IMG/VR virus record: IMGVR_UViG_3300045988_119437 | Span: 72,768-136,767 of that record | DNA from: a virus | Length of the DNA: 64,000 nt | Strand: one strand, 5' to 3' | Part shown: positions 1 to 64,000 of the stretch, piece by piece | How positions within the stretch are numbered: position 1 is the stretch's first letter | Layout of the letters: every line of letters starts with the position of its first letter | The notes under the pieces: model-generated | What the model saw: only the letters and a program-made list of their open reading frames with translations | What the model was told of the DNA's origin: nothing | Database searches by the model: none | Translations under genes and position numbers: made by a program

Positions 1-63
1 AGTTTTTGAATAGCTGTGCAAATTACAAAACGGCTTAAAATCATGCTTTTATGAGGTTTGTTT

Positions 64-240
64 ATGACTGTTTCTGAATTTATTAAGAAGTTGAAAGAGT
101 TTGGCTATGACGAAAATACCGAATTGGTTTTTGGAATGTATACCAATACTGAATTCGGAGACTGGAAAGAACTTCAGGTCAGGGGGTGTCAAAGGGTGTG
201 TGTTTTTCTGACGAAGAAGCATATCCTGATGAGCCTTTGA
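64..240 (+). CDS. hypothetical protein (small)
   Basis: ORF with GAGGT RBS-like sequence 7 nt upstream of ATG at 64; track ORF begins at TTG 58. Confidence 0.4.
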   Translation: MTVSEFIKKLKEFGYDENTELVFGMYTNTEFGDWKELQVRGCQRVCVFLTKKHILMSL

Positions 241-273
241 TTTGCGTAACGATGGAGCAGGAGTAACAAAAAA

Positions 274-441
274 ATGAACATTCGGAGAGATTTTATTGAA
301 GCGTTTTGCTGGGAGTTTGGATGCACCAAAAAGAAAGCAAACGAAGTATTTTCGTTGCGAATTCATGACGATCCTGAGTATGTTCACGAGGTAATTGCAT
401 TCTACAAATGTCAGAATAAGAAAGCATTTTACGAAGATTGA
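274..441 (+). CDS. hypothetical protein (55 aa, below track cutoff)
   Basis: ATG preceded by GGAGCAGGAG; open to TGA at 439-441; fills gap between annotated ORFs. Confidence 0.4.
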   Translation: MNIRRDFIEAFCWEFGCTKKKANEVFSLRIHDDPEYVHEVIAFYKCQNKKAFYED

Positions 442-450
442 GGTGATAAT

Positions 451-684
451 ATGACTGAGAAAGATAAACGGATTCTAAAATACGCAATCGATAATCTTGT
501 TCTTAGAGAAATCGAATTATGCAAAGGAAGTTGTAAAAGCAACCTTGAAAACAAAGCGAACCGTGAACGAGATCGTGAATTGATTATTTATGGTATTCAC
601 AGCGTTTTATATGAGGTTGAGCGTCTTGAAGAACAAGAGAAAGAGATGCTGGAGAAAGTCAAACATGAAGTGGTTCAGTTTTGA
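451..684 (+). CDS. hypothetical protein
   Basis: ORF in tight + strand array; GAGGTGA RBS. Confidence 0.5.
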   Translation: MTEKDKRILKYAIDNLVLREIELCKGSCKSNLENKANRERDRELIIYGIHSVLYEVERLEEQEKEMLEKVKHEVVQF

Positions 685-1004
685 TTGAGGTGATAAAAAT
701 GGACGAAAGCAAAGTTGTGAAGCAGATTGCCGAATGGATGGTCAAAGAAGGTACAAAAAATACTACAGAAGGCAATTGGATTTTTCATATTGACGAAATC
801 ACAAAAGAATTTAACGTAAGCAAAATGTTTGTTGCGGCCTATTGTGGAGAGATTTTTGATTCACTTTATGAACACGAATCGGTTGCTGATGTGGAATGTA
901 CTCTACAAGAAGGCTCTAATTTTTATGTGAAAACTTTTGACGTTGATTTTTATACAAAATTTTGTCCCAATGTAGAGGATAAAAATTGGAGTGAGATTGT
1001 ATGA
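681..1004 (+). CDS. hypothetical protein; paralog of 4897..5214
   Basis: Shares FDVDFYT and overall pattern with ORF 4897; start overlaps previous stop (ATGA). Confidence 0.55.
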   Translation: MIEVIKMDESKVVKQIAEWMVKEGTKNTTEGNWIFHIDEITKEFNVSKMFVAAYCGEIFDSLYEHESVADVECTLQEGSNFYVKTFDVDFYTKFCPNVEDKNWSEIV

Positions 1005-1186
1005 CCAACACTGAAAAGAATATCGTTCTCGCAGCTCTTTCTTCATATCGGCGTAAGCTGATGGATCAGAGTGTTTCGTTCCTCAGAGCTGGCAATCACG
1101 AGGATGCAAGAGCAAGCACGATTGAAGCAGCCAACGTGAATGCGTTGGTGATTAAGTTTACAAGAGAAAAGGAGTTTGCAATATGA
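1001..1186 (+). CDS. hypothetical protein
   Basis: ORF, overlapping stop/start with neighbours. Confidence 0.45.
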   Translation: MTNTEKNIVLAALSSYRRKLMDQSVSFLRAGNHEDARASTIEAANVNALVIKFTREKEFAI

Positions 1187-1470
1187 GAAACCTGTCTAAA
1201 CAGAACCGCAAGAAAATTTTTGATTTGATCAAACGTGATTGCACATTTGTTGGCTCTTACGATTTGGAACATTCTGAAGAAAGTGTTTTGACTTATCTCC
1301 CGAAGCCAGGCACACAGATTCACAAAGATGTTGAAGAGGTTCGTGTCATAAAGAACCGCAAGACTGGAAACTGGGTTGAATCCGTTGTTGATGTGCGTTG
1401 GTATTACGGTATGACTTGCGCTGATGCAGAGATGATTGAACGCAAATATCAGTGCAAGTCTAATAAATGA
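1183..1470 (+). CDS. hypothetical protein
   Basis: ORF, GGAG RBS, ATGA overlap with upstream gene. Confidence 0.5.
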   Translation: MRNLSKQNRKKIFDLIKRDCTFVGSYDLEHSEESVLTYLPKPGTQIHKDVEEVRVIKNRKTGNWVESVVDVRWYYGMTCADAEMIERKYQCKSNK

Positions 1471-1482
1471 GATAGGTGGAAT

Positions 1483-1656
1483 ATGAAATACAAAAGAATG
1501 AAGATTGTTTATATTGATGGCTGGTATCATGTTGAACAAACATGGATGAGCGGCAAGGTTATTATTACTCCGTATAGATGGAAGGATAAAAGAATAGCTC
1601 AATCCTACGTTGTTGCTTTTTATGAAGCTGGGGAGGTGGCAGAAATTGACTGATCC
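1483..1656 (+). CDS. hypothetical small protein (57 aa)
   Basis: ATG after GGTGG RBS; not in track (<60 aa); overlaps start of next ORF. Confidence 0.3.
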
Positions 1657-1882
1657 ATGCCATTATTGCGTGGCACCGGAGCGTTATCCTGGTTGCCACG
1701 ACCATTGCAAAAAGCTGAAAGCCCATCGTGAAAGTGATGAGTATAAGAAGCTGTGTGAATATAAGAATACATACCTAAAAAGCCATTCGACAGCAAGCTC
1801 TTCTCAGATTAACAAAGCGATGCGGTATTTCAAATGTAAAGGTTATAGCCTTTATGGATTCAAGAATGTTGGGAGTGTGTAA
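1610..1882 (+). CDS. Cys/His-rich small protein
   Basis: ORF with CHYC...CHDHC motifs; true start uncertain (possibly TTG ~1646 after GGGGAGGTGG). Confidence 0.4.
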   Translation: MLLFMKLGRWQKLTDPCHYCVAPERYPGCHDHCKKLKAHRESDEYKKLCEYKNTYLKSHSTASSSQINKAMRYFKCKGYSLYGFKNVGSV

Positions 1883-1883
1883 A

Positions 1884-2063
1884 ATGAACGGCTATTACGT
1901 TACTATTGAAACAAGAGTTACTTACACAACGTTTGTAGAAGCAGACAACAAAGATGATGCTTATGAAATTGCGAAAGATAGATTTGTTGCCGGTGAGATT
2001 GAACCAGATAATCCGAATCCGACGGACATTGATAGTGTTACGGTAAAAGACGCAGAGGAGTGA
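1884..2063 (+). CDS. hypothetical protein (60 aa)
   Basis: ATG after GGGAGTG RBS. Confidence 0.45.
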   Translation: MNGYYVTIETRVTYTTFVEADNKDDAYEIAKDRFVAGEIEPDNPNPTDIDSVTVKDAEE

Positions 2064-2067
2064 TAAA

Positions 2068-2580
2068 ATGAGAGAATTTGAAGGTTTTATTTTTCCTAAC
2101 GGAAGAATTGTAGCGATTCCTGAAGAGGAATATATGGCAGCTATCGAAGCGGGAAAAGAAATTCTTGTGTTTTGTGGTGGATGGGCTGGTGGATACGCTA
2201 GAGCGTTTGGTGCAGATAAGGAACAGGATATTTATGAGCCTGATAAAACTTGTTACATGGTCTATTCGTATGATGTTATGGATAAGACCTTTACGCCAGA
2301 AGATATGAAGCGGTTCGCTAAAGTGATTGTCACAGATGGTATCCGTGTGTATATGAAAACAGGTGAGTCGGCCAGTGATTATTATTCTGGAACCTTCTGT
2401 GACTGTGGTACGAAAGACCGGCTCGAAGAACATTACCCTGACACTTGTAGTAATGATATTGAACAATACGATTTCAGTGATTGTCAGACAGTTGATTTTG
2501 ATATGACGGTTCGTATGCTGGGTGCCGATGATAAAGATTACGAAGGTATGGTAAAGATGCTCAAGGAGATTTTGAGGTGA
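2068..2580 (+). CDS. hypothetical protein (170 aa)
   Basis: ORF with GAGGAG RBS. Confidence 0.6.
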   Translation: MREFEGFIFPNGRIVAIPEEEYMAAIEAGKEILVFCGGWAGGYARAFGADKEQDIYEPDKTCYMVYSYDVMDKTFTPEDMKRFAKVIVTDGIRVYMKTGESASDYYSGTFCDCGTKDRLEEHYPDTCSNDIEQYDFSDCQTVDFDMTVRMLGADDKDYEGMVKMLKEILR

Positions 2581-2584
2581 TAAA

Positions 2585-2806
2585 ATGTGGGATCTAGTTG
2601 AAAATGAATATTCTAAAAAATATGGAATTGGGTGTGCAACCTTTTTTCGTGACAAACAATTAAAAACAGCAATGGTTATGTATAAATATAATGGCCGTAG
2701 CGTTATGTTTTGCTATTCCGAGTACGATAATAAGATTCTATCTGACGGTGATAAAGACGAAATTGAGATGACAATCAAAAAGAAACTCAACTTTTGGAAG
2801 GATTAA
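2585..2806 (+). CDS. MWDL-family small protein, copy 1
   Basis: N-terminus MWDLVENEYSKKYGIG; member of tandem triplet. Confidence 0.5.
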   Translation: MWDLVENEYSKKYGIGCATFFRDKQLKTAMVMYKYNGRSVMFCYSEYDNKILSDGDKDEIEMTIKKKLNFWKD

Positions 2807-2808
2807 CT

Positions 2809-3039
2809 ATGTGGGATTTAATTAAAGATGAATACTCTGAAGAATATAAAATCGGAAGAGCAAAGTTCAAGAACAAACAAACAGGTCATTACTTCACAAT
2901 CATGTATATGATACTTAGTTTTTGTATTTCTTTTTATTTTCCAGAGTATTCTTCCTTTTTTGTTCTTCCTACCGCAAGAGATAAAGAAGAAATGAAAGAA
3001 ATTATTATTTTAAGACATTCTAAAACTTTGGAGGATTAA
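2809..3039 (+). CDS. MWDL-family small protein, copy 2
   Basis: ATG 2809 after GGAAGGATTAACT; MWDLIKDEYSEEYKIG. Confidence 0.5.
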   Translation: MWDLIKDEYSEEYKIGRAKFKNKQTGHYFTIMYMILSFCISFYFPEYSSFFVLPTARDKEEMKEIIILRHSKTLED

Positions 3040-3041
3040 CT

Positions 3042-3290
3042 ATGTGGGATCTGAGAGAAGTCCACGCTTGTTTTGATGGTGAAAGTTGGGTTTGGAACGG
3101 ATCTTTCCATCACAAGGATGTATTTGTAGATGAGAACGAAAACCCGAGAGAAATCTTCTGGCAAGAATGTCAGATGTTCTTCCTTCAAGATTATCTTAAT
3201 AAGTGCGAAATCGTTGATGATGGTGATATTCTAGAACTTCAATTGAAGGATTCTGGCGAGCCGGTTCTTGCTATGATGATTGCAGAGTAA
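3042..3290 (+). CDS. MWDL-family small protein, copy 3
   Basis: Same GGAGGATTAACTATGTGGGAT start context as copy 2. Confidence 0.5.
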   Translation: MWDLREVHACFDGESWVWNGSFHHKDVFVDENENPREIFWQECQMFFLQDYLNKCEIVDDGDILELQLKDSGEPVLAMMIAE

Positions 3291-3303
3291 AGGAGAATGA
3301 ATT

Positions 3304-3576
3304 ATGACACGTTTTTATTTGGATGCGGGTACTCTTGGCCGTTGGATGCACCAGAATAAAGCACAATACACTGGTGCTTATGTTGAAGGTGTTCTGGTTG
3401 ATAGTTTTGTCGTTGAAACAAAGCGTGGAGTCGCAGCCATCTATGAACACTATCTGAATGAGTGGACAAGCAACTATTATGTTGAGTTCACTGATTACAA
3501 GAACGGTTTTAAGAATGGCGAGGTCGATAAGATTTGGTCTGATTGGTACGCTTTTGAAGAAAAGGCTAGTGCATAA
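3304..3576 (+). CDS. hypothetical protein
   Basis: ORF with AGGAGAATGAATT RBS context. Confidence 0.55.
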   Translation: MTRFYLDAGTLGRWMHQNKAQYTGAYVEGVLVDSFVVETKRGVAAIYEHYLNEWTSNYYVEFTDYKNGFKNGEVDKIWSDWYAFEEKASA

Positions 3577-3589
3577 GAGGTGATGGAAT

Positions 3590-3784
3590 ATGGAACTGCT
3601 TACTTTACTTTCAATTATTCCGGATGACATTAGCTTTACGCTTTGTGATTGTAATTCAGGCGAAGAAATTGAATGTTACAATAATAATTCTCTTCTTGAA
3701 ATTTCAGAAGCAAGACGCTACACGGTTGACTTCATCACACCAGAGTTCAATATGCTGATGATTTTTGTGAAAGAAAAAGATTGA
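3590..3784 (+). CDS. hypothetical protein
   Basis: ORF with GAGGTGATGG RBS. Confidence 0.45.
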   Translation: MELLTLLSIIPDDISFTLCDCNSGEEIECYNNNSLLEISEARRYTVDFITPEFNMLMIFVKEKD

Positions 3785-3803
3785 TAAAAGGGAGATTTTA
3801 AAT

Positions 3804-4004
3804 ATGGAAGAGGCAATGGAATATATTGAAGATAAATTTACATTAAGTAGTGGACTTTGTAGTCATATCATATCAGATATTTTATGTTTTTTGAAAAAAT
3901 CTTCTGGTTCTCGAATGGATAAAATCACTCTCCTTAATAATTTACTTAATTCACTTGGTCTTACGATAGAAGAAGAGAAACAGATTATTGATTGGCTCTT
4001 ATAA
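3804..4004 (+). CDS. hypothetical protein
   Basis: ORF with AAGGGAG RBS. Confidence 0.45.
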   Translation: MEEAMEYIEDKFTLSSGLCSHIISDILCFLKKSSGSRMDKITLLNNLLNSLGLTIEEEKQIIDWLL

Positions 4005-4022
4005 TGTAAGGAGATTTTAGAT

Positions 4023-4877
4023 ATGGAAAACTTATATTGCTACGATAATGAAATCATAAAATGGACTTACGGCGATAACCTATGTTGCTTACATATTCAG
4101 CACGACGACGTTGCAGACAATAACCCTCGTTGGTGGGATGACCATGATTCCGTGATGGCTTGTTTCCATTCTCGTTATCGTCTTGGTGATAAGATTGATG
4201 CGAGTACGGCAGAAGAGTTTTGGAACAATCTGGTTTATAAGTATTGTTCTGATGAAGAGATTGTGGATGCTTTAACGTGTATAAAACTGGAAGAGGTATG
4301 TGTGGTTATTGACAACGATAATAGTAGTATTGAAGAAACTCGTTATGCGATTTGTTGTCGTGAAGATCAAGACAATCCTTGGTACACCAATTTGAAATAC
4401 AATGAAATTGCGGTGTATGCTCGTGGCAATTTTTCTATTCGTGATTGTCAGATTCTTCTGGATAAGCATATTGCATGGCTTCCTCTTTGGTTGCGTGACC
4501 ATTCTGGTTTGTCTATGGATTGTGATACACGATTCAAAAGTTCGTGGGACGATAGCAATGTTGGTTGGATTGTGACCGCTGTTACGGATAGTTCGGATAA
4601 TACCAAAAATGAAGCAGAACGAATCATGCGTGATGAGGTAAAGACTTATAGCGATTATATTTCCGGTGAGAACTACGGCTATACGGTTTATCGAGAAGAA
4701 CACGGAGAATGGAAGGAAATTGACAGAGCATTCGGATTTATCGGTTCTGACGTGTTTGAAAACGGTATTGTGTACAGTGTTGGTTACGGTCTCGAAATAG
4801 CATTAAAGGAAGATCGGTGCCGTATTGGTGATGCAGAGAAGATTGTGACCGTTACTTACAGTTTTGATAAATGTTGA
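4023..4877 (+). CDS. hypothetical protein (284 aa)
   Basis: Long ORF with AAGGAG RBS; no recognisable motif. Confidence 0.6.
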   Translation: MENLYCYDNEIIKWTYGDNLCCLHIQHDDVADNNPRWWDDHDSVMACFHSRYRLGDKIDASTAEEFWNNLVYKYCSDEEIVDALTCIKLEEVCVVIDNDNSSIEETRYAICCREDQDNPWYTNLKYNEIAVYARGNFSIRDCQILLDKHIAWLPLWLRDHSGLSMDCDTRFKSSWDDSNVGWIVTAVTDSSDNTKNEAERIMRDEVKTYSDYISGENYGYTVYREEHGEWKEIDRAFGFIGSDVFENGIVYSVGYGLEIALKEDRCRIGDAEKIVTVTYSFDKC

Positions 4878-4896
4878 ATTTTAGGAGGGAAATACC

Positions 4897-5214
4897 ATGG
4901 ATGATAATATGATGGAACGTCAGATTGCTGATTATATGGTGAATTATGGCACTGAAAACACGAATTATGGCACATGGGTGTTTGAGGTCGATGAACTGGC
5001 GAAAAAGTTCAATATTACAGAGAAATGGATTCAGGAACATGAAGACGGTATTATGTCTGAGCTGTATCTCAGAGAAGAAGTAGCTGACGTTGAACGTGAA
5101 TTAAGCGGCAATGATATGACTATCACACTTTTTGATGTGGATTTCTACACCAACTATTGCCATAACTATATTGAAGACGAACAGGAAAAGGATGATGACG
5201 TAAATCAGTATTAG
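4897..5214 (+). CDS. hypothetical protein; paralog of 681..1004; ends at TAG followed by 58 further open codons (to 5391)
   Basis: AGGAGGG RBS; stop is TAG at 5212-5214; same frame stays open and protein-like to TAA 5389-5391. Confidence 0.5.
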   Translation: MDDNMMERQIADYMVNYGTENTNYGTWVFEVDELAKKFNITEKWIQEHEDGIMSELYLREEVADVERELSGNDMTITLFDVDFYTNYCHNYIEDEQEKDDDVNQY

Positions 5215-5394
5215 TTTGCTGAAACTCGTTGGTGTATCGATGACGTTATTGATGCAGCGAAGAAAAAAGGAATTGTATTGACTTCGCAACAAGCTGAGTC
5301 GTGGTGGAAAAAGAACGAAAAGTGGTTTAAGGATACTCTTACTGAATATGGTAATGAGATTCTTTTTAATGCAAATTTTAGTAAGGTATAAGTT

Positions 5395-5631
5395 ATGTGG
5401 TGTGTTATCAAATGTGGTTCTAAAGGTGAAATTTTTGAGCCTGAGTTTTTTCAAAACGAAAAAGAAGTTATGAAATATATCGTGGATGATTCGAAAGAAT
5501 GCCATGCAATGTATTCTGACCTTCCTAATGTTCTGGCTTATTATGATAGTGACGAACTCGAGGCACAGGTTTGGACGGATGAATTTGGTTTCAGATGGAA
5601 AGCATTTGATATTTCTAACAAATTGATGTAA
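5395..5631 (+). CDS. hypothetical protein
   Basis: ORF with AAGG RBS. Confidence 0.5.
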   Translation: MWCVIKCGSKGEIFEPEFFQNEKEVMKYIVDDSKECHAMYSDLPNVLAYYDSDELEAQVWTDEFGFRWKAFDISNKLM

Positions 5632-5646
5632 AAGGAGAGTTTTATT

Positions 5647-5844
5647 ATGAGAATTACTATAAAATATGACATTAAACAAATGACGGAGACGCTTTGCGAT
5701 GTAGCAGGTGTTGAGTATAACCTTGATTTAGAAAATTTGTTGCATTCGCTAGATATTATGGCACAAAATCCTTACAATGCTGATTTTCGTCGTAATGGTC
5801 TTGCTATCATTGCTAAAGTGTGCGAGGAGCTGAGAGAAAAATAA
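5647..5844 (+). CDS. hypothetical protein
   Basis: ORF with AAGGAGAG RBS. Confidence 0.45.
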   Translation: MRITIKYDIKQMTETLCDVAGVEYNLDLENLLHSLDIMAQNPYNADFRRNGLAIIAKVCEELREK

Positions 5845-6038
5845 TGTATTACCATCTTGAATACTCTGTCAGACACTTTATGTACGGCGATACATATAGA
5901 GGGCATGAAGTCTATCCTACAAAAGAGCTGCGTAACGCAGAACTTAACTGGATGAAAATGTGTTACAGCAAGCCGACAGAGCTTGTCTATGCAACGTATG
6001 AAACCGAAACGCTTGGTGAGGATAAGATAATAATATAA
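5844..6038 (+). CDS. hypothetical protein
   Basis: ATG overlaps previous TAA (ATAATG). Confidence 0.45.
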   Translation: MYYHLEYSVRHFMYGDTYRGHEVYPTKELRNAELNWMKMCYSKPTELVYATYETETLGEDKIII

Positions 6039-6062
6039 TGAGGAATTAAGGGAGTGAGAGTT

Positions 6063-6257
6063 ATGATTATCCAAAATTGCGGATGGGATCATTCAGTGGA
6101 CGAAGTTAAGGAAGCTCTTGATACACTTTCATATTGGTTAAGAGAAGGTGTGACAGTTGGTATTTTTAATGAAGAAACCAACAAATGTGAGTTACTAAAA
6201 CCTTTTGATTCAGAAAAAGCTTTTATTTTGGGGGCATTAACTTATGACGGCACGTGA
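6063..6257 (+). CDS. hypothetical protein
   Basis: ATG 6063 after AAGGGAGTGAGAG; track starts at GTG 6054. Confidence 0.45.
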   Translation: MIIQNCGWDHSVDEVKEALDTLSYWLREGVTVGIFNEETNKCELLKPFDSEKAFILGALTYDGT

Positions 6258-6561
6258 GATTGCAAGAGATTTTCTTTCTAAAATGAATCCTTCTGGATGG
6301 AATGGACGTGGATACAAACCGGATACATTTAATGATAAAGATCAGATTAAATATCATGTAGATGGTCACCCTGAAATTGATGTGGATGTTTATTATGAAT
6401 ATGATGCTGGCGATAATAGCTGGTGGCATTTTTGTGATGCACGTTACAATGCTTCTGGCGATAAAATTCTTGGTGTGTGTAATCCTAATGTTTGGTCTAT
6501 TGATGCGATTGAAGAATCTGCTAAATATTTATTTAGCAAAATGAATATTGAAATTAAATAA
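6244..6561 (+). CDS. hypothetical protein
   Basis: ORF overlapping upstream gene end. Confidence 0.5.
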   Translation: MTAREIARDFLSKMNPSGWNGRGYKPDTFNDKDQIKYHVDGHPEIDVDVYYEYDAGDNSWWHFCDARYNASGDKILGVCNPNVWSIDAIEESAKYLFSKMNIEIK

Positions 6562-6578
6562 AATCGAGGTTTTAGAAA

Positions 6579-6782
6579 ATGGAACGAACTATGAATGATA
6601 AACTCATGGAAGCAGCACAGGTTCTTATTGAAAATGGAATGAGTGCGGATGATGCGTATGTTGCTTTGCAGGCGCAGTGTTATATCCTTTTGGATATTGA
6701 GATCGACGATTATCTCACAGATGAAGATTATGAAGAACTCGAAGATTTTGAAAAGAAACTGAGTGAGACAGAGGAGAAATGA
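6579..6782 (+). CDS. hypothetical acidic protein
   Basis: ORF with GAGG RBS; highly acidic C-terminus. Confidence 0.5.
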   Translation: MERTMNDKLMEAAQVLIENGMSADDAYVALQAQCYILLDIEIDDYLTDEDYEELEDFEKKLSETEEK

Positions 6783-6991
6783 TTATGAATATCAACGAAA
6801 TTCGTTACTTTGAACGTAAGATGACCGACAGTGCATTTGATGATGCTGTGAAGTACGATCCAGCGATTGCAGTTCGTGCAAAGCGAGCATGGGTTATAAA
6901 AATACAAGGGCTGATTTCGTTCCGGGAGTACATTTCTTGCTTGCAAGATATTACCGGCAACGCACGAATCTTTTGGAAGTATCAGTTTTAA
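6779..6991 (+). CDS. hypothetical protein
   Basis: ATGA overlap with previous gene. Confidence 0.45.
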   Translation: MIMNINEIRYFERKMTDSAFDDAVKYDPAIAVRAKRAWVIKIQGLISFREYISCLQDITGNARIFWKYQF

Positions 6992-7005
6992 GAGGAGGAA
7001 ACAAA

Positions 7006-7266
7006 ATGTTTTTGCTTATCAATATTTATATTGCAAAAGGTGAGAATTCATTTCTCCCAGAAGTTGTTTATAAAAAGGGTTTTAATACGATTCTTGAGGC
7101 GGAAAATGAAATGAACAAACAAGTGGACGATATTCTTGTAAATCATTATTGTAAATATTATAAAGATGAAAACGGTGAACAGAATTTTAGTGTTTTGCGA
7201 TTAAAAGGTGATATTCGTATTGATGCTTGTGACGTATACGACTGGTGGAAAATCGTAGAGATTTGA
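7006..7266 (+). CDS. hypothetical protein
   Basis: ATG after AGAGGAGGAAAC RBS. Confidence 0.5.
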   Translation: MFLLINIYIAKGENSFLPEVVYKKGFNTILEAENEMNKQVDDILVNHYCKYYKDENGEQNFSVLRLKGDIRIDACDVYDWWKIVEI

Positions 7267-7295
7267 TAAAACAGTTCTTCTAAGGAGATAGTAAT

Positions 7296-7547
7296 ATGAA
7301 TGAAAAGAGATTTGAAATTGACACGCCCATCGGAAAACTGGTTGCTGAAGCTGGTGGAGATTATAAGGATTATCCAGGAATTTATATTTATCTTCAGAGA
7401 GAAGATGGCGTTCAAATTGATTTATCTTGTACGGAAATTGATAAAGAAACTGGCGAAGGCAGGGTCTTTATCTGGGAAAATACGTCTACGGATGAATACA
7501 CTAGGATGATGCGCTGGACTAAAGAACAACTTATGATTAAAGAGTGA
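7296..7547 (+). CDS. hypothetical protein
   Basis: ORF with AAGGAGATAG RBS. Confidence 0.5.
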   Translation: MNEKRFEIDTPIGKLVAEAGGDYKDYPGIYIYLQREDGVQIDLSCTEIDKETGEGRVFIWENTSTDEYTRMMRWTKEQLMIKE

Positions 7548-7566
7548 GCGGAGGGAGTAAAACAAA

Positions 7567-8868
7567 ATGACTACTAACAATTCTATGACTGTAATAACCT
7601 CTAAGCCATTCGGCGCACTGAATGTGGACGTGTACCAGAATGATAAACACCAGTATTATATGACCCGTGAACAGATTGGGCGAGCACTGGAATGTAAAGA
7701 ACCTCGGAAGTACATTGCGAAGATTCATGAGCGTAATGCAGACCGTCTTGACCCGTTGAGCTCGGTCGTCAATTTGACGACTGAGGTCGGAAATTATACG
7801 CAAGAACGTCAAACATATATGTACAGTTTGCGTGGTGTTATGGAAATCTGTCGTTTGTCTCGTCAGCCGAAGGCGGATGCGTTTATGGATTTCTGCTGGG
7901 ACATTATGGAATCTCTGATGCGTGGCGATTCCGTTCTGGCTACTCCTCAGATGGATGCTGCACTGAGTAAGGAGTTCATTGATGTAAGACTTCACGCTCT
8001 GTTTGATAGCATGAAGAACCTTCAGAGTGAACTTGATTCCACTCGCAAGGAGCTCGGTGACCAGATTGAGGAAGCTCGTGCTACTAGCAACGAAGCACTG
8101 AATATAATCAGCAGCGTGTCTCAGTGTGTCCATCAGATTAAGGATAAGCAGATGGATAATTCGATTCGTGCTAAGAGCTATACTCCTCGCAATGTGTTTC
8201 AGGATGAAATGAGTGACTGGCGTAAAGATTTGTATAGCAAGATTGGTGTGATTGCAAATACCAAAGGCTATACGAATAAGGAAACGCTTCACAAGATATA
8301 TGAATATCTGAATCGTAATTATGGTTTCGTTTTGGAAGACGCTCGTGCGAAGTATGTTAAAAGAACGAATCGTAGTGGGAAAATCTCTACGATTGATATT
8401 ATCGAAGAGGACTCCACTTGGAAATCCGTTATGGGTGCTGTTGTCGCAGATATGTACGCGGCATCTATTGAACGTCTGCATCAGAATCAGAATGAACTTC
8501 GTCTGACTCCAAAGGCTGTCGAAGCTGTTTCTGAAGTAAACGTGAGCGACGCTCCCGTGGTTGAGGTGGAAGCCAAGGAAGTTGTTAATGAGAAGCCTAA
8601 GAAGCAGAGTGAGACGGCAAAGATTCTTTTCCCAATTATGATGCCTCTGGCGGAAAACCTTGGTGATAGGCCGCAATACAAGCACACTTATACCCTAATC
8701 TATGAGTGTATTGGTTATAAGAAAATGAATAATTTGTTTATTGCTTACGAGAAGGCTCATGGTAAAGCACCAAGTCCGAAAACAAAGGTGTTTATCGAAA
8801 ACGAAAAGAATCTCGCACTGTTTAAAAAGGCTGTAAAGCAGCTGATGAAAGAACGGGAGAACAAGTAA
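7567..8868 (+). CDS. putative phage antirepressor-like protein (Bro-N/ORF6N-like N-terminus)
   Basis: 433-aa ORF; N-terminal FGALNVDVYQNDKHQYYMTREQIGRAL resembles antirepressor N-domains; by-eye assignment. Confidence 0.4.
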   Translation: MTTNNSMTVITSKPFGALNVDVYQNDKHQYYMTREQIGRALECKEPRKYIAKIHERNADRLDPLSSVVNLTTEVGNYTQERQTYMYSLRGVMEICRLSRQPKADAFMDFCWDIMESLMRGDSVLATPQMDAALSKEFIDVRLHALFDSMKNLQSELDSTRKELGDQIEEARATSNEALNIISSVSQCVHQIKDKQMDNSIRAKSYTPRNVFQDEMSDWRKDLYSKIGVIANTKGYTNKETLHKIYEYLNRNYGFVLEDARAKYVKRTNRSGKISTIDIIEEDSTWKSVMGAVVADMYAASIERLHQNQNELRLTPKAVEAVSEVNVSDAPVVEVEAKEVVNEKPKKQSETAKILFPIMMPLAENLGDRPQYKHTYTLIYECIGYKKMNNLFIAYEKAHGKAPSPKTKVFIENEKNLALFKKAVKQLMKERENK

Positions 8869-9492
8869 ATGTACGTAATATCGAACGGTCATAATTATAT
8901 TATGAAACGGAAAGGGGGTCGGATTTGTGCCACCTGTGATATTAACCTAGCATTACAGTTTGAATCTAAGGGTCTGGCGATTTGTGAAATCAACAAGCTT
9001 CCCGCCGGGTATAAGAATGGACACTATGTACCGAAATCAATGGATGAAATCGAAGCTGCAAATAAGAGTCCGAATATAACAAATCAGGTTGCAAAGCCGA
9101 ATACATACGCATTTCATATGAAAGATTCTGAATGGCTGATAGAGTTGAAGAAAAATCTTGAGGTCACAGACAAAACCATGGCCAGCCTCGATGATTTATA
9201 TGCCAAAGTCTACAGTGATTTAACTGCGGCTAGTGATGAGATTGCTGATATTGAACACGCAATTGAGTTCAAAACAGTGAACGCAGCGCAAGGTTATCAA
9301 CTTATGGCGGAATTAAAGAAGGCTCGTCGTAAGAGGAGAGAAGCCAAGGATGCAAAGTTTCTAATTGAAATTGCGATGAGTCATCGAAACAACAATGATT
9401 GGGGTCATAGTCGGCTTGAGACTGCCATTGAGCAACTTGACACTCGTCAGTTTACTCCGAAAGTTCGCAACGATCTGTTTGAAAAGAATTGA
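8869..9492 (+). CDS. hypothetical protein (207 aa)
   Basis: ORF starting at stop of previous gene (TAAATG). Confidence 0.55.
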   Translation: MYVISNGHNYIMKRKGGRICATCDINLALQFESKGLAICEINKLPAGYKNGHYVPKSMDEIEAANKSPNITNQVAKPNTYAFHMKDSEWLIELKKNLEVTDKTMASLDDLYAKVYSDLTAASDEIADIEHAIEFKTVNAAQGYQLMAELKKARRKRREAKDAKFLIEIAMSHRNNNDWGHSRLETAIEQLDTRQFTPKVRNDLFEKN

Positions 9493-9758
9493 GGTACATA
9501 AAAATGACGATTCATATTTTACATGAATGTATTGATTCTAGCGATTTCTACGCGGAAGGTAATATTATTACCATTAACAAAGATAAAGAGAAGTTGTCTG
9601 AAAAGATGTTCTCGCTTTATAAGGATTGCCGGGACTCGGAAGGAAATAGTGTGAACCAGGACGAAACGTGGTGTGATTCATGTGAGGCGTCCGTTGTTAG
9701 TGGGAGCTCTGGAAATTACTATCGACATCATTGGAAAATTGACAAGTTTGAGGTGTGA
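9489..9758 (+). CDS. hypothetical protein
   Basis: ORF, ATGA overlap. Confidence 0.5.
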   Translation: MRYIKMTIHILHECIDSSDFYAEGNIITINKDKEKLSEKMFSLYKDCRDSEGNSVNQDETWCDSCEASVVSGSSGNYYRHHWKIDKFEV

Positions 9759-9761
9759 ATT

Positions 9762-9986
9762 ATGATGGTATATGGAAACATAACGTGTAATCGCTGTGGC
9801 ATTACATGGTATGGCCCTAAATGTGGAAAGCTCTATTGTGATAAATGTCGTAAGATAATAAGAAATGAGGCATCCATTCGATGTAAGAACAAAAAGAAAC
9901 ATAAACCAACATTTGTTGAGATTGTAAGAATGGCAGATGCTGAAGGATTATCTTACGGTAAGTATTGTTTGAAGTATGGAGTTTGA
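9762..9986 (+). CDS. zinc-ribbon small protein
   Basis: CNRCG...CGKLYCDKC cysteine pairs. Confidence 0.45.
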   Translation: MMVYGNITCNRCGITWYGPKCGKLYCDKCRKIIRNEASIRCKNKKKHKPTFVEIVRMADAEGLSYGKYCLKYGV

Positions 9987-10845
9987 GGTGAATGTGATGA
10001 GTGCGCTTGAAAACGAAAAGAAAATCGAAAATACTGTTGCTCTTGATTTTTCTGACTACGATTCTTCTAACAAAGAAAAACGTCAGAACGTAGTTAAAAA
10101 GAATTATAGCCTAACTCGTATGGAAGCAAATCATGGGTCAGTTCAGCCAATTAAAGACAAAGAGGATATCAAACGTATTTCAGAATATTTTTGGATTAAA
10201 CGTCAGTACCGCAACTGGTGTTTGTTTAATGTAGGATGTTGCACAGGATTCAGAGCAAGTGATTTGCTTCGTTTGAAGGTTTCTGATGTAGCAGCTACAG
10301 ATATGAATGGAAAGGTTGTGGTGAATTTCAACGCAAAACTTCGTGTTAAGGAAAAGAAAACAAATAAGTATCGCATTCTTAAAGTTCCGGTCCCGGCACT
10401 AAAGTGTATTCAAACTTATATCAATATTGATGGATTGTCTTATGACGATTGGCTCTTCCCGTCTCGGCAAGGCAGTTGGAAGAACTCCATGAGAACAAAC
10501 GGTGGAACAAGCGTGAGTAAATCTGGTGTGTTCCGTAAGTATGATGCGAATCCAAAAGAAATGGGCGATCCGCTTGATGTAGATTCTTTTGGTAGAATCA
10601 TGCGTCAAGTTGGTAAGGAGTTAAATCTTTCTGTACAGCTTGGTTCTCATAGTTGCCGCAAAACTTTCGGATATCAGTTTATTGAATCTCATCCAAATGA
10701 CGTAAAAGCTCTTGCGTGGTTGCAGCATAGTCTGAATCACAGTAGTCAGGCAATTACGCTTCGCTATATTGGTCTGGATGAAGAAGTGGATGATGAATAC
10801 TACTCTGGGATTGATTATGGCGTGGACTGTCATGAAGACTCTTGA
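9976..10845 (+). CDS. tyrosine recombinase (phage integrase family), internal copy
   Basis: GFRASDLLRLK (Arg box), HSCRKTF (His-x-x-Arg box), LRYIG (catalytic Tyr) motifs. Confidence 0.7.
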   Translation: MEFEVNVMSALENEKKIENTVALDFSDYDSSNKEKRQNVVKKNYSLTRMEANHGSVQPIKDKEDIKRISEYFWIKRQYRNWCLFNVGCCTGFRASDLLRLKVSDVAATDMNGKVVVNFNAKLRVKEKKTNKYRILKVPVPALKCIQTYINIDGLSYDDWLFPSRQGSWKNSMRTNGGTSVSKSGVFRKYDANPKEMGDPLDVDSFGRIMRQVGKELNLSVQLGSHSCRKTFGYQFIESHPNDVKALAWLQHSLNHSSQAITLRYIGLDEEVDDEYYSGIDYGVDCHEDS

Positions 10846-11528
10846 GGTGTGTTATGTCTGATACTTATATTAAAATCTGGGATACTTATGAGAGCTACTT
10901 TGAGCCCCTTAGTGCTGCTGAGGTGGGGCGTCTAGTACTGGCGATGATGAAATATAAATCGTCTGGAATGGAGCCTGAACTCAACGGAAATGAGCGGTAT
11001 GTGTGGCCTGCTGTAAAGAGAGATTTAATTAAAGATGCCGAATACATCGAAGGTAAGAGGATTTCTGGTAAAGCTGGTGGCTCATCAAGCAAGCGTAAGC
11101 AAAACGAAGCAAACGCAAGCAAAACAAAGCTAGAAAAAGAAAAAGAGAAAGAAAAAGATAAGATATCGTCTTCGTCTTGTGATGAGACGACAACGACGAA
11201 ATCTATCGAGAATGTATTTCGAGAGAATATCGGGAAACTTGGTGCCACAGGAAAGAAGGCTTTGAATGGGTATGTTGAGCGCATGGGCGATGAACTTGTG
11301 CTTGCCGTGATTGGAAAGTGCTCTGATCTAGGCGGTAGCACATGGGCTTATGTGCGAAAAGCACTGGATGAAGCCGAATCTCTTGGCTGCAAGACTGTTG
11401 ATGATTACCGTCGAGTGTGTCCGATAGGTGGCGGTCGTAATCTTAGAGTGAGTAGGGAGATGCCCAGCGATGGTGATTGGCTGAAAAATGCGACGCATAG
11501 ACGTCCGCTAATAAAGAAAGATGCTTAA
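10842..11528 (+). CDS. DnaD-domain replication protein
   Basis: C-terminal ELVLAVIGKCSDLGGSTWAYVRKALDEAESLG resembles the DnaD/DnaB C-terminal domain; low-complexity KEKEKEK linker. Confidence 0.5.
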   Translation: MRCVMSDTYIKIWDTYESYFEPLSAAEVGRLVLAMMKYKSSGMEPELNGNERYVWPAVKRDLIKDAEYIEGKRISGKAGGSSSKRKQNEANASKTKLEKEKEKEKDKISSSSCDETTTTKSIENVFRENIGKLGATGKKALNGYVERMGDELVLAVIGKCSDLGGSTWAYVRKALDEAESLGCKTVDDYRRVCPIGGGRNLRVSREMPSDGDWLKNATHRRPLIKKDA

Positions 11529-11551
11529 AAGTAATATTTTAGGAGGTCGTT

Positions 11552-11743
11552 ATGGGTAATTGGTATAAAGTGTTTGTTAAAGTACAGGACAATCAACTTG
11601 AAGGATTCTCTGTTTTATATGAGACGGCAGTGACTTTGTTTTCGAAAAATAAATCTGAAGCAAAATCTTTGGCTGTTAAAAGCTTCAGTGAATACGATAA
11701 TTTTGTTGTAAAAAACGTTATGGGTGTTGAGGTTGTAGGATAA
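11552..11743 (+). CDS. hypothetical protein
   Basis: ORF with AGGAGG RBS. Confidence 0.45.
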   Translation: MGNWYKVFVKVQDNQLEGFSVLYETAVTLFSKNKSEAKSLAVKSFSEYDNFVVKNVMGVEVVG

Positions 11744-11944
11744 ATGACACAGATTGAACGAGTTTTAAGAGGTATTATACCTGAAAGTATTGAAGTTGTA
11801 TCGCTATTTTTAGGATATACACCAACAGACGAAGAGTTCACAAATATTCAATTACTTGAAGAATCTTTAGAAATGAGGTTGAAGAGTATGACAGATGATG
11901 AACTTTCGAGATGGGAAAAGTTTCTTGATTGGTATAATGATTGA
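11744..11944 (+). CDS. hypothetical protein
   Basis: Start overlaps previous stop (TAAATG). Confidence 0.45.
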   Translation: MTQIERVLRGIIPESIEVVSLFLGYTPTDEEFTNIQLLEESLEMRLKSMTDDELSRWEKFLDWYND

Positions 11945-11973
11945 TAAAAGAGTGATTTTAGGAGCGTGATTAT

Positions 11974-12159
11974 GTGAATGAAGATATCGTTTTGCGAGGC
12001 GATGAAGCAAAGCGGTTTGTGTATAATCTGCATCATCCCAATGTTGCTAAAATAGTGGAAGAGAATAGACGACGGGATAAGGCACTTGATGAAGTGAACT
12101 ATCAGGAAACAGATGATGGTTTTACGTTTGACATTGATAAAAGTAAATTGGAGGTATAA
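11974..12159 (+). CDS. hypothetical protein (GTG start)
   Basis: GTG after AGGAGCGTG; adjacent ATG would run straight into TGA. Confidence 0.4.
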   Translation: MNEDIVLRGDEAKRFVYNLHHPNVAKIVEENRRRDKALDEVNYQETDDGFTFDIDKSKLEV

Positions 12160-12162
12160 ATT

Positions 12163-12564
12163 ATGGGACTGTTACTTGGTTTGGGTCTGCTTGGTGCGGC
12201 ATTTGCGATTGATGGTGCGAAGCAAGCGCCGTTTGATAGAGCATATCGCCGTCTTGAGAATGAATGGGGAACTTGCACATCGGAAGAAAACAAGCGGTGT
12301 AATGCTCTTGAATACGCAGTCAAGAATGGTTTGTGTTTCGAGGATGAGAAGGAACCGGTTATTACATGGCAGAAGCTGAGGGATCTTCAGTGGAAGTATC
12401 AGCTGGCTGGCATCTCTTGGCCGAGAGAATCTGCGATTCGAGATGTGTGCCGTCTGGCGGCTCGTGACCGTGGATTTGAGTACAAAGGGTATCTGCGAAA
12501 CACATTGACGTTTGGTTATATCACTGATCCGAAAAATATTTGCAAGCTTGGTATTGTAGATTGA
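12163..12564 (+). CDS. hypothetical protein with N-terminal hydrophobic segment
   Basis: MGLLLGLGLLGAAFA signal/TM-like start; GGAGG RBS. Confidence 0.5.
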   Translation: MGLLLGLGLLGAAFAIDGAKQAPFDRAYRRLENEWGTCTSEENKRCNALEYAVKNGLCFEDEKEPVITWQKLRDLQWKYQLAGISWPRESAIRDVCRLAARDRGFEYKGYLRNTLTFGYITDPKNICKLGIVD

Positions 12565-12578
12565 GAGGAAATTTGAAA

Positions 12579-12884
12579 ATGAATAACACTCGTAGAAAAG
12601 CTATTAAGCAGACTATTGATCGTTTTGATTCCATCCGTAAGAAACTGGATGAGCTTGTTGCGGAGGTCGAAAGTGTAAAGTCCGATGTTGAGGACATCCA
12701 GTGGGAAGAAGAAGAGTATCGTGACAATATGCCGGAGAACCTACAGGGAAGTGAGCGGTATGACAAGGCAGACGAGGCATGTACAAATCTATCCGATGCG
12801 GTGGATGCTCTGGATGATATGATTGGTGTACTGGACTTCGATTTTGGTGATGTGACTACTTCTCTGGAGGAAGCGATGGAATGA
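12579..12884 (+). CDS. hypothetical acidic protein
   Basis: ATG 12579 after GAGAGGAAATTTG; track ORF starts earlier at a non-ATG. Confidence 0.5.
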   Translation: MNNTRRKAIKQTIDRFDSIRKKLDELVAEVESVKSDVEDIQWEEEEYRDNMPENLQGSERYDKADEACTNLSDAVDALDDMIGVLDFDFGDVTTSLEEAME

Positions 12885-13069
12885 TTAAGAATACAAACCC
12901 ATTAAAGAGAAGTGCATGGGCTGTGTTCTTATACAGGGGCAAGCAAGTTTGTTCGTATCTTTTGCGTAATAGCAATCTTGGGGACAAGGAACGCATGGTA
13001 GAGCTGCTGGCACGAAGGTACATGACAGAGCCTGAGAATATTGTTGTAGATATTGAATTTAGAGATTGA
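12881..13069 (+). CDS. hypothetical protein
   Basis: ATGA overlap with previous gene. Confidence 0.45.
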   Translation: MIKNTNPLKRSAWAVFLYRGKQVCSYLLRNSNLGDKERMVELLARRYMTEPENIVVDIEFRD

Positions 13070-13170
13070 GGTGATAGAGAATGACCGCGTTTGCAATGTT
13101 TGCTTTTAATGTGGCACTGATAATAACAGTGAATAGTAATCCATTTGCGTTTTGATTGAGAGGTGTGGAT

Positions 13171-13359
13171 ATGAGTATGTTGCAAGAAGAGTATAATTTG
13201 ACGGATGAAGGACTTAAACAGTTGCTTTATGATATTCGACATCCGAGTATGGAAGCTATTATATGTCGTGAAAAGATGTACAAAACATATTTATCGAATG
13301 TAGATGTTGAATATGATGGTGAATCAGAAGTGGTTGATTTTAAAGATTTAAATATTTGA
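13171..13359 (+). CDS. hypothetical protein
   Basis: ATG after GAGAGGTGTGG RBS. Confidence 0.5.
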   Translation: MSMLQEEYNLTDEGLKQLLYDIRHPSMEAIICREKMYKTYLSNVDVEYDGESEVVDFKDLNI

Positions 13360-13373
13360 CTGGAGGGGTAAAT

Positions 13374-13631
13374 ATGAATATTCTGAGTTTTAATGGAAAT
13401 GAAAATCCAAAAGGGAGAGATGGTGATGCCGTTATTAAGTTAAGCTACCAGGAATTGTTTAAGTTAAATAATATTTTATATCACGCTCAAAAAGGTGGTG
13501 AGATAAAGGACGTAGTGGACTTTAATATTCGAAGAAATTTTTACATGGCGCTTAATTTGGTTCAACATGGTAGTCTGGATTCTATTTCGTTAGAAATTAT
13601 GTTAAAACTTTATGAAAACAATAAAACCTAA
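13374..13631 (+). CDS. hypothetical protein
   Basis: ATG after TGGAGGGG RBS. Confidence 0.5.
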   Translation: MNILSFNGNENPKGRDGDAVIKLSYQELFKLNNILYHAQKGGEIKDVVDFNIRRNFYMALNLVQHGSLDSISLEIMLKLYENNKT

Positions 13632-13652
13632 ATTCTTTGGAGGGAAAATGAA

Positions 13653-14162
13653 ATGATTATTACTATGTATCGAAGAAAATGGAAGTTCTCAGTGATGAGT
13701 GCAGAAGATGCGGAAAACTTTATCCGACAGCCGCATTTCGAACGAATTCGGTTTATTTCAATTACTGAAGCTAATGGCTATCACATTGATTTTCATAAGT
13801 GTGAAGGTAACATCACATTCCTTCCATTGAAGTTTGATGATTGCACTACTGATCTGGAAGGTACATGTATTACGGATATTCAAGCTAGGAATATTGTGAA
13901 ATTTGTCTTGGATAACCACGAAGCAGATAAGACCGATTGGTTCTGCGTAAATTGTGCTGCTGGCGTATCGAGATCTGCAGCCGTGTGTGCTGCTATTATG
14001 AGAATTCTGTGTAATGACGATATGCCGGTATTCACCAACAGTCATTTTTGTCCAAATATGACAGTGTACCGTGAAGTGCTCAATGCTTGGATCAATCGCC
14101 TATCCGATAAGAACGACATGATTTCGACTGAGGTATGGAATGCTGTGAACCAGGATATGTAA
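13653..14162 (+). CDS. protein-tyrosine/dual-specificity phosphatase-fold protein (CX5R)
   Basis: WFCVNCAAGVSRSAAVCAAI contains the Cys-X5-Arg-Ser P-loop of cysteine phosphatases. Confidence 0.55.
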   Translation: MIITMYRRKWKFSVMSAEDAENFIRQPHFERIRFISITEANGYHIDFHKCEGNITFLPLKFDDCTTDLEGTCITDIQARNIVKFVLDNHEADKTDWFCVNCAAGVSRSAAVCAAIMRILCNDDMPVFTNSHFCPNMTVYREVLNAWINRLSDKNDMISTEVWNAVNQDM

Positions 14163-14179
14163 AACAAAGAAGTGAAAAA

Positions 14180-14422
14180 ATGACAAACACGAAAGAAAAA
14201 GAACTGCGGGCTGGTGTTATGAAAGTTGTCAGCTGGTTGGATAATAATTGGCGTTGGATTCATACCAATGATTTTGGAGATGAAGAAAAGGCAATGGATT
14301 CCGTTGAGATTTACCATACAGTCTTGAATACGATTGAGATGCTTGGTGGTGATTGGCAGCGTGACGAGAATGGAAAGCATCGGGTGTTTATCGCCGGAGT
14401 TGGTGGAAAGGCAGAAGAATAA
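14180..14422 (+). CDS. hypothetical protein
   Basis: ATG 14180 after AGAAGTGAAAAA; track start lies inside previous gene. Confidence 0.45.
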   Translation: MTNTKEKELRAGVMKVVSWLDNNWRWIHTNDFGDEEKAMDSVEIYHTVLNTIEMLGGDWQRDENGKHRVFIAGVGGKAEE

Positions 14423-14437
14423 AGGTGGTGAACAACA

Positions 14438-14653
14438 ATGAAGATTGATTTGACTCTCAATGAAGCACGAGTTATACAAGATGCGCTTGATGCGACGAGC
14501 TTGTGTCGGTCTGGATGCTATATTGGTTACAAGAGTGACGATGAGGATTTGTGTTTCAGACTTGATAAGAACGGAAACTATCGCTGTAGGCTGATGCGTG
14601 AAATCGATTCTATCAATGGCAAGATCGAAAATGCAATACACAATGGTCGATAA
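14438..14653 (+). CDS. hypothetical protein
   Basis: ORF with AAGGTGGTG RBS. Confidence 0.5.
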   Translation: MKIDLTLNEARVIQDALDATSLCRSGCYIGYKSDDEDLCFRLDKNGNYRCRLMREIDSINGKIENAIHNGR

Positions 14654-14758
14654 AATCCGGGTTCTTATGAAATTGCTGTAAAAAGCTTAACGACAACTGG
14701 TTATGCTGTTAAACTTTGCATAATCACAGAATGCGCAAGCATGGAATGAGGTGGACTT

Positions 14759-15058
14759 ATGAATTTACAAGGACTTGAAAATAAAAAATGGGACTTTAAT
14801 AAACAAGAGGAACTAGCTATCTCTTGGCTATTAAAACATGGCTTTGAGGTGAAATTGAAAAAACAGTATACATCAAAGGATATTTATACGGTAACAAAAG
14901 ATGGTATTTTAGATGAATTTATCTTTCCGAATAACCAGAAGAACATGAACGTTCGGGCTTTTATGGAAAGATATGAGAAAAATTTTGAAACAAAGAAAGA
15001 ACTCATAAAATTAAGAGCAGAGGCATCGGATAATGGTTTGATTAAAGAACGTAGTTGA
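14759..15058 (+). CDS. hypothetical protein
   Basis: ORF after 105-nt AT-rich intergenic region carrying promoter-like TTGCAT/CATAAT. Confidence 0.5.
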   Translation: MNLQGLENKKWDFNKQEELAISWLLKHGFEVKLKKQYTSKDIYTVTKDGILDEFIFPNNQKNMNVRAFMERYEKNFETKKELIKLRAEASDNGLIKERS

Positions 15059-15089
15059 TGTGATAAAAGTTAAGTTCTAGGAGGATTCT

Positions 15090-15305
15090 ATGAAATTCTA
15101 TGTAATTAAAACCACAAAAAATGGTATTGAGTACAAAAAATATAAATGTATAGATGGATGGACAAAAGAGAAAACGGCAAGTTGGCAATTTTCAAAACAA
15201 GGAGCGGAAAGGATCGCTAAAAGATTAAATGATTCTGTAAAAGGACACGAGCATGAAATTCATTACAATGTGTTAGCTGCTAAAAATGATTTGGATAACT
15301 TTTGA
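15090..15305 (+). CDS. hypothetical protein
   Basis: ORF with AGGAGG RBS. Confidence 0.5.
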   Translation: MKFYVIKTTKNGIEYKKYKCIDGWTKEKTASWQFSKQGAERIAKRLNDSVKGHEHEIHYNVLAAKNDLDNF

Positions 15306-15352
15306 GTGAAAAGGTATGTCTAATAAAAGCTGAGATTTAGGGAGACATAGTT

Positions 15353-15583
15353 ATGAGTGAATATAAATTAAAGCCGTGTCCTTTTTGTGGTGGAGAAGTT
15401 ACCGTTGCAGAGGGCAGTTATCGCCAAACACGATGGATGTATGTTACGAGAGGAAACAAAGAAAATAGGTGCAACTGCCATGTTTTCATGGAAAGCAAAA
15501 CTTACTACTTTGATTCCTCTGAAAAAGACAAGGAAAGAATCAAAGCCGACCTTATCGAAGCGTGGAATAAGCGAGTCGAATAA
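15353..15583 (+). CDS. Lar-family restriction alleviation-like protein
   Basis: N-terminal KLKPCPFCGG motif, 76 aa, typical of Lar-like proteins. Confidence 0.5.
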   Translation: MSEYKLKPCPFCGGEVTVAEGSYRQTRWMYVTRGNKENRCNCHVFMESKTYYFDSSEKDKERIKADLIEAWNKRVE

Positions 15584-15611
15584 AAACTAAGATTTAATGG
15601 AGGAAAATATT

Positions 15612-15815
15612 ATGAGCGAAACAAATCATGAAAAGAACAAACATGAAGTGACTCGACTTGACGCAATTAGAAAGATAGACATTATGGGGCTTGAAAAGTT
15701 TCTTGAGAACATTCAGAAGTATCCAGACCGTTATCCCAAGAATAAATTTGAATGGATTGTATGGTTACAGGAACCAGTTGAAGATAGAGTACATTTTGAT
15801 AATAAGGTGTTTTAA
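15612..15815 (+). CDS. hypothetical protein
   Basis: ATG 15612 after ATGGAGGAAAATATT; the earlier ATG lies inside the RBS. Confidence 0.45.
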   Translation: MSETNHEKNKHEVTRLDAIRKIDIMGLEKFLENIQKYPDRYPKNKFEWIVWLQEPVEDRVHFDNKVF

Positions 15816-15816
15816 A

Positions 15817-16152
15817 ATGATTTATACCGTAACAATGATTGACTCGTTTAAGAACGAGCAGAATGCGAAATTTAGTTCGCCAGTGTCAAATACCAAAGGC
15901 ATCTACTGGATGCCGGACGACAGTTGGATTGCTGGATTCTTTACAGATTTAGCAGAGGCTATTCGAGTTGTTAAGGAAAACGTGACTGACATCTTTGAAC
16001 ATTGTTACAACTACGCAGTCGTTGAAGGATACGAGGAAGGTCTGTATCCAAGACCAGAATTGACGAGGTGGTTTAAATATGATGCTGAGAGTGACACAGC
16101 ATTCGAGATTGAACCGCCGCTGCATAATAATGTGTGTGGATATGCGTTTTGA
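15817..16152 (+). CDS. hypothetical protein
   Basis: ATG after AAGGTG; track ORF started upstream inside previous gene. Confidence 0.45.
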   Translation: MIYTVTMIDSFKNEQNAKFSSPVSNTKGIYWMPDDSWIAGFFTDLAEAIRVVKENVTDIFEHCYNYAVVEGYEEGLYPRPELTRWFKYDAESDTAFEIEPPLHNNVCGYAF

Positions 16153-16169
16153 AGAAGGAGAATAAGACT

Positions 16170-16325
16170 ATGAGTAGTGTACTTATTGATCGGAACGCAG
16201 CTAAGAAGGTAGAATCTATCTTCGAGCATCCTGATAAGATCTATTCGGTGTATTTGAAGGCTGGCGGAGATGTCGTTTGGCTGCAAGGTGAAATTGAGCT
16301 GTATGAATTTTTGCGCAGCTTATAA
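16170..16325 (+). CDS. hypothetical small protein
   Basis: ATG after AAGGAGAATAAG RBS. Confidence 0.45.
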   Translation: MSSVLIDRNAAKKVESIFEHPDKIYSVYLKAGGDVVWLQGEIELYEFLRSL

Positions 16326-16346
16326 AACCAATATTTTTGAAGGGAA

Positions 16347-16973
16347 GTGATTTTCATTAACTCTAATTTGTTAATAAATTGTGAGCAAAGTGTTGCTATT
16401 GTGTGTATAATGTGCTTGCTGGCAGGGAATCTGGTATCGAAGATCAGCCCGGTAATTCAAAATCAGAGCAATTCGTACCTTTATAATAGTAGTCCTCCGG
16501 CAGTAAGTGTTGTGCAGCAAGAGGAAAAGGAACCAGAAGTCATCGTAAAAACTGTTATCGAAACGCGTGTGGTAAACTTCAGTCAGGGAAAGCGCGAACT
16601 CACTAATGATGAGCGTGCTCTTGCGGAGCAGATCGTTGCTTGTGAAGCAGGTGCTGATAGCCTAGAAGGTCAGATGGCTGTGGCTCAATGTCTTTATGAT
16701 TCTGCCGTACTTGATGGTCTAACCATCCAGCAGGTCTTTAAGAAGTATGGTTATAGTTCCTTATATAATAGGAAGGTGACGGCAGAGAACGAATTGGCTG
16801 TGTCTATGGTGTTTGATTACGGCGCTAAAATTTCAGACAAACCAATTCAATGGTTTGTGACCCCGGCGGCAGCTTCCGGCAGTTGGCACGAGCGCGGAGC
16901 AACGTTCGCTGGACAATTTGGCGCACATAGGTTCTATTACAACGCGGAACTGGTTGTGGATGATGCCGAGTGA
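16347..16973 (+). CDS. SleB-like cell-wall hydrolase domain protein with N-terminal membrane anchor
   Basis: ALAEQIVACEAGADSLEGQMAVAQCLYDS matches the SleB hydrolase core; hydrophobic N-terminus; start codon uncertain (GTG). Confidence 0.55.
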   Translation: MIFINSNLLINCEQSVAIVCIMCLLAGNLVSKISPVIQNQSNSYLYNSSPPAVSVVQQEEKEPEVIVKTVIETRVVNFSQGKRELTNDERALAEQIVACEAGADSLEGQMAVAQCLYDSAVLDGLTIQQVFKKYGYSSLYNRKVTAENELAVSMVFDYGAKISDKPIQWFVTPAAASGSWHERGATFAGQFGAHRFYYNAELVVDDAE

Positions 16974-17097
16974 ATGGCATCATCTAAAATTTTAAACTTT
17001 TACAACAACAAAAAGATGTATAATATATTGGCTAAAACAAAAAGATGTGTATAATATATCTTGAAAGTTGTCTAAATGAGTGGAGGGCGGTGTTTTA

Positions 17098-17424
17098 ATG
17101 CGTGAGAAAAAGGTTTTGGAAATTATACAGGTTGAAAACTTTTTGAAGTACATAAGAAAAAAGCGAGTGTGGGTCTGCTTTATTTGTAATGGTGTGGATG
17201 TTCACATGATCTGCAAGAAGATGAACGATATTGGTGTAGAGACACATGGGATTGTCAAAGGCATTGGATTTTTTGGAAACGAAAGTCATGTTGAGCTGCG
17301 GCAAGAATGCTACGAAGTAAGGAGGGTTGAGTTTAGGCCGGGCGATAAAGAGAAAGCGTATGAGATGATCTTCGATAACACCAGCGTGTTCGTATCAGAG
17401 AATCCAGAGTTGTACGGGCACTAA
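17098..17424 (+). CDS. hypothetical protein
   Basis: ATG after GAGTGGAGGGCGG; preceded by two tandem -10-like boxes (17003-17065). Confidence 0.5.
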   Translation: MREKKVLEIIQVENFLKYIRKKRVWVCFICNGVDVHMICKKMNDIGVETHGIVKGIGFFGNESHVELRQECYEVRRVEFRPGDKEKAYEMIFDNTSVFVSENPELYGH

Positions 17425-17443
17425 AAATATTTTCGAAAACCTA

Positions 17444-17472
17444 TTGACTTCTGTAAAGGTATCCTGTATAAT
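17444..17472 (+). promoter_or_regulatory. consensus sigma70-type promoter (TTGACT-17-TATAAT) carrying the GTATCCTGTATAATATAG motif
   Basis: TTGACT at 17444-17449, 17-nt spacer, TATAAT at 17467-17472; near-identical to the promoter at 42167. Confidence 0.6.
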
Positions 17473-17515
17473 ATAGCTATGGAACGGAGCTACACTATTA
17501 TAGAGGAGAAAGACT

Positions 17516-17935
17516 ATGGACAACAATATTGACCCAAAGGTCGGAGAGGTTTGGTTGGTTGATCTATCCAATGCGACAGGTCATCAGCAGCGCGGTATTC
17601 GACCGTTCGTTGTGACGAGTAACAATAAGCGCAACTTCTTCAGTCCCACAATCAAAGGGAATCCGTTGTCTTCCAGAACATACAAGCGTTCTCCGGTTCA
17701 TGTCCTGCTCTCAAAGGAAGATTGCGATTTCCTAGAGGTTGACAGTATCGTTCTCTGTGAAGAGACTGACACACTTAACAAAGGGCAGTTTATCAAAAAG
17801 CTTGGTGTCTTGTCTGAGCGTCATATGAATATGATCGCAATGGCCAGATGCAAGGATGAACCGTTTTTGATCTCGGCGTTCGTGAGCGGCGTACAACATA
17901 CTATGGAATTTCAGAATTTTGCCGCATTTGCTTGA
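17516..17935 (+). CDS. MazF/PemK-family toxin-like endoribonuclease (no cognate antitoxin seen)
   Basis: GEVWLVDLSNATGHQQRGIRPFVVTS matches the PemK/MazF N-terminal beta-strand motif; own promoter and GGAGGAG RBS. Confidence 0.6.
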   Translation: MDNNIDPKVGEVWLVDLSNATGHQQRGIRPFVVTSNNKRNFFSPTIKGNPLSSRTYKRSPVHVLLSKEDCDFLEVDSIVLCEETDTLNKGQFIKKLGVLSERHMNMIAMARCKDEPFLISAFVSGVQHTMEFQNFAAFA

Positions 17936-17988
17936 TTTTTTATAAGGGTTAATGGTACACTACATATAATAAGAAGGAGTGTGCCATT

Positions 17989-18915
17989 ATGCTTACTGAA
18001 GAAAAGATCAACGCTTTTGCTGAAAAGTATTCTGATAGAAGCGGCGAGTTTGTTATATCGACACTTAACCATGTTATGGACTACGAAGCGGAGTGCGGGT
18101 ATGAGTTATTCGACTTCACAAAAGATGATTTTGTAAAGATGTTTGCCAAATACAATTGGGTAAACTCAAGTCGTTCATTCAGAAATGTGAAATCGATAAT
18201 CACTGGTTATATCAAGAACGAAAATCGTACAAGCATGTATGATTTGGCTGAATTCTCAGAGAGCGATGTGAGTTCAGACAATATGTACGAGGACAAGTAT
18301 TTTGCATCGGTTGATGAGTTTGTTGGTTTCTTAAACAAGTATGAAGAAGCGTATCAGATTCGTATGAATGTGATTGCTGTTTTGTACTGGATCGGTCTTA
18401 CTTCTAGTGAGGTTTCTAATCTAACAATTAACGATGTAGACTTTGAATCTCGTACTGTCCTCGATAGGACTGATGTTGACGCAAGGTTGATGGATATCAT
18501 CAAGCAGTGTTATGAAATGAAACAGTATGATGCGCCCAATATGGGAGGATACAGAACATTTTATGTCATAAATGGTGATTACATTCTTCGTAAAACAGAG
18601 GATAGAACTGGTGTAGACAGCGACCCGAAGATGTCTGTAAATACAATCCATAGTTATTTTGTGAGGCTGAATGACATTCTCGAAAAAAGACATCATACAA
18701 AGATTTTAGATCGAAGACATCTGACCAGAAATGGTGAGTATGTGAAGGTCTACGATTACTGTAAGAGTAATTCAGAGTTCAACCTTGCGGAGCTTAGTTT
18801 CGGAAATGGTAAAAAACCTCTTGCAGACATTATTGGAAGAAAGTGTAGCAAGGTAGCTTACATTAGTTTCCGGCAGGGATACAAGGGCTGGGTCGAATAC
18901 TTCCACAAAAATTAA
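17989..18915 (+). CDS. hypothetical protein (308 aa)
   Basis: ORF behind TATAAT box at 17967 and AAGGAG RBS; weak integrase-like segment LYWIGLTSSEV. Confidence 0.55.
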   Translation: MLTEEKINAFAEKYSDRSGEFVISTLNHVMDYEAECGYELFDFTKDDFVKMFAKYNWVNSSRSFRNVKSIITGYIKNENRTSMYDLAEFSESDVSSDNMYEDKYFASVDEFVGFLNKYEEAYQIRMNVIAVLYWIGLTSSEVSNLTINDVDFESRTVLDRTDVDARLMDIIKQCYEMKQYDAPNMGGYRTFYVINGDYILRKTEDRTGVDSDPKMSVNTIHSYFVRLNDILEKRHHTKILDRRHLTRNGEYVKVYDYCKSNSEFNLAELSFGNGKKPLADIIGRKCSKVAYISFRQGYKGWVEYFHKN

Positions 18916-18920
18916 AAACA

Positions 18921-18944
18921 GGGGGCTTCGGCCCCTTGATTTTA
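18921..18944 (+). terminator. rho-independent terminator
   Basis: GGGGC-TTCG-GCCCC hairpin followed by TTGATTTTAAC. Confidence 0.6.
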
Positions 18945-18952
18945 ACATCATA

Positions 18953-18972
18953 ACTATATGACACAGGATACT
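18953..18972 (+). promoter_or_regulatory. conserved motif copy (AACTATATGACACAGGATAC)
   Basis: Reverse-orientation copy of GTATCCTGTRTWATATAG, about 80 nt upstream of gene 19050. Confidence 0.45.
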
Positions 18973-19049
18973 AAACTAAAATAGACATTTTATGAAGAAT
19001 TGGAAATAAATAAATAGCGATAATACGTTGATAAAAAGGAGAGAAAACG

Positions 19050-20276
19050 ATGAGAACTTTGCTTCTTTTCCGTGGAGCACCAGGATGCGGGAAGTCCACC
19101 TATATTAAAGAGCATGATCTGGAAAAGTATACGCTTAGTGCCGATACGATTCGCCTTATGTGTCAGGGTGGTCAGGAAACCCCGGCTGGCACAATGGAAA
19201 TCTCTCCCCAGAACGATGATGTTGTCTGGGATATGCTCTTTAAACTGTTGGAGGTTCGGATGTCTCACGGTGAATTTACCGTGATTGATGCAACGAACTC
19301 TAAAACTGTTGAAATCAATCGCTATAAGAATCTTGCAAAGCAGTACAGATACAGAATGTACATCATCGACATGACTGATTTGCCGATTGATGAGTGTAAA
19401 CGGCGTAATGCGCTTCGTGCTCCTCTGAAGCGAGTTCCAGATGCTGCTATTGATAAGATGTATGCGCGATTTGCTACACAGAAGATTCCGTCTGGTGTGA
19501 CTGTACTTTCGTCAGATATAAATGTCCTTGAGAAATTGAACTATGTTCCGCAGGACTTTAGCAACTGGAACAAAATTCATATCATCGGTGATGTACATGG
19601 ATGTTACAGTTGCTTGAAAGAGTACCTTGGTGACCTGAAGGATGATGAACTGTACATTTTTGTTGGTGATTATCTGGATCGCGGTATTGAGAATGTAGAG
19701 ATGTTCAAGTTCCTTTGTGATGTTGTAGACAATAATCGGAAGAATGTAATTCTCCTTGAAGGAAATCACGAACGGTGGCTGAACAAGTGGGGCCATGATG
19801 AACCGGTTCAGAGCGAGGAGTTCGCAAACTACACTCGTCCGCAGCTTTTCAAAGCAGGGATTGACCATAATACGGCTCGTAAGGTTTATTCGAGAGTAGG
19901 ACAGTGCTCCTATTTTGATTACGACGAGAAAAGATACTTCGTTAGCCATGGTGGTTTGAGTTATTTGCCTGAATTTCTACCATTCGTGTCTACTGACCAG
20001 ATGGTAAAGGGTGTTGGTCGCTATCCTGATATGCTAACCGTGGCTGAGTCTTGGGAAAAATCGATGCCGGATAGCTACATTCAGATATTCGGTCATCGAA
20101 ATGTGCAGGATGTTCCTATTGATATGGGGCATCGGTGCTACAACCTCGAAGGAAAAATCGAGTTTGGTGGATATCTCCGTTGCGTGGAACTTGAACACGG
20201 TCAGTCAATCAAATGTGTAGAAACAAAGAATGATGTGTTCCGAAAAGAGGAGTCAAAGACTGAAACTACCGTTTAA
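19050..20276 (+). CDS. polynucleotide kinase-phosphatase (Pnkp-like: P-loop kinase + calcineurin-type phosphoesterase)
   Basis: N-terminal FRGAPGCGKST Walker A; C-terminal GDVHGC, GDYLDRG, GNHE metallophosphoesterase motifs. Confidence 0.7.
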   Translation: MRTLLLFRGAPGCGKSTYIKEHDLEKYTLSADTIRLMCQGGQETPAGTMEISPQNDDVVWDMLFKLLEVRMSHGEFTVIDATNSKTVEINRYKNLAKQYRYRMYIIDMTDLPIDECKRRNALRAPLKRVPDAAIDKMYARFATQKIPSGVTVLSSDINVLEKLNYVPQDFSNWNKIHIIGDVHGCYSCLKEYLGDLKDDELYIFVGDYLDRGIENVEMFKFLCDVVDNNRKNVILLEGNHERWLNKWGHDEPVQSEEFANYTRPQLFKAGIDHNTARKVYSRVGQCSYFDYDEKRYFVSHGGLSYLPEFLPFVSTDQMVKGVGRYPDMLTVAESWEKSMPDSYIQIFGHRNVQDVPIDMGHRCYNLEGKIEFGGYLRCVELEHGQSIKCVETKNDVFRKEESKTETTV

Positions 20277-21260
20277 ATGAAAACTGAGTTCGATAACGCA
20301 GAACTTGTCAGTAAGATGCGTCAAAGCAAATATGTGTTTGAGAAGCGATTCGGAGATATTTCTTCTTTCAACTTCTCTCGTGAAGCATTTTATAAGAAGC
20401 ACTGGGATGAGGTTTCTACCAAAGCAAGGGGATTGTTCATTAACACAAAGACGAATAAGATTGTAGCTCGAAGCTATGATAAGTTCTTTGCGGTCGATGA
20501 GCGGAATGAAACGAGAATTGGAAACCTACAGAACACTTTGAAGTTCCCGGTGACTGCATATCTGAAGGAAAACGGATTTCTTGGCATTGTCTCGTATGAT
20601 GCAGAACAGGATGGTCTGTTCATTGCAAGTAAATCCACTCCTGAAGGGCCTTTTGCAGATATGTTCCGAAAGATTCTCATGGATACGACTTCTGATGAAG
20701 ACCGTAAGAATCTGAAGGAAGTTGCAAAAGAGAATGGTTCCATCATTTTTGAGGTGATTGATCCTGTAAATGATGCTCATATCATCGAATACAAGAAACC
20801 GCACATTGTTTTGCTGGATATTGTTGCGAATGATATGAACTTCAGTGTGATGGATTACGATGATCTGAAGCGTGCTGCTGAAAAGTGTCATTTGCAGATT
20901 AAGGAGAAGGTTAAAATCTTTGAGAGCTGGAGTGAATTCTATCCTTGGTACGAGGGAGTCATGAACGAGAACTATCTGCATCATGGCTTTGAACATATTG
21001 AAGGGTTTGTCCTTCTGGATAGCACGAACTTTATGTTCAAGCTGAAGCTTCCTTACTACAAACACTGGAAGTTTTTGCGTAGTGTTATGCAGAGCGTTCA
21101 AAAGCGTGGCTATTATGAAAATACCGCAAAGTTGTTTACTGCTGAGGATAACCTGTTCTATGGTTGGATGCGTGAGCAACGAGAGAAAGACCAGGAATCT
21201 TTTTGCAAGAAGGGTATTATTCAGTTACGGAATGAATTCTATGAGAATCGGCACGAATAA
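20277..21260 (+). CDS. ligase-like nucleotidyltransferase (putative RNA ligase partner of Pnkp)
   Basis: Start abuts the Pnkp stop (TAAATG); candidate motifs I KENG, IV EGFVLLD, V FKLKL. Confidence 0.45.
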   Translation: MKTEFDNAELVSKMRQSKYVFEKRFGDISSFNFSREAFYKKHWDEVSTKARGLFINTKTNKIVARSYDKFFAVDERNETRIGNLQNTLKFPVTAYLKENGFLGIVSYDAEQDGLFIASKSTPEGPFADMFRKILMDTTSDEDRKNLKEVAKENGSIIFEVIDPVNDAHIIEYKKPHIVLLDIVANDMNFSVMDYDDLKRAAEKCHLQIKEKVKIFESWSEFYPWYEGVMNENYLHHGFEHIEGFVLLDSTNFMFKLKLPYYKHWKFLRSVMQSVQKRGYYENTAKLFTAEDNLFYGWMREQREKDQESFCKKGIIQLRNEFYENRHE

Positions 21261-21329
21261 CTAAGATATTTTCTTCCTCCGAAAATGCCCTGCGCGGGGC
21301 TGACAGCCGGGAAAGACCGGCAATTATAT

Positions 21330-21419
21330 GCCCAAGTGATGGAATGAGGTAGACATGAAGCTCCCAAACAGCTTTGCGTGAGATATCGCGTGCGGTTTCG
21401 AATACCGCCTTGGGCACCA
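21330..21419 (+). tRNA. tRNA-Leu(CAA), type II, CCA encoded
   Basis: Acceptor GCCCAAG/CTTGGGC, anticodon stem AAGCT/AGCTT, loop CCCAAAC, variable arm, T arm GCGGT-TTCGAAT-ACCGC; C33 unusual. Confidence 0.65.
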
Positions 21420-21459
21420 GAGTCCGAATATTCACCTATTAAATACTGGAGGCAAGTTC

Positions 21460-22356
21460 ATGAAAAGAATTGAAAAATTTTCAAAAGAAGAGATCGAGCA
21501 GATTTTTAAAGAGAGCAACAACTGGGCTACTGTGGCTGAGAAACTTGGTTACAGCAAATTCGGAGGAAGCTCTAGGGATGTAATCCAAACATATGCAGAC
21601 GAAAATAATATTGACACTTCTCATTTTACGGGACAAGGTTAGAATAAAGGTAATATTGATTTGACAAGATTTAAACAGGGCGTTCCATTCAAAGGGTTAA
21701 GAGAATCGCTCTTACTCATAAGAGAACATAAATGTGAATGCTGTGGAAACAAGGAATAGATGGGAAAGGAAATTTCGTTAGAAGTTCATCATATTGATGG
21801 AGATAGGCTGAATAATGAGTTATCAAATCTCAAGCTACTGTGTCCTAATTGTCATTCACAAACAGAAAATTATTGCGGGAGAAATATTAAGAGACATAGA
21901 GCTGTATCCGATGAAGAGTTTGTAAAGGCGCTTAAAACATCGAAGTCTATTGGTGAGGCGTTAGGAAAAGTGGGAATAAATTACATAGCTAAAAGCTGGT
22001 ATGAAAAAGCACGAGAACTTATGCTTGAAAATGAAATCAAGTTCCCGAAGAAAGAAACAATACAAAAAGGAAAGAACGAACGCAAAAAGCGCGAGACAAA
22101 ATCTTGCGCAAAATGTGGGAAAGAATTGAGTCCAAGAACAAAAGGGACACTATGCAAAGAATGTCTTTATAGTCTTCCATACAGAAGATCTAAAGGGTTG
22201 CCAGAAAGAAGTCAGCTTGAAAAAGATATCCGTGTTATGTCATTTTCTAAAGTTGGAGAAAAGTATGGTGTAACAGGAACTTCTATTCGTAAGTGGTGTA
22301 AATACTATGGACTGCCTTATAGAAGATCCGATATAAACAATACTAGCAAAGAATAA
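21460..22356 (+). CDS. HNH homing endonuclease with NUMOD-like repeats, interrupted by two in-frame TAG codons (21640, 21757)
   Basis: Single frame reads ...HFTGQG-TAG-NKGN...HKCECCGNKE-TAG-MGKEISLEVHHIDGD...NLKLLCPNCHS; HNH motif spans the second TAG. Confidence 0.6.
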
Positions 22357-22398
22357 TTTCAAAAGAATGAAGCTGTATTTTATACAGCTTCTGTATAT

Positions 22399-22486
22399 GC
22401 CGCAGTGATGGAGTGACATACATTTCCCGCTTAAACCGGGACGCCTGAAACACGGATCGTGGGTTTGAATCCCACCTGCGGCACCA
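22399..22486 (+). tRNA. tRNA-Leu(TAA), type II, CCA encoded
   Basis: Acceptor GCCGCAG/CTGCGGC, anticodon stem TCCCG/CGGGA, loop CTTAAAC, T arm GTGGG-TTTGAAT-CCCAC. Confidence 0.65.
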
Positions 22487-22489
22487 TAT

Positions 22490-22563
22490 CCAGAATGTAG
22501 TGTAATGGCAGCACGCTGCGTTTGGGACGCAGAAGAGCGATTCGAATTCGACATTTTGGACCA
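22490..22563 (+). tRNA. tRNA-Pro(TGG)-like; weak T stem, possible pseudo-tRNA
   Basis: Acceptor CCAGAAT/ATTTTGG, anticodon stem CTGCG/CGCAG, loop TTTGGGA, T loop TTCGAAT; only 3 bp of T stem pair. Confidence 0.3.
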
Positions 22564-22564
22564 G

Positions 22565-22585
22565 TGGAGTATTCCACTTGCTTTT
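22565..22585 (+). terminator. possible terminator hairpin
   Basis: GTGGA-GTAT-TCCAC followed by TTGCTTTT. Confidence 0.35.
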
Positions 22586-22659
22586 CATGAATACCTTCCT
22601 ATTATTCTTGGCTCTCCAAAAAAAACGGAGCAGTAGGACGCAGCAAGCCAAGTTACATA

Positions 22660-22749
22660 ATGAGGGTTCGCCAAGTGGTAAATGGCATCTGGCTTTGACC
22701 CAGACAGCGTGCTTTATAGCCGATCGTCGGTTCGATCCCGACACCCTCA
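22660..22749 (+). tRNA. tRNA-Gln(TTG)-like with an enlarged 21-nt variable region
   Basis: U1-A72 acceptor TGAGGGT/ACCCTCA, D arm TCGCCAAGTGGTAAATGGCA, anticodon loop CTTTGAC, T arm GTCGG-TTCGATC-CCGAC. Confidence 0.4.
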
Positions 22750-22754
22750 ATTTA

Positions 22755-22844
22755 TGGACACGTGATGGAATCGCAGACATGAAAGATTTAGGCTCTTTTG
22801 CCGTTAACAACGGTGTGCCCGTTCAAATCGGGTCGTGTCCACCA
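22755..22844 (+). tRNA. tRNA-Leu(TAG), type II, CCA encoded
   Basis: Acceptor GGACACG/CGTGTCC, anticodon stem AAAGA/TCTTT, loop TTTAGGC, variable hairpin CCGTT-AAC-AACGG, T arm CCCG-TTCAAAT-CGGG. Confidence 0.65.
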
Positions 22845-22947
22845 TTATCAACTTATGGTTGCGTACCGTTTGTTGATCTCCTTTGACCACTATTATTCCC
22901 AGCTCGCCAGTGATGGTGCAGTAGTGTTTTGTAAGCTGGGTTTTCAT

Positions 22948-23022
22948 GCGGCGGTCGTACAACGGCTAGTACATCAGCCTTCCAAGCTGAGGATGAGGTT
23001 TCGACTACCTTTCGCTGCTCCA
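22948..23022 (+). tRNA. tRNA-Gly(TCC), CCA encoded
   Basis: Acceptor GCGGCGG/TCGCTGC (two G-U pairs), D stem GTAC/GTAC, anticodon stem TCAGC/GCTGA, loop CTTCCAA, T arm GAGGT-TTCGACT-ACCTT. Confidence 0.65.
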
Positions 23023-23174
23023 ATCTCGTATGGGTAGGATCTTTGGCGGTCAGATCTGGCCGCGCCTGTGCGAGATACCACCCCGAAAGGGGCGAGATAT
23101 AGGAAATGTGCATCGCTGTTATTCCTTCCTCGTCTATATGATATAGATGCAATAGTGTTTTATAAGGAAGGTGC

Positions 23175-23210
23175 CCAGTTGAATAGTTGCAGCTATTTAA
23201 CTGGTTTTTA
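23175..23210 (+). terminator. rho-independent terminator-like hairpin ahead of tRNA-Met
   Basis: CCAGTT...AACTGG stem followed by TTTTTA. Confidence 0.45.
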
Positions 23211-23211
23211 T

Positions 23212-23292
23212 GGGACATTATCTCAATTGGTTAGAGAACTCAGCTCATAACTGAGCATATGTATCACGGTTCAAGTCCGACATGTCCCACCA
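23212..23292 (+). tRNA. tRNA-Met/Ile2(CAT)-like, CCA encoded
   Basis: Acceptor GGGACAT/ATGTCCC, D stem TCTC/GAGA, anticodon stem CTCAG/CTGAG, loop CTCATAA; T stem only 3 bp. Confidence 0.5.
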
Positions 23293-23396
23293 GCCCGAAA
23301 GGGCGTACATAAAACCCGCTAGAACTTTTGTTTTATAAGCGAATGAATAATATGACGTTGATACGTCTATTATTTTTCGCTCATTTTTAAAGTTTT

Positions 23397-23416
23397 AGCT
23401 ATATAATACAGGATAC
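23397..23416 (+). promoter_or_regulatory. conserved motif copy (AGCTATATAATACAGGATAC) immediately upstream of the MTase RBS
   Basis: Near-exact reverse complement of the 17455 and 42182 motif; contains a TATAAT box. Confidence 0.5.
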
Positions 23417-23419
23417 TAA

Positions 23420-25003
23420 AAGGAGGAATGGGAACTGAAACATTACGGAGATATCACACAACTCCATGGTGACCAGATTGAACCTGTTGATTGTATCACT
23501 GGAGGTTCGCCCTGCCAAGACCTTTCAATTGCCGGTAAAAGAGCCGGTCTCGCAGGCGGTCGATCTGGTCTGTTTATGGAAATGATTCGTGTGATTCGAG
23601 AGATGAGGGAGGCAACGAATGGAGAATACCCAAAGTTCGTTATCTGGGAGAATGTTAGAGGAGCATTTAGCTCAAACAAAGGAGAAGACTTCCGATGTGT
23701 TTTGGAAGAATTTTCTCACCTTGCAGAGCCAGAAGTTTCAATTCCTCGACCTTCTGGAAAAGACGGAAAATGGTCAAAATCTGGCGCAATTTCCGGTAAT
23801 GGATGGTCTATCGCATGGCGATTGTTCGATGCTCAATACTGGGGAGTGCCCCAGCGTCGCCAAAGAATCGCGCTTGTCATGGATCTTGGAGGACAACGTG
23901 CCGCAGAAATATTATTTGAGCGCACGGGCGTGTCAGGGAATCCTGAACAGAGCATCCCGGCGTGGAAAGCCATTGCCAGATCTCCTGAAAAATGCACTTC
24001 TGGAAATGATCGAATGGTGGGAGAAGATTCCTTCTGCATCGCAGGACACGTTGCAGACCGAGATGTGAGTCAAAATGGTTTAGGTGTCACAAAGGATAAA
24101 TCATATACGCTCGATACCGTTGACAAACATTGTGTCGCCTACACTTTAAAGATTCGTTCCGGTTGCGAGGGTGGTGGAAAGGGTGCTCTGGTACAGACCG
24201 AAAAGAGCGCAACGCTATCCACACTACAGGATCAAACACTAATTTGTTTGGCAGAAAACACCTCTTTACATAATTTAAAACAAAAGATTTCCTCGGCGGT
24301 ATTCGAGAGTCACAGTCAAGACGCTCGATATACCCAGCAAGGAAATACAAGCCCGTCTTGTACAGCCCAGTGGGGAACTGGTGGTAATAATATGCCACTG
24401 GTCGCTGAAAAGAAAGCTTTTGCGATGCAGCGTATTGGAGAGTATAAGGAAAGTGAACAAGCAAGTGCAATGAAATCTCGTGATTACAAAGATGCAACTG
24501 ATCTTGTGATTGAGAAAAAAGACGTAAATTGTGCTGGGTTTCCTCTTGGTTTTAGACCGGAAAACACTCGTTGTTATGATGAATGTGCGACTACACTTTG
24601 TAATGGCACAAGACCAGGATGGACAACCGGGTGTGTTCTCAATTGGATTGTTCGTCGTTTGACTCCTGTTGAATGCGAACGGCTACAGGGTTTCCCTGAC
24701 GGATGGACTGATATTGGGGAATGGACTGATGAGAATGGGAAGAAGCATAAACCCGCTGATTCTCCTCGGTATAAGGCTCTCGGTAATTCGATTGCACTTC
24801 CTCAGTGGTTCTGGATTGCACAGAAAATGAAACCCTATCTTGGCGACGGTGCTACGCTTGGCAGTTTGTTTGATGGAATCTCCGGGTTCCCTTTGGTATG
24901 GACTGAGAGTTATGGCGAAGATACAGCACGTTGGAGCTCTGAGGTTGAACCCTATTGCATTGCTGTGGCAAAATATCATTTCCCAGAAAAAGAAATCTCA
25001 TAA
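23420..25003 (+). CDS. DNA (cytosine-5)-methyltransferase with rearranged motif order (IV-VI-VIII-TRD-IX-X then I)
   Basis: PCQDLS (IV), ENV (VI), QRRQR (VIII), GNSIALP (X); MKPYLGDGATLGSLFDGISGF...YHFPEKEIS at the C-terminus looks like a canonical N-terminus with motif I; no in-frame ATG before 23576. Confidence 0.65.
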   Translation, partial: KEEWELKHYGDITQLHGDQIEPVDCITGGSPCQDLSIAGKRAGLAGGRSGLFMEMIRVIREMREATNGEYPKFVIWENVRGAFSSNKGEDFRCVLEEFSHLAEPEVSIPRPSGKDGKWSKSGAISGNGWSIAWRLFDAQYWGVPQRRQRIALVMDLGGQRAAEILFERTGVSGNPEQSIPAWKAIARSPEKCTSGNDRMVGEDSFCIAGHVADRDVSQNGLGVTKDKSYTLDTVDKHCVAYTLKIRSGCEGGGKGALVQTEKSATLSTLQDQTLICLAENTSLHNLKQKISSAVFESHSQDARYTQQGNTSPSCTAQWGTGGNNMPLVAEKKAFAMQRIGEYKESEQASAMKSRDYKDATDLVIEKKDVNCAGFPLGFRPENTRCYDECATTLCNGTRPGWTTGCVLNWIVRRLTPVECERLQGFPDGWTDIGEWTDENGKKHKPADSPRYKALGNSIALPQWFWIAQKMKPYLGDGATLGSLFDGISGFPLVWTESYGEDTARWSSEVEPYCIAVAKYHFPEKEIS

Positions 25004-25031
25004 AAGGCTAATTCAAGTAAGAGGTGACACA

Positions 25032-25238
25032 ATGAACAGAAAAATTCCTATCAATGTAACCATTGCTTCCGGTTCCTTGAGCCTTCCGGCGAGTCCAATT
25101 TTCCAGAAGGAAAAGAACACATATCTCTGTCCGTTTTGTGTGACGAAGCTGGAAAAGCTTGAGCTGAAGTGCCCAGAGTGTCATCACAAGATGGATTGGA
25201 GTAGGTTTACTGAAAAGAAGGAGGAGATGTTTAGTTGA
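25032..25238 (+). CDS. zinc-ribbon small protein
   Basis: CPFC...CPEC motifs; AAGAGGTGACACA RBS. Confidence 0.5.
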   Translation: MNRKIPINVTIASGSLSLPASPIFQKEKNTYLCPFCVTKLEKLELKCPECHHKMDWSRFTEKKEEMFS

Positions 25239-25513
25239 ATATAGATTTCTTCCAACGGCGTAAGACTCAGCTTGAGGATACACTTCTTTTGAAAAATCAG
25301 GCAGTCGATATGCTTGATTATCTAAAGACGCACCGTATCAACAACGACCAGTATTGTGCCATTCGAGATTACATTGAAGAAGCTGCGAAGATTCTGGAGA
25401 GTGACCTCGAATATGTAAACAACAAATTGCAGTCCGCATTCAGACCTAAGTATGGTCGGAACAACAGACTGACTCGTGCTCAATCTAAAATGTTCCGTGA
25501 TAGAGAATATTAA
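25235..25513 (+). CDS. hypothetical protein
   Basis: Start codon overlaps the previous gene stop. Confidence 0.5.
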   Translation: MNIDFFQRRKTQLEDTLLLKNQAVDMLDYLKTHRINNDQYCAIRDYIEEAAKILESDLEYVNNKLQSAFRPKYGRNNRLTRAQSKMFRDREY

Positions 25514-25530
25514 AAATGGGGTGATGCCGT

Positions 25531-25743
25531 ATGAACACATGTAAAAAAATATGTAACTGGTGTGGTCGTGAAATCAAGCCGATAGGTAGCGAGCAGGGAA
25601 TCAGTTTTGAGCATCAATACTCTTATGGTAGCCAACTTGATGGTTTGTTTTTGAGTTTTAATTTATGTCCTGAGTGTTCAGAACGGTTTCCAGTAGTGCT
25701 CGGCGCAATGTTTGTACATAATCCTTTAAAGGACGATTTTTAA
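25531..25743 (+). CDS. zinc-ribbon small protein
   Basis: CNWCGRE...CPECSE motifs. Confidence 0.5.
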   Translation: MNTCKKICNWCGREIKPIGSEQGISFEHQYSYGSQLDGLFLSFNLCPECSERFPVVLGAMFVHNPLKDDF

Positions 25744-25889
25744 CGGCGAATGCCGTATAAAATATAAGCCATCAATAAGCCAAACGGAGGAGAATACATA
25801 AAATGAATAGTGCATGAATTGATTCAAGACAACAAAAAAGAAATATAAGTGATTATCAATGAAACAAAATTACATAAAGGAGACTTGAT

Positions 25890-26993
25890 ATGGCAGATAG
25901 AATTTTTAATCTTCCTCAGACCCGTGGTTCTTTTGAGATGGCTGGTAAGGTCACCGGCACCCAGCGTAGTAACTTCTATAACGAGAAGGAGACCAAGAGT
26001 GGCGCTATGCGCCGTGTCCTAAGCTTTGGCGTTCAGACTTCCAATGAAAACACTTTCTATATTGATCTGGCTGGTATGCCTCGTGATAAGGTTTACTTCT
26101 TCCGCCGTGCCGATAAGGACAAGGGCATCGAGAAGGATAAGAAGGAAGTCGCTTGGAAGGATCGTCTGACTTATGTTGCACCGGAAGGCTATGATATGAT
26201 TGGCGTTAAGGTCGGTGTTACCAAGAAGACGAATGAGTCTGGTAAGGTCGTCAATGATAACAAGACTCTGACCGACTTCGATGCAGCCAAGGAGATTTCC
26301 GAGAATCTGCATGACGGTGACAACGTGTATATCCGTGGCAACATCGAGTACAGCACTTACAACGGCAAGCACCAGATCCGCTTCGTTCCTACTCAGGTGT
26401 CTCTGAGCTCCAAGGAAATTGACTTCGATGCAGAGGGTTTCGAGGAGCTGGCTCTGTTTACTCAGACCATTATTTACACTGGTTGCCGCAAGAGCGATGA
26501 GTGCGATGAGGTAGTTGTCGATGCAAAGATCGTGAATTACAACACTATCGAGGATGCAGAGTTTTTCATTGACTATAAGGCAAACACTCAGAATAAGGTT
26601 CTGGCAGACTCTATTCGTAAGCGTTTGAAGCCCTATACCAGTTTTGAGTGCTTTGGCCCTATCGTTAATCAGCAGAAGGTTGAGGAAGTTGAGACCGAGA
26701 ATATCTGGGGTGGCCCCAACAAGATGAAGCGCCAGAGCACTCCGGCGGTTCGCAAGCTGTATATTGAGGGTGTTAACCCTGATTCCTTTGATCCGAACCC
26801 CGGCGAGAAGGATGCAGAGCCCACTTACACTGAGGACAATATCTCCGAGGCACGGGCAAAGATTGCTGCCAATGCTCAGGCAAAGAAGGACTTCGACGGT
26901 AAGGCCGCTGAGAACGACACTTCTTGGTGGGGTGATTCTAACAAGTCTACTGCAACTCCTGTAAACGAGGAAGAAGATGACTGGGGACTGTAA
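25890..26993 (+). CDS. putative ssDNA-binding/annealing protein (T7 gp2.5-like) with acidic C-terminal tail
   Basis: C-terminal NEEEDDWGL acidic-aromatic tail; N-terminus MADRIF...; C-ending codons typical of high expression; sits next to a Sak4-like ATPase. Confidence 0.4.
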   Translation: MADRIFNLPQTRGSFEMAGKVTGTQRSNFYNEKETKSGAMRRVLSFGVQTSNENTFYIDLAGMPRDKVYFFRRADKDKGIEKDKKEVAWKDRLTYVAPEGYDMIGVKVGVTKKTNESGKVVNDNKTLTDFDAAKEISENLHDGDNVYIRGNIEYSTYNGKHQIRFVPTQVSLSSKEIDFDAEGFEELALFTQTIIYTGCRKSDECDEVVVDAKIVNYNTIEDAEFFIDYKANTQNKVLADSIRKRLKPYTSFECFGPIVNQQKVEEVETENIWGGPNKMKRQSTPAVRKLYIEGVNPDSFDPNPGEKDAEPTYTEDNISEARAKIAANAQAKKDFDGKAAENDTSWWGDSNKSTATPVNEEEDDWGL

Positions 26994-27004
26994 TTTTTAG
27001 TCTT

Positions 27005-27024
27005 AGCTAAGTAATACAGGATAC
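27005..27024 (+). promoter_or_regulatory. conserved motif copy (TAGCTAAGTAATACAGGATAC)
   Basis: Reverse-orientation copy directly upstream of the RBS of gene 27039. Confidence 0.45.
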
Positions 27025-27038
27025 AGAGAGGGCTAGTT

Positions 27039-27332
27039 ATGCAAAATACTCTTGAATATACTGCCTATAATGGCATGAAGTTTTACATTGTTTATATTGA
27101 GACGCTTGAAAAAGAGCCAGAAGAAGATTCTCCCATGATGTCTATTTTGTTTACTACGCATCCTGAGATTATTGAAGAAGCTATAGCTTATGCGGAATGT
27201 AATGATAATGCTATTCCGGTAGGGTGTAAGGATATTCTGGCTGATAGTGTGGATAGCATTACCCGCCAGTTGGATTATATTGCTCATGCAGTTGAGACTG
27301 GTGATCCATGGTATGAGTGTTTGAAAGTTTAA
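27039..27332 (+). CDS. hypothetical protein
   Basis: ORF with AGAGAGGG RBS. Confidence 0.5.
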   Translation: MQNTLEYTAYNGMKFYIVYIETLEKEPEEDSPMMSILFTTHPEIIEEAIAYAECNDNAIPVGCKDILADSVDSITRQLDYIAHAVETGDPWYECLKV

Positions 27333-27365
27333 TAAAAGAAAAGATTTAGAGAGGAATTTACATAT

Positions 27366-28526
27366 ATGGCTATTGTTTGTGATGCATCTGCTATTCGTAA
27401 GAAGCTTCGTATGCTTGTGTATGGCGAGCAGGGAACTGGTAAGTCTCGATTTGCTATGCAGTTCTGCTACATGAAGACTCCTGAAGGTCGTCCGTTCCGT
27501 GTTCTGTATCTGGATACTGAGTCTGGTTCTATCGACGATTATCGTGAGGAACTGATGGATAATGGGCTCGACCCGATGAATCTCCGTATTGTTTACACTC
27601 AGTCTCTCGCAGAGGTACAGGATTTCATCCATACCGTTGCTGACAATGAGGACTTCGAGGATGAGGATGGTAATGTTTGGCTGGATGCTGACGGTAAGCC
27701 TTTCCGTGCTGACGCTATTGTTGTTGATTCCGCAACCATCCTTAATCTGACTACGAAACAGGGCTTGACTAATTTCTCGCAGAAGCGTGCAAAAGTTAAG
27801 GCTGCAGCACAGGGTCTGACCGGTGATGAGAAGTCGGTGAAGATCGAGGGTGCTGGTATGGAGTTGAAGGATTATCAGCAGCTGAACTTTAAGGGTCAGT
27901 CCCTGATCCTGGATTTGAATGCAACTGGCGTGAGCTACATCGTCATTTGCCGTGAGAAGGATGAGACTGAAACCAAGCTGGTGAATGGTTCTTCTGTGAG
28001 CGTTTCTACTGGCCGCAAGATTCCTGATGGCTTCAAGGGTCAGGAGTACAATGTCGGTACTGAGTTCCGTATGTATCATCCCAGCGATGATAAGTCTATC
28101 AACTTTGCTTACTTTGATAAGGATCGTACCGGTGTTCATAATGGCGGTGAGGTTGTAGAAGATTTGACTCTGCTTGAGTATCAGGAATATCTCGACCGTT
28201 CCGCAAAGAATCGTGAGGTCATTATCAAGAATGGTCTGAACGATGCAGTTAAGACCGAGATGAAGCTTCGTGCTCGTGAACTTGGTCTTGATGACAATGA
28301 TATCAGTGATGATGCTCCTGCAGAGAACACCTCCGAATCCAAGGAGCCTTCTCTGGATGACATTAAGGCAAAGCTGAATGATCTGATTGCTTCCGCTTCT
28401 CCTGTGAAGAAGAGTGCAGCGCAGAAGGCAGTTAAGGCGGCTGGCCTGTCTACCGCATTCCGTTCCATGACTGACATCGAGGAACTGAAGAAGGTTGCCG
28501 CAATCATGGAGAAGGAACTGGCTTAA
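27366..28526 (+). CDS. Sak4-like RecA-fold ATPase (AAA_24-type phage recombination protein)
   Basis: Walker A VYGEQGTGKSRFA near N-terminus; 386 aa. Confidence 0.5.
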   Translation: MAIVCDASAIRKKLRMLVYGEQGTGKSRFAMQFCYMKTPEGRPFRVLYLDTESGSIDDYREELMDNGLDPMNLRIVYTQSLAEVQDFIHTVADNEDFEDEDGNVWLDADGKPFRADAIVVDSATILNLTTKQGLTNFSQKRAKVKAAAQGLTGDEKSVKIEGAGMELKDYQQLNFKGQSLILDLNATGVSYIVICREKDETETKLVNGSSVSVSTGRKIPDGFKGQEYNVGTEFRMYHPSDDKSINFAYFDKDRTGVHNGGEVVEDLTLLEYQEYLDRSAKNREVIIKNGLNDAVKTEMKLRARELGLDDNDISDDAPAENTSESKEPSLDDIKAKLNDLIASASPVKKSAAQKAVKAAGLSTAFRSMTDIEELKKVAAIMEKELA

Positions 28527-29215
28527 TGGAAACCCGTAAATGCAAGATTTGCGGGAAGAACATTTTCATCGAGCGAGACCGTAGCACGTTTTTCTACGAC
28601 AAGACTGGTTTTTACCATAAGGATTGTTTTGTAGAAAAAAAGAAAAATCAAAAACGCCCTTGGACAGATGACCTGCTAAGGGCATTTTTTGACAAAGTGA
28701 AGCCCGCTACGGATAAAAAGGTCGATGATCTTCTTTCCAAAAAGAGAGAACAAGACCACAATCGTGAGCTTGCACAGATCAAACAGGAAGAAAAAAAGAT
28801 TCTTTTCGACCATATTCGAGATACATACGCCCCGGCGGTTGTTCCGGGTAGCTTCTACTCGAAACTTACGCAGTTGATTTCCGGTAATTATTACAAATAT
28901 AAAGGTTCGATTCCTCCGCTAGAACTTTACGATATGTGGGTTCTAGCGAAACCCCGACTAGATAAGATAATTGCCGAAAAAGAAGCAAAAGGTTTTGATA
29001 TGAGTCAGCGATGGAATTATGACTTGGCTGTTTTGCTGGCACAATATCCGAGTTATCTCGAACAAAAAGAAAGGCAAGCTTCGATTCGTAGTGAATGCGA
29101 AGGTAAAACAAAGGAAAATCTGACGGAAACAGTACTGAAACGGATGAAAACAGTACCAAAACAGAGCAAAAACGAGAATGAAATAGATATAAATGCAATT
29201 CTCGATGAGATATAA
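28526..29215 (+). CDS. hypothetical zinc-finger protein
   Basis: KCKICGK...HKDCF; start overlaps previous stop (TAATG). Confidence 0.5.
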   Translation: METRKCKICGKNIFIERDRSTFFYDKTGFYHKDCFVEKKKNQKRPWTDDLLRAFFDKVKPATDKKVDDLLSKKREQDHNRELAQIKQEEKKILFDHIRDTYAPAVVPGSFYSKLTQLISGNYYKYKGSIPPLELYDMWVLAKPRLDKIIAEKEAKGFDMSQRWNYDLAVLLAQYPSYLEQKERQASIRSECEGKTKENLTETVLKRMKTVPKQSKNENEIDINAILDEI

Positions 29216-29237
29216 AAGTATAGAGGGAGGTGGATGA

Positions 29238-30761
29238 GTGGAACTCATTTCAAATATCCCGAACGAAATTCTATTTGTCGGCGCAATTTACAAGCATCCT
29301 GACTATTTGGTCGAGTATGGGCATTATGTCAAGAGTAAGTACGATTTTGCTGATGAAGCAACAAAATTTTTCTACGATGCAGCGTTAATTATTTATGAAA
29401 CGCGGACTCAAGAATTCAATAAAACGTCTGTTTTAACGTTTATGGCTGAAGACGAGTCCAGATTGTCACAATACAAGCGGCTGAAGGGCTGGTCAACCAT
29501 TGAATACTACATGAGCCTTGCGAATGACGATGATATCAAGGGATACTTCAATATCCTGAAGAAATATTCGCTACTTCGTGAGTATCAGAGAAACGGTTTT
29601 AACATTGAAGGAATCTTGAAGCATCGACAGTTTGAAATGTTTGGCGCTCAGGACATTTACAAATTGATTCGTGGCAAGGCCGACAAGATCAATACGGTTA
29701 TCATCACAAACGATGATGCTGAGATTTTGAATAATGGTCTGCTGCCAATGGTCAATGAACGTCTGAGTGTTCCTGATATGGGTTTGCCGTTCCAGTATCC
29801 TATCATGAATGATTTGTTTCGAGGATTGAAGCTGGGCACTGTGATGTTCAATGGTATGCCATCTAACGCTGGTAAGACTAGATACATGATGGCGATTGTT
29901 GCATACGTCACATTGGTTCAAAAGCAGAAAGCTCTTTTGCTGCTGAATGAGATGGATCTTGAGTCAGTCCGGTATTGCTTGCTAGTCACCGCCATCAATA
30001 ATCCTGAGTTTCAAGAGTTGCATGGTCATCGTTTCCATAAGGACGAGCGAGAAATCACCCTTGGGATGTACCGGGATGCAAATGGAAACTTCATCTTCAG
30101 AAAACAAAACGAAGACGGAGAATACATAGAAAGCATTGATGAGTTTACCGCCCGTGTCTATGAGGAAAGCGAAGAGTACCGCAATGTACTTGATGTTTGC
30201 CAGTGGATTGAGAGCGAATCACAAGGCTTGATTATCGCAAAAGATGTTTCTGCTGATTATAGTGATAAGTCCCTGCGATTTGAAATCCAGAAGGCAGCTC
30301 TCACTCAGGGAGTTAAGTATGTGTTTTATGATACTCTAAAGAACGACATTGCATCTATTGGTGAATGGGCAGCGTTCAAGGTCACGGCCACCGAGCTTGA
30401 AGAGATTGCGAAGAATCTGAAGATTTTCATCTACGGTAGTATCCAGTTGGCTGAAAATGCTCATGAGTATCTCCCTGATGAGCTGAATTCAAACAATATT
30501 GCTGAGTCAAAAATGATTAAGCATGTTGCTTGGACGATGGTTCTATTCAAGGAGATTCCGAAAGATAAGTTCGCAAAGTATCAATACATCTTTCATGACC
30601 CTGAATGGGGCGGCGACTGTGCTCATCGGTTAAATCCAGACAAACGGTACTATGTTGGAAACATTGACAAGAACCGTTTTGGCGAGAAGAAGAAAATCAT
30701 GTTTGAAGTGAATTTGAACCAGAATGTCTGGAAAGAGGTCGGTGTCTGCACCAGAAAGTAA
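29238..30761 (+). CDS. DnaB-like replicative DNA helicase
   Basis: GTG start after GAGGGAGGTGG; DnaB-like N-domain; Walker A GMPSNAGKT with RecA-fold C-domain. Confidence 0.65.
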   Translation: MELISNIPNEILFVGAIYKHPDYLVEYGHYVKSKYDFADEATKFFYDAALIIYETRTQEFNKTSVLTFMAEDESRLSQYKRLKGWSTIEYYMSLANDDDIKGYFNILKKYSLLREYQRNGFNIEGILKHRQFEMFGAQDIYKLIRGKADKINTVIITNDDAEILNNGLLPMVNERLSVPDMGLPFQYPIMNDLFRGLKLGTVMFNGMPSNAGKTRYMMAIVAYVTLVQKQKALLLLNEMDLESVRYCLLVTAINNPEFQELHGHRFHKDEREITLGMYRDANGNFIFRKQNEDGEYIESIDEFTARVYEESEEYRNVLDVCQWIESESQGLIIAKDVSADYSDKSLRFEIQKAALTQGVKYVFYDTLKNDIASIGEWAAFKVTATELEEIAKNLKIFIYGSIQLAENAHEYLPDELNSNNIAESKMIKHVAWTMVLFKEIPKDKFAKYQYIFHDPEWGGDCAHRLNPDKRYYVGNIDKNRFGEKKKIMFEVNLNQNVWKEVGVCTRK

Positions 30762-30770
30762 GGAACTACA

Positions 30771-31793
30771 ATGGTAAATATCGCAGATCTGAAAAATTAT
30801 ATTCTTGAAGAACAGCAGATTGAACCAATTTTGGAGGAGCTTGGTTGTCATCATATTAGTCATAAAGCTGGATATTATCAGTGTGCGAATCCAGATGGTG
30901 ACAATAGGACGGCACTCTGTATCTACGAGAATGAAAATCTTACTGCGGTAGATTACACACGAGACATTGTCAATGGAAAGACCAGTTATGATTTGATTTC
31001 TGTCGTCCAGTTCTTTCTGGAACTGTCTTTCCCAAAAGCTATTAAGCAAATCTGCGAATGGGTTGGACTTGACTACTATCACAACTTCGAGGAAGACCTT
31101 CCTAAAAGTATGTTGATTCTAAAAGAACTCATCACCATGCAAAATGAAGGTGAAGAACACGAGGATGACCGTCCGATAGTCCCCATCTCCGAAGCCATCC
31201 TCGGTTATTACAAACCTTATGTTAACCAGATTTTTGCTGACGATGGGATATCTTACGAGACACAACGGGAGTTTGAGATTGGTTTTGATGAACTAACAAA
31301 TAGAATCACGATTCCAATCAGAGATGAAATTGGTACTTTGGTTGGTGTAAAGGGAAGATATTTTGGTAAGCCGCCTGAAGGTGAATTAAAGTATCTATAT
31401 CTTGAGCCGTGTGCCAGAAACCGTATTCTGTATGGCCTGTATAAGACAGAGCCGTACATTAAGAATGAAGGTCTGGTATATGTTGGTGAAGCTGAAAAGT
31501 CTGTCATGCAGATGTGGAACATGGATGTCTACAACTGTGTGGCGACTGGCGGTAAGAAGGTTTCACAGAATCAAATTGAAATTTTAACACGTCTTTGCGT
31601 TGATATTTGTTTTGTATTTGATAAAGACGTTCAGCTTAGTGAGCTTATGGTTCTCGCTAATCGATTTGTCGATGGCGTAAGTGTGTATGCTGTAGTAGAT
31701 GATAAAGGGATTCTGGATGAAAAGGAAGCCCCGACTGATAATCCTGAAAAATTTAAGGCATTGATTGAAAACTGTGTTAGGAGAATTAAATGA
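30771..31793 (+). CDS. DnaG-like DNA primase
   Basis: Zinc-binding CHHISHKAGYYQC and Toprim-like VYVGEAEKS...VFDKD. Confidence 0.6.
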   Translation: MVNIADLKNYILEEQQIEPILEELGCHHISHKAGYYQCANPDGDNRTALCIYENENLTAVDYTRDIVNGKTSYDLISVVQFFLELSFPKAIKQICEWVGLDYYHNFEEDLPKSMLILKELITMQNEGEEHEDDRPIVPISEAILGYYKPYVNQIFADDGISYETQREFEIGFDELTNRITIPIRDEIGTLVGVKGRYFGKPPEGELKYLYLEPCARNRILYGLYKTEPYIKNEGLVYVGEAEKSVMQMWNMDVYNCVATGGKKVSQNQIEILTRLCVDICFVFDKDVQLSELMVLANRFVDGVSVYAVVDDKGILDEKEAPTDNPEKFKALIENCVRRIK

Positions 31794-33514
31794 ATGTAAA
31801 ACTCTGGAAGGGGAGTAGGAACGACCTATCAGACCCGATTGGAACGATTATGGAGAACAGAGGGGTCAAGGATTATAAGACCTACATGAATCTGGATGAT
31901 TCTTGCTTGAATTCTCCGTGGGAATTGGACAATATCGAGTATGCTGTCATGATGTTGAATAAACACCTTTGGAAAAAATCTATCATCTCTATCCTTGTAG
32001 ACTGTGATGTGGACGGTTTTACAAGTGCTTCGATGATGTTTCAGTATTTGAAAGCGATTGGTTATTTTGGAAAAATCAATGTTCTGCATCATAGTGGCAA
32101 GGAACATGGACTCTCTAAAGAAATTGAGGTTCCACCTGAAACTACCTTGCTGATTATCCCTGATGCTGGTAGTAACGATGTTGAGCAGTGCAAGGAACTT
32201 CGTGATAAGGGCATCGATATTCTGATTCTTGACCATCACATCTGCGACAGAGAGAATCCTTACGCAGTAATCGTTAATAACCAGAATGGTACATATCCTA
32301 ACAAGGAACTGTCTGGTGCTGGCGTGGTATATAAGTTCCTTCAAGCCGTTGATGAAGATAATTGGACTGATGTTGCAGACAGGTATCTTGATTTAGTGGC
32401 AGTCGGAAATATCGGTGACGTTATGGATATGCACTCGCATGAGACAAAGCGCCTTTGCACAAAAGGTCTTGCACGAATTGTAAATCCGATGATTTGTGCT
32501 CTGGTTGAGGCGAATAGTTTCAACATCAAGGGTGACCCGACTATCAATGATATTCAGTTCTACATCGTTCCGATGATGAACGCACTGATTCGTGTTGGCT
32601 CATCCGAGCAAAAGAAGCGGATGTTCCGTGCGATGGTCGGTGAGGAACAGACGTTCCAGTACACTCCGACTCGTGGCAAGAATGCCGGTGTCACGATTGA
32701 CGAGACTCTGGCACAGCATGTGGCTCGTGAGTGTTCGTCTTGTAAATATCAGCAAAACAAAACTAAGGATAAGGCTGTTGCAGAGTTGCAGGAACTGATT
32801 GAAAAGCATGGTGCAGACCAGAATAAGATTCTCTTCTGCAACTCCACTGGCATTCTTGATAACACTCTGACTGGTGTTGTGGCAATCAAGCTGGCCGAAA
32901 TGTATGCAAAACCGTGCGTATTGCTTCGTACTTTTGCTGATGAACCGGACTATTACGGTGGTTCAATGAGAAATCCTGACGGCTCTCCGATTGAAAGTTT
33001 AAAGGAGTTCCTGATGAGTACCGGAGATTTTGAGTCAGTTCTTGGTCATGATAATGCTGCTGGTGTGAAAATCAAGAAAGAAAACGTGCCAAAGGCGATT
33101 GCGGATTGTAATGAGCTGCTTAAAGATGTCACGATGAGCAAAGCAATCGTGGTTGACTTTGATTTTGACTATAGTAGGCTGACTGTTGCATTGCCGAAGA
33201 CCATGTATGAAATGCATAAAATCTGGGCACAGGGAATCTCAGAGCCATATTTCTACATTAAAAATATTCCGCTGATTCATAGTGGATGTGCTCCGATGGG
33301 CAAGAACGGCAATATGTGGAAGTATTCTGATGAAGAAAAAGGCATTGATTTTGTGTGCTTTGCAGATAATGGCCGGATGATTGGCTGGATCAATAATGAC
33401 TTCTATGGTGATCAGGAAGAAAAATACATCAATGCTGTATGCCGGTTGTCTTTAAATCAGTACGGAAACAAAGTTACTCCGCAGGCGCAGATTGTTGATT
33501 TTGAGGTGATTTGA
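31790..33514 (+). CDS. RecJ-like DHH-family ssDNA exonuclease
   Basis: VDCDVDGFTS, IPDAGSND and ILDHH motifs characteristic of DHH phosphoesterases. Confidence 0.65.
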   Translation: MNVKLWKGSRNDLSDPIGTIMENRGVKDYKTYMNLDDSCLNSPWELDNIEYAVMMLNKHLWKKSIISILVDCDVDGFTSASMMFQYLKAIGYFGKINVLHHSGKEHGLSKEIEVPPETTLLIIPDAGSNDVEQCKELRDKGIDILILDHHICDRENPYAVIVNNQNGTYPNKELSGAGVVYKFLQAVDEDNWTDVADRYLDLVAVGNIGDVMDMHSHETKRLCTKGLARIVNPMICALVEANSFNIKGDPTINDIQFYIVPMMNALIRVGSSEQKKRMFRAMVGEEQTFQYTPTRGKNAGVTIDETLAQHVARECSSCKYQQNKTKDKAVAELQELIEKHGADQNKILFCNSTGILDNTLTGVVAIKLAEMYAKPCVLLRTFADEPDYYGGSMRNPDGSPIESLKEFLMSTGDFESVLGHDNAAGVKIKKENVPKAIADCNELLKDVTMSKAIVVDFDFDYSRLTVALPKTMYEMHKIWAQGISEPYFYIKNIPLIHSGCAPMGKNGNMWKYSDEEKGIDFVCFADNGRMIGWINNDFYGDQEEKYINAVCRLSLNQYGNKVTPQAQIVDFEVI

Positions 33515-33515
33515 T

Positions 33516-33857
33516 ATGGGAAATTGGAAACGTGCTATCGCCATCGACTTTGATGGCACTCTCTGTGAGAATAATTATCCTGATATCGGTGAACCAAACT
33601 GGAATGTCATTTATCAAGCAATTCAGGAACAGAAGCACGGTGCTGGTCTGATTCTCTGGACTTGTCGGGAAGGAAAGCTTTTGTATGATGCAATGGAGGC
33701 TTGCTTTGATTGGGGTATTCAGTTTGATGCCATCAATGAGAGTCTTCCTGAGTGGAAAGAGCATTTTGGCACTGCTCCTAGAAAGGTTGGGGCTGATGAA
33801 TATTGGGACGATAAGGCTGTAAAAATAAAGAATGGAGAGTTGGTTGACAATGAATAA
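33516..33857 (+). CDS. HAD-like hydrolase motif protein (short)
   Basis: IAIDFDGTL (DxDGT motif I). Confidence 0.4.
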   Translation: MGNWKRAIAIDFDGTLCENNYPDIGEPNWNVIYQAIQEQKHGAGLILWTCREGKLLYDAMEACFDWGIQFDAINESLPEWKEHFGTAPRKVGADEYWDDKAVKIKNGELVDNE

Positions 33858-34155
33858 AGTTGGTAATTACGATTTGCCATTAAATTTGCTTGACAAAGCA
33901 CATCAATCACTTGCACATACTATTGCAGATTTAGAACCACTTCGGGAAGGTACAGCATTTAATCAGATTTTAAATGATGGTGCTCATATTATTGAACCGG
34001 ATGAATTGACTCATATTCTTGATAAATTTGCAGAGCAGCATCCAGATTGGGAGATTTGTATCGAAACTGACCACGGATCGGTTAGTGAGAAATTTAAGAT
34101 GGATCATGTTTTCTATGAAGGTATGGGAGATATGATTGTTCTTGATTTTGAATGA
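33850..34155 (+). CDS. hypothetical protein
   Basis: ATG 33850 after GGAGAG; the earlier in-frame ATG lies inside the RBS. Confidence 0.45.
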   Translation: MNKVGNYDLPLNLLDKAHQSLAHTIADLEPLREGTAFNQILNDGAHIIEPDELTHILDKFAEQHPDWEICIETDHGSVSEKFKMDHVFYEGMGDMIVLDFE

Positions 34156-34158
34156 AAA

Positions 34159-34407
34159 ATGGAAAAACGACGATATAGATATTACAAAATTGATTACCGT
34201 ACATATAATTATACGCTCAAGAAATATCACAACTTACACAGAGAAATCTACGCTGAAAATGCAAGAGATGCAGTTAAAATGCTAAAAAGCAAAGAGTGTA
34301 ATCGTAAGTTTGAGGTTGTTAAAGTCTACTTTGTTGATATTTTCGGTGATAGAAACGATAGGTTTTATCCACGAACTTATGTGATTGATAAAGAAGATTT
34401 TGAGTGA
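34159..34407 (+). CDS. hypothetical protein
   Basis: ORF. Confidence 0.5.
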   Translation: MEKRRYRYYKIDYRTYNYTLKKYHNLHREIYAENARDAVKMLKSKECNRKFEVVKVYFVDIFGDRNDRFYPRTYVIDKEDFE

Positions 34408-34416
34408 GGTGAGTAT

Positions 34417-35178
34417 ATGGTTTATATTACAGGCGATATTCACGGCGACTTTAATCGTCTCTTAAAGCTAAATAAGTTTTGCATTAGACACAATCTTGGA
34501 AAGAATGATTGGATTATCTGCCTTGGCGATGTTGGTTTGAATTACTACGGCAAGGATGATTCTCGTGAATGGAGCATTAAGACCATTGCTGCGGACATCC
34601 CTGCGAATTTATTCTGCATTCATGGAAATCACGAACGCCGCCCGTCTCGTAAGGATGGCTATAAGACAAAGGAAATCAGTGGAGATATTTGCGGAAAAGT
34701 GTGGCATGACCCACATTATCCCAATCAGTATTTTGCTATTGATGGCGAAGTTTACCAGATTCTTGCTGATAGGGAAATTCTGAACTGTCTTGTTTGCGGC
34801 GGAGCTTATTCCGTAGATAAATATTATCGGTTGGAACGTGGATGGAACTGGTGGCCGAATGAACAGCCGAGTGAAAAGACTAAGAAAAAGATCTGGAATA
34901 TTACACATGACCCTCAAATCGATGATATTGATGTTATGCTCACGCATACCTGTCCATTCCGGTTCATTCCAACTGAATTGTTTATCGGTGGTATTGATCA
35001 AAGCACAGTAGACCAGTCAACTGAAATATTCTTTGATGATATATACGAATGTTATCCTAACGATTGTAAACCGTTCTGGTATTTTGGTCACTTCCATGGA
35101 AATAAATACACTGATGACTATGTGATGCTTTTTGATGACATTATTAAGTTTGGAGACAAGGTGAAGAGTGATGGTTAA
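34417..35178 (+). CDS. calcineurin-like metallophosphoesterase
   Basis: GDIHGD, GDVG and GNHER motifs. Confidence 0.65.
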   Translation: MVYITGDIHGDFNRLLKLNKFCIRHNLGKNDWIICLGDVGLNYYGKDDSREWSIKTIAADIPANLFCIHGNHERRPSRKDGYKTKEISGDICGKVWHDPHYPNQYFAIDGEVYQILADREILNCLVCGGAYSVDKYYRLERGWNWWPNEQPSEKTKKKIWNITHDPQIDDIDVMLTHTCPFRFIPTELFIGGIDQSTVDQSTEIFFDDIYECYPNDCKPFWYFGHFHGNKYTDDYVMLFDDIIKFGDKVKSDG

Positions 35179-35502
35179 AGATAGAAATAAAGGTCTGCGA
35201 GTCCTTGATTATATCGACGAGAATGAAATTTTAGCGCAGTTGTCAGAAGAGGCTTCTGAAGTTGCAAAGGCGGCATTAAAGCTTCGCCGGGCTCGTGATA
35301 GAAAAGAACCCTACACCAGTAAGTATTCGTGAAGCGTGGGCTGATTTGAATGAAGAATATGGCGATGTACTCAATTGCCTATATGCGTTGTTTGATGACG
35401 ACGATGACCGTATTTATGATTTTTTTTGAACACGCAAATATTACTGCCGATGAAAAGCGCAAGCGTTGGATTAAGCGCCTGAAGGAACGTAATCAGTTTT
35501 AA
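35171..35502 (+). CDS. hypothetical protein, apparently frameshifted twice at homopolymers (A4 at 35302, T8 at 35420)
   Basis: Three consecutive protein-like frames; removing one base from each homopolymer gives one ~108-aa ORF. Confidence 0.3.
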
Positions 35503-35519
35503 TGGTGGAAGGAGAATAG

Positions 35520-38500
35520 ATGTCAGATAATTTTGTAAATCTTCATGTACATACAGCGCAGGGTTCGTTACTTGACTCTATTCTTACCGTCAAGGAACTT
35601 GTAAACTTTGCCAAAGAAAATGGCCAGAAAGCAATCGCGGTTACAGACCACGGAAAAATGCACTCTTTTGTTGACCAAGTTAAGGCTTGCAAGGAAGCAG
35701 GTATTAAGCCTATCATCGGCTGTGAAGTCTATGAAGTAGATAATCAGGCAGAGAAAGCCGATACAAAAGACTATAAACAACCTCGTTACCATCTTGTTTT
35801 ACTAGCAAAGAACGAGACCGGTTTAAAAAATCTATTTAAGATTGTTTCAAATGCTTGCGTTGATGGTATGTATAAAAAGCCTCGAACTTCTTTGAACATT
35901 ATTGAACAGAACGAGTGGGGTAAAGGTATCATCTGTCTTACAGCCTGTCAAGTTGGTCGAATGAGTAGATTACTTGTTGATGGCAACGAGACTGAAGCAT
36001 GGCAGTTATGGAACAAACTGGAATGGATCTTTGATGACGTGTTTATGGAAGTACAGTCACATGATACGCCAGATCAAGCTGAGGCCAATGCAAAAATTGC
36101 GGCGTTTATTAGGAAATACGACTTGCCGTATACCATTACGACCGATGCTCACATGCTTTCTAAAGAAGATATTGATGCACACTCTGTCTTTGTTGAGATT
36201 GGAGAAGGCCGAGAAGTTGGTGAAAGCTACGTTGACTGCTATCTTCAGACTGAAAACGATGTTTTGAGAACGCTATCAAAGCAGTTTGATGAGGACTTTA
36301 TCAAAAAAGGCTGTGAGATGTCTGTGAAAATCGCAGACATGATTGATGATATCGATATCGGTCTTGGACAGCCGAACCAGATGCCAGAAGTGAAAATTGA
36401 GGGAAAATTTGATTCTCATTTTGATTATCTTCGGCACCTTGTATATGCCACTTTTAATAAAAAATTCGGGTGGATGAGTGAAGTGGAACAGCAAACCCGG
36501 CGGAATCGTATTGAGATGGAACTGGATGTTTTGAAGTATGTTGATTATATTGACTATTTCATTATGCTGTATATGCTTTGCAAAAAGGCTGATGAACGCA
36601 AAATTCCTCGTGGGTACTCTCGTGGTTCTGGCGCAAATTGTCTTTGCCTTTTTATGGAGAATGTTACTCAGATTGACTCTGTTCGTTGGGATCTTGACTT
36701 CTCTCGCTTTGCAAACAAAGGTAGAAAGAGCCTGGCCGACTTCGACTTCGATGTCTCTAAACGTCGTCGAAAGGAACTTATTGCTATTGCAGAAGAACTT
36801 TTCGGCAAAGAAAATGTTGCTCCTATCGCTACGTTTAACTCTTTGTCTACAAAAGTTGCCATCAAAGATATTGGCAAAGTTCTGAACGAAGACCCAGAAA
36901 GCCCGTATTATATGCAGATTCCGTATGAATTACGTAATGAGGTCGCCAAGTTAATTCCGACTGTAAAAACGCTGGATGATCTTGGCGAAGAAGTTGAAAA
37001 GGAAGTTCTACTAAAGGATATCCTCGGAAAGAGTGAACAGCTTTCTAATGTATATGACAAGTTTCCTCTATGGTTCAAATACGTTATGCGTCTTGAGGGT
37101 CTGCCTAAGAGTATGGGTCGCCATGCTGCCGGTACATTGATTACGCCCAAGCCTGTCATTGAATATTGTCCTCTTTGTATGGACAGAGAAGGCAATCAGA
37201 TGTGCCAACTTGAGATGCACAATGCCATGGATGATTTGTCGCTGGTCAAGATGGACTTCCTTGGTCTTGAGAATCTGGACATTATTGACGATACGTTAAA
37301 GATGGCTGGATTAACATGGGAAGATGTCGATATCAACCATCTTGATCTAAGTGATAAGGCTGTCTATGATACCGTCTACAAGTCGGGCAACACAATTGGC
37401 ATTTTCCAGATGGAATCTGCAGAAGCACGAAAGATGTGTGTTGAAGCAAAGTGCGATAATGCTGAGGATATCATTGTTGTGAACGCAGCGAATCGTCCTG
37501 GTACTAAGGACAGCTTCCCGACGTATTGCTCCAATAAACTTCATCCAGAGACTATCAAACTACTCCATCCTGACATCAAACAGCTTTTTGCTAAGACGCA
37601 ATACATTCTTCTTTATCAGGAACAGGCACTAGCGGTATTCCGCTATGCAGGATTCCCTGAAACTGAGGTTGACAATGCTCGTCGTGCTATCGGCAAGAAA
37701 AAGAAAGATGTTATGGCATCCTTGGAAGTTCAGTTCCGAGATGGTCTTCACAAGAAAGGATGGAATGATTACCAGATTTCTGAGATGTGGGCACTAATCT
37801 TGAAGCAGGCTTCTTATTCCTTTAATAGAGGCCACGCAGTTGCGTATGGACTTCTTTCTTACCTGACGGCTTACCTGAAAACTCATTATACTGAGTATTT
37901 CATGGCTGCGTGTATGATTACCAAGGAAGACGATTCTGGCAAAATGGGTGTGTTTATCAACGAATGCGACCGTCTACATATTCGTGTCCTTCCTCCAAGT
38001 GTCAACAAGTCTGATATGGAATTTAAGGCTGATGCGGAAAAGCACACAATCCTGTTTGGTTTGAAAGCCATTAAGGGAATGGGTGAGAGTGTCGCTTCAG
38101 GAGTGATTGCAGACCGTCCATATTCTGGACTGGCAGACTTTGTTCAGAGAGCAAACGGTGGTAAGATTGGAACCTCAAATGTTGTCAAGTTGATTAAGGC
38201 TGGCGCTATCCCGACAAAGGATAAGAAAAAAATCTTAATCACTTTTGCAAATATGGTTTTTGAGAATGAGTATAAAGAGAAAGGATTCCATGAGATGGCG
38301 TCTCTCCCTAAGATTTCCATTCTTAAAGACGAATACGGCATTGATACGGACTCTGTTAAAGACAAACCAACCAGACTTGCCTTATATAATAAGGTAAGAA
38401 GGGAGCGCTGGGAAGCGGGCACATGGAATCGAAAGAAAGAAAAAGACAAAAAGCGGAATGCATTTATGCAGGCGTTTGCTGAAAAGTATATGCAAGACGA

Positions 38501-38864
38501 GCACATGTGGGAATTTGAAACTCTTTCAATGTTTTTGACTAGCAATCCCATTAAGGATGCTTGCACCTATATTGATGCTGGTCTTGATACTGTAGAGGAT
38601 GGCGGTAAGGCAACTGCTATTTGTGTCATCGTAGATATCCAAAAAAAGAAGGATAAACGTGGCAACCAGTTTGCGTACTTACATGTTTACACGACAGGTG
38701 GTATTGTCGAAATGATTTGTTGGGCATCTCAGTATGCACGATATTCAAGTCTGATTTCAAAGGGTAACGATCTTGCAATCCTTTGCAAGAGAAAAGAAAA
38801 TTCGTACATTGTTGAGAAGATGAAGCCTTATAAGCAGTGGCTGCATGATAGAGAGATAGCGTAA
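35520..38864 (+). CDS. DNA polymerase III alpha subunit (PHP + polymerase core)
   Basis: PHP motif NLHVHTAQGSLLDS, catalytic LADFDFDV, 1114 aa. Confidence 0.85.
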   Translation: MSDNFVNLHVHTAQGSLLDSILTVKELVNFAKENGQKAIAVTDHGKMHSFVDQVKACKEAGIKPIIGCEVYEVDNQAEKADTKDYKQPRYHLVLLAKNETGLKNLFKIVSNACVDGMYKKPRTSLNIIEQNEWGKGIICLTACQVGRMSRLLVDGNETEAWQLWNKLEWIFDDVFMEVQSHDTPDQAEANAKIAAFIRKYDLPYTITTDAHMLSKEDIDAHSVFVEIGEGREVGESYVDCYLQTENDVLRTLSKQFDEDFIKKGCEMSVKIADMIDDIDIGLGQPNQMPEVKIEGKFDSHFDYLRHLVYATFNKKFGWMSEVEQQTRRNRIEMELDVLKYVDYIDYFIMLYMLCKKADERKIPRGYSRGSGANCLCLFMENVTQIDSVRWDLDFSRFANKGRKSLADFDFDVSKRRRKELIAIAEELFGKENVAPIATFNSLSTKVAIKDIGKVLNEDPESPYYMQIPYELRNEVAKLIPTVKTLDDLGEEVEKEVLLKDILGKSEQLSNVYDKFPLWFKYVMRLEGLPKSMGRHAAGTLITPKPVIEYCPLCMDREGNQMCQLEMHNAMDDLSLVKMDFLGLENLDIIDDTLKMAGLTWEDVDINHLDLSDKAVYDTVYKSGNTIGIFQMESAEARKMCVEAKCDNAEDIIVVNAANRPGTKDSFPTYCSNKLHPETIKLLHPDIKQLFAKTQYILLYQEQALAVFRYAGFPETEVDNARRAIGKKKKDVMASLEVQFRDGLHKKGWNDYQISEMWALILKQASYSFNRGHAVAYGLLSYLTAYLKTHYTEYFMAACMITKEDDSGKMGVFINECDRLHIRVLPPSVNKSDMEFKADAEKHTILFGLKAIKGMGESVASGVIADRPYSGLADFVQRANGGKIGTSNVVKLIKAGAIPTKDKKKILITFANMVFENEYKEKGFHEMASLPKISILKDEYGIDTDSVKDKPTRLALYNKVRRERWEAGTWNRKKEKDKKRNAFMQAFAEKYMQDEHMWEFETLSMFLTSNPIKDACTYIDAGLDTVEDGGKATAICVIVDIQKKKDKRGNQFAYLHVYTTGGIVEMICWASQYARYSSLISKGNDLAILCKRKENSYIVEKMKPYKQWLHDREIA

Positions 38865-38876
38865 GAGGGTTATAAA

Positions 38877-41800
38877 GTGGCAGATAAAAAATTCAATGAA
38901 AATATGATCCGTTGCTACATCAGGATAAAACGAGTCTTTTATCCGAAAGATGGGAGGGAGGTGGAGCCCGGCGGCTTCGCCACTTTCTCTGCCGAGGTGG
39001 TAAAAGTCAAGCAGGGAAATCCTGTTATGAGTCGATACAGTGACCTCCGGTTAAAGGGCAACGTTCCTAGCCTCGATATGAATAAAACTTATTCGTTCTG
39101 TGGTGAGTATGTTCATCATGAAAAGTTTGGTGACCAGTATAAAATCATTTATATGAATGAGTTTCAAGAGATTACTGACCCGGAAGAACAGAAAAGCTTT
39201 CTCCATTATATCCTGACCGACCATCAGTTTGAGATACTTTATGAAGCATTCGAAAATCCGTATGAGATTATCAAGAATGGTGATATCAAGTCGCTTTGCA
39301 CTGTTAGTGGTATTACGGAAGGCAGAGCTCAAAAGATCATTGATACTTATGAAAACAACATTGATAACAGTGATGCGTACACAAAGCTAATTGAGTACGG
39401 TCTGACCCCTAGTGCTATTGAAAAGCTTGTCCGTCAATATCATGGTGCAGACACTCTGGTGAGAAAGATTGAAGAGAATCCTTACGTCCTGATTGACGAT
39501 GTGTATGGCATCGGCTGGAAGAAGGCTGACGCTCTAGCTCTGAATATGGGGTTGAAACACAATTCGCAATTTAGAATTGAAGCTTACGTCATGCACTTTC
39601 TTGCTGGCCGTGCCGAAGAAGGCAACTCTATCATCTCGGCAAACCAGACAATCAATAGCTGTATTAAGGAACTTGATTTGAATGAGGGTGACCAAGAAGT
39701 CATCAAAAGGGCACTTTTCCATTTGCATGATGCTCGTGAAACGCTTTGGTGGAGCGATGACCGTCAGGAATTTGCTTTAACTAGAGTGTGGAATCTGGAA
39801 GATAGTATTGCGAAGGAAATCAAGCGTCTGGCGGATGTTCCTGTTGAGCCGATTGGTCGAAATATGGATGCAGCAATCAATGAGGCCGAGGATGAACTTG
39901 GTATCGAGTACACTGAAGAGCAGAGAGATGCTATTAAAAAGGTATGCTCTAGCAACGTCTGTATCTTAACAGGTTACGGCGGATGCCTTGATGCAGAGAT
40001 GGAGTTCTTTAATGGTATCCAATGGAAAAAAATAAAAGATTATGTTAAGGGCGACAAAGTTCTTCAATATAATGAAAATGGGACTACAACGCTTGTTGAG
40101 CCTGAGAAATATGTAAAATTTAAATGTGAATATCTATATCACATGAAAAACAAGTCGGGCAGTATCAATCAACTATTGAGTGCAGAGCATAATGTTGTTT
40201 ACTTGACCAGCAAAAACAATTTAGCTAAAATCCCAATGTGGGAGTTGTATCAAAGAAATGTTAAACGAAAGTCTGGGTTTAACGGACATTTTATAACAAC
40301 GTTCAATTATGATGGTCCAGGAATCGATTTGAGCGATGCTGATATTAGACTAATGTGTGCTGTTATTTGCGATGGGTCGTTTTTGAAGGATCATAAATCA
40401 GCTTGGTGTAGAGTAAACGTAAAAAAAGAGCGAAAGAAACTTCGCATGAGAAGACTTCTTTTGGAAAGTGGTAGATACTTTGATGAGCATCAGTGGAATC
40501 CAAAAGACTTGGAATATTCGAACTTTGTCTTTTATGCTCCAAGAAAAGAAAAAAGATTTACTTCGTATTGGTATAGCTGTAATCATCATCAGCTAGAGGT
40601 GATTTGCGATGAGATTCTAAATTGGGACGGTCACGTAAAAGAGGGGAGACGGAAAGATTTTAGTACACTGATTAAAGAAACGGCAGATTTTGTTCAGTTC
40701 GCATTTTCTTCTTGTGGTTATCGTTCTGTTGTACATGAATCAAATATTGAACGGCACGGTAGAATGGTCACAGAGTATAATGTTCATATTGTGCAACACT
40801 CGAATGGAAAAGTTTCTCTTATGACAAAAGGCAGTAAAAGCGATATTGATATTGTTCGTTCAAGCGATGGATATAAGTATTGTTTTACGGTTCCGTCTCA
40901 TATGTTTCTGATAAGATATAATGGAAGAATTTGTGTCACAGGCAACACCGGTAAAAGTACCGTTGTCGCTGGTGTTCTAAAGGTCCTTCACGGTAAGTCT
41001 TTCGCTCAGACTGCACTCTCTGGACGTGCCGCAGCTCGTATGCAGGAGATTACTGGTCAGGACGGGAAGACCATTCATCGTCTTCTTGGTTATGATATTG
41101 AGAATGGTGGTTTCATTCATAACAAGGACAATCCTCTTGAAGAAGATATTATCATTCTGGATGAGACATCTATGGTTGGAGCTCAGTTGTTCTATGACTT
41201 GATTCAGGCAATCGAGACCGGAAAGCGATTCATCATGATTGGTGATGACGGACAGCTTGAGAGCATCGGTATGTGTAACATTTTCAAGGATATGCTTGCA
41301 TCTAAGGTTGTTCCTGTGGCTCGGTTGACTAAGATCCATCGTCAGGCAGCTAAGTCTGCAATTATCACGGAGAGCATCAAGGTTCGCAATGCTACGCAAT
41401 TGGTGCCTTATGGCTGGGCTGGTAGTGAGATTCGTGGTGAACTTCGTGATTTGGAGCTTGATATCTATAAAGATGCAAGTGAGTCATTCAATCACATCAT
41501 CAATCAGTACCGTACCTTATATAATAAGGTAGGGAATGATAGTGCGAAGATTCAGATTGTACTTCCACAGAAGCTGCGTGGTAGTATCTGTACTTATGAA
41601 GTCAATAATGCTATTCAGGAAATTGTGAATCCGAGTCGTGGTCAAGCAGAAGCAAAGGTCACAATCTATGGTGATGGCAAGGATAGAGTGTATACTCTGC
41701 GTGAGGGCGATCAAGTCATTATCAACAAGAACAATTATGAACTTCACACATACAATCTCAAGACAAAGAAAAAGGAAGAGAAGTGTCCGGTGTTCAACGG

Positions 41801-42170
41801 AAACCGTGGCATTATCCGAAAGATTGAGACTAGTTTTATTCTGGTTGATTTTGACCAATGGGGAACGATCTTCATTCCGCATTACTTTGGTGGGAATAAC
41901 ATCTGGGCAACGCTTGAACTTGCTTATGCTTTAAGTTGTCATAAACTACAGGGCAGTGAGGCTCCGTATGTGATTGTTGGTATGGACAACTCTGCATACC
42001 TGATGCTGACGAGAGAATGGCTCTATACGGCCATTACTCGTGCCAAGAAGTATTGTGTGATTTGCGCCGAAACTCATGCTCTTGATCGGGCTGTAAAGAC
42101 TTCGAGGGTGCCATACAAGCGGACGTTCTTGAAGGAATTTTTACGGAAAGAATTTTCAGAAAAGCATTGA
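38877..42170 (+). CDS. RecD2-like SF1 DNA helicase with HhH N-domain; Walker A interrupted by an intein
   Basis: GTG start; GIGWKKADALA HhH; ILTGYGG|intein|TGKSTVV rebuilds GxxGxGKST; C-terminal helicase motifs. Confidence 0.75.
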   Translation: MADKKFNENMIRCYIRIKRVFYPKDGREVEPGGFATFSAEVVKVKQGNPVMSRYSDLRLKGNVPSLDMNKTYSFCGEYVHHEKFGDQYKIIYMNEFQEITDPEEQKSFLHYILTDHQFEILYEAFENPYEIIKNGDIKSLCTVSGITEGRAQKIIDTYENNIDNSDAYTKLIEYGLTPSAIEKLVRQYHGADTLVRKIEENPYVLIDDVYGIGWKKADALALNMGLKHNSQFRIEAYVMHFLAGRAEEGNSIISANQTINSCIKELDLNEGDQEVIKRALFHLHDARETLWWSDDRQEFALTRVWNLEDSIAKEIKRLADVPVEPIGRNMDAAINEAEDELGIEYTEEQRDAIKKVCSSNVCILTGYGGCLDAEMEFFNGIQWKKIKDYVKGDKVLQYNENGTTTLVEPEKYVKFKCEYLYHMKNKSGSINQLLSAEHNVVYLTSKNNLAKIPMWELYQRNVKRKSGFNGHFITTFNYDGPGIDLSDADIRLMCAVICDGSFLKDHKSAWCRVNVKKERKKLRMRRLLLESGRYFDEHQWNPKDLEYSNFVFYAPRKEKRFTSYWYSCNHHQLEVICDEILNWDGHVKEGRRKDFSTLIKETADFVQFAFSSCGYRSVVHESNIERHGRMVTEYNVHIVQHSNGKVSLMTKGSKSDIDIVRSSDGYKYCFTVPSHMFLIRYNGRICVTGNTGKSTVVAGVLKVLHGKSFAQTALSGRAAARMQEITGQDGKTIHRLLGYDIENGGFIHNKDNPLEEDIIILDETSMVGAQLFYDLIQAIETGKRFIMIGDDGQLESIGMCNIFKDMLASKVVPVARLTKIHRQAAKSAIITESIKVRNATQLVPYGWAGSEIRGELRDLELDIYKDASESFNHIINQYRTLYNKVGNDSAKIQIVLPQKLRGSICTYEVNNAIQEIVNPSRGQAEAKVTIYGDGKDRVYTLREGDQVIINKNNYELHTYNLKTKKKEEKCPVFNGNRGIIRKIETSFILVDFDQWGTIFIPHYFGGNNIWATLELAYALSCHKLQGSEAPYVIVGMDNSAYLMLTREWLYTAITRAKKYCVICAETHALDRAVKTSRVPYKRTFLKEFLRKEFSEKH
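39984..40946 (+). mobile_element. intein (321 aa) with LAGLIDADG-type homing endonuclease core
   Basis: Starts with Cys after GYGG, block B SAEHN, LMCAVICDGSF LAGLIDADG-like motif, ends ...VTGN followed by T. Confidence 0.65.
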
Positions 42171-42195
42171 CAATTATATTCGTATCCTGTATAAT
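42167..42195 (+). promoter_or_regulatory. perfect-consensus sigma70 promoter (TTGACA-17-TATAAT) carrying the GTATCCTGTATAATATAG motif
   Basis: TTGACA 42167-42172 overlaps the helicase stop; TATAAT 42190-42195. Confidence 0.6.
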
Positions 42196-42201
42196 ATAGT
42201 T

Positions 42202-42304
42202 ATAAAAAGTCTCCATCCCGTAGGCTTAAAATTCTCTCTTTAGATGCATAACACAGGATACGAGAAAGAGAAGGCTTGCTCGTAACGACAAGCCTTTCTT
42301 TATT
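42202..42304 (+). ncRNA. candidate ~100-nt small RNA between consensus promoter and terminator
   Basis: Lies between the promoter at 42167 and the terminator hairpin at 42271; no credible ORF or RBS; contains an ACAGGATAC motif copy. Confidence 0.3.
42271..42304 (+). terminator. rho-independent terminator
   Basis: AAGGCTTG-loop-CAAGCCTT stem followed by TCTTTATT. Confidence 0.6.
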
Positions 42305-42330
42305 AGCTATAACTATATAACACAGGATAC
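42305..42330 (+). promoter_or_regulatory. conserved motif copy (AGCTATAACTATATAACACAGGATAC) upstream of the ligase RBS
   Basis: Reverse-orientation motif copy; an additional core copy sits at 42253-42261. Confidence 0.45.
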
Positions 42331-42343
42331 ACAAGGAGGCTTT

Positions 42344-43657
42344 ATGACAGATAAAGAGCTCATAGGTAAGCTTGATGCGATGGTTAAGGCATTGCAGAAA
42401 GCAAAGAAAAAGACGGACAAGACCCGCATTTTGCTGGATGCACGTAAGGATTTTGGAGATGAAGCTGATGAGTTAATGGCATTCTTCCGATTCCTGCTTG
42501 ACCCGGCAATTGTTACTGGCCTGTCTAATGCAAAGATCAATAAGAAGGTAACCGCAAGGCCGGATTTCGATGTTCAGTATCTCAGCTGCGGATACCTTTA
42601 TATTATGGGTGCTAGTCACAATACAGGCTCTGATACATCCATCGCAACAATCCAGAATTATTTACATAAAAATCCTGAATACGAAGAGTTTCTGAAACGA
42701 CTGTTCACTAAGAACCTGCCGATCGGAGTCGAGGCAGCTACCATCAATAAGGTGTACGGCGAAGAGATTGTTCCTGTCTGGGAGGTACAGCAGGGATATC
42801 CGATTGACAAGGTTAAACTGAAGCGGGATGAAATGATTTTTGTATCGCGCAAATTAAATGGAGTGCGCGGCACCTTTATCAATGGTCAGTTCATTTCCAG
42901 ACAGGCGCAAAAGTTTACTGGACTTGACCACATTATCAACGATATTAAAAATACTGGCTATTTTGGTTATGTATTTGATGGAGAGTTAATTCGTAAGAAT
43001 GTCGATGGTCTGTCAGATAACAAAAATTTCGTTGTTGGGACAGGCATTATTAACAGCGATTCTACAGATAAGAGCTGCATCAAGTTCGTAATTTTCGATA
43101 TGGTTCTACAGAGACAGTTTGAAAATGACGAATGTGTTGAACGGTATTCAGTTCGTAAACAGCGGCTTCTTGAGCTGAAAGAGAAAATCAAGCAGCACAA
43201 TCTTCAAAACATTGAAGTTGTCGAGATGGTCTACGAAGGAACCGACCATTCACAGATTGCTAAATGGCTTGATTATGCTGTTGCAAATGACTGGGAAGGA
43301 CTTGTCTGTAACAGAGATGTCCCTTACCGCCGGGCACGACATAATGGATGCCTGAAAGTAAAACGTTTTTATACTGTTGACCTGCGAATCATCGCGATTG
43401 AGGAAGGTCAGAACCGTCTGGCTGGCACGACGGGAGCTCTCGTTGTGGACTACAAGGGTAATGAGCTACGCATTGGCTCTGGCTTTGATGACGCTACGAG
43501 AGCTACTGTGTGGGCGAATCCTGATGACTACATTGGCAAGATTGTTGAGTGTAAATACAAAGAGGTCAGCTGTGACAAGAAAACTGGCGCTGAGTCCCTG
43601 CAATTCCCGACCTTTGTAAGATTTAGAGATGACAAGAACGAGGTGTCTTATGCCTAA
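42344..43657 (+). CDS. ATP-dependent DNA ligase
   Basis: Motif I KLNGVR (KxDGxR-type), III FDGEL, IV FVIFDM, V EGLVC, VI LKVKR. Confidence 0.7.
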   Translation: MTDKELIGKLDAMVKALQKAKKKTDKTRILLDARKDFGDEADELMAFFRFLLDPAIVTGLSNAKINKKVTARPDFDVQYLSCGYLYIMGASHNTGSDTSIATIQNYLHKNPEYEEFLKRLFTKNLPIGVEAATINKVYGEEIVPVWEVQQGYPIDKVKLKRDEMIFVSRKLNGVRGTFINGQFISRQAQKFTGLDHIINDIKNTGYFGYVFDGELIRKNVDGLSDNKNFVVGTGIINSDSTDKSCIKFVIFDMVLQRQFENDECVERYSVRKQRLLELKEKIKQHNLQNIEVVEMVYEGTDHSQIAKWLDYAVANDWEGLVCNRDVPYRRARHNGCLKVKRFYTVDLRIIAIEEGQNRLAGTTGALVVDYKGNELRIGSGFDDATRATVWANPDDYIGKIVECKYKEVSCDKKTGAESLQFPTFVRFRDDKNEVSYA

Positions 43658-43734
43658 AAACAAGTTAAAAGATTCCTTTTATTGGATGGGTGGAAACGAT
43701 AAGAATGAAGTAAGCTACGGCTAAGGAGAGGATT

Positions 43735-44139
43735 ATGAAAACTTATTACGCAGTAACCGAAGGTAAATATTCAAATTATCGAATTATTACTATTACTGAA
43801 GATAAAGAAAAAGCGGGAAGAATCGCTGCAGCTTACGACGGTGATGTCGAAGAGTACGAGGATTGTATTATAAATCCGATTGGCGTTTGGAAGGTTTATC
43901 ACTACGAAAAAAATAGAGACTGGCTCGTAATCCGTTCCCATAGAGATGTTGAAGATATTAAAGACAAAGAATGGGAACCTAATTATTTTGATTCGGCTCC
44001 TTACGACAAGGAAATGGTATGGACTATTTATGTAACCGCTGAGAATAGAGAGCTTGCCCAAAAGATTGCTTATGATAAGTATGCTCAGTGGAAAGCTGAA
44101 CGGGAGGGCTGGCATGAATCTTTCCAAGAAGTCTATTAA
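43735..44139 (+). CDS. hypothetical protein
   Basis: ORF with AAGGAGAGG RBS. Confidence 0.55.
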   Translation: MKTYYAVTEGKYSNYRIITITEDKEKAGRIAAAYDGDVEEYEDCIINPIGVWKVYHYEKNRDWLVIRSHRDVEDIKDKEWEPNYFDSAPYDKEMVWTIYVTAENRELAQKIAYDKYAQWKAEREGWHESFQEVY

Positions 44140-44392
44140 ACACATTCTTCGGATTCTGGATAACAAATGTGTTGAGAATCCATCCAAAACCACAACAATT
44201 AGCTTCAGCGGCAATCGAATTCCAACTCGTGAATTCACGCCTAAGAATAAAGAAGCGTATGGATGGTGGACTATTGTTTACGCTCCATCCGAAGGTTACT
44301 TTTGGGGAATCAAGAATGAAATGTCTAAGGAGTTTGGGATGGATTTGGATAGTCCAGATATCAATTCTCCTGCACAGCTTGCAGATTTGTGA
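44114..44392 (+). CDS. hypothetical protein
   Basis: ATG 44114 after GGGAGGG; overlaps the upstream gene end. Confidence 0.45.
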   Translation: MNLSKKSIKHILRILDNKCVENPSKTTTISFSGNRIPTREFTPKNKEAYGWWTIVYAPSEGYFWGIKNEMSKEFGMDLDSPDINSPAQLADL

Positions 44393-44401
44393 GGTTTTAC
44401 A

Positions 44402-44626
44402 ATGTTTATTTTAACACAGAATCAAACCGGAGTTGTTGACACCGGTAAATGTTTTGGAATCCATATTGTAGATGAATCAGCAGTAATCAGAGCGTATACC
44501 TTTGATGAAGATGGATGGATGAGACTTGGTAAATATAAAACAGTAGAACGAGCAAAAGAAGTAATCCAAGAAATTAATACTGCTCTTTGTGAGAGCCGTG
44601 TTAGTTTCGATATGCCGGAGGACTAA
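44402..44626 (+). CDS. hypothetical protein; paralog of 44628..44843
   Basis: Shared MxxLTQ start and MPE(D/E) end. Confidence 0.5.
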   Translation: MFILTQNQTGVVDTGKCFGIHIVDESAVIRAYTFDEDGWMRLGKYKTVERAKEVIQEINTALCESRVSFDMPED

Positions 44627-44627
44627 A

Positions 44628-44843
44628 ATGCTACTTTTAACGCAAGGTGGAGAAATTATAAATCTTGACCGCATGGCAATCATTGATGCCGCAAACCTTA
44701 ATGTTTACGCAAGGCAAGGTATGGGAGAACGCGGAATTGTTCTTGGTAGTTATAATACTGCGTCAAGATGCTACGAGATTATCGGAAACATTTTTGACGA
44801 CTATTGTTGTGATGAGAGGATTTTTAAAATGCCGGAGGAATAA
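44628..44843 (+). CDS. hypothetical protein; paralog of 44402..44626
   Basis: ATG after GGAGGACTAAA RBS. Confidence 0.5.
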   Translation: MLLLTQGGEIINLDRMAIIDAANLNVYARQGMGERGIVLGSYNTASRCYEIIGNIFDDYCCDERIFKMPEE

Positions 44844-45083
44844 ATGAACGACTTCCGAAAACTAGCCATCCCAAAGAAAGAACGACTTGAAGTTCAACTT
44901 ATGGATGGTACAGAAGAACACAATATCATTTACGTGATTACATCTCTAGCCACTATTAAAGGTGCTGAGATTTTTAAAAATTTTCGTTTGTATTCTGTAG
45001 GCTCCGCCGGGGAGCTCAACTTATTAGAGAAGCGAGACGGCGATCCCTACTTTGATAAGCTGAAAGGAACAGAATATGAGTAA
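44844..45083 (+). CDS. hypothetical protein
   Basis: Start overlaps previous stop (TAAATG). Confidence 0.5.
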   Translation: MNDFRKLAIPKKERLEVQLMDGTEEHNIIYVITSLATIKGAEIFKNFRLYSVGSAGELNLLEKRDGDPYFDKLKGTEYE

Positions 45084-45423
45084 TTCGATGAATCGAGAAG
45101 ACCGGCGCAGAGAGCAGCGTAAAGCACGAATCCTTGCCAGGCGAATCAAGAAGGCTGGTGGGCCCGATTTTCTTGCTGGAATGCCAGTTGAAGAGTGGGA
45201 ACCAAAGATTGGTGATGAGGTCACTATTAAGGTAAAGAGGATTCAGGGTAAGAAAGATTTCTTTAAGATGAGTCCTCAGTATCAGGACTTTATCAATAGC
45301 CTTGAAGACAGAAAGCCTTACAAAATCACCAGTACCGGTATGAAGGGTCAGGTTTACGGCATTGACGCACATCCTTATTTTCAGATTTGGAAGGGTGATA
45401 TGGAACCCTACAAGGAGCTCTAA
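45076..45423 (+). CDS. hypothetical basic protein
   Basis: ORF. Confidence 0.5.
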   Translation: MSNSMNREDRRREQRKARILARRIKKAGGPDFLAGMPVEEWEPKIGDEVTIKVKRIQGKKDFFKMSPQYQDFINSLEDRKPYKITSTGMKGQVYGIDAHPYFQIWKGDMEPYKEL

Positions 45424-45671
45424 TGAGGATGTACTTCAGAACGGACTATAAAGAGTGGGGCCCGGCAGAAGCCACTTTGCAGAAAGGACACTGGTATAAG
45501 GTTCTTTGTGATGCTGGCGACTTCTACATAATTGACAACAGACCAGAAAGTAACAAGTGCGGTCTGCGGCTAGGAGAAATATCGTTTGTTGATAAAGAAG
45601 ATCTCGAAGATGACATCTATGTCGTGACCGGAAAGAGTGAAGAATTTGAGGAAGGAGGTGGGGCGATATGA
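45423..45671 (+). CDS. hypothetical protein
   Basis: TAATG overlap. Confidence 0.5.
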   Translation: MRMYFRTDYKEWGPAEATLQKGHWYKVLCDAGDFYIIDNRPESNKCGLRLGEISFVDKEDLEDDIYVVTGKSEEFEEGGGAI

Positions 45672-45871
45672 TTGGTATTGACCATCGTGAGCAGGGTCGT
45701 AAGGAACGAGCCCTTGCAGAGTATTATAGAATCTTAGCTCGATATCCCACTGAATGTGGAGATCCGATTACATATCAGTTGTCAGAAGAGCAGCTTAAAC
45801 AGGTTCTCTGTGGAGAGGTTACTGTGGATGAGTTGATTGAAAGAGGTGAGGTAAATGAGAGACAGGATTAA
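45668..45871 (+). CDS. hypothetical protein
   Basis: ATGA overlap. Confidence 0.5.
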   Translation: MIGIDHREQGRKERALAEYYRILARYPTECGDPITYQLSEEQLKQVLCGEVTVDELIERGEVNERQD

Positions 45872-46019
45872 GATGTGGATCGCTTTCATTAAGATTTTTA
45901 AGGATTATCTTATTGCGGTCGGAATCATGATTGCGTTGTGGCTATTATCTTGTCTTATCAAATATTGGATTTCAGTATCAAGCTTCCCAGATTGGTTTAA
46001 GTTTGCACTTCTAAAGTAA
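45855..46019 (+). CDS. small membrane protein (54 aa)
   Basis: Hydrophobic IAVGIMIALWLLSCLI segment; GAGGTGAGG RBS. Confidence 0.35.
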   Translation: MRDRIKMWIAFIKIFKDYLIAVGIMIALWLLSCLIKYWISVSSFPDWFKFALLK

Positions 46020-46030
46020 AGGAGGATTAA

Positions 46031-46255
46031 ATGGTAACCGATATTCTTAATAGAGAAATTCATATTGGCGACACAGTTCTTAGAGCTAGAACTCGAAAAG
46101 GTCGCGGAGTTCTTTGGAGCATTCATAAAGTTGTCTCCATTATGAACGTAATGATTAAAGTTCAAGATGGAAAGTACACTTTAAATGTCGCACCTAAAAA
46201 TTGCATCGTAATTGGTGAGAACGACATTCCTGAAAACTGGCAGGACGAATATTAA
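46031..46255 (+). CDS. hypothetical protein
   Basis: AAGGAGG RBS. Confidence 0.5.
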   Translation: MVTDILNREIHIGDTVLRARTRKGRGVLWSIHKVVSIMNVMIKVQDGKYTLNVAPKNCIVIGENDIPENWQDEY

Positions 46256-46265
46256 GGAGAGTTGA

Positions 46266-46982
46266 ATGACTGTTGATTTGATTGCGTACACACAGCGAGT
46301 TGTTCCTACAAATGATAAGAATCCTTTAGATATTGTAGAGGAAGCTGCGAGTATTTGTTATGATTCTTCAATGACTGACGATTATAAGATTGCTAAGGGA
46401 TGTAAGGCCAGCGGTCATTATTCTGTGCTTGAACACATCAACTTTACGTTCTATGTCAAAGATGTGAGTCGCGCACTTCTGGCACAGATTAGTCGTCATC
46501 GACATATTAGCATGAGCTGCCGCAGCCAGCGTTATTGCAGCGAGGATGGATTCAAGTATGTAAATCCGTTTACCGGTGAAGATGCTGATGTTTTCGATAA
46601 TATGATGTCGGACATTGATACCGATTATCAGATTCTCAAGAAGTATCATAATGCCAAAAACGAAGACGCTCGTGCAGTTCTGCCAAATGCTTGCTGTACA
46701 GAATTCTACATCACGATGAACGCTCGTGCTTTGATTGAGATGAGTCATCTTCGACTTTGTTCTAGGGCTCAAAAAGAAATCCGCGAGATGTTCACAGAAA
46801 TGAAGAAGGAAGTTGCACAGGTTTGTCCTGAAGTAGCAAACTGGATGGTTCCTTCCTGTGAGGCTAATCCGAAGTATCCGTTCTGTCCAGAAGGTCGTGG
46901 CTGCTGTGGCCGTCATCCTCGGTTGGCAGATGTTTATAAGCCTATTGAAAAAAACAAGGAGGTTATTGATGCAAACACTTGA
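46266..46982 (+). CDS. thyX: flavin-dependent thymidylate synthase ThyX
   Basis: ThyX signature ISRHRHISMSCRSQRY (RHRxxS...R). Confidence 0.75.
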   Translation: MTVDLIAYTQRVVPTNDKNPLDIVEEAASICYDSSMTDDYKIAKGCKASGHYSVLEHINFTFYVKDVSRALLAQISRHRHISMSCRSQRYCSEDGFKYVNPFTGEDADVFDNMMSDIDTDYQILKKYHNAKNEDARAVLPNACCTEFYITMNARALIEMSHLRLCSRAQKEIREMFTEMKKEVAQVCPEVANWMVPSCEANPKYPFCPEGRGCCGRHPRLADVYKPIEKNKEVIDANT

Positions 46983-47409
46983 CGAAATCAAGAAGAACGT
47001 CGAGCACCCGTCTTATTACGGCGGTGCAGACAATCCCTATGAGGCAATCAAAGTGCTACGGGAGTGGCAGTTAGACAAGGATGCTTATCTTTGGAATGTT
47101 GGTAAGTATCTGAGCCGGGCAGGTCACAAAGATGGCAATTCTCAGCTTCAAGATTTGACGAAGGCACGTTGGTATTTGGACTATAAAATCCGGCTTTTAG
47201 AGGAACAGCAGAAGGTTGCTGAAAGTGTCGTAGATACGCTCAAGAAAGTCCCTAACGAGGTAACTGATAAGCTGACTACGATGTCGGATTACATTCCTCG
47301 TCATGCAAAGCCCGACTATACGGATGATTTGGTTTTCTGTCCAGAAATCCATGCTCCAAACATCGAAACTGCCGTGGTCCCTGATTGTGCCGATGAGGTC
47401 AAGTTTTAA
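46970..47409 (+). CDS. DUF3310-like phage protein
   Basis: HPSYYGG...EAIKVL...WNVGKYLSRAGHK pattern; ATG after AAGGAGG. Confidence 0.45.
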
Positions 47410-47534
47410 GAGGTTTACATAAATGAGAATGAGATACAACTGGGAAGAACCATTTGCGGCATTTGCCCTGTTTGTTACAATGTTGATTTTTGGCTTTGCC
47501 AAATTTGTTTTAAGATAATCAAGGAGAAAAATAC

Positions 47535-49058
47535 ATGAATATGATGTTTATTGCAATTCCTGTCGTTGTTGTCTTTCTGATCGCCTTTGCATTTACTTGC
47601 TATAAGAAGGCTCCTCCTACTCAGGCAATCGTCGTAACAGGTTTTGGACTGTCTAAGCCGAAAGTTATCTGTGGTCGTGGCGTGTTCGTCCTTCCGGTTA
47701 TTCAGCGAGCTGACCGTCTGAATATGCGATTGCTCAAGATTGATGTCAAGACTCCTGAAACCGGTGTAAAGACTAAAGAGGGTGTTTCTCTGTGGCTGGA
47801 CTCTGTTGTTACTGTTCAGGTTTACTCTGAGAACTCTACTGTAACTGATGATGAGATTAAGAGTGCCGGTTGTGAGGATGCAAAGACTTATATTAGTGCT
47901 CGTCAGCAGGCTGCTATTTCCAACTTCCTTGGCATGAGTGAAGATGGCATTAACGAAAAGATCAACGATGTCCTTCAGGGCAATCTGCGAGAGATTGTTT
48001 CTGAGATGACTGTCAATGATATCCTGACCAATCGTAAACAGATGGCAATTTCCGTTGTTGAGAATGCTCGTCCTGATTTAGCAAAGATGGGTCTGGAAGT
48101 TGTTACTTTCAATGTTCAGGATATTAAGGATGCTATTGATGCTCAGGGTCATAATCATGGTGTCATTGAGGCAATTGGTGTTCAGCAGGAAGAGCTGGTG
48201 AAGAAACAGGCAGAGATTGCTAAGGCCGAAGCCGCTCGTGATATTGCTCGTGCTAAGGCGGATACTGCTCGTGAATCAAATGAAAAGGAAATTGAATCCA
48301 AGACCGCTATTGCACAGCGCAACAATGAGTATCTTCTGACTCAGGCCGCTCTGAAGGCGGAGGCTGATAAGGCAAATGCTGATGCAGAAGCTGCTGGTGA
48401 GATTCAAATGAATCTGCGTGATAAGGAAATTAAGGAAGCTGAAGCTGACGCAGCTATTGCAAAGCAGAAGAAGATGGTTGAGTTGGCCGCTCAGGAAGCA
48501 GAAGTTCGTCAGCAAAAGCTGGATGCGGAGATTCGCAAGCAGGCAGACGCCGACCTGTATAAGCGTCAGAAGGAAGCTGAAGCAAAGAAGTACGAAGCAG
48601 AGCGTTCTGCAGAATCCGCAAAGTTCGCTAAGGAACAGGAGGCAGAAGGCATCCGTATGGTTGGCATGGCGGAAGCTGAGGCCATCAGGCAGAAGGGTCT
48701 TGCTGAAGCAGAAGCTATGCTGAAGAAGGCCGAAGCTTACAAGCAGTACAATGGTGCGGCTATGGGTGAAATGATCATTAAGATTCTTCCTAGCATTGCA
48801 GCTGAGGTTGCAAAGCCGCTGGCGTCCATTGACAAGGTTTCCATCATTGGCAGTAACGCAAATGGTGTTTCTGAGATTTCCGGCAATGTCCCAGCAGTCA
48901 TGGCTCAGACTTTTGAGGCCGTTCGTGAAGCAACTGGCATTGATATGAAGGAAATTGTCCGTGCCAACAGTTACGATGCAAAGGTCACTAAGAATGTGAA
49001 CCTTGTAAGCGATTCGACGATTGTTTCTGAAAAGAACGATGCGCAGGATGCTGAGTAA
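47535..49058 (+). CDS. flotillin-like SPFH/band-7 protein
   Basis: N-terminal TM segment, SPFH domain, long EA-rich coiled coil (EAEAEAIRQKGLAEAEAM). Confidence 0.65.
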   Translation: MNMMFIAIPVVVVFLIAFAFTCYKKAPPTQAIVVTGFGLSKPKVICGRGVFVLPVIQRADRLNMRLLKIDVKTPETGVKTKEGVSLWLDSVVTVQVYSENSTVTDDEIKSAGCEDAKTYISARQQAAISNFLGMSEDGINEKINDVLQGNLREIVSEMTVNDILTNRKQMAISVVENARPDLAKMGLEVVTFNVQDIKDAIDAQGHNHGVIEAIGVQQEELVKKQAEIAKAEAARDIARAKADTARESNEKEIESKTAIAQRNNEYLLTQAALKAEADKANADAEAAGEIQMNLRDKEIKEAEADAAIAKQKKMVELAAQEAEVRQQKLDAEIRKQADADLYKRQKEAEAKKYEAERSAESAKFAKEQEAEGIRMVGMAEAEAIRQKGLAEAEAMLKKAEAYKQYNGAAMGEMIIKILPSIAAEVAKPLASIDKVSIIGSNANGVSEISGNVPAVMAQTFEAVREATGIDMKEIVRANSYDAKVTKNVNLVSDSTIVSEKNDAQDAE

Positions 49059-49069
49059 GAGGTGATTAC

Positions 49070-51271
49070 ATGGAATATGTGATTAAACGCGATGGAACGG
49101 AAGTCCCTTTTGATAAAAGTAAGATTGTGAATGCAGTCGAGAAGGCGATGACCTGTACACCGGGTAGTATCGACGCTCGTGTGTCGAATGCGATTGCTGA
49201 CTATATCGCAGACATGCCGGGCATTCTTTCTGTTGAGCAGATTCAGGATATCGTAGTGGACAGTCTAGCAAATAGCCCGTTTATTGACGTTGCAAATGCA
49301 TATAGTCAGTGGCGGCAGTATCGTCAGGAAATTCGAGATAAAGAGAAAACCAACGCAAGTATTCTTGAAATTCTTGATGCCCAGAACGACGCAATCAATC
49401 AGGAAAACAGTAATAAGAACGCAACCATCAATAGCACGCAACGTGATTACATGGCCGGAGAGGTATCTAAGGAACTAACTGACAGACTTCTACTTCCAAA
49501 GGATATCCGAGATGCACACAAAAGTGGTTTAATTCATGTGCATGATAAAGATTATTTTGTGATGCACTGCCATAATTGCGATCTGGTCAATCTTGAAGAT
49601 ATGCTCCAGAACGGCACCGTCATCTCCGGCACCTATATTGAAAAACCTCACAGCTTTTCCACCGCCTGCAACATTGCCACCCAGATCATTGCACAGGTAG
49701 CTTCGATGCAATTTGGAGGTCAGAGTATTACACTTTCACATCTGGCTCCATTCGTAGATGTTTCCCGCAAGAAGATCACAAGTGAAGTACACCAAGAATT
49801 TTACGAGATGGTTCAGAATAATGAAATCGATAAGATGCCGGAGTCTGAAACTATCAATCGAATTGTAGAAGATCGTTTACATAAAGAAATTGCTCGTGGC
49901 GTGCAGACCATCCAGTATCAGGTTGTCACTTTGATGACGACAAACGGCCAGGCCCCTTTTATCACCGTGTTTATGTACCTCGATGAAGTTCCAGAAGGTC
50001 AAACTCGTGATGATTTGGCTCTAATTGTTGAAGAAGTGTTAAAACAGCGCATTCAGGGTGTAAAGAATGAAGTTGGTGTATGGGTCACTCCGGCCTTCCC
50101 AAAGCTCATTTATGCTCTTGATGAGGATAACATTCATTCTGATTCTAAGTATTATTACCTGACTGAGCTGGCAGCTAAGTGTACTGCCAAGCGAATGGTT
50201 CCTGATTATATTTCCGCAAAGGTTATGAAGGAGCTTAAAGGCGGTGTGTGGCCTAGCATGGGCTGTAGATCCTTCCTTACTCCTGACCGCACCACTGAGA
50301 ACGTAGCTAGTGCCAAGAATTGGGTTAAGGGGCATAAGTATTATGGCCGCTTCAATCAGGGCGTCGTGACCATCAATCTGGTGGACGTGGCTTGCAGTTC
50401 AGAAGGGGACAAGGATAAATTCTGGAAAATCTTCGATGAACGACTCGAATTGTGTCATCGAGCTCTACAGATTCGTCACAAGCGTCTACTCGGCACTTCT
50501 TCTGATATGGCCCCTATCCTGTGGCAGTACGGTGCATTAGCTCGTCTAAAGAAGGGCGAGAAGATCGACAAGTTGCTCTTCGGCGGCTACTCCACCATCA
50601 GCCTGGGTTATGCCGGTCTGTATGAGTGTGTGAAGTATATGACCGGCAAGAGCCACACCGATCCTGATGCTAAACCTTTTGCTCTCGAAATTATGCGGCA
50701 CATGAATGATAAGTGTAACGAGTGGAAGGCCGCTGAAAACATCGATTACTCTCTGTATGGTACTCCTTTGGAGTCCACTACATATGAATTTGCACGTTGC
50801 TTGCAGAAGCGGTTTGGTATGATTCCAGATATTACTGACCATGACTACGTAACAAATTCTTATCATGTCGTTGTCCGTGAACATATCGATGCTTTCACTA
50901 AGCTAAAGTTTGAGAGCGAGTTCCAGAAGCTTTCTCCAGGAGGGGCGATTAGCTATATCGAGGTGCCAAATCTGCAGCAGAACATTCCTGCGGTGCTTAG
51001 TGTTATGCAGTTCATTTACGACAACATCATGTATGCGGAGCTGAACACCAAGTCCGACTACTGCCAGTGCTGCGGCTACGACGGCGAAATTAAAATTGTA
51101 GAAGATGAGAAAAACCACAAGCTTATATGGGAGTGCCCGAATTGTGGTAATCGTGACCAGAACAAAATGAATGTCGTAAGACGTACTTGTGGTTACCTGG
51201 GAACCAATTTTTGGAATCAGGGGCGCACTCAGGAAATTCGAGATCGAGTGGTTCATTTGAGCGACAATTAA
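49070..51271 (+). CDS. nrdD: anaerobic ribonucleoside-triphosphate reductase NrdD (class III)
   Basis: N-terminal ATP-cone, C-terminal zinc ribbon CQCCGY...CPNCGN and glycyl-radical motif RTCGYLG. Confidence 0.85.
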   Translation: MEYVIKRDGTEVPFDKSKIVNAVEKAMTCTPGSIDARVSNAIADYIADMPGILSVEQIQDIVVDSLANSPFIDVANAYSQWRQYRQEIRDKEKTNASILEILDAQNDAINQENSNKNATINSTQRDYMAGEVSKELTDRLLLPKDIRDAHKSGLIHVHDKDYFVMHCHNCDLVNLEDMLQNGTVISGTYIEKPHSFSTACNIATQIIAQVASMQFGGQSITLSHLAPFVDVSRKKITSEVHQEFYEMVQNNEIDKMPESETINRIVEDRLHKEIARGVQTIQYQVVTLMTTNGQAPFITVFMYLDEVPEGQTRDDLALIVEEVLKQRIQGVKNEVGVWVTPAFPKLIYALDEDNIHSDSKYYYLTELAAKCTAKRMVPDYISAKVMKELKGGVWPSMGCRSFLTPDRTTENVASAKNWVKGHKYYGRFNQGVVTINLVDVACSSEGDKDKFWKIFDERLELCHRALQIRHKRLLGTSSDMAPILWQYGALARLKKGEKIDKLLFGGYSTISLGYAGLYECVKYMTGKSHTDPDAKPFALEIMRHMNDKCNEWKAAENIDYSLYGTPLESTTYEFARCLQKRFGMIPDITDHDYVTNSYHVVVREHIDAFTKLKFESEFQKLSPGGAISYIEVPNLQQNIPAVLSVMQFIYDNIMYAELNTKSDYCQCCGYDGEIKIVEDEKNHKLIWECPNCGNRDQNKMNVVRRTCGYLGTNFWNQGRTQEIRDRVVHLSDN

Positions 51272-51375
51272 ATAATGTATAAGCGGTGGGTTGGTGGGGT
51301 TATATAAAATGAAAATTTTAGCGTAAATGTGTTAATAAAATATAACGTGTTATCGTTAGAAATAGAGGTGATAAA

Positions 51376-51594
51376 TTGAACGCATGGAAAAATTTCTTTA
51401 AGGCACTTGGTTTTTTTCTGGGAATCGTTCTGATTCTGGCAGCTACATATTTTACCTCGTGGATTATCACGATTGGTATTATTTGGCTGATTTTTAAGCT
51501 GCTGAATATCACTTTTACCGTTAAAGTGGCGACAGGCATCTGGCTGGCTCTAGTTTTTCTGGAACGATTCATTAAGGGTAGCCGAGGTAAGTAA
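51376..51594 (+). CDS. small membrane protein
   Basis: Two hydrophobic segments; upstream AACGTGTTATCG motif. Confidence 0.45.
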   Translation: MNAWKNFFKALGFFLGIVLILAATYFTSWIITIGIIWLIFKLLNITFTVKVATGIWLALVFLERFIKGSRGK

Positions 51595-51774
51595 ATAAAC
51601 AAGCAGGGTGGGTGTGGTGGCATGAAAACATGGATGTGGAACGTATACGTCAGTTGATTCTCGAAATTATTCGAGTCATACAACAAGCGAACAATATTAG
51701 TCAAAATGAAATGGAAGATATTATTTCTGATGTTGAGTTTGATTTTTATAACGGTCGATAAAGAAAGGAGTCTT

Positions 51775-51951
51775 ATGGATTATTGGTCTGTTGAAGTAAT
51801 GTACTACGATGATGGGAATCAGGCATTCAATACATATATGGTAAAGGCGCAGGATCAGAATGATGCTATAAACAAGGCGCATTATCGCTTTGAAAAGGCT
51901 CATCCTAACATGAGCTGTATGATTCAGAGCATTGAAAAGGCAGGTGGCTGA
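51775..51951 (+). CDS. hypothetical protein
   Basis: ATG after AAAGAAAGGAG; a possible 44-aa ORF at 51636-51763 precedes it. Confidence 0.4.
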   Translation: MDYWSVEVMYYDDGNQAFNTYMVKAQDQNDAINKAHYRFEKAHPNMSCMIQSIEKAGG

Positions 51952-51952
51952 G

Positions 51953-52294
51953 ATGGACTTCAAATGTAAGTGTGGCAGTGAATCCTTCTTTATCCAGAGT
52001 AAAGGTAGCCAGATTGGTCTGTATTGCTCTGCTTGTGGTAAGTGGCAGAAATGGCTCACCAAGAATGAAGTGAAACAGTTTGAGTACGAGACGAATATGT
52101 TGGATTCGAAAGAAAACAATCCTGATGATGATTTTTATAAAAAATTCGCCTTAACTCCATGGGGCTGCCTACACTGTGCTTTTAGAGATTTTGGACTAGA
52201 TCTTCCTGAAATTCCTGGTAAGATGGCTGATGCCATTATGGAAGATTTCTTCGAGACTATGGAAAGGGCTGATATTATTGAGAAGAAGGAGTAA
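51953..52294 (+). CDS. zinc-ribbon protein
   Basis: CKCGS...CSACGK motifs; ATG after GGTGG. Confidence 0.5.
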   Translation: MDFKCKCGSESFFIQSKGSQIGLYCSACGKWQKWLTKNEVKQFEYETNMLDSKENNPDDDFYKKFALTPWGCLHCAFRDFGLDLPEIPGKMADAIMEDFFETMERADIIEKKE

Positions 52295-52296
52295 AG

Positions 52297-52449
52297 ATGA
52301 TTAAGTTCTTGAAACGTCTACTCCGTTGGTTCCTTCCAGAATGCAGTAGATGTGGTGGAATAATGCTTTATGATGATAACCACAGCTTGCACGATAAATG
52401 GCACTTTGTCTGTGATACCTGCGGTCGTGAAAAGTGGGGTAATTTATGA
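52297..52449 (+). CDS. zinc-ribbon small protein (50 aa)
   Basis: CSRCGG...CDTCGR; AAGGAG RBS. Confidence 0.35.
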   Translation: MIKFLKRLLRWFLPECSRCGGIMLYDDNHSLHDKWHFVCDTCGREKWGNL

Positions 52450-52697
52450 GTGTTGAGTCAAAATGTTACTTTAATATTGAGCATCTATTTAACCCATCAT
52501 ACAAGGAAATGCTCATTATCGAAACCGACAATTGGGCGTCTTGCGAGATTGTAAATGAAAACACTTATTATGAAGTGGAGAGTACAATAAGATATAATCG
52601 ATGCAATAATAATCCATATGAAATAAAATATATTGAAGGAAAAAAGATAAATGGAATTCCGTTGAAAAATCTTTGGATGGAAGTTCATTCACGATAA
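52446..52697 (+). CDS. hypothetical protein
   Basis: ATGA overlap. Confidence 0.5.
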   Translation: MSVESKCYFNIEHLFNPSYKEMLIIETDNWASCEIVNENTYYEVESTIRYNRCNNNPYEIKYIEGKKINGIPLKNLWMEVHSR

Positions 52698-52722
52698 AAG
52701 TGCCGTTTTGTGAGGTAAATAT

Positions 52723-53121
52723 ATGAAGAAATGGACAAAAAAGCAGCTTGAGGCTGAAGGATACGAAATTTGGAATGCAGAAATTAAGAATGTGTTTCTT
52801 AGTATGGAAGATCACGCTTGCCTTGTTTCTTATCTGAGTCTTGATGGTCATGGCCCTTGTTGTTGCTATGGTGGCTACGTCCTTGGTAAAGGATATGTAG
52901 GAGCAAAAGACTTTAAAGGTTATGCTTCCGGCATTGAGGCCATCATGCGGATTATGGATACGGTTGGCTGTAGTACGTATGAGGGCAAGAAAGGGAAATA
53001 CGTCCGTGTTGCAACTAAAGGTTGGGGCAGTACAGTAAAGATTATCGGCAATATTCTTGAGGATAAGTGGTTTGATTATGAATCTTTTTTTGATGATAAA
53101 GAGAAAGAGGAGGCTGGCTAA
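52723..53121 (+). CDS. hypothetical protein
   Basis: ORF with GAGG RBS. Confidence 0.55.
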   Translation: MKKWTKKQLEAEGYEIWNAEIKNVFLSMEDHACLVSYLSLDGHGPCCCYGGYVLGKGYVGAKDFKGYASGIEAIMRIMDTVGCSTYEGKKGKYVRVATKGWGSTVKIIGNILEDKWFDYESFFDDKEKEEAG

Positions 53122-53122
53122 T

Positions 53123-53491
53123 ATGGATGCGGATGAGTTCATTATTAACGTAATTGCAAAGAAAAACAACGGAACAATTGAACTCTCTGTTCCTGATGAT
53201 GTATTCAATCAAGCTGAACGTATTCTTTTGAAAAACGAACAAGGCGTATTTTGCAAGACTTTCCAAGCGGAATCCTTTGGCAGTGATTCGTGGATTAGCG
53301 TAAAAGAAGATTTGCCCAAAACTAATCCAAAGACTTGTGAAAGCGAGCCTGTTCTTGTTTATGACCCAGAAATGGGGAAGGCGGTAGTATTTTATCACGA
53401 GAATGGGCACTGGTATGATATTGTTGACCGTAATTGGTGTCGTGTAGAGCCAACTCGTTGGATGTTTTTGCCCGATGATCCACAGGAGTAA
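53123..53491 (+). CDS. hypothetical protein
   Basis: ATG after GAGGAGGCTGGC. Confidence 0.5.
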   Translation: MDADEFIINVIAKKNNGTIELSVPDDVFNQAERILLKNEQGVFCKTFQAESFGSDSWISVKEDLPKTNPKTCESEPVLVYDPEMGKAVVFYHENGHWYDIVDRNWCRVEPTRWMFLPDDPQE

Positions 53492-53496
53492 TTGAC

Positions 53497-53751
53497 ATGG
53501 AAAAGAAATACGTAAAAATTTTTAAATGCCGTGGATGTGATCGCTACATCACTTTTTATGATGTTGATTTATCTGCTGTTGAGGAATGGACTCTTTCCGA
53601 AATGTTTAGAGATGGGCGTAAACCCGCTGAAGTATCTGGTGGATCTAGGCTTTCTGGACAAAATAAATTCTTGCTCCACAGATGTGATCCAGAAAAGCTT
53701 TGTGTTTGTGATTTTATTGGATGGAAAGAAATCGAGGCTGAACATGATTAA
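53497..53751 (+). CDS. hypothetical protein
   Basis: ORF. Confidence 0.5.
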   Translation: MEKKYVKIFKCRGCDRYITFYDVDLSAVEEWTLSEMFRDGRKPAEVSGGSRLSGQNKFLLHRCDPEKLCVCDFIGWKEIEAEHD

Positions 53752-54082
53752 CAATCCTTTTGTAGAGGAAGGCATTATCGCTTGCCAGTATTGTGGCAGC
53801 GGCGAGTATCTTTGTAATGAAGATGGGAATCGAAATAGTTATTGCGGTCAGTGTGGCACTCGAATTGACTGGCCGGAAACTAAGTTGGATGACTGGAATG
53901 TCCCGACGATAAATCTTCCGAAGCCTTATAGCACTGTCATAGCAAAATACGGAGAACGAGAAACTAGAGTGTGGTATTCAAAGCAAGGAAATTGGATGCC
54001 GGACGGTGTGCTTGATTATTTAAAAGTGCCTGATGCATGGCGGTATTTAAAGGAGAATGAACGTGAAGAAAGTGACCATTAA
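53744..54082 (+). CDS. zinc-ribbon protein
   Basis: CQYCGS...CGQCGT; ATG after GGAAAGAAATCGAGG. Confidence 0.5.
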   Translation: MINNPFVEEGIIACQYCGSGEYLCNEDGNRNSYCGQCGTRIDWPETKLDDWNVPTINLPKPYSTVIAKYGERETRVWYSKQGNWMPDGVLDYLKVPDAWRYLKENEREESDH

Positions 54083-54386
54083 ACTTTTAGTTGATGAGAT
54101 CGATAAAGAAAATATTAAGTCCATTGAAGATGATGTTCGTATGGAACTTTCCAATTGTTATCATAGCATCGAGATTTCATCCTATAAGGAAGTTGATTAT
54201 GATCCACGGTGGATTCGAGTAAAAGATAGAGAACCAGTGGTAAATAATAAACTTTGTTCTGATAATGTCTACATCAGATACGGTAATGATGGACCATCAG
54301 AAATTGGTTTTATGGGCTGGAACACTCAATGGTACGATTTAAATTGCGATGTTATCGACAAGCCTGATTATTGGCGATGCATGTGA
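54057..54386 (+). CDS. hypothetical protein
   Basis: ATG after AAGGAG; overlaps upstream gene by 26 nt. Confidence 0.45.
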   Translation: MNVKKVTIKLLVDEIDKENIKSIEDDVRMELSNCYHSIEISSYKEVDYDPRWIRVKDREPVVNNKLCSDNVYIRYGNDGPSEIGFMGWNTQWYDLNCDVIDKPDYWRCM

Positions 54387-54493
54387 CAGGGGATGAAAAC
54401 AATCCTGATTTTAGTTAAATTTAATCAACGTGTTATCGCAATAAGTTTTTGGCGATTTTTAATAGAATCCCGCTTTTATTAGAAAGGAAAAGT

Positions 54494-54802
54494 ATGTTTA
54501 AGACTTTCAAAAATACTGCCGTATGTGTACTTCTAGCAGCGATTATACTGACTGGATGCAGTACAAGTGTGAAAGACTCAGTAGGGAATGTAGCTGTAGA
54601 GAATGGTTGGTTCTATCGTATCGGTGACACTCCTATGGTGTACGACAAGGATACACACATCATGTATTATTTGTTCGGAAAAGGTGCAGGCTACACAGGC
54701 TACGGCTATATGTCTCCTTATTATAATAAGCACGGTCAGATGTGCTACTACGTTGATGGTCAGATTATTCCTATCGAGGAGGTGCTAATCGATGCTGATT
54801 GA
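54494..54802 (+). CDS. putative lipoprotein
   Basis: Signal peptide with lipobox ILTGC; ATG after GAAAGGAAAAGT; upstream AACGTGTTATCG motif. Confidence 0.55.
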   Translation: MFKTFKNTAVCVLLAAIILTGCSTSVKDSVGNVAVENGWFYRIGDTPMVYDKDTHIMYYLFGKGAGYTGYGYMSPYYNKHGQMCYYVDGQIIPIEEVLIDAD

Positions 54803-54998
54803 GATTGTTTGGCTACTTGTTAAATCGTATATCATTTTGATTCTTACAGCCGCAGTTATCCGCTCTGAAGAAATTCTATACGATTTCTTACGTAATACTG
54901 TAATGTACGACATCAAACTTAAATATGTAAAGTGGACTGTCGTTGCACTGAATATTCTTATTATCGTATGTGCGAGTCTATGGACGAGGTTTATTTAA
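54792..54998 (+). CDS. small membrane protein
   Basis: Hydrophobic ORF. Confidence 0.4.
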   Translation: MLIEIVWLLVKSYIILILTAAVIRSEEILYDFLRNTVMYDIKLKYVKWTVVALNILIIVCASLWTRFI

Positions 54999-55015
54999 GA
55001 TGAATTACATGAAAA

Positions 55016-56028
55016 TTGAAAGGATGTGATTTTATAGACTCAAAAGATGTGTTAAAAACCGAATCTGAGCCAGTAGGTTATATTTATATTACAGAAAATT
55101 TAGTTGATGGAAGAAAATACATAGGCCAACATCATTCAAAAGAATTCGATCCATATTATAAAGGATCTGGAAAAATATTAAAACAGGCATTTGATAAATA
55201 TGGATTTAGTAACTTTAAAACGACGATTTTGGAATGGTGCTACTCGGATGAGGAACTAAACGAAAAAGAACGTTATTGGATAAAAGAAAACAATGCAGTA
55301 GAAGATAGATTATTTTACAATATTTTGCCGGGTGGTCTTGGTGTTCAGATGTTTGGGCCAGACAATCATATGTATGGAAAGCACCATACAGAAGAAGCAA
55401 AAGAAAAAATGTCAGATGCTTTGAAGGGGAAAATGGCAGGAGAGAATAATCCAATGTATGGAGTCCATCTTACATACACTCAAGAACAAAAAGATAAAAT
55501 GAGCGAACGAAACAAACGAATGGGGAGATGGGTAGGAGAAGATAATCCTTGGTATGGAAAACCATCACCATTTAAAGGGAAAAAACGTAGTGAAGAGTGG
55601 TGTAAGAAATCTTCTGAAGCTCACAAAGGAATTCACCCTAATATTTCAGAAGAAACAAGAGCTCGTTTAAGTAAAATGCGAAGCGAATGGATGTCTGGAG
55701 AGAAAAACCATTGGTATGGGAAAAGAGGGGCAGAACTTCCATGGTATGGGGAAAAAAGACACCGGAAGAGATAGAAAAGCTAAGACAAGCAAGTTTAGGA
55801 AAGAGAAAAGGAAAAGATAACCCCGCATCTAAGCCTATCTATTCAATGGACGGAAGGTATTTGTTTTGGACAATACAAGAGGTGGCTGACTTTTTAGGAA
55901 AGACATACGGGCAAGCAAGACATGCAATCGACCATGAAAAACAAGTTGACTGTAACGGAGAACAAATAATTTTCACAAGAGACAAATCTAAAGTAAAGGA
56001 GAAGAATTTTCAGGATGAACTACGCTAA
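55016..56028 (+). CDS. GIY-YIG homing endonuclease with NUMOD3 repeats; frameshifted at A6 run (55752-55757)
   Basis: GYIYITENLVDGRKYIGQH...YKGSG GIY-YIG motif; repeated NxxYG(K/V)xH(T/S)EE modules; the -1 frame continues the repeats and the C-terminal DNA-binding region. Confidence 0.7.
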
Positions 56029-56560
56029 AATCGTTCCATGTGATATAGCAAATGGGCCGTCGGTGCGCGTCACACTTTTCGTGCAGGGTTGTGATCATCA
56101 TTGTCCCGGCTGTCAGAATCCTACTACATGGGACCCGAATGGTGGTCAGCCATTCACAGATGAAACGCTTGATAAAATTGTAGATTTACTTCGACCTGAT
56201 TACATTCAGGGACTGACTCTCACTGGTGGAGATCCACTCTTGCCGGAGAATAGAACTACAATCTTTCGTATCTGCAAATGTGTTTACAAAGAGTTTGGGC
56301 GAAAAAAAGATATCTGGTTATGGACGGGGTACACATATGAAGAACTGCGACAAGAATGGATGGAATCATGGGATAGCGTCATTCTTGTCAACATTTTTTC
56401 ATACACAACAGTTCTTGTTGATGGTCCTTTTATTGAGGCGAAAAAAGATATTTCTCTTCCATATATGGGAAGCTCAAATCAGAGGGTGATTGATATTTGG
56501 AGGAGCGCAGGAAAAGATAATCCAGTCCTTTGGTGGACTCCAGAAGAGAAAGGAAAATAA
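56015..56560 (+). CDS. nrdG: anaerobic RNR activating protein NrdG (radical SAM)
   Basis: CDIANGPSVRVTLFVQGCDHHCPGCQN Cys cluster; ATGA overlap. Confidence 0.8.
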   Translation: MNYAKIVPCDIANGPSVRVTLFVQGCDHHCPGCQNPTTWDPNGGQPFTDETLDKIVDLLRPDYIQGLTLTGGDPLLPENRTTIFRICKCVYKEFGRKKDIWLWTGYTYEELRQEWMESWDSVILVNIFSYTTVLVDGPFIEAKKDISLPYMGSSNQRVIDIWRSAGKDNPVLWWTPEEKGK

Positions 56561-56561
56561 T

Positions 56562-57095
56562 ATGGATTTAGGAAACACAACTACTAATCTTGGCTATGGC
56601 ATGAGTCGGATGCCGTATCGCCCCAACATTAAAATCAATAAACTGCACGAAGATGCTCATCTGCCGACTTATGGCTCAAAAAACGCTGCTTGTGCAGACC
56701 TGTATGCTTATATCGGGTTTGATGATGCAACGATGGTAAACAAGAATGGTGACCGCTGCATCATGATTCAGCCGGGTGAAACCGTTAAGGTTCATACTGG
56801 TCTGCGAATGGCTCCGCCGGAAGGTTGGTATGTCGCTATCTATGCTCGCAGCGGTATGGCAACTAAGCTTGGACTTGCTCCTGCGAACAAAATTGGCGTG
56901 TGCGATCAAGATTACCGTGGAGAGTATATCGTTGCGCTACATAACCACTCCAATATCCCGCAGATGATTACTCATGGTGATCGCATTGCTCAGATGGCAG
57001 TTGTTCCATTTTGGCAGGCTGATTTTAAAGAAGTTTCCGAATTGGACGAAACTGAGCGCGGAGCCGGTGGTTTTGGAAGTACCGGAAAACAGTAA
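56562..57095 (+). CDS. dut: dUTP diphosphatase
   Basis: dUTPase motifs SKNAACADL, ARSGMA, RGAGGFGSTG; ATG after AAAGGAAAATAAT. Confidence 0.8.
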   Translation: MDLGNTTTNLGYGMSRMPYRPNIKINKLHEDAHLPTYGSKNAACADLYAYIGFDDATMVNKNGDRCIMIQPGETVKVHTGLRMAPPEGWYVAIYARSGMATKLGLAPANKIGVCDQDYRGEYIVALHNHSNIPQMITHGDRIAQMAVVPFWQADFKEVSELDETERGAGGFGSTGKQ

Positions 57096-57161
57096 GAGAA
57101 TAAAGCTGATGTTTTAAAGAGGGTTAAAGCTAAGGACAGCATCAAGTAAGGAGAATATATA

Positions 57162-57485
57162 ATGAAGTATTATATTATCGAATCTCATTACGAGAAAGAA
57201 GCTCCATTTGGAATTGCATGGCAAGTAAAGCTGTTTGACGAGCACACGCTTTTGGAAGAGTACGACCACATCTTCTATAACGAGATTGCCGGTTACTGTA
57301 AATGTCTTGAGGACATTGGGTTTATTGAAAATGTCGAAGTGAAAGTTGATATTAAAAGCGAATTGAAGAAATTGCAGGAATTCCAGAAGAGCATCGGTGA
57401 AATTATCGCATCGGCTGCAACGCTGGAGAATCCTGCAAAAAGTGTAGAAACACCTTCGATTAGAACGAAATATTCATTCCGGTAA
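57162..57485 (+). CDS. hypothetical protein
   Basis: AAGGAG RBS. Confidence 0.5.
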   Translation: MKYYIIESHYEKEAPFGIAWQVKLFDEHTLLEEYDHIFYNEIAGYCKCLEDIGFIENVEVKVDIKSELKKLQEFQKSIGEIIASAATLENPAKSVETPSIRTKYSFR

Positions 57486-57532
57486 AAGGTAAATTTTATG
57501 GGTGGGTGGGAGGAATAAGAGGATGTGAATGA

Positions 57533-58270
57533 ATGGAACTTTATAATGATGATTGTTTGAAAATTATGCCACAAATCACAGATAAATCTATCGATATGAT
57601 TCTTTGTGACTTGCCCTATGGTGTCACTCATAATAAATGGGATTCTGTGATTCCTTTCGATAAGCTGTGGGAACAATACAACCGAATCATTAAGGATAAT
57701 GGTGCAATCTGTCTATTCGCTGATGGCATGTTTATGGCCGATCTTATGGAAAGCAATCGTAAGATGTGGCGATATAATCTTGTTTGGGACAAAGTTCTTT
57801 CTTCTGGGTTCTTGAATGCAAAGAGAATGCCGCTTCGTAGTACAGAAGAAATCGTAGTCTTTTATAGAAAGCTTCCTACATATAATCCTCAATTCACTGA
57901 AGGCGAGCCACTTCATGGTATGGGAACCAAGTATAAAGAAGGCAACCGTAAAAATAACAATTATGGGAATTTCGATTCTACAAATCAAGCCTCCGCAATG
58001 AGAGTAGGAGATACGAAGAAGTATCCGAAATCGCTGGTGACATTCCAAAGAGCACACAGCTCCGTTATGCTCCATCCAACCGAGAAACCGGTGGCTTTAA
58101 TGGAGTGGCTTATCAACACTTACACAAATAAGGGTGAAACCATTCTTGATAACTGCATGGGAGTTGGAGGAAGCGGTATTGCTGCTAAAAATCTTGAACG
58201 AAATTACATTGGTATAGAACTTGACCAAAAATATTTTAAGATTGCTAAAGAAAGAATCGAGGCGGCATGA
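57533..58270 (+). CDS. DNA N6-adenine/N4-cytosine methyltransferase (beta-class, DPPY)
   Basis: DLPYG catalytic motif near the N-terminus; AdoMet motif CMGVGGSG near the C-terminus. Confidence 0.75.
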   Translation: MELYNDDCLKIMPQITDKSIDMILCDLPYGVTHNKWDSVIPFDKLWEQYNRIIKDNGAICLFADGMFMADLMESNRKMWRYNLVWDKVLSSGFLNAKRMPLRSTEEIVVFYRKLPTYNPQFTEGEPLHGMGTKYKEGNRKNNNYGNFDSTNQASAMRVGDTKKYPKSLVTFQRAHSSVMLHPTEKPVALMEWLINTYTNKGETILDNCMGVGGSGIAAKNLERNYIGIELDQKYFKIAKERIEAA

Positions 58271-58479
58271 AAGCACATATTCGAGAAGAAAAGAAACCAA
58301 TTGAGCTTGGGAAGGGAACACTGTTCGTTAAGAATGACGGAGAGTTTAACAAGCTCTGCGATACAGCAGAATATGATGAAACGCATACTGACGATGAAGT
58401 TATCAAGGTTTCTTTATCTGAAGAAAATATGATTGTTGGGGAGAACTTTTTTAGTGCCCCATTTGTGTTTGTAGATTGA
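58267..58479 (+). CDS. hypothetical protein
   Basis: ATGA overlap. Confidence 0.45.
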   Translation: MKAHIREEKKPIELGKGTLFVKNDGEFNKLCDTAEYDETHTDDEVIKVSLSEENMIVGENFFSAPFVFVD

Positions 58480-58488
58480 GGTATTAGT

Positions 58489-58719
58489 ATGCATAAAACT
58501 GACAGCTTGAAAAATCCAGTAATTGTATTCCCTTGTAAGAACTGCGGTTGTACAACTAAGATTAGAGTAGCTTCTTTTGAAAATCCTGACTTGGATATTC
58601 CTGAGAATAATGTGATTGGATGCTATAGATGTAGAGCAGAAGTTGCCGGGACTGAGTTTATTTCTTGGAAAGAAGCAAACAAAAATATTTTTACCGTGGA
58701 GGTGCCTGATGGCAACTAA
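58489..58719 (+). CDS. zinc-ribbon small protein (paralog family)
   Basis: CKNCGC...CYRC. Confidence 0.5.
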   Translation: MHKTDSLKNPVIVFPCKNCGCTTKIRVASFENPDLDIPENNVIGCYRCRAEVAGTEFISWKEANKNIFTVEVPDGN

Positions 58720-59042
58720 AATTGTAAAGCGCGGCCACGAGCAAGAACCTCAAAAATTTGCAGTTGAATTCAAGTGTCCTCATTGTCATTGTGATTTTTA
58801 TGCTGACGACACATTTCGACTCAATCTATAAGGACTATTATGCTACAGCTGCCAATTTTGAGTTGCGATACACTTGTCCTGAATGTGGTGAAACCGCAAA
58901 GCAAATTGATATTGCAGATTATAATGAAGTATTTGGCAAGCAGACCTTCTTTGAATGGCTGAGGTCTATTTTTGAAACACCGCTAGGTAGATACTATAGG
59001 ATTCAGAAAGTCTTAAAGAGTTTGAGCGAAGGAGAAGAATAA
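58709..59042 (+). CDS. zinc-ribbon small protein (paralog), apparently frameshifted at T5 run (58795-58799)
   Basis: CPHCHCDFYADD in frame a and YTCPECGETAKQ in frame a+1 together match the layout of paralog 59042. Confidence 0.4.
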
Positions 59043-59257
59043 TGGCAATCAAAATTATTGAACACAGAAAGGAACCGGTAAAGCTGGCGTATCATTTTGT
59101 ATGTGATTGCGGGTGTGAGTTTTGGTCTGATAATAGTGAAGATATGTTGATGGCACGAAGTCTTGACCCGTACTATGAAATTAAATGCCCGGAGTGTGAA
59201 CACTGGGTAAGAAGTTATGATCGTCCTATTTTAAGAAGCGAAATCTTTGGGAATTAA
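59042..59257 (+). CDS. zinc-ribbon small protein (paralog family)
   Basis: CDCGCEF...CPECEHW; TAATG overlap. Confidence 0.5.
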   Translation: MAIKIIEHRKEPVKLAYHFVCDCGCEFWSDNSEDMLMARSLDPYYEIKCPECEHWVRSYDRPILRSEIFGN

Positions 59258-59280
59258 AATGTATGTTTTAGGAGAATTCG

Positions 59281-59517
59281 ATGTGGATAAAAACTGAAGA
59301 CGAACCAATCCCTGCTTATGGACAGAACAACAAAACATTTCGGCTACTACTTCAATTTCACGAATATTATGGGTATGAACCATACGGGAATGATAATATT
59401 TGTGTCATGGCAATTTGGGATAGTACAAATGAATGCTTCTTTGAAAAAGAAACTAGATTGCGAATCCGAAATGAAGATATTTATATGTGGTGGAAAAATG
59501 AGCAAACATTGGTATGA
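59281..59517 (+). CDS. hypothetical protein
   Basis: AGGAG RBS. Confidence 0.45.
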   Translation: MWIKTEDEPIPAYGQNNKTFRLLLQFHEYYGYEPYGNDNICVMAIWDSTNECFFEKETRLRIRNEDIYMWWKNEQTLV

Positions 59518-59821
59518 CGAGTGGGAAATCACTGGTGTCACATTCGATACATCTGATAATCTAAATAAGAAATTTTTCAAGCCGGTTTATATAATGCCAG
59601 ATGGGGACATCGTGGCTTGCGATGGAACTCACGATTTTAATTATGATCCTAACAAAGAAATTCAAATTGTCCCAAAAGAATCTATTCCATTTTATGGTAA
59701 GCCGACAGAACCTGCCGTTTATCGTGATGATTATGGCAACTGTGTGGATGTTGACGGTAGTCCTCTCGGTATGAAATGGGACGACTTTATGGAGAAACGG
59801 TTACGAATGGTAAATAAATAA
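59498..59821 (+). CDS. hypothetical protein
   Basis: ATG 59498 after GTGGTGGAAAA; overlaps upstream gene end. Confidence 0.45.
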   Translation: MSKHWYDEWEITGVTFDTSDNLNKKFFKPVYIMPDGDIVACDGTHDFNYDPNKEIQIVPKESIPFYGKPTEPAVYRDDYGNCVDVDGSPLGMKWDDFMEKRLRMVNK

Positions 59822-59885
59822 CGTATCATCGCTATAAAAATTAGCGAAAAATACGGTAAAACTAGACTTTTATGAGGTAGATTGA

Positions 59886-60347
59886 ATGGACAATAGATTT
59901 TCAATCGAAAAGAATCACTGGGAAATACAAAATCCAGAATGGGAAAGCTATTCTCATTTCATCTGCACTAAAGACCATTATTGGACTGGTGTACACGGTA
60001 TCAGCAACTATTTTCTTCAATATAAGAATTTTGGCAGAAGTAAACCAGTCGAACGATTTTCTGTAGAATGGCCGAACTTCGTAGAGCACATGTGGTTTAT
60101 CCATTGGCGTGGCCCATGGGATTATATTTTTGCTTCATATAAATTATCCGAAATCAAACGATTTTTAGAACTTGATATTGATGCTATTAAAAAGAACCAT
60201 TGGCCGGATGGCCGCTGCACTTGCTACAGTATTTATGACTACGTGACGAAAAAATGGTACTATTTTAAAATCGAAAATTTGGGAACATTTTATGGATGCA
60301 CGTGGCCGTTGGGTGATGATACGGGGGAGGTGATTAGTTGTGACTAA
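59886..60347 (+). CDS. hypothetical protein (Trp-rich)
   Basis: GAGG RBS. Confidence 0.55.
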   Translation: MDNRFSIEKNHWEIQNPEWESYSHFICTKDHYWTGVHGISNYFLQYKNFGRSKPVERFSVEWPNFVEHMWFIHWRGPWDYIFASYKLSEIKRFLELDIDAIKKNHWPDGRCTCYSIYDYVTKKWYYFKIENLGTFYGCTWPLGDDTGEVISCD

Positions 60348-60831
60348 ACAAATAGGCTATTATAGATCCGACTGGTACATTATGGGCATCGACGGAAAAT
60401 ATAACAACGCCTGTATCTCACATACAGAATCGCAGCTTCGATATACAGTTCCAAGGTCGCCAGAATGGACTATCAATGGATTGAGTTTTACTTACCTTAG
60501 AGAACATGGATTTGAAGATTATCCTGAACTCTATGGTATTGTATTCTATGATATGGAATGGTGGCGAAGAAAACGCTATCCGGGTGACTTTTATGTAGAG
60601 ATACCAATTTGTGATTTGTGTGCAGATGCATTTCATTTAAAATGGTGTTGCAAGGAATTTCGTGTACATCAATGGTCTAACTTGCGTAAAGAAACAAAAT
60701 GGGTGAAAGGCAGAAGCAGTTACACTATTTGTGAACTTGCACATAAGTTGCCACACGAAGAATTTATAGAATATCTTAAAGACAACGGCATCTATATTGT
60801 AAACGAAGGTGGTGTTGAACTTGGATGGTAA
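60340..60831 (+). CDS. hypothetical protein
   Basis: Overlapping start. Confidence 0.55.
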   Translation: MTKQIGYYRSDWYIMGIDGKYNNACISHTESQLRYTVPRSPEWTINGLSFTYLREHGFEDYPELYGIVFYDMEWWRRKRYPGDFYVEIPICDLCADAFHLKWCCKEFRVHQWSNLRKETKWVKGRSSYTICELAHKLPHEEFIEYLKDNGIYIVNEGGVELGW

Positions 60832-61024
60832 AGAATTAGGGTTTTATAAAGACCAAACAGAATATTATAAAAGATCAATCGAAGATCTACTGCACCATTA
60901 TACTGATAGCTGTGGCATGTGTACGGTTAATTTAGATTGCAGTGAATGCGTTGTTGATGGTTTTATCAATCAGCTACGAAATATTCTGTATAGTAGTAGT
61001 GAGTATAAAGGAGAAAACATATGA
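60809..61024 (+). CDS. hypothetical Cys-rich protein
   Basis: ORF. Confidence 0.45.
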   Translation: MVLNLDGKELGFYKDQTEYYKRSIEDLLHHYTDSCGMCTVNLDCSECVVDGFINQLRNILYSSSEYKGENI

Positions 61025-61431
61025 AGCTGCTTTTACAGTCTAATGGAGGATTTTCTGGATTCTATAGTAGATTTATTTTGATTGATACAGACCTACACAA
61101 AATGGTAAAAACGGATAGCCTCATGAAAGATGGTCTAACTGGAATAAAATATATTTGGGACTATATCGATAATGAGAAGATTCCAGATATTGATGATTTT
61201 GGTAAATCTCTTTGTCAGGATTTCAATTATGATATTTCATTACTTGAATGTTTTTTACCGACCGCCAAAGTTGTCACTAATGAGTCCATCATAATGAACG
61301 ACATCAATTATGATGTTTATCTATCATCTGAAAACGTTCCGTACAGAAAGTTCAGATTGAATTCTTCATCATATCTTGAAAATGACGCTCTCAGCGCAAA
61401 GCTTAGGAAACTATTTCAGACATTCTTATAA
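61021..61431 (+). CDS. hypothetical protein
   Basis: ATGA overlap. Confidence 0.5.
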   Translation: MKLLLQSNGGFSGFYSRFILIDTDLHKMVKTDSLMKDGLTGIKYIWDYIDNEKIPDIDDFGKSLCQDFNYDISLLECFLPTAKVVTNESIIMNDINYDVYLSSENVPYRKFRLNSSSYLENDALSAKLRKLFQTFL

Positions 61432-61443
61432 AGGAGACTCACA

Positions 61444-62262
61444 ATGATTATTGACTGCAAATCTATCGCACAGGATATCAAAAATAAAATCAAGAATGTC
61501 ATCGCAGAAGATGACTATGCTCCTATTTTACATATTTATCAAGTAGGGGACAACCCTGCATCCAATGCTTATATTCGCGGCAAGCTGCGTGACTGTGAAG
61601 AGGTTGGAATCGGAGTGGAGCTTGTCAAACTGCCAGAAAATATTACCGAAGATGAATTGAACAACAAGATCTTAGAAGATTATAATTGGGAATATGTGGA
61701 CGGTATCATTGTTCAGCTTCCGTTGCCAAAACATATCGACCCTAAAAATATTTGTATTCCAGATGAACTTGACGTTGATGGCTTTAATTCTACATCTAAA
61801 TTTCAGCCCTGCACTCCGCTGGGCGTTATGAAGATTTTTGACTCCATCGGTTACGATCTGGATGGCAAGAATGTACTCGTATGCGGTCAATCTGATATTG
61901 TTGGTCGTCCGCTGGTTGATATGCTGATTAAACGGCACTGTAATGTGATCTCTGTGAATAGCACGGGTTCCCGCATGAAGGCCACTACTCTTGGATTTGA
62001 AATGGTCGATGTGGTCATCTCTGCTGTGGGCAAGCGCAACTTTATCACACCGTTTGGTCTTGATCGGGTTGAAGTCTGCATCGATGTTGGCATCAACTAT
62101 GACGAGAACGGAAAGCAACACGGCGACTGTGCCGATGATATTTATGAGATGGAAGATATCAAAGTAACCCCTCGTATCGGCGGAGTTGGCCTTATGACAC
62201 GTGCTATGCTACTTTACAATGTATGTGTGGCAAGGTATGGAGAAGAGAAGATGGAGAGGTGA
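61444..62262 (+). CDS. folD: bifunctional methylenetetrahydrofolate dehydrogenase/cyclohydrolase FolD
   Basis: YQVGDNPASNAYIRGKLRDCEEVGI, DVDGF and PCTPLGV signature segments. Confidence 0.8.
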   Translation: MIIDCKSIAQDIKNKIKNVIAEDDYAPILHIYQVGDNPASNAYIRGKLRDCEEVGIGVELVKLPENITEDELNNKILEDYNWEYVDGIIVQLPLPKHIDPKNICIPDELDVDGFNSTSKFQPCTPLGVMKIFDSIGYDLDGKNVLVCGQSDIVGRPLVDMLIKRHCNVISVNSTGSRMKATTLGFEMVDVVISAVGKRNFITPFGLDRVEVCIDVGINYDENGKQHGDCADDIYEMEDIKVTPRIGGVGLMTRAMLLYNVCVARYGEEKMER

Positions 62263-62266
62263 TTGA

Positions 62267-62461
62267 ATGAAGGAAGTCCCAATTTGGGAAAAGACGACCC
62301 TGACGTTAGATGAAGCGGCTGCTTACACGGGGATTGGGGTCTGCCGACTAAGAGCGATTACTGATGATGAAAACTGTCCATTGGTACTTTGGGTGGGGAA
62401 TAAACGTCTTATCAAACGTAAAGCTCTCGAAAAATATATAGATCAAACGTATTCTGTTTGA
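62267..62461 (+). CDS. xis: excisionase-family DNA-binding protein (Xis-like)
   Basis: 64 aa; LTLDEAAAYTGIGVCRLRAI helix-turn-helix typical of Tn916/phage Xis. Confidence 0.6.
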   Translation: MKEVPIWEKTTLTLDEAAAYTGIGVCRLRAITDDENCPLVLWVGNKRLIKRKALEKYIDQTYSV

Positions 62462-62534
62462 AATATAGGCTCTGATGTGGTATACTCATGGTGTCACACC
62501 AGAGCTTCTTATATAACGTAAGGAGTTCTGCATC

Positions 62535-63701
62535 ATGATAAGACGTAAAGATAATAATGGCAAAGTTTTAAAAGACGGCGAGAGCCAGAGAAAGGATGGG
62601 AGATACCAATATAGATGGACAAACAAACTTGGAAAACGCTCAATAATATACGCCACTTCACTTAAAGAATTGAGAGAAAAAGAAGCTGAAATCCAAGAAA
62701 AACTTAATTTGGGTATAACGTCTACTTCAAAAATCACAGTGTACCAATTAGCAAAAAGACATCTCGAAGAAACAAAACTTACTATTAGGCCAAGCAGCTA
62801 TAAAACAAAATCGCAGAATTTGAAAATCTTTCAGAATCACCTAATTGGGGAAATGAATGCAACTGATATTTTAGTGCGCGATGTAAAACAATTTGCACGA
62901 GAATTGGATAACGAAGGATATTGTTATACAACAATCAGAGATGTCATGTCTTTAGCTAGACCGGCATTTCAAGAAATGTTTGATGAGAATATAATTCCTA
63001 GAAATCCATTCGTTTTTAAATTAAATACAGTTGTCAAATGTGACTCAAAAGAAAAAGAAATATTAACAGAAGAGCAGTATCAAAATCTGATCAAGTTCAT
63101 GAAATCTAGTCGAGTATATAAAAGGCATGTTGGCATGGTGATGCTTTTGCACGAGACCGGACTTCGAGCAGGAGAATTATGCGGGCTAACAAAAAAGTCA
63201 TTTGATTTTGATAACAACACTGTTACTATATCTCATCAGATGGTGTACGATGGAAAGAGCGGCGGGCTGTATTTAGCACCTACAAAAACAGAAAGTGGGA
63301 TAAGGACTATCCCATTATCTAAAGACGCCATCATTGCTTTTGAAGAAGCGATAAAACAACGTCCGATTGTAAAAGCAGAGAGAATAATAGATGGGCAAGC
63401 CGACTTCTTGTTCATAGCAAAAACTGGAAGGCCCTATACGAATAAAAACCTTGTTAGAATTTTTGAAGGACTAATCAAAGCCTATAATAGTTGCCATGAT
63501 GAACCATTGCCTGAAGTCACTGCCCATAGTATGCGCCACGAATATTGTACACGGCTTGTCAAAGCCAAGATGGATGTTAAATCGGTTCAATACCTCATGG
63601 GACATTCGTCGCCCGATATAACCTTGAAAGTGTATACTCATATCTTAAAAGAAGAGACCGAAGCAGAGGCAATCAAACAGTTTAATAGGATTGTTTCCTA
63701 A
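62535..63701 (+). CDS. int: tyrosine integrase (Tn916/phage Int family) with N-terminal arm-binding domain
   Basis: N-terminal RKDGRYQYRWT; catalytic LRAGELCGL, HSMRHEY, LKVYTH. Confidence 0.8.
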   Translation: MIRRKDNNGKVLKDGESQRKDGRYQYRWTNKLGKRSIIYATSLKELREKEAEIQEKLNLGITSTSKITVYQLAKRHLEETKLTIRPSSYKTKSQNLKIFQNHLIGEMNATDILVRDVKQFARELDNEGYCYTTIRDVMSLARPAFQEMFDENIIPRNPFVFKLNTVVKCDSKEKEILTEEQYQNLIKFMKSSRVYKRHVGMVMLLHETGLRAGELCGLTKKSFDFDNNTVTISHQMVYDGKSGGLYLAPTKTESGIRTIPLSKDAIIAFEEAIKQRPIVKAERIIDGQADFLFIAKTGRPYTNKNLVRIFEGLIKAYNSCHDEPLPEVTAHSMRHEYCTRLVKAKMDVKSVQYLMGHSSPDITLKVYTHILKEETEAEAIKQFNRIVS

Positions 63702-63704
63702 TTA

Positions 63705-63727
63705 TTTGACACCAATTTTGACACCAA
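63705..63727 (+). repeat. tandem direct repeat TTTGACACCAA x2 immediately after int
   Basis: Two adjacent 11-mers at 63705-63715 and 63717-63727. Confidence 0.5.
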
Positions 63728-63740
63728 ATCTTCAAAAGAT

Positions 63741-63848
63741 ATATAGACTTACGGAGATTTGCATAGAGTCCATTTTGGAATGGCAAAAACGACTTCGAAA
63801 TAATGTCGCAATATCGATAAATATAGACTTATAGAGATTTGCATAGAC
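63741..63848 (+). repeat. pair of 28-nt imperfect direct repeats (candidate Int arm-type sites / att region)
   Basis: ATATAGACTTACGGAGATTTGCATAGAG (63741-63768) and ATATAGACTTATAGAGATTTGCATAGAC (63821-63848). Confidence 0.5.
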
Positions 63849-63852
63849 CATC

Positions 63853-63881
63853 TTGAAAAAAAGTAGGAAGTAAGGTATAAT
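63853..63881 (+). promoter_or_regulatory. sigma70-type promoter (TTGAAA-17-TATAAT) for the downstream gene
   Basis: TTGAAA 63853-63858, TATAAT 63876-63881, then AGCAGGAGG RBS. Confidence 0.5.
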
Positions 63882-63925
63882 ATACCTAATTTTGAAACTC
63901 ACACAGATAAGCAGGAGGTCTTACC

Positions 63926-64000
63926 ATGGCTTCAAAGAGTACCAAAGGAGAAATCCTCGCCAAGTTTTTTGATGACGGGGAATACACCGCTCTGTTTGCG
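63926..64000 (+). CDS. partial CDS (5' end only)
   Basis: ATG after GCAGGAGG; runs off the window. Confidence 0.4.
   Translation, partial: MASKSTKGEILAKFFDDGEYTALFA

Follow-up and report, generated by a model that had tools for sequence, protein, structure and literature searches.

A 22-bp motif dispersed through a human-gut phage genome is most likely a set of SPBRE-like operators in a phage family beyond the Bacillus SPbeta group

The stretch of viral DNA analysed here, a window of 64 kb from an IMG/VR phage contig, carries a replication module syntenic with yorE-yorL of phage SPbeta, in which AAA_24, DnaB, primase, RecJ and PolIII-alpha genes follow each other in the SPbeta order. YorF and YorH Pfam matches were found in two relatives (L119 and L121). 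The window encodes a Tn916-type integrase at 62535-63701, so the phage is taken to be temperate, and in total it holds three recombinase-fold genes (9976-10845, 17989-18915 and 62535-63701). A Bro-N/Ant-like gene was also seen at 7567-8868; none of the comparisons made marks it as a homologue of the antirepressor Sar. Judged by PolIII-alpha, the nearest cultured phage is Clostridium phage Amboise (47%); the lineage comes from the human-gut metagenome.

A 22-bp element recurs in the window on both strands. Its copies, O1 to O7, and the promoters, terminators and genes beside them are as follows.

17444-17472, plus strand: predicted sigma-A promoter of the mazF-like/repressor operon, TTGACT-17-TATAAT, 11/12 consensus, kept in 18 distinct relative sequences.
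17459-17480, plus strand: candidate operator copy O1, forward, 0 mismatches, filling the promoter-proximal spacer, the -10 box and the start region.
17516-17935, plus strand: PemK/MazF-like gene, first in the operon (Pfam PemK_toxin, E 4.5e-19).
17989-18915, plus strand: gene for an MrpR/YopR/SroF-like recombinase-fold putative repressor of 308 aa, the candidate motif binder (MrpR_N_CB, E 2.8e-4).
18920-18936, plus strand: predicted terminator hairpin 3' of the repressor gene, GC-rich stem and T-run, scored on both strands.
18950-18971, minus strand: candidate operator copy O2, flipped, 1 mismatch, between the terminator and pnkp (ATG 19050).
23395-23416, minus strand: candidate operator copy O3, flipped, 1 mismatch, abutting the RBS of the C5-methyltransferase gene.
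27003-27024, minus strand: candidate operator copy O4, flipped, 3 mismatches with the core exact, 14 nt before ATG 27039.
42167-42195, plus strand: predicted sigma-A promoter, TTGACA-17-TATAAT, 12/12 consensus.
42182-42203, plus strand: candidate operator copy O5, forward, 0 mismatches, embedded in the 42167 promoter.
42240-42261, minus strand: candidate operator copy O6, flipped, partly degenerate here; O5 and O6 together span 80 bp.
42271-42304, plus strand: intrinsic terminator-like hairpin and T-tract in the ligase leader, sequence AAGGCTTGctcgtaacgaCAAGCCTTtctttatt, stem present in the centroid fold.
42309-42330, minus strand: candidate operator copy O7, flipped, 0 mismatches, abutting the RBS of the ATP-dependent DNA ligase gene (ATG 42344; ligase Pfam domains).

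The core of the element, GTATCCTGT, is present in seven exact copies in the 64-kb window, against 0.26 on average and never more than 2 in shuffled sequence, which bears out the seven copies in both orientations reported by the first-pass annotation. On the matched strand, the 5' ends of the cores lie at 17459 and 42182 (plus) and at 18971, 23416, 27024, 42261 and 42330 (minus). The sites named previously were thus the right ones, with values off by 2-4 nt (17459 had been given as 17455, and 42309 as 42305). The full 22-mer, GTATCCTGTRTWATATAGYTAT, was matched by six of the seven copies with 0-3 mismatches (0.00 expected); the remaining one, at 42240-42261, retains only the core and GTTAT in the window and is a full copy in relatives. 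The consensus of the element is GTATCCTG-TRTWAT-ATAGYTAT, and on reading the sequence we saw no internal dyad, i.e. the 22-mer is non-palindromic.

The copies are spread over 25 kb of the window and are all intergenic. An equal frequency in coding DNA, which had been named beforehand as counter-evidence, was not found, as all seven copies fall inside the 8.0% of the window that is free of plus-strand ORFs and tRNAs. The exact 18-mer pattern was also found in more than 113 loci of IMG/VR gut phage contigs of about 130 kb, at the same genomic positions, and the relatives that carry the motif have about 12 fixed site types per genome. A search of 596 Gb of bacterial genomes gave only 27 single motif matches, none related to the window, which we estimate to be about the chance number.

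It was found that the two forward copies supply the -10 box of sigma70/sigma-A promoters with a 17-nt spacer, as previously proposed, with 11/12 (17444) and 12/12 (42167) consensus positions; these are the two best plus-strand intergenic promoter matches in the entire window. The layout at O1 is TTGACT-N9-GTATCCTG-TATAAT-ATAGCTAT. Each flipped copy is followed within 1-80 nt by the RBS or start codon of a plus-strand gene, again in agreement with the earlier description. O2 is kept in 23 distinct relative sequences, with variable DNA 3' of it, O3 remains joined to the 5' end of the methyltransferase gene after a segment inversion in L011 and L025, and O4 stands at the head of the yorE-yorL-like replication module. 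The reported cluster of three copies around a terminator was also seen, the hairpin and T-tract (42271-42304) lying between its second and third copies. The proposal that every copy offers a -10-like box in either direction was not supported as regards promoters at the reverse copies: the flipped copies are unlikely to be promoters of their own, since both a -35 box and a TG extension are absent, C or A is often the last base of their -10-like hexamer, and no plus-strand promoter-like site was listed by the promoter scan at the five flipped copies or within about 150 nt upstream. The scan likewise found no promoters for pnkp, the methyltransferase gene and orf 27039. Additionally, forward-reverse pairs have a span of 79-82 bp (36-38 nt between the copies) in three non-homologous contexts, and the inner 36-38 bp are wholly different among the three pair types.

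The 308-aa protein was examined by profile, alignment and structure comparisons. One homologue (P0066) scores above the curated MrpR_N_CB cut-off, and precomputed MrpR_C_cat assignments are present in homologues. Searched against the PDB, the family profile matched YopR/MrpR over the full length (E 2.4e-11) and XerA at 1.2e-3, and hhalign against SPbeta YopR gave a probability of 97.5% (E 4.9e-12). Similarity between the 308-aa protein and SPbeta YopR was undetectable in pairwise BLASTP (E 1.8), so membership in the MrpR family rests on profile and fold evidence. The AF2 model has a pLDDT of 90.6, and its top seven PDB matches in Foldseek were phi3T SroF-DNA (TM 0.67), SroF-Sar, YopR and MrpR, with E values of 1e-7 to 1e-6; lambda Int (E 1e-3) and Cre were weaker by 3-4 orders of magnitude. 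By these comparisons the recombinase fold is closer to MrpR/YopR/SroF than to active recombinases. At the catalytic Arg-I position the protein reads GLTSSE, compared with GLRISE in Tn1549 Int (pattern GLRxSE) and GLAHSE in YopR; Arg-I is replaced by Thr, and the C-terminal Tyr is retained (Y298, like Y304 in MrpR). Judged by sequence and model, the protein is a member of the MrpR/YopR/SroF family, whose repressors have the recombinase fold but do not recombine DNA.

The same pair of mazF-like and MrpR-like genes occurs in L118, L119 and L121. In L119 and L121 the repressors are only 30-32% identical, and the order mazF-like gene, MrpR-like gene, then pnkp or YorF, is retained. Both loci are without GTATCCTGT and have a TCTAYTAACAAARG-like core instead. 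In L119 this core lies at the same three positions, and here too the copy in the promoter spacer and those close to an RBS have opposite orientations; in L121, cores related to it were seen in the promoter spacer of the repressor operon and twice after the repressor gene. The repeated core thus appears to change together with the repressor lineage and gives indirect support for binding, from three sites per locus that were found by eye and from which the search pattern itself was built.

The first-pass annotation did not include the SPbeta-like genome or the repressor gene, the context that explains the motif. In SPbeta, a repeated element (SPBRE, SPbeta repeated element) was reportedly described by Lazarevic in 1999, as cited in a later paper. 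SPBRE was shown experimentally to be the site of the master repressor MrpR (= YopR = SroF), which binds it at about 10 early SPbeta promoters, including those of its own operon, the yonP-yonO operon and the replication operon (PMC10516654). SroF acts as a monomer that reads 24 of the 26 bp of an asymmetric box, and its sites are spread across the genome (bioRxiv 10.1101/2025.11.27.690993). On reading the SPbeta sequence, we found that SPBRE takes up the spacer and extends into the -10 box of a sigma-A-like promoter, as in yonP (TAGACA-AATACAAATAATATGTA-TATAAT); the same layout is seen at yorE and yorZ, with weaker -10 boxes at yosX and yorM, and SPBRE abuts the RBS at yonX, yopM and yopV.

It is probable that the 22-bp element is the operator of the master lysogeny repressor of the phage, namely the 308-aa protein, and the functional counterpart of SPBRE. 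The observations behind this reading are the statistics and positions of the motif, the family membership of the protein, the SPbeta-like context and the co-variation of motif and repressor; the physical binding of the protein to the 22-mer, its monomeric stoichiometry, repression and a roadblock role are what we infer from them. By analogy with phi3T SroF, the protein would bind as a monomer wrapping a long asymmetric site, and such wrapping would give a motif of about 22 bp that is non-palindromic and usable in both orientations. In the forward copies the operator would occupy the spacer, the -10 box and the start site of strong sigma-A promoters, and bound repressor would exclude RNA polymerase. 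The 17444 promoter would drive the repressor's own operon (the mazF-like gene, then the 308-aa protein), giving negative autoregulation, and the 42167 promoter would drive the leader of the ligase and nucleotide-metabolism block. The flipped copies are preceded by a terminator or gene end and followed by the next RBS; repressor bound at them would most likely be a roadblock or insulator that keeps read-through, e.g. from the lysogen-expressed repressor operon, out of lytic modules. The flipped copies could also have a role other than roadblock, because the scan gave no promoters for the three genes mentioned above. The constant 79-82 bp span of the forward-reverse pairs is not predicted by a simple monomer model. 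It seems unlikely that the element is a bifunctional, direction-setting unit, in which the flipped copies would also be start sites (for a YonO-like polymerase, or for host polymerase recruited by the recombinase-fold protein as an activator) and the 80-bp inverted pairs would form a two-repressor switch choosing between host-type and phage-type promoters.

The first-pass annotation had left the choice between a regulator-binding site and a phage-specific promoter class. The former is supported, with 17989-18915 now named as the candidate regulator; the latter is unlikely because the motif is found at early and middle genes and before an RNA polymerase gene, not at late genes. In its specific form, a promoter class would be used by the single-subunit, YonO-like RNA polymerase of the phage, or by the host enzyme together with a phage factor, and read ...ATAGCTATATAAYACAGGATAC towards the gene. 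Such a polymerase is indeed encoded in relatives (Pfam RdRP, E 9e-15; BLASTP against SPbeta YonO, 2e-25), the YonO promoter sequence is undefined in the literature (PMC5467207), and the motif resembles single-polymerase promoters in its conserved length of about 22 bp and its central TATA-like block. The flipped copies, moreover, keep a fixed orientation relative to the downstream gene, which a local inversion leaves unchanged, and have no -35 box and no host-type promoter close by. However, SPbeta YonO transcribes only the late structural/lysis operon, from a single start site (PMC5467207), whereas the sites found here all lie in the early/replication part of the genome, the 113 loci showed none close to structural genes, and one precedes the polymerase gene itself (relative L010, position 4163). 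The forward copies would fire against the direction of the gene, yet they sit at a fixed register in perfect sigma-A promoters, and the analogous repeated element of SPbeta is a repressor site by experiment (PMC10516654). We regard a YonO-type promoter as an unlikely explanation.

It is very unlikely that the element acts as RNA, either as a 22-bp duplex of forward and reverse copies in read-through transcripts (RNase III-type processing) or, in the case of the RBS-proximal copy, as a target in the 5'-UTR of an antiterminator or translational regulator. The constant 36-38 nt between forward and reverse copies in three contexts would suit such a role, as would the position of the flipped copies in 5'-UTRs adjoining the RBS and the ligase leader, which folds better than shuffled sequence (z -2.65). 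Against it, the copies at 18950, 23395 and 27003, three of the seven, stand without a partner in their vicinity, each forward copy is located for the most part before the start of its own promoter and would be absent from that transcript, and no Rfam match was obtained. An RNA site would also not be expected to be conserved as its reverse complement in a promoter spacer at fixed register.

Recombination sites of a phage tyrosine recombinase, with inverted pairs flanking invertons or larger gene blocks, seem highly improbable. The three recombinase-fold genes in the window and the two orientations of the motif invite this reading, and inverted pairs do flank a promoter-bearing 36-bp segment in relatives and a 1.5-kb mazF/recombinase-like segment (17459-18971). 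A genuine inversion also exists among the relatives (23314-24286, in L011 and L025), but it is the only one, 95 of the 97 relatives' loci being collinear with the window, and it is bounded by the repeat CTAGAACTTTTGTTTTATA and not by the motif. The 22-mer lacks a dyad in which two arms would flank a crossover region of 6-8 bp, a distance of 36 bp between arms is too short to allow inversion, and the 308-aa protein has lost the catalytic Arg-I and groups with the non-recombining MrpR/SroF proteins. Finally, the 80-bp pairs with 22-bp inverted ends resemble a miniature mobile element (MITE) with solo ends elsewhere, and their ends carry promoter-like sequences as do those of the Correia elements of Neisseria, but this origin is extremely unlikely given the wholly different inner 36-38 bp of the three pair types, the fixed orthologous positions in more than 100 contigs and the mere 27 single, window-unrelated matches in 596 Gb of bacterial genomes.

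To our knowledge, experimental characterisation of an integrase-fold master repressor with dispersed long operators has until now been confined to Bacillus SPbeta-family phages. The 22-bp motif is most likely an SPBRE-like operator set in a phage family beyond that group, which suggests that an abundant family of uncultured human-gut phages, roughly 130 kb in size, uses the same switch with a wholly different operator sequence, and that repressor-operator pairs are lineage-specific in this family. The 308-aa protein and the 22-mer make up a concrete protein-DNA pair, and the motif sites would provide a map of the early regulon, including the YonO-like polymerase gene.

The lambda CI/Cro operators are 17-bp dyads bound by helix-turn-helix dimers and clustered at two loci (PR/PL). 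As in lambda, strong early promoters have their spacer and -10 box overlapped by the proposed repressor site, and autoregulation of the repressor is proposed; unlike in lambda, the sites are asymmetric and scattered across more than 50 kb, and the fold of the candidate repressor is that of a recombinase. T7-type promoters are 23 bp long. Phage RNA polymerase promoters (T7-type, YonO) share with the motif a conserved length of about 22 bp, a locked orientation upstream of genes and richness in TATA; they differ in that the motif is found at early and middle genes and the polymerase gene, with some copies opposing genes and coinciding with host consensus promoters. The predicted protein has its best structural match in phi3T SroF, which is known bound to its 26-bp box and from the SroF-Sar antirepressor switch (PDB 9rd5, 9rgl; TM 0.67). 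A monomer that wraps an asymmetric site of 24-26 bp, as SroF does, would account for the length, asymmetry and orientation-independence of the motif; the phi3T box is rich in A-tracts (CAGTAATTTTATTTTTATTCTTAATG), whereas the motif described here has a G+C-containing core.

The closest parallel is SPBRE/MrpR of SPbeta, likewise a temperate phage of roughly 130 kb with the same gene order. In both, a recombinase-fold repressor of about 310-325 aa is encoded by the last gene of an operon, and about 10-12 copies of a long asymmetric element are found at intergenic sites far from each other, where they are part of the spacer and -10 box of sigma-A-type promoters or abut an RBS. Common targets are the repressor's own operon, the YonO polymerase operon (in relatives) and the head of yorE-yorL, where yorE of SPbeta carries SPBRE. 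The operators are unrelated in sequence (GTATCCTGTRTWATATAGYTAT here, ...ACAAATACAAATAATATGTATA in SPBRE), as they are to the phi3T box, and the repressors share about 14-17% identity, detectable by profile or fold only. The operon partner of the repressor is a MazF-like toxin gene here and yopM-Q in SPbeta. Every SPBRE copy has one orientation relative to the gene, whereas here the RBS-proximal copies are flipped with respect to those embedded in promoters, and inverted pairs with a constant span of 80 bp are a feature of this phage; neither the flip nor the pairing has been described for SPbeta, and together they could reveal how monomeric repressors act at a distance from promoters.

The nine-base core of the motif, GTATCCTGT, was found seven times in the 64-kb window by exact counting, at 17459+, 18971-, 23416-, 27024-, 42182+, 42261- and 42330-. 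In dinucleotide-preserving shuffles its mean count was 0.26 and its maximum 2, so the seven copies reported in the first-pass annotation are real; its description of the motif was otherwise correct, and only the coordinates were a few bases off. When the whole 22-mer was allowed 0–3 mismatches, six copies were obtained against 0.00 expected. The copy at 42240–42261 retains the core and five bases alone in the window and is full-length in relatives. All seven lie in the 8% of the window that is outside + strand ORFs and tRNAs. The 22-mer has an 8 + 6 + 8 architecture, namely GTATCCTG, a central TATAAT-like hexamer and ATAGYTAT, with no internal dyad.

The two forward copies lie inside sigma-70 promoters, as had been claimed from the first reading:

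17444–17472, + strand: promoter TTGACT-17-TATAAT, holding the forward copy 17459+
42167–42195, + strand: promoter TTGACA-17-TATAAT, holding the forward copy 42182+

In a promoter scan these were the top two + strand intergenic sigma-70-type matches of the whole window. The -35 box stands exactly nine bases 5' of the motif in both; the motif thus spans the promoter-proximal spacer and the start region and itself provides the -10 box. The promoter at 17444 is followed first by a mazF-like gene and then by the gene of a 308-aa protein (17989–18915). Two other intergenic sigma-A-type promoters, at 17028–17055 (TTGGCT-16-TATAAT) and 63853–63881 (TTGAAA-17-TATAAT), have the extended -10 context TATAATATA in common with the motif-bearing promoters but no GTATCCTG core, and may be promoters that escape repressor control.

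On the gene strand the sequence of the five flipped copies is WTARCTATATAAYACAGGATAC; they stop 1–80 nt short of an RBS or ATG (pnkp, the C5-methyltransferase gene, orf 27039 and the DNA ligase gene). They have neither a -35 box nor a TG extension, and the last base of the hexamer is often C or A. The promoter scan gave no + strand promoter-like site at these copies or up to ~150 nt upstream, and promoters of pnkp, the methyltransferase gene and orf 27039 were not found by it. By eye, sigma-H, sigma-54 and T7-like promoter readings were also considered and rejected: downstream spacing or partner boxes were absent, or transcription would point away from the genes.

Forward and reverse copies also occur as pairs, which always span 79–82 bp with 36–38 bp between the arms, in three non-homologous contexts with unrelated internal sequences:

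42182–42261 of the window: forward-reverse pair
353–433 of the related locus L001: forward-reverse pair
336–415 of the related locus L002: forward-reverse pair

One of the interiors contains an extended -10 promoter, TGgTATAAT, and the other two a small hairpin. Downstream of the promoter at 42167, the second putative operator is followed by a terminator-like hairpin (42271–42304) and by a third set against the ligase RBS. In the leader of this promoter (42203–42345) there is a small hairpin; its 5' arm, AAGUCUCC, is also able to base-pair with GGAGGCUU, the Shine-Dalgarno sequence of the ligase gene. Taken whole, the leader folds better than shuffles (z -2.65), and it may serve in attenuation or in the control of translation.

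An exact scan of IMG/VR identified the 18-mer in >113 loci, nearly all of them on gut phage contigs of 70–140 kb. Clustering of its instances in relatives gave ~12 site types per genome:

seven site types as in the window
~2 kb left of the window: promoter-hairpin-operator unit
~9 kb left of the window: divergent pair
immediately 5' of the gene for a 930-aa protein: one copy

To the right of the divergent pair in one relative (L010 7140–8970) lies ~1.8 kb of ORF-poor DNA, reminiscent of SPbeta, where an unannotated non-coding RNA region is situated upstream of yonK. The RBS-proximal copies all have one orientation relative to the gene, in both arms of the divergent region, and where the 5' segment of a gene is inverted, as in two relatives, the motif copy travels with its gene. 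It was found that 95 of 97 loci are collinear with the window, so the motif copies are not in use as inversion sites.

The inverted segment corresponds to 23314–24286 of the window (973 bp; L011 4894–5875, L025 1713–2695), is bounded by the inverted repeat CTAGAACTTTTGTTTTATA, and contains one motif copy together with the 5' part (~290 codons) of the C5-methyltransferase ORF. Because inversion splits the methyltransferase gene, the segment may be an invertible on/off switch. The methyltransferase frame is open from 23420, with its earliest in-frame ATG at 23576 (region 23417–23580); a strong RBS, AAGGAGG, at 23421–23427 is followed by an out-of-frame ATG at 23428 and an in-frame CTG at 23435. 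The N-terminal AdoMet-binding motif I of the enzyme may be absent.

The window encodes a PemK/MazF-like protein, polynucleotide kinase-phosphatase, RNA ligase, HNH endonuclease, C5-methyltransferase, AAA_24 ATPase, DnaB-like helicase, primase, RecJ, PolIII-alpha, RecD2, ATP-dependent ligase, NrdD, thymidylate synthase, dUTPase, seven tRNAs and a Tn916-type integrase. The genes for AAA_24, a 229-aa protein, DnaB, primase, RecJ and PolIII-alpha follow the order of SPbeta yorG–yorL, and YorF and YorH Pfam domains occur at corresponding places in distant relatives. The 930-aa protein of relatives matched Pfam RdRP (E 9e-15) and aligned with SPbeta YonO, a single-subunit two-barrel RNA polymerase (E 2e-25); its gene lies left of the window (L010 1340–4132, - strand), and the protein has a DFDGD motif. 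From the gene content, the yorG–yorL order and the YonO-like protein, we conclude that the window comes from a temperate phage that is SPbeta-like and belongs to an uncultured gut lineage. A DNA search returned no close relative in the cultured-phage collection, and the nearest phage by PolIII-alpha was Clostridium phage Amboise (47%). A search for the host in GTDB representative genomes was negative: the lineage and its repressor were absent, and the motif had 27 matches there, all single and about chance level by our estimate, in genomes with no similarity to the window.

An Rfam scan of the window and L010 found nothing but tRNAs. The seven tRNA genes (Leu x3, Pro, Gln, Gly, Met) form a + strand cluster at 21330–23292, with the HNH endonuclease gene (21760–22356) between the first and second; 3' of the cluster come a hairpin and the operator copy at 23395. 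In the related locus L118, a Cas12f/TnpB-like gene (12936–14225) lies between the RNA ligase and methyltransferase genes, the place of the tRNA cluster in the window.

The 308-aa protein matched Pfam MrpR_N_CB below threshold (E 2.8e-4), while a 79%-identical homologue scored above the curated cut-off and nearly all close homologues had a precomputed match to PF22823 (MrpR_C_cat). Pairwise BLASTP detected no relationship to SPbeta YopR (E 1.8), and a single-sequence PDB search returned Tn1549 Int alone (E 0.01). The MrpR/YopR relationship became visible only once a profile was built from remote homologues: with 36 members from an exhaustive HMMER search, it matched YopR/MrpR chains in the PDB over their full length (E 2.4e-11; best active recombinase, XerA, 1.2e-3), and hhalign of the family against SPbeta YopR gave a probability of 97.5%. 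The AlphaFold2 model was confident (mean pLDDT 90.6), and the seven best Foldseek PDB matches of this predicted structure were phi3T SroF with DNA (TM 0.67), the SroF–Sar complex, YopR and MrpR, with lambda integrase and Cre three to four orders of magnitude behind. At the position of the first catalytic arginine in tyrosine recombinases, this protein has a threonine.

Four lineages, whose repressors are 30–75% identical to that of the window, have a PemK/MazF-like toxin gene directly 5' of the MrpR-like gene:

17516–18915 of the window: mazF-like and repressor genes
8679–10084 of L118: mazF-like and repressor genes
9507–10987 of the related locus L119: mazF-like and repressor genes
9506–11008 of the related locus L121: mazF-like and repressor genes

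No antitoxin gene was evident at these four pairs, and the pairing may be functional. Two further tyrosine recombinases of the window have intact Phage_integrase domains. The one at 62535–63701, a 388-aa Tn916-type enzyme with an N-terminal Integrase_DNA domain, is likely the prophage integrase; the other (9976–10845) is short, 289 aa, adjoins a DnaD-like loader gene and could drive the inversion at 23314–24286.

The first reading had proposed a shared regulator-binding site, and this half of its proposal is probably right, with the MrpR/SroF-like protein of 17989–18915 as the predicted regulator. We infer binding, stoichiometry, repression and a roadblock role as follows. The repressor would bind each 22-mer, by analogy with phi3T SroF as a monomer. 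On the forward copies it would block strong sigma-A promoters by covering their spacer, -10 box and start site, which at 17444 would result in negative autoregulation and at 42167 would silence the promoter. The flipped copies sit 3' of a terminator or gene end, where a DNA-encircling repressor would probably stop read-through by acting as a roadblock or insulator; the case is clearest for the copy directly 3' of the repressor operon, an operon that has to remain active in the lysogen.

A promoter for the YonO-like polymerase is an attractive alternative because the promoter of YonO is not defined (PMC5467207), but it fits poorly: the sites belong to early genes, to replication genes and to the very gene of the polymerase, and the forward copies would fire against genes, yet coincide with perfect host promoters. 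A function at the RNA level can account neither for copies that lack a partner nor for a reverse-complement copy at a fixed place within a promoter spacer. Recombination sites were rejected, since relatives are collinear, a dyad is absent and the protein is of the repressor type; a miniature mobile element (MITE) was rejected on its unrelated internal sequences and fixed orthologous positions.

The repressor-operator reading can be compared with SPbeta, whose master repressor MrpR (= YopR = SroF) has a tyrosine-recombinase fold without recombinase activity (PMC10516654). SroF of phi3T binds its asymmetric 26-bp box as a monomer, wraps almost all the way around it and reads 24 of its base pairs; its sites lie far apart in the genome (bioRxiv 10.1101/2025.11.27.690993). 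In our own reading of the SPbeta sequence, the SPBRE, the repeated element bound by this repressor, occupies the spacer of a sigma-A-like promoter and extends into its -10 box at yonP (TAGACA-AATACAAATAATATGTA-TATAAT), yorE and yorZ; the arrangement at yosX and yorM is alike, but their -10 boxes are weaker. The copies at yonX, yopM and yopV are found 3' of a promoter, abutting the RBS, and the one at aimR just upstream of the -35 box.

The repressors of two distant lineages, L119 and L121, are only 30–32% identical to the window protein; the gene order (mazF-like, MrpR-like, then pnkp or YorF) is kept, and GTATCCTGT is absent from both. In L119, generic repeat finding gave noise alone, and reading the intergenic sequences by eye revealed three TCTAYTAACAAARG-like cores: one in the operon promoter spacer (flipped), one directly 5' of the RBS of pnkp and one ahead of YorF. 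In L121 the promoter spacer carries a related core, and two more lie 3' of the repressor gene. Co-variation of the repeated core with the repressor lineage is suggestive, because the sites are few and were found by eye. The contig of another homologue, P0080 (37% identity), is only 1.3 kb long and says nothing on the operator of that lineage.

The system is a new, sequence-divergent putative member of the MrpR/SroF–SPBRE type in a gut phage lineage. Unlike in SPbeta, the RBS-proximal copies of the window are flipped relative to the promoter-embedded ones. Like the SPBRE, the motif is long and asymmetric, and occurs in about a dozen widely spaced intergenic copies, each of which either forms part of a host-type promoter (spacer and -10 box) or lies against an RBS. 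The targets are also alike: the repressor's own operon (SPbeta yopM–yopR), the start of the replication module (yorE) and the gene for the YonO-like polymerase (yonP–yonO).

Follow-up and report, generated by a model that had tools for sequence, protein, structure and literature searches.

A phage-borne mazF gene with no recognisable antitoxin is paired with a gene for an MrpR-like repressor and probably belongs to a lysis-lysogeny switch

Why would a phage carry a gene for a toxin of the MazF family when no antitoxin gene stands beside it? The question is raised by a locus in a 64,000-nucleotide stretch of viral DNA (IMG/VR record IMGVR_UViG_3300045988_119437, positions 72,768 to 136,767), which was analysed as a whole and is called the window here. 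A preliminary description had regarded the gene as an orphan toxin that could serve host shut-off, exclusion or abortive-infection mimicry and had taken the gene downstream for an unrelated neighbour. Our analysis leads to a different view, in which this downstream gene, for a relative of the repressor MrpR, is the key to the locus, and mazF probably belongs to a switch between dormancy and killing and is not a stray toxin.

The phage is temperate, about 125-140 kb in size, derived from gut metagenomes and distantly related to Bacillus phage SPbeta. The window has collinear homologues of YorI, YorJ, YorK and YorL at 24-35% identity, and this replication module is the only collinear part. An integrase is present, and the relatives, whose contigs reach 349 kb, carry YorF and AAA_24 genes. 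The IMG isolate genomes 650377940 and 2843291059 contain relatives, too. Among characterised DNA polymerases, the nearest comes from a [Clostridium] innocuum phage (47% identity), and near-identical DNA was found in none of the known phages. The representative genomes of GTDB gave 66 pattern matches, none of them a true relative, and none of these genomes carries this family; nor does the MazF-MrpR module occur in any characterised phage of the INPHARED collection.

The gene from which the question arises is the following.

17516-17935, plus strand: mazF-like gene, 139 aa, with a MazF core at about residues 8-114 and then a conserved two-helix C-terminal tail at residues 116-139.

That the product is a PemK/MazF-like protein of 139 aa had been proposed before and was borne out. 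It carries GEVWLVDL...GHQQRGIRPFVVTS, and it matches Pfam PF02452 (PemK_toxin) over residues 8-108 at E 4.5e-19 (69.1 bits, cut-off 23.1) and PHROG 1936 ("MazF-like growth inhibitor") at E 1.3e-21. It scored 20.2 bits with the NCBIfam equivalog model for E. coli MazF, below the threshold of 120; having passed PF02452 and missed this model, it is a member of the family and not an orthologue of E. coli MazF. A profile search of the PDB matched it to the MazF proteins of S. aureus and B. subtilis (8e-20 to 3e-16). Of five AlphaFold2 models, one was confident (pLDDT 86.9, pTM 0.78; the other four 61-69), and with this model Foldseek found 124 matches in the PDB at E up to 0.001, the best of which were again S. 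aureus and B. subtilis MazF with target-normalised TM-scores of 0.82-0.88 and identities of 29-35%. The modelled fold is of the MazF/PemK type, namely an SH3-like beta-barrel with a C-terminal helix. Arg29 and Ser52 of the phage protein align with Arg25 and Thr48 of B. subtilis MazF, whose catalytic roles are given in passages of PMC8634880 that cite Simanshu 2013. Arg29 does not vary, and at position 52 each of the 22 close and 11 distant homologues (the latter at 33-65% identity) has Ser or Thr. Moreover, mazF is under strong purifying selection (dN/dS 0.023 over about 76 relatives). Taken together, sequence and model indicate that mazF encodes a MazF-family endoribonuclease that is apparently catalytically competent. 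An alignment compared with PMC8634880 showed that the phage protein differs at three positions highly conserved in UAC(A)-type MazF (P15 to N19, E20 to Q24 and R85 to Q91); since these are substrate-side positions, its cleavage sequence is not to be assumed.

The signals for expression of mazF lie just upstream.

17444-17472, plus strand: promoter P_mazF, with TTGACT at 17444-17449, a 17-nt spacer and TATAAT at 17467-17472 (11 of 12 consensus positions).
17459-17476, plus strand: 18-bp operator-like element GTATCCTGTATAATATAG, overlapping the -10 box of P_mazF.
17504-17508, plus strand: Shine-Dalgarno sequence AGGAG of mazF, read from the sequence, 7 nt ahead of the ATG.

The ribosome-binding site is strong, as had been stated, and the 5' UTR is unstructured. 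The promoter had been called a perfect consensus; it falls one position short of this, but it is the top sigma-70-type site within 14000-22000. Over the region as a whole, promoter-like sites are no commoner than expected (19 observed, 21.9 expected). Neither the -35 box nor GTATCCTGTATAAT varies in about 80 relatives, and the -10 box is likewise invariant, while the 5' half of the spacer drifts; the divergent loci L001, L002 and L005 have strong promoters at the same place.

The downstream gene and the elements that close the unit are located as follows.

17989-18915, plus strand: mrpR/yopR/sroF-like gene, 308 aa, for a homologue of a repressor with tyrosine-recombinase fold.
18920-18936, plus strand: intrinsic terminator, the only one, which follows the mrpR-like gene and closes the mazF-mrpR unit.
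18954-18971, minus strand: inverted copy of the 18-bp element, just past the terminator, bracketing the mazF-mrpR cassette.

The Pfam models of the MrpR/YopR/SroF family are PF22822 and PF22823. The window protein matches MrpR_N_CB at E 2.8e-4 with 21.9 bits, which is below the curated cut-off of 27, and the corresponding proteins of the relatives carry precomputed Pfam matches to MrpR_N_CB or MrpR_C_cat. As the family profile gave a weak XerA match alone among PDB sequences (E 0.14), homology was established by hhalign and HMM comparison with SPbeta YopR. A profile of four lineages aligned with YopR over 247 columns at E 2.3e-5 (probability 75.8%), and an HMM of six lineages matched YopR at E 1.3e-11 and matched neither YopP nor the integrases of the window. 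By these profile comparisons, the 308-aa protein is homologous to the SPbeta master repressor MrpR/YopR/SroF.

A promoter of its own had been ascribed to this gene. The gene of 308 aa is there, but TATAAT at 17965-17970 is not accompanied by a usable -35 box, and the terminator scan detected no terminator that would separate this gene from mazF. On inspection of the corresponding regions, a convincing internal -35/-10 pair was seen in L005 only and not in the window, L001 or L002. Because there is no intervening terminator and no convincing separate promoter, the mrpR-like gene can be regarded as the conserved operon partner of mazF. Ten lineages, among which MazF identity falls to about 33%, have the order of a tail-bearing MazF and then an MrpR-like gene; they include all members of the tail-bearing subfamily whose downstream context is readable. 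The mrpR-like gene directly follows mazF in the window, L001, L002, L005/L096, L092, L106 (with a 17-nt overlap of the pair), L108, L112 and L116, and one 417-aa gene is inserted between them in L100/L110. The remaining neighbours of mazF change between lineages, and the mrpR-like partner stays. Thus, although no conventional antitoxin gene is adjacent or antisense to it, mazF is neither an orphan nor solitary.

The unit is also framed by shared regulatory sequences. The 18-bp element occurs in six copies in the window (0.06 expected), and its 9-mer core occurs seven times (0.26 expected); all of these are intergenic, and the element lies within or beside promoters. By analogy to SPBRE, the element of similar arrangement that serves MrpR as operator in promoters of SPbeta (PMC10516654), we infer that the element is a putative operator of the MrpR-like repressor. 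It stays constant even in relatives whose MrpR-like protein is down to 74% identity. Among 80 relatives, BLAST breakpoints fall at about 18971-18975, at the inverted copy, which marks a recombination boundary. In L001, L002 and L005, a lineage-specific element in P_mazF reappears just past an equivalent terminator 3' of the mrpR-like gene, likewise bracketing the cassette.

In Bacillus phage phi3T, as two studies of 2023-24 showed, lysogeny requires the MazF of the host, and AimX and YosL inhibit MazF (PMC10769878; bioRxiv 10.1101/2023.04.27.537455); MazF promotes phi3T lysogeny "by an uncharacterized mechanism" (PMC10769878). The context of our locus, by analogy, points to control of lysis and lysogeny over host shut-off or exclusion, and the membership of mazF in a conserved two-gene unit with a master-repressor homologue makes it probable that mazF is part of such a switch. 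More specifically, the phage may keep MazF as the first cistron of a mazF-mrpR operon, replacing the role of host MazF in lysogeny, and to this we give a little less than an even chance. On infection, host RNA polymerase would fire P_mazF and produce the mazF-mrpR transcript. MazF would then cleave RNA and damp lytic or host expression, taking the part that host MazF has in phi3T lysogeny, and the accumulating MrpR-like repressor would bind the element in P_mazF and in other element-bearing promoters, by which mazF is turned off. As the repressor would shut off mazF in this way, a lysogen would need little or no antitoxin.

Two further features lie in the spacer between the two cistrons.

17950-17989, plus strand: spacer hairpin, with a 12-bp stem (17950-17961 and 17978-17989) and a 16-nt loop.
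17961-17966, plus strand: TACATA motif, where the 5' arm of the hairpin meets its loop.

The loop contains most of the Shine-Dalgarno sequence of mrpR, and the last base of the 3' arm is the A of the ATG; the folding energy of the spacer is -16.2 kcal/mol. Hairpins that sequester the Shine-Dalgarno sequence occur at the same place in L001, L002, L005 and L092. No change was seen in the 10-bp stem core across 85 relatives, so a covariation test is uninformative among these close relatives. TACATA is the sole 6-mer common to the spacers of five lineages. It contains UACAU, the cleavage site of the MazF proteins of B. subtilis, S. aureus and C. difficile (PMC8634880), and may be a target of the phage MazF. 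A further, rather speculative step can be imagined from this, namely that MazF opens translation of mrpR by cutting at UACAUA and so drives lysogeny. In the long mazF-mrpR transcript, the hairpin would shut the ribosome-binding region of the repressor gene; MazF would cut the single conserved UACAUA where the anti-Shine-Dalgarno arm meets the loop, and the cut would part the occluding arm from the Shine-Dalgarno sequence and AUG and sever mazF from the message. With arm and mazF cut off, synthesis of the repressor would be turned on and that of MazF off, and the phage would proceed to lysogeny. TACAT occurs three times in the operon of the window, which is a typical number, and nine times in the operons of five lineages (10.4 expected). 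After correction, significant depletion was seen there for none of the 5-mers; there is thus no sign that the mRNA of the operon itself is spared.

The absence of a conventional antitoxin was examined from several sides. In type II MazEF systems, an adjacent co-transcribed gene encodes a MazE-type antitoxin of AbrB/SpoVT or RHH type, and no such gene was recognised at the locus; nor was a tandem-repeat RNA or an antisense RNA with a promoter, as in type III (ToxIN-like) or type I systems. An antitoxin overlapping on the other strand had been named as a finding that would speak against an orphan, but the antisense ORFs at mazF remain intact in just 40-55 of 75 relatives, and Pfam gave no match for them. 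There are no tandem repeats near mazF that could represent an RNA antitoxin, Rfam gave no match within 15000-21500 at E up to 1, and the sole minus-strand promoter-like site near mazF (17457-17429, 9 of 12 positions) is directed away from mazF, in the intergenic region upstream; an undescribed RNA is nonetheless conceivable. With phmmer, YosL and MazE (the latter an approximate query) found nothing in the window at E <2, and SPbeta AimR, YopM, YopN, YopO, YopP and YopQ had no significant match in the window, which is about half of the genome; neither an AimX homologue nor arbitrium genes were found in the same half. The defence-system models of PADLOC matched none of MazF, the upstream ORF and the MrpR-like protein. 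As far as the sequence tells, no recognisable conventional antitoxin gene adjoins mazF or runs antisense to it.

It is conceivable, though unlikely, that the MrpR-like protein is itself the antitoxin of a toxin-first type II pair, which binds MazF (perhaps via the tail) and represses the operon. Loss of the repressor by induction or prophage curing would then free MazF and lead to host shut-off or post-segregational killing. The gene pair is kept in ten lineages, with the linkage in every tail-bearing MazF of readable context and the 17-nt overlap in L106, and the toxin-first order with a DNA-binding antitoxin has precedent in HigBA, HicAB and MqsRA. Against this, among close relatives the MrpR-like protein drifts to 74% identity while MazF remains 93-100% identical, which would not be expected of a tight binding partner, and the 417-aa gene separates the pair in L100/L110. 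Moreover, the initiation region of mrpR is occluded by the hairpin and that of mazF is open and strong, so a joint transcript is predicted to yield MazF in excess of its supposed antitoxin. MrpR of SPbeta also represses without any MazF partner (PMC10516654).

We consider it quite improbable that MazF is an early host-takeover nuclease, which degrades RNA of the host or of competing phages and is adjacent to the repressor gene incidentally. This would agree with the consensus sigma-A-type promoter and the strong Shine-Dalgarno sequence, with the filing of such proteins under "host takeover" in PHROG, with solitary MazF genes in unrelated contexts elsewhere (e.g. Perkons and PMBT24), and with the RNA-repair enzyme (Pnkp plus Rnl1-type ligase) encoded just downstream in many relatives. 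However, an incidental position leaves unexplained both the shared regulatory bracket and the linkage in ten lineages while the other neighbours change.

There is also a slim chance that MazF inhibits itself, with the two-helix tail folded over the RNA-binding groove like an antitoxin until some trigger releases this lid. The tail is conserved across homologues of 33-65% identity (P116 nearly invariant, F132 invariant), is predicted to be helical by AlphaFold2 (pLDDT about 75-88) and has no counterpart in the solved MazF structures searched with Foldseek; MazE, AimX and YosL each inhibit MazF by a helix inserted into the dimer groove (PMC10769878). On the other hand, inspection revealed no sequence similarity of the tail to the GYMEM helix of MazE or YosL, and only one of the five structure models was confident.

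The last candidate lies upstream of mazF.

17098-17424, plus strand: ORF of 108 aa, a real but lineage-restricted gene, 91 nt from mazF.

That this is a separate gene and unlike MazE/PemI had been noted before and holds: it has no resemblance to them, and a fold search, the check then suggested, gave no antitoxin-like match. A profile search with it turned up no more than three further homologues, all divergent. As had also been considered, it might be a non-canonical antitoxin placed before its toxin in the usual order. This would fit its adjacency on the same strand, its constraint (dN/dS 0.127), its faster evolution than that of MazF and its homologues at the same place in L001 and L002, but it is very improbable, and the ORF is probably not the antitoxin, because a strong promoter stands between it and mazF, other lineages have it replaced, no homologue was detected in L092, L005/L096, L100 and L108, and the close relative L048 has lost it and keeps mazF intact.

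The reading of mazF as a part of the lysogeny switch would have several consequences. A widespread gut phage family hard-wires mazF to a homologous master-repressor gene; if the reading is true, the link between MazF and lysogeny is general and ancient and no peculiarity of B. subtilis, and many "orphan" phage toxins labelled as host-takeover proteins may be parts of lysis-lysogeny switches. The whole would consist of two genes, a promoter and a hairpin, a compact arrangement whose mechanism could be dissected without host genetics. This MazF family is a natural case of very strong purifying selection with no recognisable antitoxin, in which a toxin may be tamed by transcriptional wiring alone. 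If MazF indeed opens translation of the repressor gene by cleavage, such cleavage would supply the mechanism that is still lacking for MazF-promoted lysogeny in SPbeta-type phages, and a toxin would have been domesticated as a translational activator.

Finally, the locus can be compared with known systems. With the MazF/EndoA endoribonucleases of B. subtilis (PDB 4MDX, 4ME7, 1NE8) and S. aureus (4MZM, 4OF1), the phage MazF has in common its fold, the catalytic Arg within a GxRP motif, and Thr or Ser at the second catalytic position. It differs from the MazEF systems of Bacillota in the lack of mazE, in the extra conserved C-terminal tail of about 25 aa, in being phage-borne and in the predicted co-transcription with a repressor gene. 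The "MazF-like growth inhibitor" proteins of PHROG 1936 and 35650 are likewise phage-borne PemK/MazF domains with no annotated antitoxin. Among them are ORF37 of Psychrobacillus phage Perkons, the "mRNA interferase" of Enterocloster phage PMBT24 and proteins of the Lachnospiraceae NatCom phages, with at most 40% identity to the phage MazF. Their contexts are unlike mazF-mrpR: the Perkons gene is among early genes, where ORF41 is not MrpR-like by the family HMM, and the PMBT24 gene is inside the tail module.

The toxin-first systems HigBA, HicAB and MqsRA resemble our locus in that the nuclease gene comes first and the gene for a DNA-binding protein second, with probable autoregulation via an operator in the promoter. 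Here, however, the second protein is a 308-aa homologue of a master phage repressor with tyrosine-recombinase fold, and the translation signals favour the toxin over its partner. In lambda, cI is co-transcribed with rexA and rexB, so that the repressor shares its transcript with an exclusion system that affects the host. The likeness is one of analogy only, in that an immunity repressor and a potentially cell-damaging effector are placed on one transcript, whereas the proteins, the gene order and the chemistry of the effector all differ.

A further parallel is given by the sro operon of SPbeta and phi3T (yopMNOPQR, ending in MrpR/SroF). In these SPbeta-like phages of Bacillus, MazF is chromosomal and the phage supplies modulators, namely the MazE mimics AimX and YosL and a MazE binder. 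The protein phi3T_93 of the sro operon binds MazE and frees MazF (PMC10769878; 10.1101/2023.04.27.537455), SPbeta YopM has the same MazE-binding role (PMC10516654), and the sro operon mRNA is reportedly spared by MazF (10.1101/2025.11.27.690993). In contrast, the phage studied here encodes MazF itself, and homologues of the modulators and arbitrium genes were not found in the window. The promoter of the SPbeta operon, P_yopM, carries SPBRE, which is bound by MrpR, and both units thus have a promoter with a repeated operator-type element (PMC10516654). In both, the repressor gene comes last, with a terminator and a repeated element behind it, and both appear to tie a MazF RNase to a repressor operon.

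The mazF locus and the integrase gene of the window are laid out as follows.

17098-17424, plus strand: 108-aa ORF upstream of mazF (ORF108)
17444-17449 and 17467-17472, plus strand: TTGACT and TATAAT boxes, 17 nt apart, of the mazF promoter (P_mazF); 11 of 12 consensus positions
17516-17935, plus strand: mazF-like ORF, 139 aa, with Pfam, PHROG and structure matches
17950-17961 with 17978-17989: arms of a predicted 12-bp hairpin (-16.2 kcal/mol) in the 53-nt spacer
17989-18915, plus strand: mrpR-like gene, 308 aa
18920-18936: sole terminator of the mazF-mrpR operon
62535-63701: tyrosine integrase gene

The MazF/PemK-like nature of the 139-aa protein, proposed in the preliminary description, was borne out by Pfam (PemK_toxin, residues 8-108, E 4.5e-19; score 69.1 bits, cut-off 23.1) and by PHROG 1936 'MazF-like growth inhibitor' (E 1.3e-21). 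Moreover, a profile built from 22 family members matched the solved MazF structures of S. aureus and B. subtilis (E 8e-20 to 3e-16), on which the AlphaFold2 model (pLDDT 86.9, pTM 0.78) gave target-normalised TM-scores of 0.82-0.88. Arg29 (within GIRP) and Ser52 are aligned to the catalytic residues Arg25 and Thr48 of B. subtilis MazF (roles as given in PMC8634880), and both are retained in close and distant homologues, position 52 as Ser or Thr. On the other hand, three positions highly conserved in the UAC(A)-cutting MazFs are changed here (P15 to N19, E20 to Q24, R85 to Q91), and therefore the cleavage sequence is not to be assumed. Across about 76 related loci, dN/dS was 0.023 for mazF, 0.127 for the upstream ORF and 0.092 for the downstream gene. 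All MazFs of the mazF-mrpR lineages carry an additional C-terminal segment (residues 116-139), modelled as two helices and absent from the solved MazF structures. Across homologues of 33-65% identity, F132 of this tail is invariant and P116 nearly so, and among 1.84 billion representative proteins searched, only a minor fraction of the best matches extended through the tail.

By profile comparison, the downstream gene is homologous to MrpR (YopR/SroF), the tyrosine-recombinase-fold master repressor of SPbeta. A four-lineage profile was aligned to YopR by hhalign (E 2.3e-5, 247 columns), a six-lineage HMM matched YopR (E 1.3e-11) with YopP and the two integrase-family proteins of the window left unmatched, and downstream proteins of relatives match Pfam MrpR_N_CB or MrpR_C_cat. 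The order of mazF followed by the mrpR-like gene is intact in 78 of the 80 close relatives, recurs in the lineages L001, L002, L005/L096 and L092 and in the more distant L106 (with a 17-nt overlap between the genes), L108, L112 and L116, and is interrupted by a 417-aa gene in L100/L110, while the other neighbours of mazF vary among lineages. L001, L002 and L005 share the layout of the window, in which no terminator separates the pair and one follows the mrpR-like gene; their MrpR-like proteins are only 24-29% identical to that of the window. This conserved order, and the lack of any terminator between the two genes in the window, contradict the earlier view of mazF as an orphan. The L100/L110 lineage is the most divergent (MazF about 33-36% identical), and its 417-aa product (L100 4489-5742, L110 1546-2604) has an IDGQHR motif, by eye like a DGQHR/DndB-type domain. 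A 68-aa ORF between mazF and mrpR in L096 (4521-4727), absent from its near-twin L005, is mobile-element debris.

A DNA-level search of known phages gave no close match to the window, in which long ORFs are confined to the plus strand and the GC content is about 40%. IMG/VR contains 148 related loci, mostly on contigs that are 125-140 kb long and come from human-gut data sets. Several features identify a temperate phage of a Bacillota host, distantly related to SPbeta: some of the related contigs extend to 349 kb, as expected of an integrated prophage, an integrase gene is present, the genes of the replication module follow the order of SPbeta YorI-YorJ-YorK-YorL (24-35% identity), YorF and AAA_24 genes are present in relatives, and the nearest characterised DNA polymerase is that of a [Clostridium] innocuum phage (47% identity). 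The early region upstream of mazF also contains genes for a Bro-N protein (7567-8868, 433 aa, antirepressor-like), a short protein of the tyrosine-recombinase family (9976-10845, 289 aa) and a Lar-type restriction-alleviation protein (15353-15583); the 289-aa protein recalls YopP of the SPbeta sro operon but is not significantly similar to it. Downstream of mrpR, a polynucleotide kinase-phosphatase (AAA_33 and Metallophos, 19050-20276) and a T4 Rnl1-type RNA ligase (20277-21260) are separate ORFs in the window, split by a stop codon at 20274-20276; relatives have one fused protein of 737-754 aa. An enzyme combining Pnkp with an Rnl1-type ligase repairs RNA by healing and then sealing 2',3'-cyclic-phosphate and 5'-OH ends; cleavage by MazF leaves ends of this kind. 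The repair gene directly follows the mazF-mrpR operon in many relatives, not in all, and in L089 it is followed by a Cas12f1-like_TNB (TnpB-type) gene (15034-16323), which is mobile-element debris.

P_mazF is the best promoter site between 14000 and 22000; the preliminary description was right in its core, with 'perfect consensus' slightly overstating the match. The -35 box and GTATCCTGTATAAT are invariant across about 80 relatives, in contrast to the drifting 5' half of the spacer, which points to selection acting on P_mazF. The -10 box is spanned by an 18-bp element, GTATCCTGTATAATATAG; the window contains six copies of the element (GTATCCTGTATWATATAG), where 0.06 would be expected, and seven of its 9-mer core, where 0.26 would be expected, all in intergenic DNA.

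17459-17476, plus strand: 18-bp element
18954-18971, minus strand: 18-bp element
23399-23416, minus strand: 18-bp element
27007-27024, minus strand: 18-bp element
42182-42199, plus strand: 18-bp element
42313-42330, minus strand: 18-bp element
42253-42261, minus strand: 9-mer core without the full element

The plus-orientation copies overlap the -10 boxes of two near-identical consensus promoters (17424-17480 and 42147-42203), and three of the four full minus-orientation copies lie 5-10 nt upstream of a Shine-Dalgarno sequence. L001, L002 and L005 each have their own, different element in P_mazF, repeated directly after the mrpR terminator. In SPbeta, the MrpR operator SPBRE lies in early promoters, including that of the repressor operon (PMC10516654); an element in P_mazF that recurs after the mrpR terminator in the window and these three loci mirrors this arrangement, and by this analogy the 18-bp element probably serves the MrpR-like protein as an SPBRE-like operator. 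The inverted copy at 18954-18971 lies immediately 3' of the terminator, exactly where similarity to 80 relatives breaks, suggesting a second role for the element as a recombination hotspot. In these relatives (L006-L085) similarity breaks repeatedly at about 16320-16570 and at 18971-18975; the block from a cell-wall-hydrolase-like gene through ORF108, mazF and mrpR is retained, whereas on its right-hand side the DNA has been exchanged or has gained insertions of about 2.5 kb. Upstream of ORF108 are two tandem copies of ACAAAAAGATGT(G)TATAATATAT (17006-17029 and 17035-17060), each with the TGTATAATATA box as in P_mazF, one of them making a TTGGCT-16-TATAAT promoter (10 of 12 consensus positions).

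The predicted spacer hairpin holds the repressor Shine-Dalgarno in its loop and stem edge and the AUG at the stem base. In L001, L002, L005 and L092, the pairing probability of the mrpR-like Shine-Dalgarno is 0.77-1.0, the highest or second-highest of any gene at its locus. TACATA is the sole 6-mer common to the otherwise unalignable spacers of the window and these four loci; it lies where the anti-Shine-Dalgarno arm meets the loop, 26-40 nt 5' of the start codon, and was not found in spacers of more distant lineages. UACAU is the cleavage site of the MazFs of B. subtilis, S. aureus and C. difficile (PMC8634880). It is improbable, on our estimate, that MazF cleavage of the hairpin activates repressor translation; if true, this would be highly interesting, as it would show by what mechanism, so far lacking, MazF drives lysogeny.

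For lysogeny, phage phi3T depends on active MazF of its host. MazF is inhibited by two phage proteins, AimX and YosL, and a protein from sro, the repressor operon, binds MazE and so releases MazF (PMC10769878; 10.1101/2023.04.27.537455; PMC10516654). According to a later preprint, most phage mRNAs are degraded by MazF and the sro operon is spared (10.1101/2025.11.27.690993). We tentatively favour, at somewhat less than even likelihood, the reading that the window MazF provides the lysis-lysogeny switch of this phage with an RNase arm of its own. Identity, conservation, linkage to the mrpR-like gene and the regulatory layout are established by the analysis, and RNase activity, the operator role of the element and an effect on lysogeny are proposed from them. 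A burst of MazF would come from an early promoter bearing the operator, and the co-transcribed repressor would then close P_mazF, which would explain why a lysogen needs no antitoxin. However, residues on the substrate side differ, neither TACAT nor any other 5-mer is depleted in the operon, and no arbitrium, AimX or YosL genes were found in the window.

In line with the preliminary description, no recognisable antitoxin was found: homologues of SPbeta YosL, YopM, YopN and AimR and of B. subtilis MazE are absent from the window, PADLOC models gave no match, and searches at mazF for Rfam families, tandem repeats and a structured 5' UTR were negative. A conventional antitoxin on the opposite strand was likewise not found: only 40-55 of 75 relatives keep the antisense ORFs within mazF intact, and these ORFs have no Pfam match. 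The MrpR-like protein could itself be the antitoxin of a toxin-first pair, given the close linkage, the MazF tail and the gene overlap in L106, but this is unlikely: MazF is 93-100% identical in relatives while the MrpR-like protein drifts to 74%, and translation signals favour the toxin above its partner. We give little credence to a plain host-takeover nuclease as the role of MazF, and still less to self-inhibition by its tail. ORF108 is a real gene with homologues confined to this phage group and detectable 5' of mazF in L001 and L002, but it is most improbable as the antitoxin: unrelated ORFs take its place in L092, L005/L096, L100 and L108, and the close relative L048 has lost it except for the last ~56 nt with mazF intact. 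Among the closer non-phage matches, a tail-less 123-aa MazF (P0137, in L113 and L114) stands alone in an ordinary bacterial chromosome beside genes for asparagine synthase, a prenyltransferase and UvdE, with no antitoxin gene called; solitary MazFs may thus not be restricted to phages.

Antitoxin-less phage MazF-like genes are already catalogued (PHROG 1936), so the presence of mazF is not new, and those of Perkons and PMBT24 stand in unrelated contexts. No description was found, in the searched literature or among characterised phages, of a conserved operon joining a tail-bearing MazF to an MrpR-type repressor, with its hairpin/TACATA spacer. In contrast to phi3T, which relies on the MazF of its host, the mazF gene here sits inside the repressor operon itself.

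Follow-up and report, generated by a model that had tools for sequence, protein, structure and literature searches.

The window, a stretch of viral DNA of 64,000 nucleotides, contains an RNA-repair gene that is divided by one nonsense codon into two open reading frames, ORF1 and ORF2, and adjoins an island of seven tRNA genes (Table 1). The best explanation, which we consider likely, is that the two frames are a heal-and-seal enzyme of family PHROG 8238 carrying a recent, sporadic nonsense allele, and that the tRNA island forms a module of its own. PHROG 8238 enzymes are common in phages of Firmicutes, and the divided form is a rare variant within this widespread phage family, not a new design. 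An earlier note on this DNA had proposed a heal-and-seal RNA-repair cassette, which matches in Pfam, PHROG, NCBIfam and the PDB bear out. It had also taken a split Pnkp linked to a phage tRNA island to be undescribed. For the enzyme this is wrong: its fused form, PHROG 8238, carries the annotation "RNA ligase" in Twort, Brochothrix A9 and many other phages. The literature searched contained no biochemical study of the family.

Table 1. Positions of the repair gene, the tRNA island and a neighbouring toxin gene in the window
Feature	Position	Strand	Basis or remark
MazF/PemK-family endoribonuclease toxin gene	17516..17935	+	PF02452, E 4.5e-19
ORF1 (predicted RNA end-healing enzyme, 408 aa)	19050..20276	+	N-terminal 408 codons of normally fused gene
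TAA nonsense codon in inter-domain linker (Glu409 in relatives)	20274..20276	+	GTT TAA ATG; GTT GAA ATG in L006
ORF2 (predicted Rnl1/Trl1-type ATP-dependent RNA ligase, 327 aa)	20277..21260	+	C-terminal 327 codons of normally fused gene
tRNA-Leu(CAA), 90-nt allele, anticodon loop CCCAAAC (C33)	21330..21419	+	ARAGORN only
HNH homing-endonuclease gene, inserted in tRNA island	21460..22356	+	phrog_10822 matches both pieces
tRNA-Leu(TAA)	22399..22486	+	ARAGORN; Rfam 47.0 bits
tRNA-Pro(TGG), weak T-stem	22490..22563	+	ARAGORN; Rfam 45.2 bits, one non-standard T-stem pair
tRNA-Gln(TTG), 19-nt variable-region insertion	22661..22750	+	ARAGORN; Rfam 52.8 bits
tRNA-Leu(TAG)	22756..22844	+	ARAGORN; Rfam 44.1 bits (local search)
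tRNA-Gly(TCC)	22948..23022	+	ARAGORN; Rfam 53.6 bits; nearly identical in L006
tRNA with CAT anticodon	23212..23292	+	ARAGORN (Met); Rfam 46.2 bits

The first frame begins at an ATG 5 nt downstream of a strong Shine-Dalgarno sequence, AAGGAG. Pfam places an AAA_33 P-loop kinase at residues 4-142 (E 1.7e-21) and a calcineurin-like metallophosphoesterase (Metallophos, E 2.2e-16) at residues 175-353, and by its predicted activities ORF1 is a P-loop 5'-OH polynucleotide kinase joined to a binuclear metallophosphoesterase. It aligns with positions 10-324 of TIGR04075 in the NCBIfam search (E 1.9e-21) and matches the CthPnk kinase (4gp7) and lambda phosphatase (1g5b) in the PDB; the TIGR04075 and 4gp7 matches agree with the bacterial-Pnkp-like arrangement claimed previously, as opposed to the T4 HAD type.

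The second frame had been credited with nucleotidyltransferase motifs, and rightly so: it matches PF09511 (RNA_lig_T4_1) with 135 bits (cut-off 28.3), and its KENG (K97), EGFV and FKLKL sequences align with motifs I, IV and V of fungal Trl1 ligase domains, in an alignment that reaches the C-terminal LRNEF motif. The idea that it is the Pnkp ligase module does not hold, as ORF2 has no match in NCBIfam, TIGR04075 included, and belongs to the Rnl1 family. Its top solved-structure matches are Trl1 ligase domains (9qw7, E 8e-16; 6n0v; 6n67), with the T4 Rnl1 structures 2c5u (E 3.5e-7) and 5tt6 behind them. The reported absence of a Hen1-like methyltransferase is confirmed for the ORFs scanned from 12.1 to 31.8 kb.

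Together the two frames are colinear on the 737-position phrog_8238 profile, with ORF1 covering positions 1-401 (E 1.9e-129) and ORF2 positions 413-732; ORF2 also matches a stand-alone ligase family, phrog_21952. Alicyclobacillus phage KKP_3916, SPbetaL2, Brochothrix A9 (gp147) and Twort (ORF008) each encode a homologue as a single fused ORF of 731-754 aa, with 38-45% identity over the full length and all catalytic residues kept. A 10-sequence family alignment shows no variation at the catalytic residues of any of the three modules: P-loop G9-T17, D32 and R35 of the kinase; D181, H183, D207, D210, R211, N239, H240, H300 and H349 of the phosphoesterase; and K97-x-N-G, E159, E242-G243, K255 and K257 of the ligase. 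All three are under strong purifying selection, with dN/dS against the related locus L006 of 0.04 and 0.08 for the two modules of ORF1 and 0.07 for the ligase.

The two frames share one reading frame and meet at a TAA-ATG junction that is one base away from that of L006, a G-to-T change giving TAA for GAA. We compared the junction with 80 close relatives, gut phages of about 130 kb with 83-99.9% identity. Codon 409 is GAA in 79 of these and GAG in one, which is Glu in 80/80, and the whole 736-codon frame is open in 78. The nearest genome, L021, has only two differences in 2,211 nt, and the TAA codon is one of them. The ranking of related loci may favour uninterrupted genes; counts of the exact junction pattern in IMG/VR are free of that bias and give 74 GAA and 0 TAA. 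There is no Shine-Dalgarno sequence upstream of ORF2, and one is present at 45 of the 59 ORFs of the window. The earlier description of the split as an architecture is thus not supported. Logan assembly DRR042365, which is 100% identical over 5.2 kb, also has the TAA allele, as do four collection blocks in which the longest contig with the allele measures 50-200 kb; some of these assemblies may go back to the sample from which the window came. Its presence in several assemblies means that it is transmitted, and it may be tolerated or even functional. A further accessory gene of this phage population likewise has sporadic nonsense alleles.

What would the divided gene produce? A PHROG 8238 enzyme is normally a single chain of about 735 aa with three modules. 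The N-terminal one is a predicted P-loop 5'-OH polynucleotide kinase; in the centre a binuclear metallophosphoesterase would remove 2',3'-cyclic or 3'-phosphate ends, and a C-terminal Rnl1/Trl1-type ATP-dependent ligase would seal through lysyl-AMP at K97 of ORF2. The recent G-to-T change turned the linker Glu409 (GAA) into TAA, leaving a healing enzyme of 408 aa and, behind it, a ligase frame of 327 aa. Because no ribosome-binding site precedes ORF2 behind the TAA, only termination-reinitiation at TAA-ATG would yield the ligase, probably in smaller amounts. In other lineages too the gene is broken at or near this linker, with the ligase intact: by single in-frame TAGs, without a usable start codon behind them, in L008 and L011, and by an IS66 element between intact genes for 409 and 328 aa in L010. 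Given these breaks, and the stand-alone ligases of 327 positions in phrog_21952, separate polypeptides can probably work.

We infer the substrate class (tRNA, other RNA, or DNA) by homology. The healed ends are probably 2'-OH/3'-OH, since the GDxHG histidine H183, counterpart of CthPnkp H189, is retained; ends left by wild-type CthPnkp are sealed by T4 Rnl1, and the H189D mutant leaves a 2'-PO4 (PMC1920235). Counting against our preferred explanation, ORF2 is nearer in sequence to Trl1-type ligases than to T4 Rnl1. Trl1-type ligases need a 2'-PO4 (PMC10946426), which puts the type of healed 3' end, and the need for a Tpt1-like step, in question.

As the earlier note had it, a seven-tRNA island with an HNH gene follows the ligase, and ARAGORN recovers all seven anticodons. 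Six of the tRNAs score 44-54 bits on Rfam RF00005, and for tRNA-Leu(CAA) the Rfam search reported none at E<=1. The anticodon loop of this tRNA (CC-CAA-AC, with C33) is unusual; 16 of the 81 genomes counted have it, and U33 is found in other alleles. The tRNA-Gln is 71-72 nt long in most relatives, and its insertion appears in alignment A2. At the CAT locus five relatives have the anticodon TAT (loop CTTATAA), and by inferred assignment the CAT tRNA is probably an AUA-reading tRNA-Ile2. Linkage of the repair gene to the tRNAs stands for this lineage, being present in the 80 relatives and L006, but not beyond it, as eight distant loci carrying the gene have no tRNA within 5 kb; the island would be a separate module that adjoins the repair gene in this lineage only. 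It supplies mainly U34 tRNAs for A-ending codons and may in parallel replace damaged host tRNAs. Since five of the seven tRNAs carry U34 and read A-ending codons, codon supply accounts equally well for the three leucine tRNAs.

The HNH gene within the island is one frame with two in-frame TAGs, at 21640-21642 and 21757-21759, which the earlier note does not mention. It is present in 11 of the 80 relatives and absent from L006. The TAGs are conserved in alleles 66-74% identical and in alleles about 45% diverged, and homologues using the standard code have Trp at these positions. All segments have pN well below pS, so that the gene is under purifying selection, and on this sequence pattern it is evidently translated through the conserved TAG codons. 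A CUA suppressor tRNA was looked for, with none detected.

Is the divided gene instead an evolved two-subunit system, a Pnkp variant in which a ligase, translationally coupled to the healing enzyme, acts with it in trans? The TAA-ATG adjacency permits termination-reinitiation, the break falls exactly within the variable linker and leaves complete domains in both products, and the phrog_21952 ligases are of equal length. The intact genes on either side of the IS66 element, the stand-alone Trl1-type ligase found naturally in Mucorales (PMC10946426) and the occurrence of the TAA allele in more than one assembly point the same way. We nevertheless regard this as improbable. In all relatives the Met that follows the stop lies inside the fused protein and is no new start, ORF2 has no Shine-Dalgarno sequence, and the ligase is not a Pnkp-type module. 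A stop at this codon is seen in none of the 80 relatives and none of the IMG/VR junctions, and a nearest genome only 2 nt away leaves no time for adaptation to the split. The single-base difference from a 99.9% identical relative and the absence of the allele from the IMG/VR counts would also fit an error of sequencing or assembly, the gene being fused here too. The chance of this is slim, as the 408-aa product and its trailing 327-aa ORF are recorded in DRR042365 and four further collection blocks, and substitution errors at non-repetitive sites are rare in short-read consensus. Very improbable as well is that the TAA is leaky or decoded, yielding a healing-only protein plus the full-length fusion by programmed or tRNA-assisted readthrough, for example by near-cognate UAA reading by the phage tRNA-Gln(UUG). 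Such reading by tRNA-Gln(UUG) is known from yeast, Gln would be harmless in the variable linker, and both the HNH gene and the repair genes of L008 and L011, with their TAGs, lend some credence to it. However, TAA is recognised by both release factors, we know of no phage that reassigns it, and it ends 36 of 60 ORFs as the main terminator of the genome; the allele is rare and recent, and a suppressor tRNA was searched for and none found.

A further alternative concerns the role of the enzyme rather than its structure. Phage RNA ligases and phage tRNAs have been described as counter-measures to tRNA cleavage (PMC9503650), and by analogy a counter-defence role in the repair of nuclease-cut tRNA is plausible and reasonable. 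The enzyme might instead not serve mainly against host anticodon nucleases, but as a partner of the phage MazF, for example mending collateral cuts in RNAs that the phage needs, its own tRNAs included, or in tRNA-transcript processing. The repair gene is preceded, at a distance of 1.1 kb, by the MazF/PemK gene, which is found upstream in 80/80 relatives as well as in L005 and L006, and nothing resembling a terminator stands between the ligase gene and the first tRNA. We hold this to be unlikely, because the distant phages examined, with fused genes of the same family (L001-L004, L008, L010 and L011), have no annotated PemK/MazF within 5 kb, which argues that the enzyme family is independent of MazF.

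Among known systems, the fused proteins of PHROG 8238 have three modules in identical order, colinear with ORF1 and ORF2. Those of Twort, Brochothrix A9, SPbeta-like and Alicyclobacillus phages are single polypeptides, whereas here one linker TAA interrupts the chain, and none of the four has tRNA genes within 5 kb, unlike the window. Bacterial Pnkp (Clostridium thermocellum, TIGR04075) shares the N-terminal order of kinase and lambda-phosphatase-like metallophosphoesterase, and the equivalent of its GDxHG histidine H189 is kept here (PMC1920235), but its ligase is of another family than the PF09511 Rnl1/Trl1-type ORF2. The match to TIGR04075 reaches 76 bits (cut-off 750), and, unlike in Pnkp-Hen1 systems, there is no Hen1 partner in the scanned ORFs. 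T4 Pnkp and Rnl1, acting against PrrC, share the logic of a phage 5'-kinase, 3'-phosphatase and Rnl1-family ligase that re-seal a cleaved tRNA. The T4 phosphatase, however, is of the HAD (DxDxT) type on a separate protein from the ligase, whereas here it is a metallophosphoesterase, normally on one chain with kinase and ligase, and T4 Rnl1 is a detectable homologue of ORF2, but ORF2 is nearer to Trl1 ligase domains. Fungal and plant Trl1 are likewise trifunctional heal-and-seal enzymes, but their domain order is reversed relative to the phage enzyme, and they heal with a 2H cyclic phosphodiesterase that leaves the 2'-PO4 required for sealing where the phage would use a metallophosphoesterase. 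A Trl1-type ligase as a separate protein is known in the Mucorales RNA ligase (PMC10946426). In the Capnocytophaga Pnkp1-Rnl-Hen1 system (PMC4411300) healing and sealing also reside on separate polypeptides, but Pnkp1 is T4-like with a HAD phosphatase, Rnl is the counterpart of the Pnkp-type ligase domain and Hen1 is required, the opposite combination of module families to that in the window.

Judged by its sequence, the cassette is an RNA-repair module. Pfam, ARAGORN and Rfam confirm the repair genes, the seven tRNA genes and the HNH homing-endonuclease gene of the earlier note. The kinase-metallophosphoesterase gene (ORF1) and the ligase gene (ORF2) lie in one shared frame, joined as ...GTT TAA ATG.... 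In a PDB search ORF1 matched the CthPnk kinase domain (4gp7/4jst; residues 4-130, E 2e-5) and lambda phosphatase (1g5b, E 6.4e-7). Its kinase motifs are the P-loop GAPGCGKST, D32 and R35, and the phosphatase motifs GDxHG, GDxxDRG, GNHE, H300 and GH349 are invariant in the family alignment. The nucleotidyltransferase motifs that the earlier note had picked out in ORF2 are borne out by the alignment with Trl1 ligase domains, and ORF2 matches PF09511 over its full length. Solved relatives of ORF2 are the fungal ligase domains of Trl1 (9qw7, E 8e-16; 6n0v; 6n67), followed by T4 Rnl1. The Trl1 alignment spans motifs I (LKENG), III (FEV), IV (EGFV) and V (FKLKL) and the C-terminal LRNEF; ORF2 residues K97-E-N-G, E159, E242-G243, K255 and K257 coincide with the motifs of Trl1 and are also invariant in the family.

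Features of the repair cassette, the tRNA island and other genes discussed (window positions unless stated)
Feature	Position	Strand	Details
ORF1, kinase + metallophosphoesterase gene	19050-20276	+	408 aa
AAA_33 P-loop kinase	ORF1 residues 4-142	+	Pfam E 1.7e-21
Calcineurin-like metallophosphoesterase, PF00149	ORF1 residues 175-353	+	E 2.2e-16
ORF2, RNA ligase gene	20277-21260	+	327 aa
T4 RNA ligase 1 family, PF09511	ORF2, profile positions 1-227 of 227	+	135 bits; gathering threshold 28.3
MazF/PemK endoribonuclease toxin gene	17516-17935
tRNA-Leu(CAA)	21330-21419		ARAGORN
HNH homing-endonuclease gene	21460-22356		single frame
In-frame TAGs of HNH gene	21640-21642; 21757-21759
tRNA-Leu(TAA)			ARAGORN
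tRNA-Pro(TGG)			ARAGORN
tRNA-Gln(TTG)	22661-22750		ARAGORN; 90 nt
tRNA-Leu(TAG)			ARAGORN
tRNA-Gly(TCC)			ARAGORN
CAT tRNA (called Met)	23212-23292		ARAGORN; 81 nt, enlarged variable region
C5 cytosine DNA methylase gene	23420-25003
Accessory ORF	4897-5391		TAG at 5212-5214
Adjacent long ORFs	35520-38864; 38877-42170		1114 aa; 1097 aa

Both ORFs align with PHROG 8238, a 737-position family named RNA ligase in PHROG: ORF1 residues 1-404 on profile positions 1-401 (E 1.9e-129), and ORF2 residues 6-324 on positions 413-732 (E 1.8e-87). ORF2 matched 210 phage records by tblastn. The homolog is one protein of 731-754 aa in all four phage records inspected (Alicyclobacillus phage KKP_3916, Bacillus phage SPbetaL2, Brochothrix phage A9 gp147 and Staphylococcus phage Twort ORF008). 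Across an alignment of ten family members the catalytic residues of kinase, phosphatase and ligase are invariant, and the window stop falls in the most variable, indel-rich linker. The enzyme belongs to PHROG 8238 in all respects but its stop-interrupted chain. This family, which joins Pnkp-type healing domains and a Trl1-like ligase on one chain, is a catalogued phage enzyme family that is apparently uncharacterised; a literature search of incomplete coverage found no paper characterising a fused phage kinase-phosphatase-ligase. Stand-alone phage ligases form family phrog_21952 (327 positions). Megablast of the region against GenBank phages returned a 73-nt tRNA match and nothing else. In phage A9 (locus L003, 1119-5897) one small ORF lies between the fused repair gene and NAD-salvage genes for ribose-phosphate pyrophosphokinase and nicotinamide phosphoribosyltransferase, which may matter if a 2'-phosphotransferase step is involved.

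Is the separate ligase of the window a new arrangement, or a broken copy of the fused gene? A scan of IMG/VR viral contigs gave 501 relatives, of which the best 80, used for the junction counts, are 83-99.9% identical and come mostly from genomes of 110-138 kb. At linker codon 409, TAA in the window, all of these 80 have a Glu codon (79 GAA, 1 GAG), and the 736-codon frame is fully open in 78. The junction reads GTT TAA ATG in the window versus GTT GAA ATG in the relative L006. Between the window and another relative, L021, the 2,211 positions of the cassette hold just two differences, the stop being one of them. Exact-pattern scans, which are independent of the tblastn ranking, found 74 contigs with the GAA junction but not one with TAA, and the closest proteins in a large collection continue across the junction (...KTETAV-E-MKTEFDNAEL...). 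The TAA allele is not confined to the window: with the exact 408-aa product and the 327-aa ORF behind it, it is recorded in Logan assembly DRR042365 and on four further collection blocks, the longest contig with the allele being 50-200 kb.

In all relatives the start Met of ORF2 lies inside the fused protein. ORF2 has no Shine-Dalgarno match in front of it, compared with 45 of the 59 window ORFs that have one; ORF1 is preceded by AAGGAG, 5 nt upstream. Between the window and L006, dN/dS is 0.04 for the kinase, 0.08 for the phosphatase and 0.07 for the ligase, values that show strong constraint on the repair gene and hence a recent lesion. We conclude that the split is a rare, recent nonsense allele of a fused gene and not a new split Pnkp, an attractive but wrong reading that is now corrected. 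Genome-wide recoding of TAG, TGA or TAA was rejected as the cause, given that the standard code yields a coherent ORF map; reading TAG as sense adds almost nothing to that map, and TAA is the main terminator in the window. A conserved or programmed linker stop is likewise rejected here by its absence from the best 80 relatives and from the 74 exact junctions.

A second accessory gene, at 4897, has similar lesions. Its TAG is followed by 58 open protein-like codons, and 54 of 72 relatives (L171-L242) have TGG there and an ORF of 164 codons. L171 shares the TAG of the window, and homologs in other genomes have lesions of their own: TAG at W27, TAG at Q96 and TGA at a Trp codon. Nonsense alleles are sporadic yet frequent in the phage population, with TGG to TAG recurring, and the TAA of the repair gene is therefore read as one more such allele. 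Two further observations concern other window genes. The 1114-aa and 1097-aa ORFs share a frame with one TAA between them, which read as sense would merge 35520-42170 into one frame of 2,216 codons; the pair could be another nonsense-split gene or simply adjacent. The C5 methylase gene downstream of the island has Pfam matches in only two stretches (best residues 339-419) and a called start far inside its open frame, and is possibly rearranged or interrupted.

Other relatives are broken in other ways. In L010 (6301-8931) an IS66 element separates intact genes of 409 and 328 aa. A lone in-frame TAG interrupts L008 (6243), and another L011 (6273), at or close to the linker; behind it the ligase frame is complete but has no usable start codon. 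In L006 and the protein cluster of P0001 a G-run has lost 1 nt, and the remaining frame is intact. Mucorales fungi have a natural stand-alone Trl1-type ligase (PMC10946426). The halves can probably work apart, though separation is not what evolved here. The fused alleles, the linker stop, the linker IS insertion and the stand-alone ligases make up a natural experiment on module separability. In addition, some 20 relatives of about 50% identity (P0019, P0057, P0074, P0060, P0077, P0050 and others) all stop close to fused position 484, where YDKFF of the ligase is directly followed by a conserved tail without homology (...SVSEICSNPKLAGVDING), and P0099 is a relative fused to NUMOD/HNH_3 domains. 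These cases suggest that in other lineages the ligase gene carries a conserved insertion, either an intron or a homing endonuclease.

Of the leads found in the window, the HNH gene with its two in-frame TAGs is the most interesting. It is present in 11 of the 80 relatives, each time between tRNA-Leu(CAA) and tRNA-Leu(TAA), and absent from L006. Even alleles with only 66-74% DNA identity (51-58% at the protein level) run to full length, 294-299 codons, free of TAA and TGA, and share both TAG sites, GQG*NKGN and CCGNxE*. In three alleles a third TAG stands at a codon that is TGG in the window, and standard-code homologs in phages of Enterococcus, Rhodococcus and Gordonia encode Trp at each of these three sites. 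The homologs of Rhodococcus phage Francesca (L094, 444-1002) and Gordonia phage GodonK (L095, 507-1029) lie directly after a tRNA-Leu gene in tRNA islands, and this endonuclease family appears to target such islands. The TAG-bearing relatives include L020, L021, L029, L041, L052, L077 and L084. Between alleles, synonymous sites are saturated (pS 0.7-0.85), while pN stays at 0.12-0.38 for all segments, also for the 198 codons past the second TAG. Neutral simulation at 30% divergence introduced about eight new stops, and none of 2,000 runs gave zero. Given the kept TAGs, the purifying selection and the stop-free remainder of the frame, translation of the HNH gene seems to pass through UAG, apparently reading it as Trp.

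How might this occur? Decoding of UAG as Trp by an amber suppressor or by UAG-to-UIG RNA editing is a tentative proposal, and one that we regard as rather doubtful. A CUA-anticodon tRNA was found neither in the window nor in the 80 islands and 164 further loci, a search outside which lay the left ~65 kb of the genome. The motif of TadA-type A-to-I editing is UACG. It is absent here, the contexts being T-TAG-A, which speaks against editing of that type. Phages using genetic code 15 have in-frame TAG at conserved Gln in many genes and often a CUA suppressor tRNA, whereas the HNH TAGs align with Trp; the ORF map that hardly changes and the missing CUA tRNA also speak against this code. TAG ends at most 2 of 60 window ORFs, one being the TGG-to-TAG ORF at 4897 and the other having TAA two codons on. 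Kinship with phAss-1-type phages, which have the same genome size, was rejected, their pattern being 36 tRNAs and 41 recoded ORFs with TAG at Gln positions (PMC10607447). The only reassignments in the main survey of phage recoding are TAG to Gln and TGA to Trp, and the HNH gene, with TAG at Trp, is unlike both. If UAG is read as Trp, the phage, otherwise of standard code, would have gene-specific amber decoding, and the TAG would be a switch limiting expression of a selfish nuclease. Such permissive translation could also account for the tolerance of nonsense alleles in this population, such as the TGG-to-TAG change in ORF 4897 and possibly the TAA of the repair gene. Should proteomics confirm them, conserved TAGs at Trp positions under purifying selection would be a new kind of phage stop-codon use.

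After the ligase gene, the order Leu-CAA, Leu-TAA, Pro-TGG, Gln-TTG, Leu-TAG, Gly-TCC is nearly fixed in the best 80 relatives and L006; at eight more distant loci there is no tRNA within 5 kb of the repair gene. The linkage thus belongs to this lineage and does not characterise the enzyme family. With the fused family already catalogued and the split a recent nonsense allele, the novelty once claimed for a split Pnkp joined to a tRNA island falls away. No terminator-like site was seen between the ligase gene and the first tRNA. The Rfam tRNA model scores six of the seven tRNAs at 44-54 bits. Five of the seven have U34 and read A-ending codons. Among the genes of the window, the codons that match the set are of minor to moderate frequency (TTA 0.10, CTA 0.09, CAA 0.28, GGA 0.24, CCA 0.22, ATA 0.08). 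Codon supply would explain this set no less well than nuclease evasion. The CAT tRNA is probably an AUA-reading tRNA-Ile2 and not tRNA-Met, since a TAT-anticodon tRNA replaces it at the same locus in five relatives; elsewhere the locus has 92-nt or other variants.

Several tRNAs of the island are unusual in sequence. Between window 21330-22844 and L006 8329-9022, Leu-CAA, Leu-TAA, Pro, Gln and Leu-TAG are only about 60% identical, keeping anticodon and order with compensatory stem changes, while identity is 90-100% in the spacers and the Gly tRNA. Each tRNA has 14-26 distinct alleles among 80 genomes. Co-conversion with the HNH element or diversifying selection is a possible source of the divergence from L006. 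A 19-nt insertion in the variable region lengthens tRNA-Gln(UUG) from the 71-72 nt of most relatives, its body being otherwise typical of tRNA-Gln, including the U1-A72 pair; about ten relatives, mostly carriers of the HNH gene, have long-arm alleles of 87-90 nt. The anticodon loop of tRNA-Leu(CAA), CCCAAAC, has C33 in place of the near-universal U33, as in 16 of the 81 genomes counted, and the Rfam model does not report this gene in the window.

For the repair enzyme, the domain identities, the intact active sites in all three modules, the purifying selection and the fused state in the population are established. By analogy with T4 Pnkp/Rnl1, CthPnkp and Trl1, the kinase would phosphorylate 5'-OH ends, the metallophosphoesterase would open and then remove the 2',3'-cyclic phosphate, and the ATP-dependent ligase, adenylylated on K97, would seal the RNA ends. 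Mutation of the GDxHG histidine in CthPnkp leaves a 2'-PO4, and its retention in the window enzyme suggests that 2'-OH/3'-OH ends are made, the kind sealed by T4 Rnl1 (PMC1920235). Against this, the ligase is by sequence more similar to the 2'-PO4-dependent Trl1 type. The substrates may be tRNAs that host nucleases, or the MazF of the phage itself, have cleaved, a role that follows the framework reviewed in PMC9503650. The MazF/PemK gene lies 1.1 kb upstream of the repair gene in 80 of 80 relatives. It is preceded by a 114-aa ORF without a family match (region 17080-17935), possibly an antitoxin. An RlaP nucleotidyltransferase, found ~3 kb upstream in L006, was sought as part of the cassette and had no Pfam match among the tested window ORFs. 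The enzyme type is abundant in phages of Firmicutes, with the 501 IMG/VR relatives, and the fused form could be a major counter to tRNA-cleaving defences in Gram-positive hosts.

How does the enzyme compare with known repair systems? With bacterial Pnkp (TIGR04075) it shares the N-terminal P-loop kinase and the central lambda-phosphatase-like metallophosphoesterase, and the model aligns over positions 10-324 of 851 (E 1.9e-21), the kinase and phosphatase part. This, with the CthPnk and lambda phosphatase matches, upholds the Pnkp-type healing half proposed earlier. The score is 76 bits, below the equivalog cut-off of 750, and the match stops at position 324. ORF2 had been taken for the separate Pnkp ligase module, but it has no NCBIfam match at E<=0.01, its PDB matches include no Pnkp ligase-domain chain, and it belongs to PF09511 with Trl1 and Rnl1 relatives. 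As had been noted, there is no Hen1-like methyltransferase among the ORFs scanned at 12.1-31.8 kb, where the sole methyltransferase is the C5 DNA methylase. Membership of bacterial Pnkp thus fails on the ligase module, the cut-off score and the Hen1 partner.

The Rnl1 family, comprising T4 Rnl1 and the Trl1 ligase domain, accommodates ORF2 on both profile threshold and motifs I, III, IV and V. PHROG 8238 has the same three modules in the same order; its single polypeptide, found in 78-80 of 80 close relatives and the four distant phages, is interrupted in the window by TAA at codon 409, a difference of one nucleotide. The Pnkp1-Rnl-Hen1 split system combines the opposite module families, a T4-like Pnkp1 with a Pnkp-type Rnl and Hen1 (PMC4411300). 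T4-type Pnkp has a HAD (DxDxT) 3'-phosphatase, whereas the window phosphatase is a calcineurin-like metallophosphoesterase, and phrog_505 matches the kinase part only (ORF1 residues 1-148). By analogy, the locus would work like T4 Pnkp and Rnl1.
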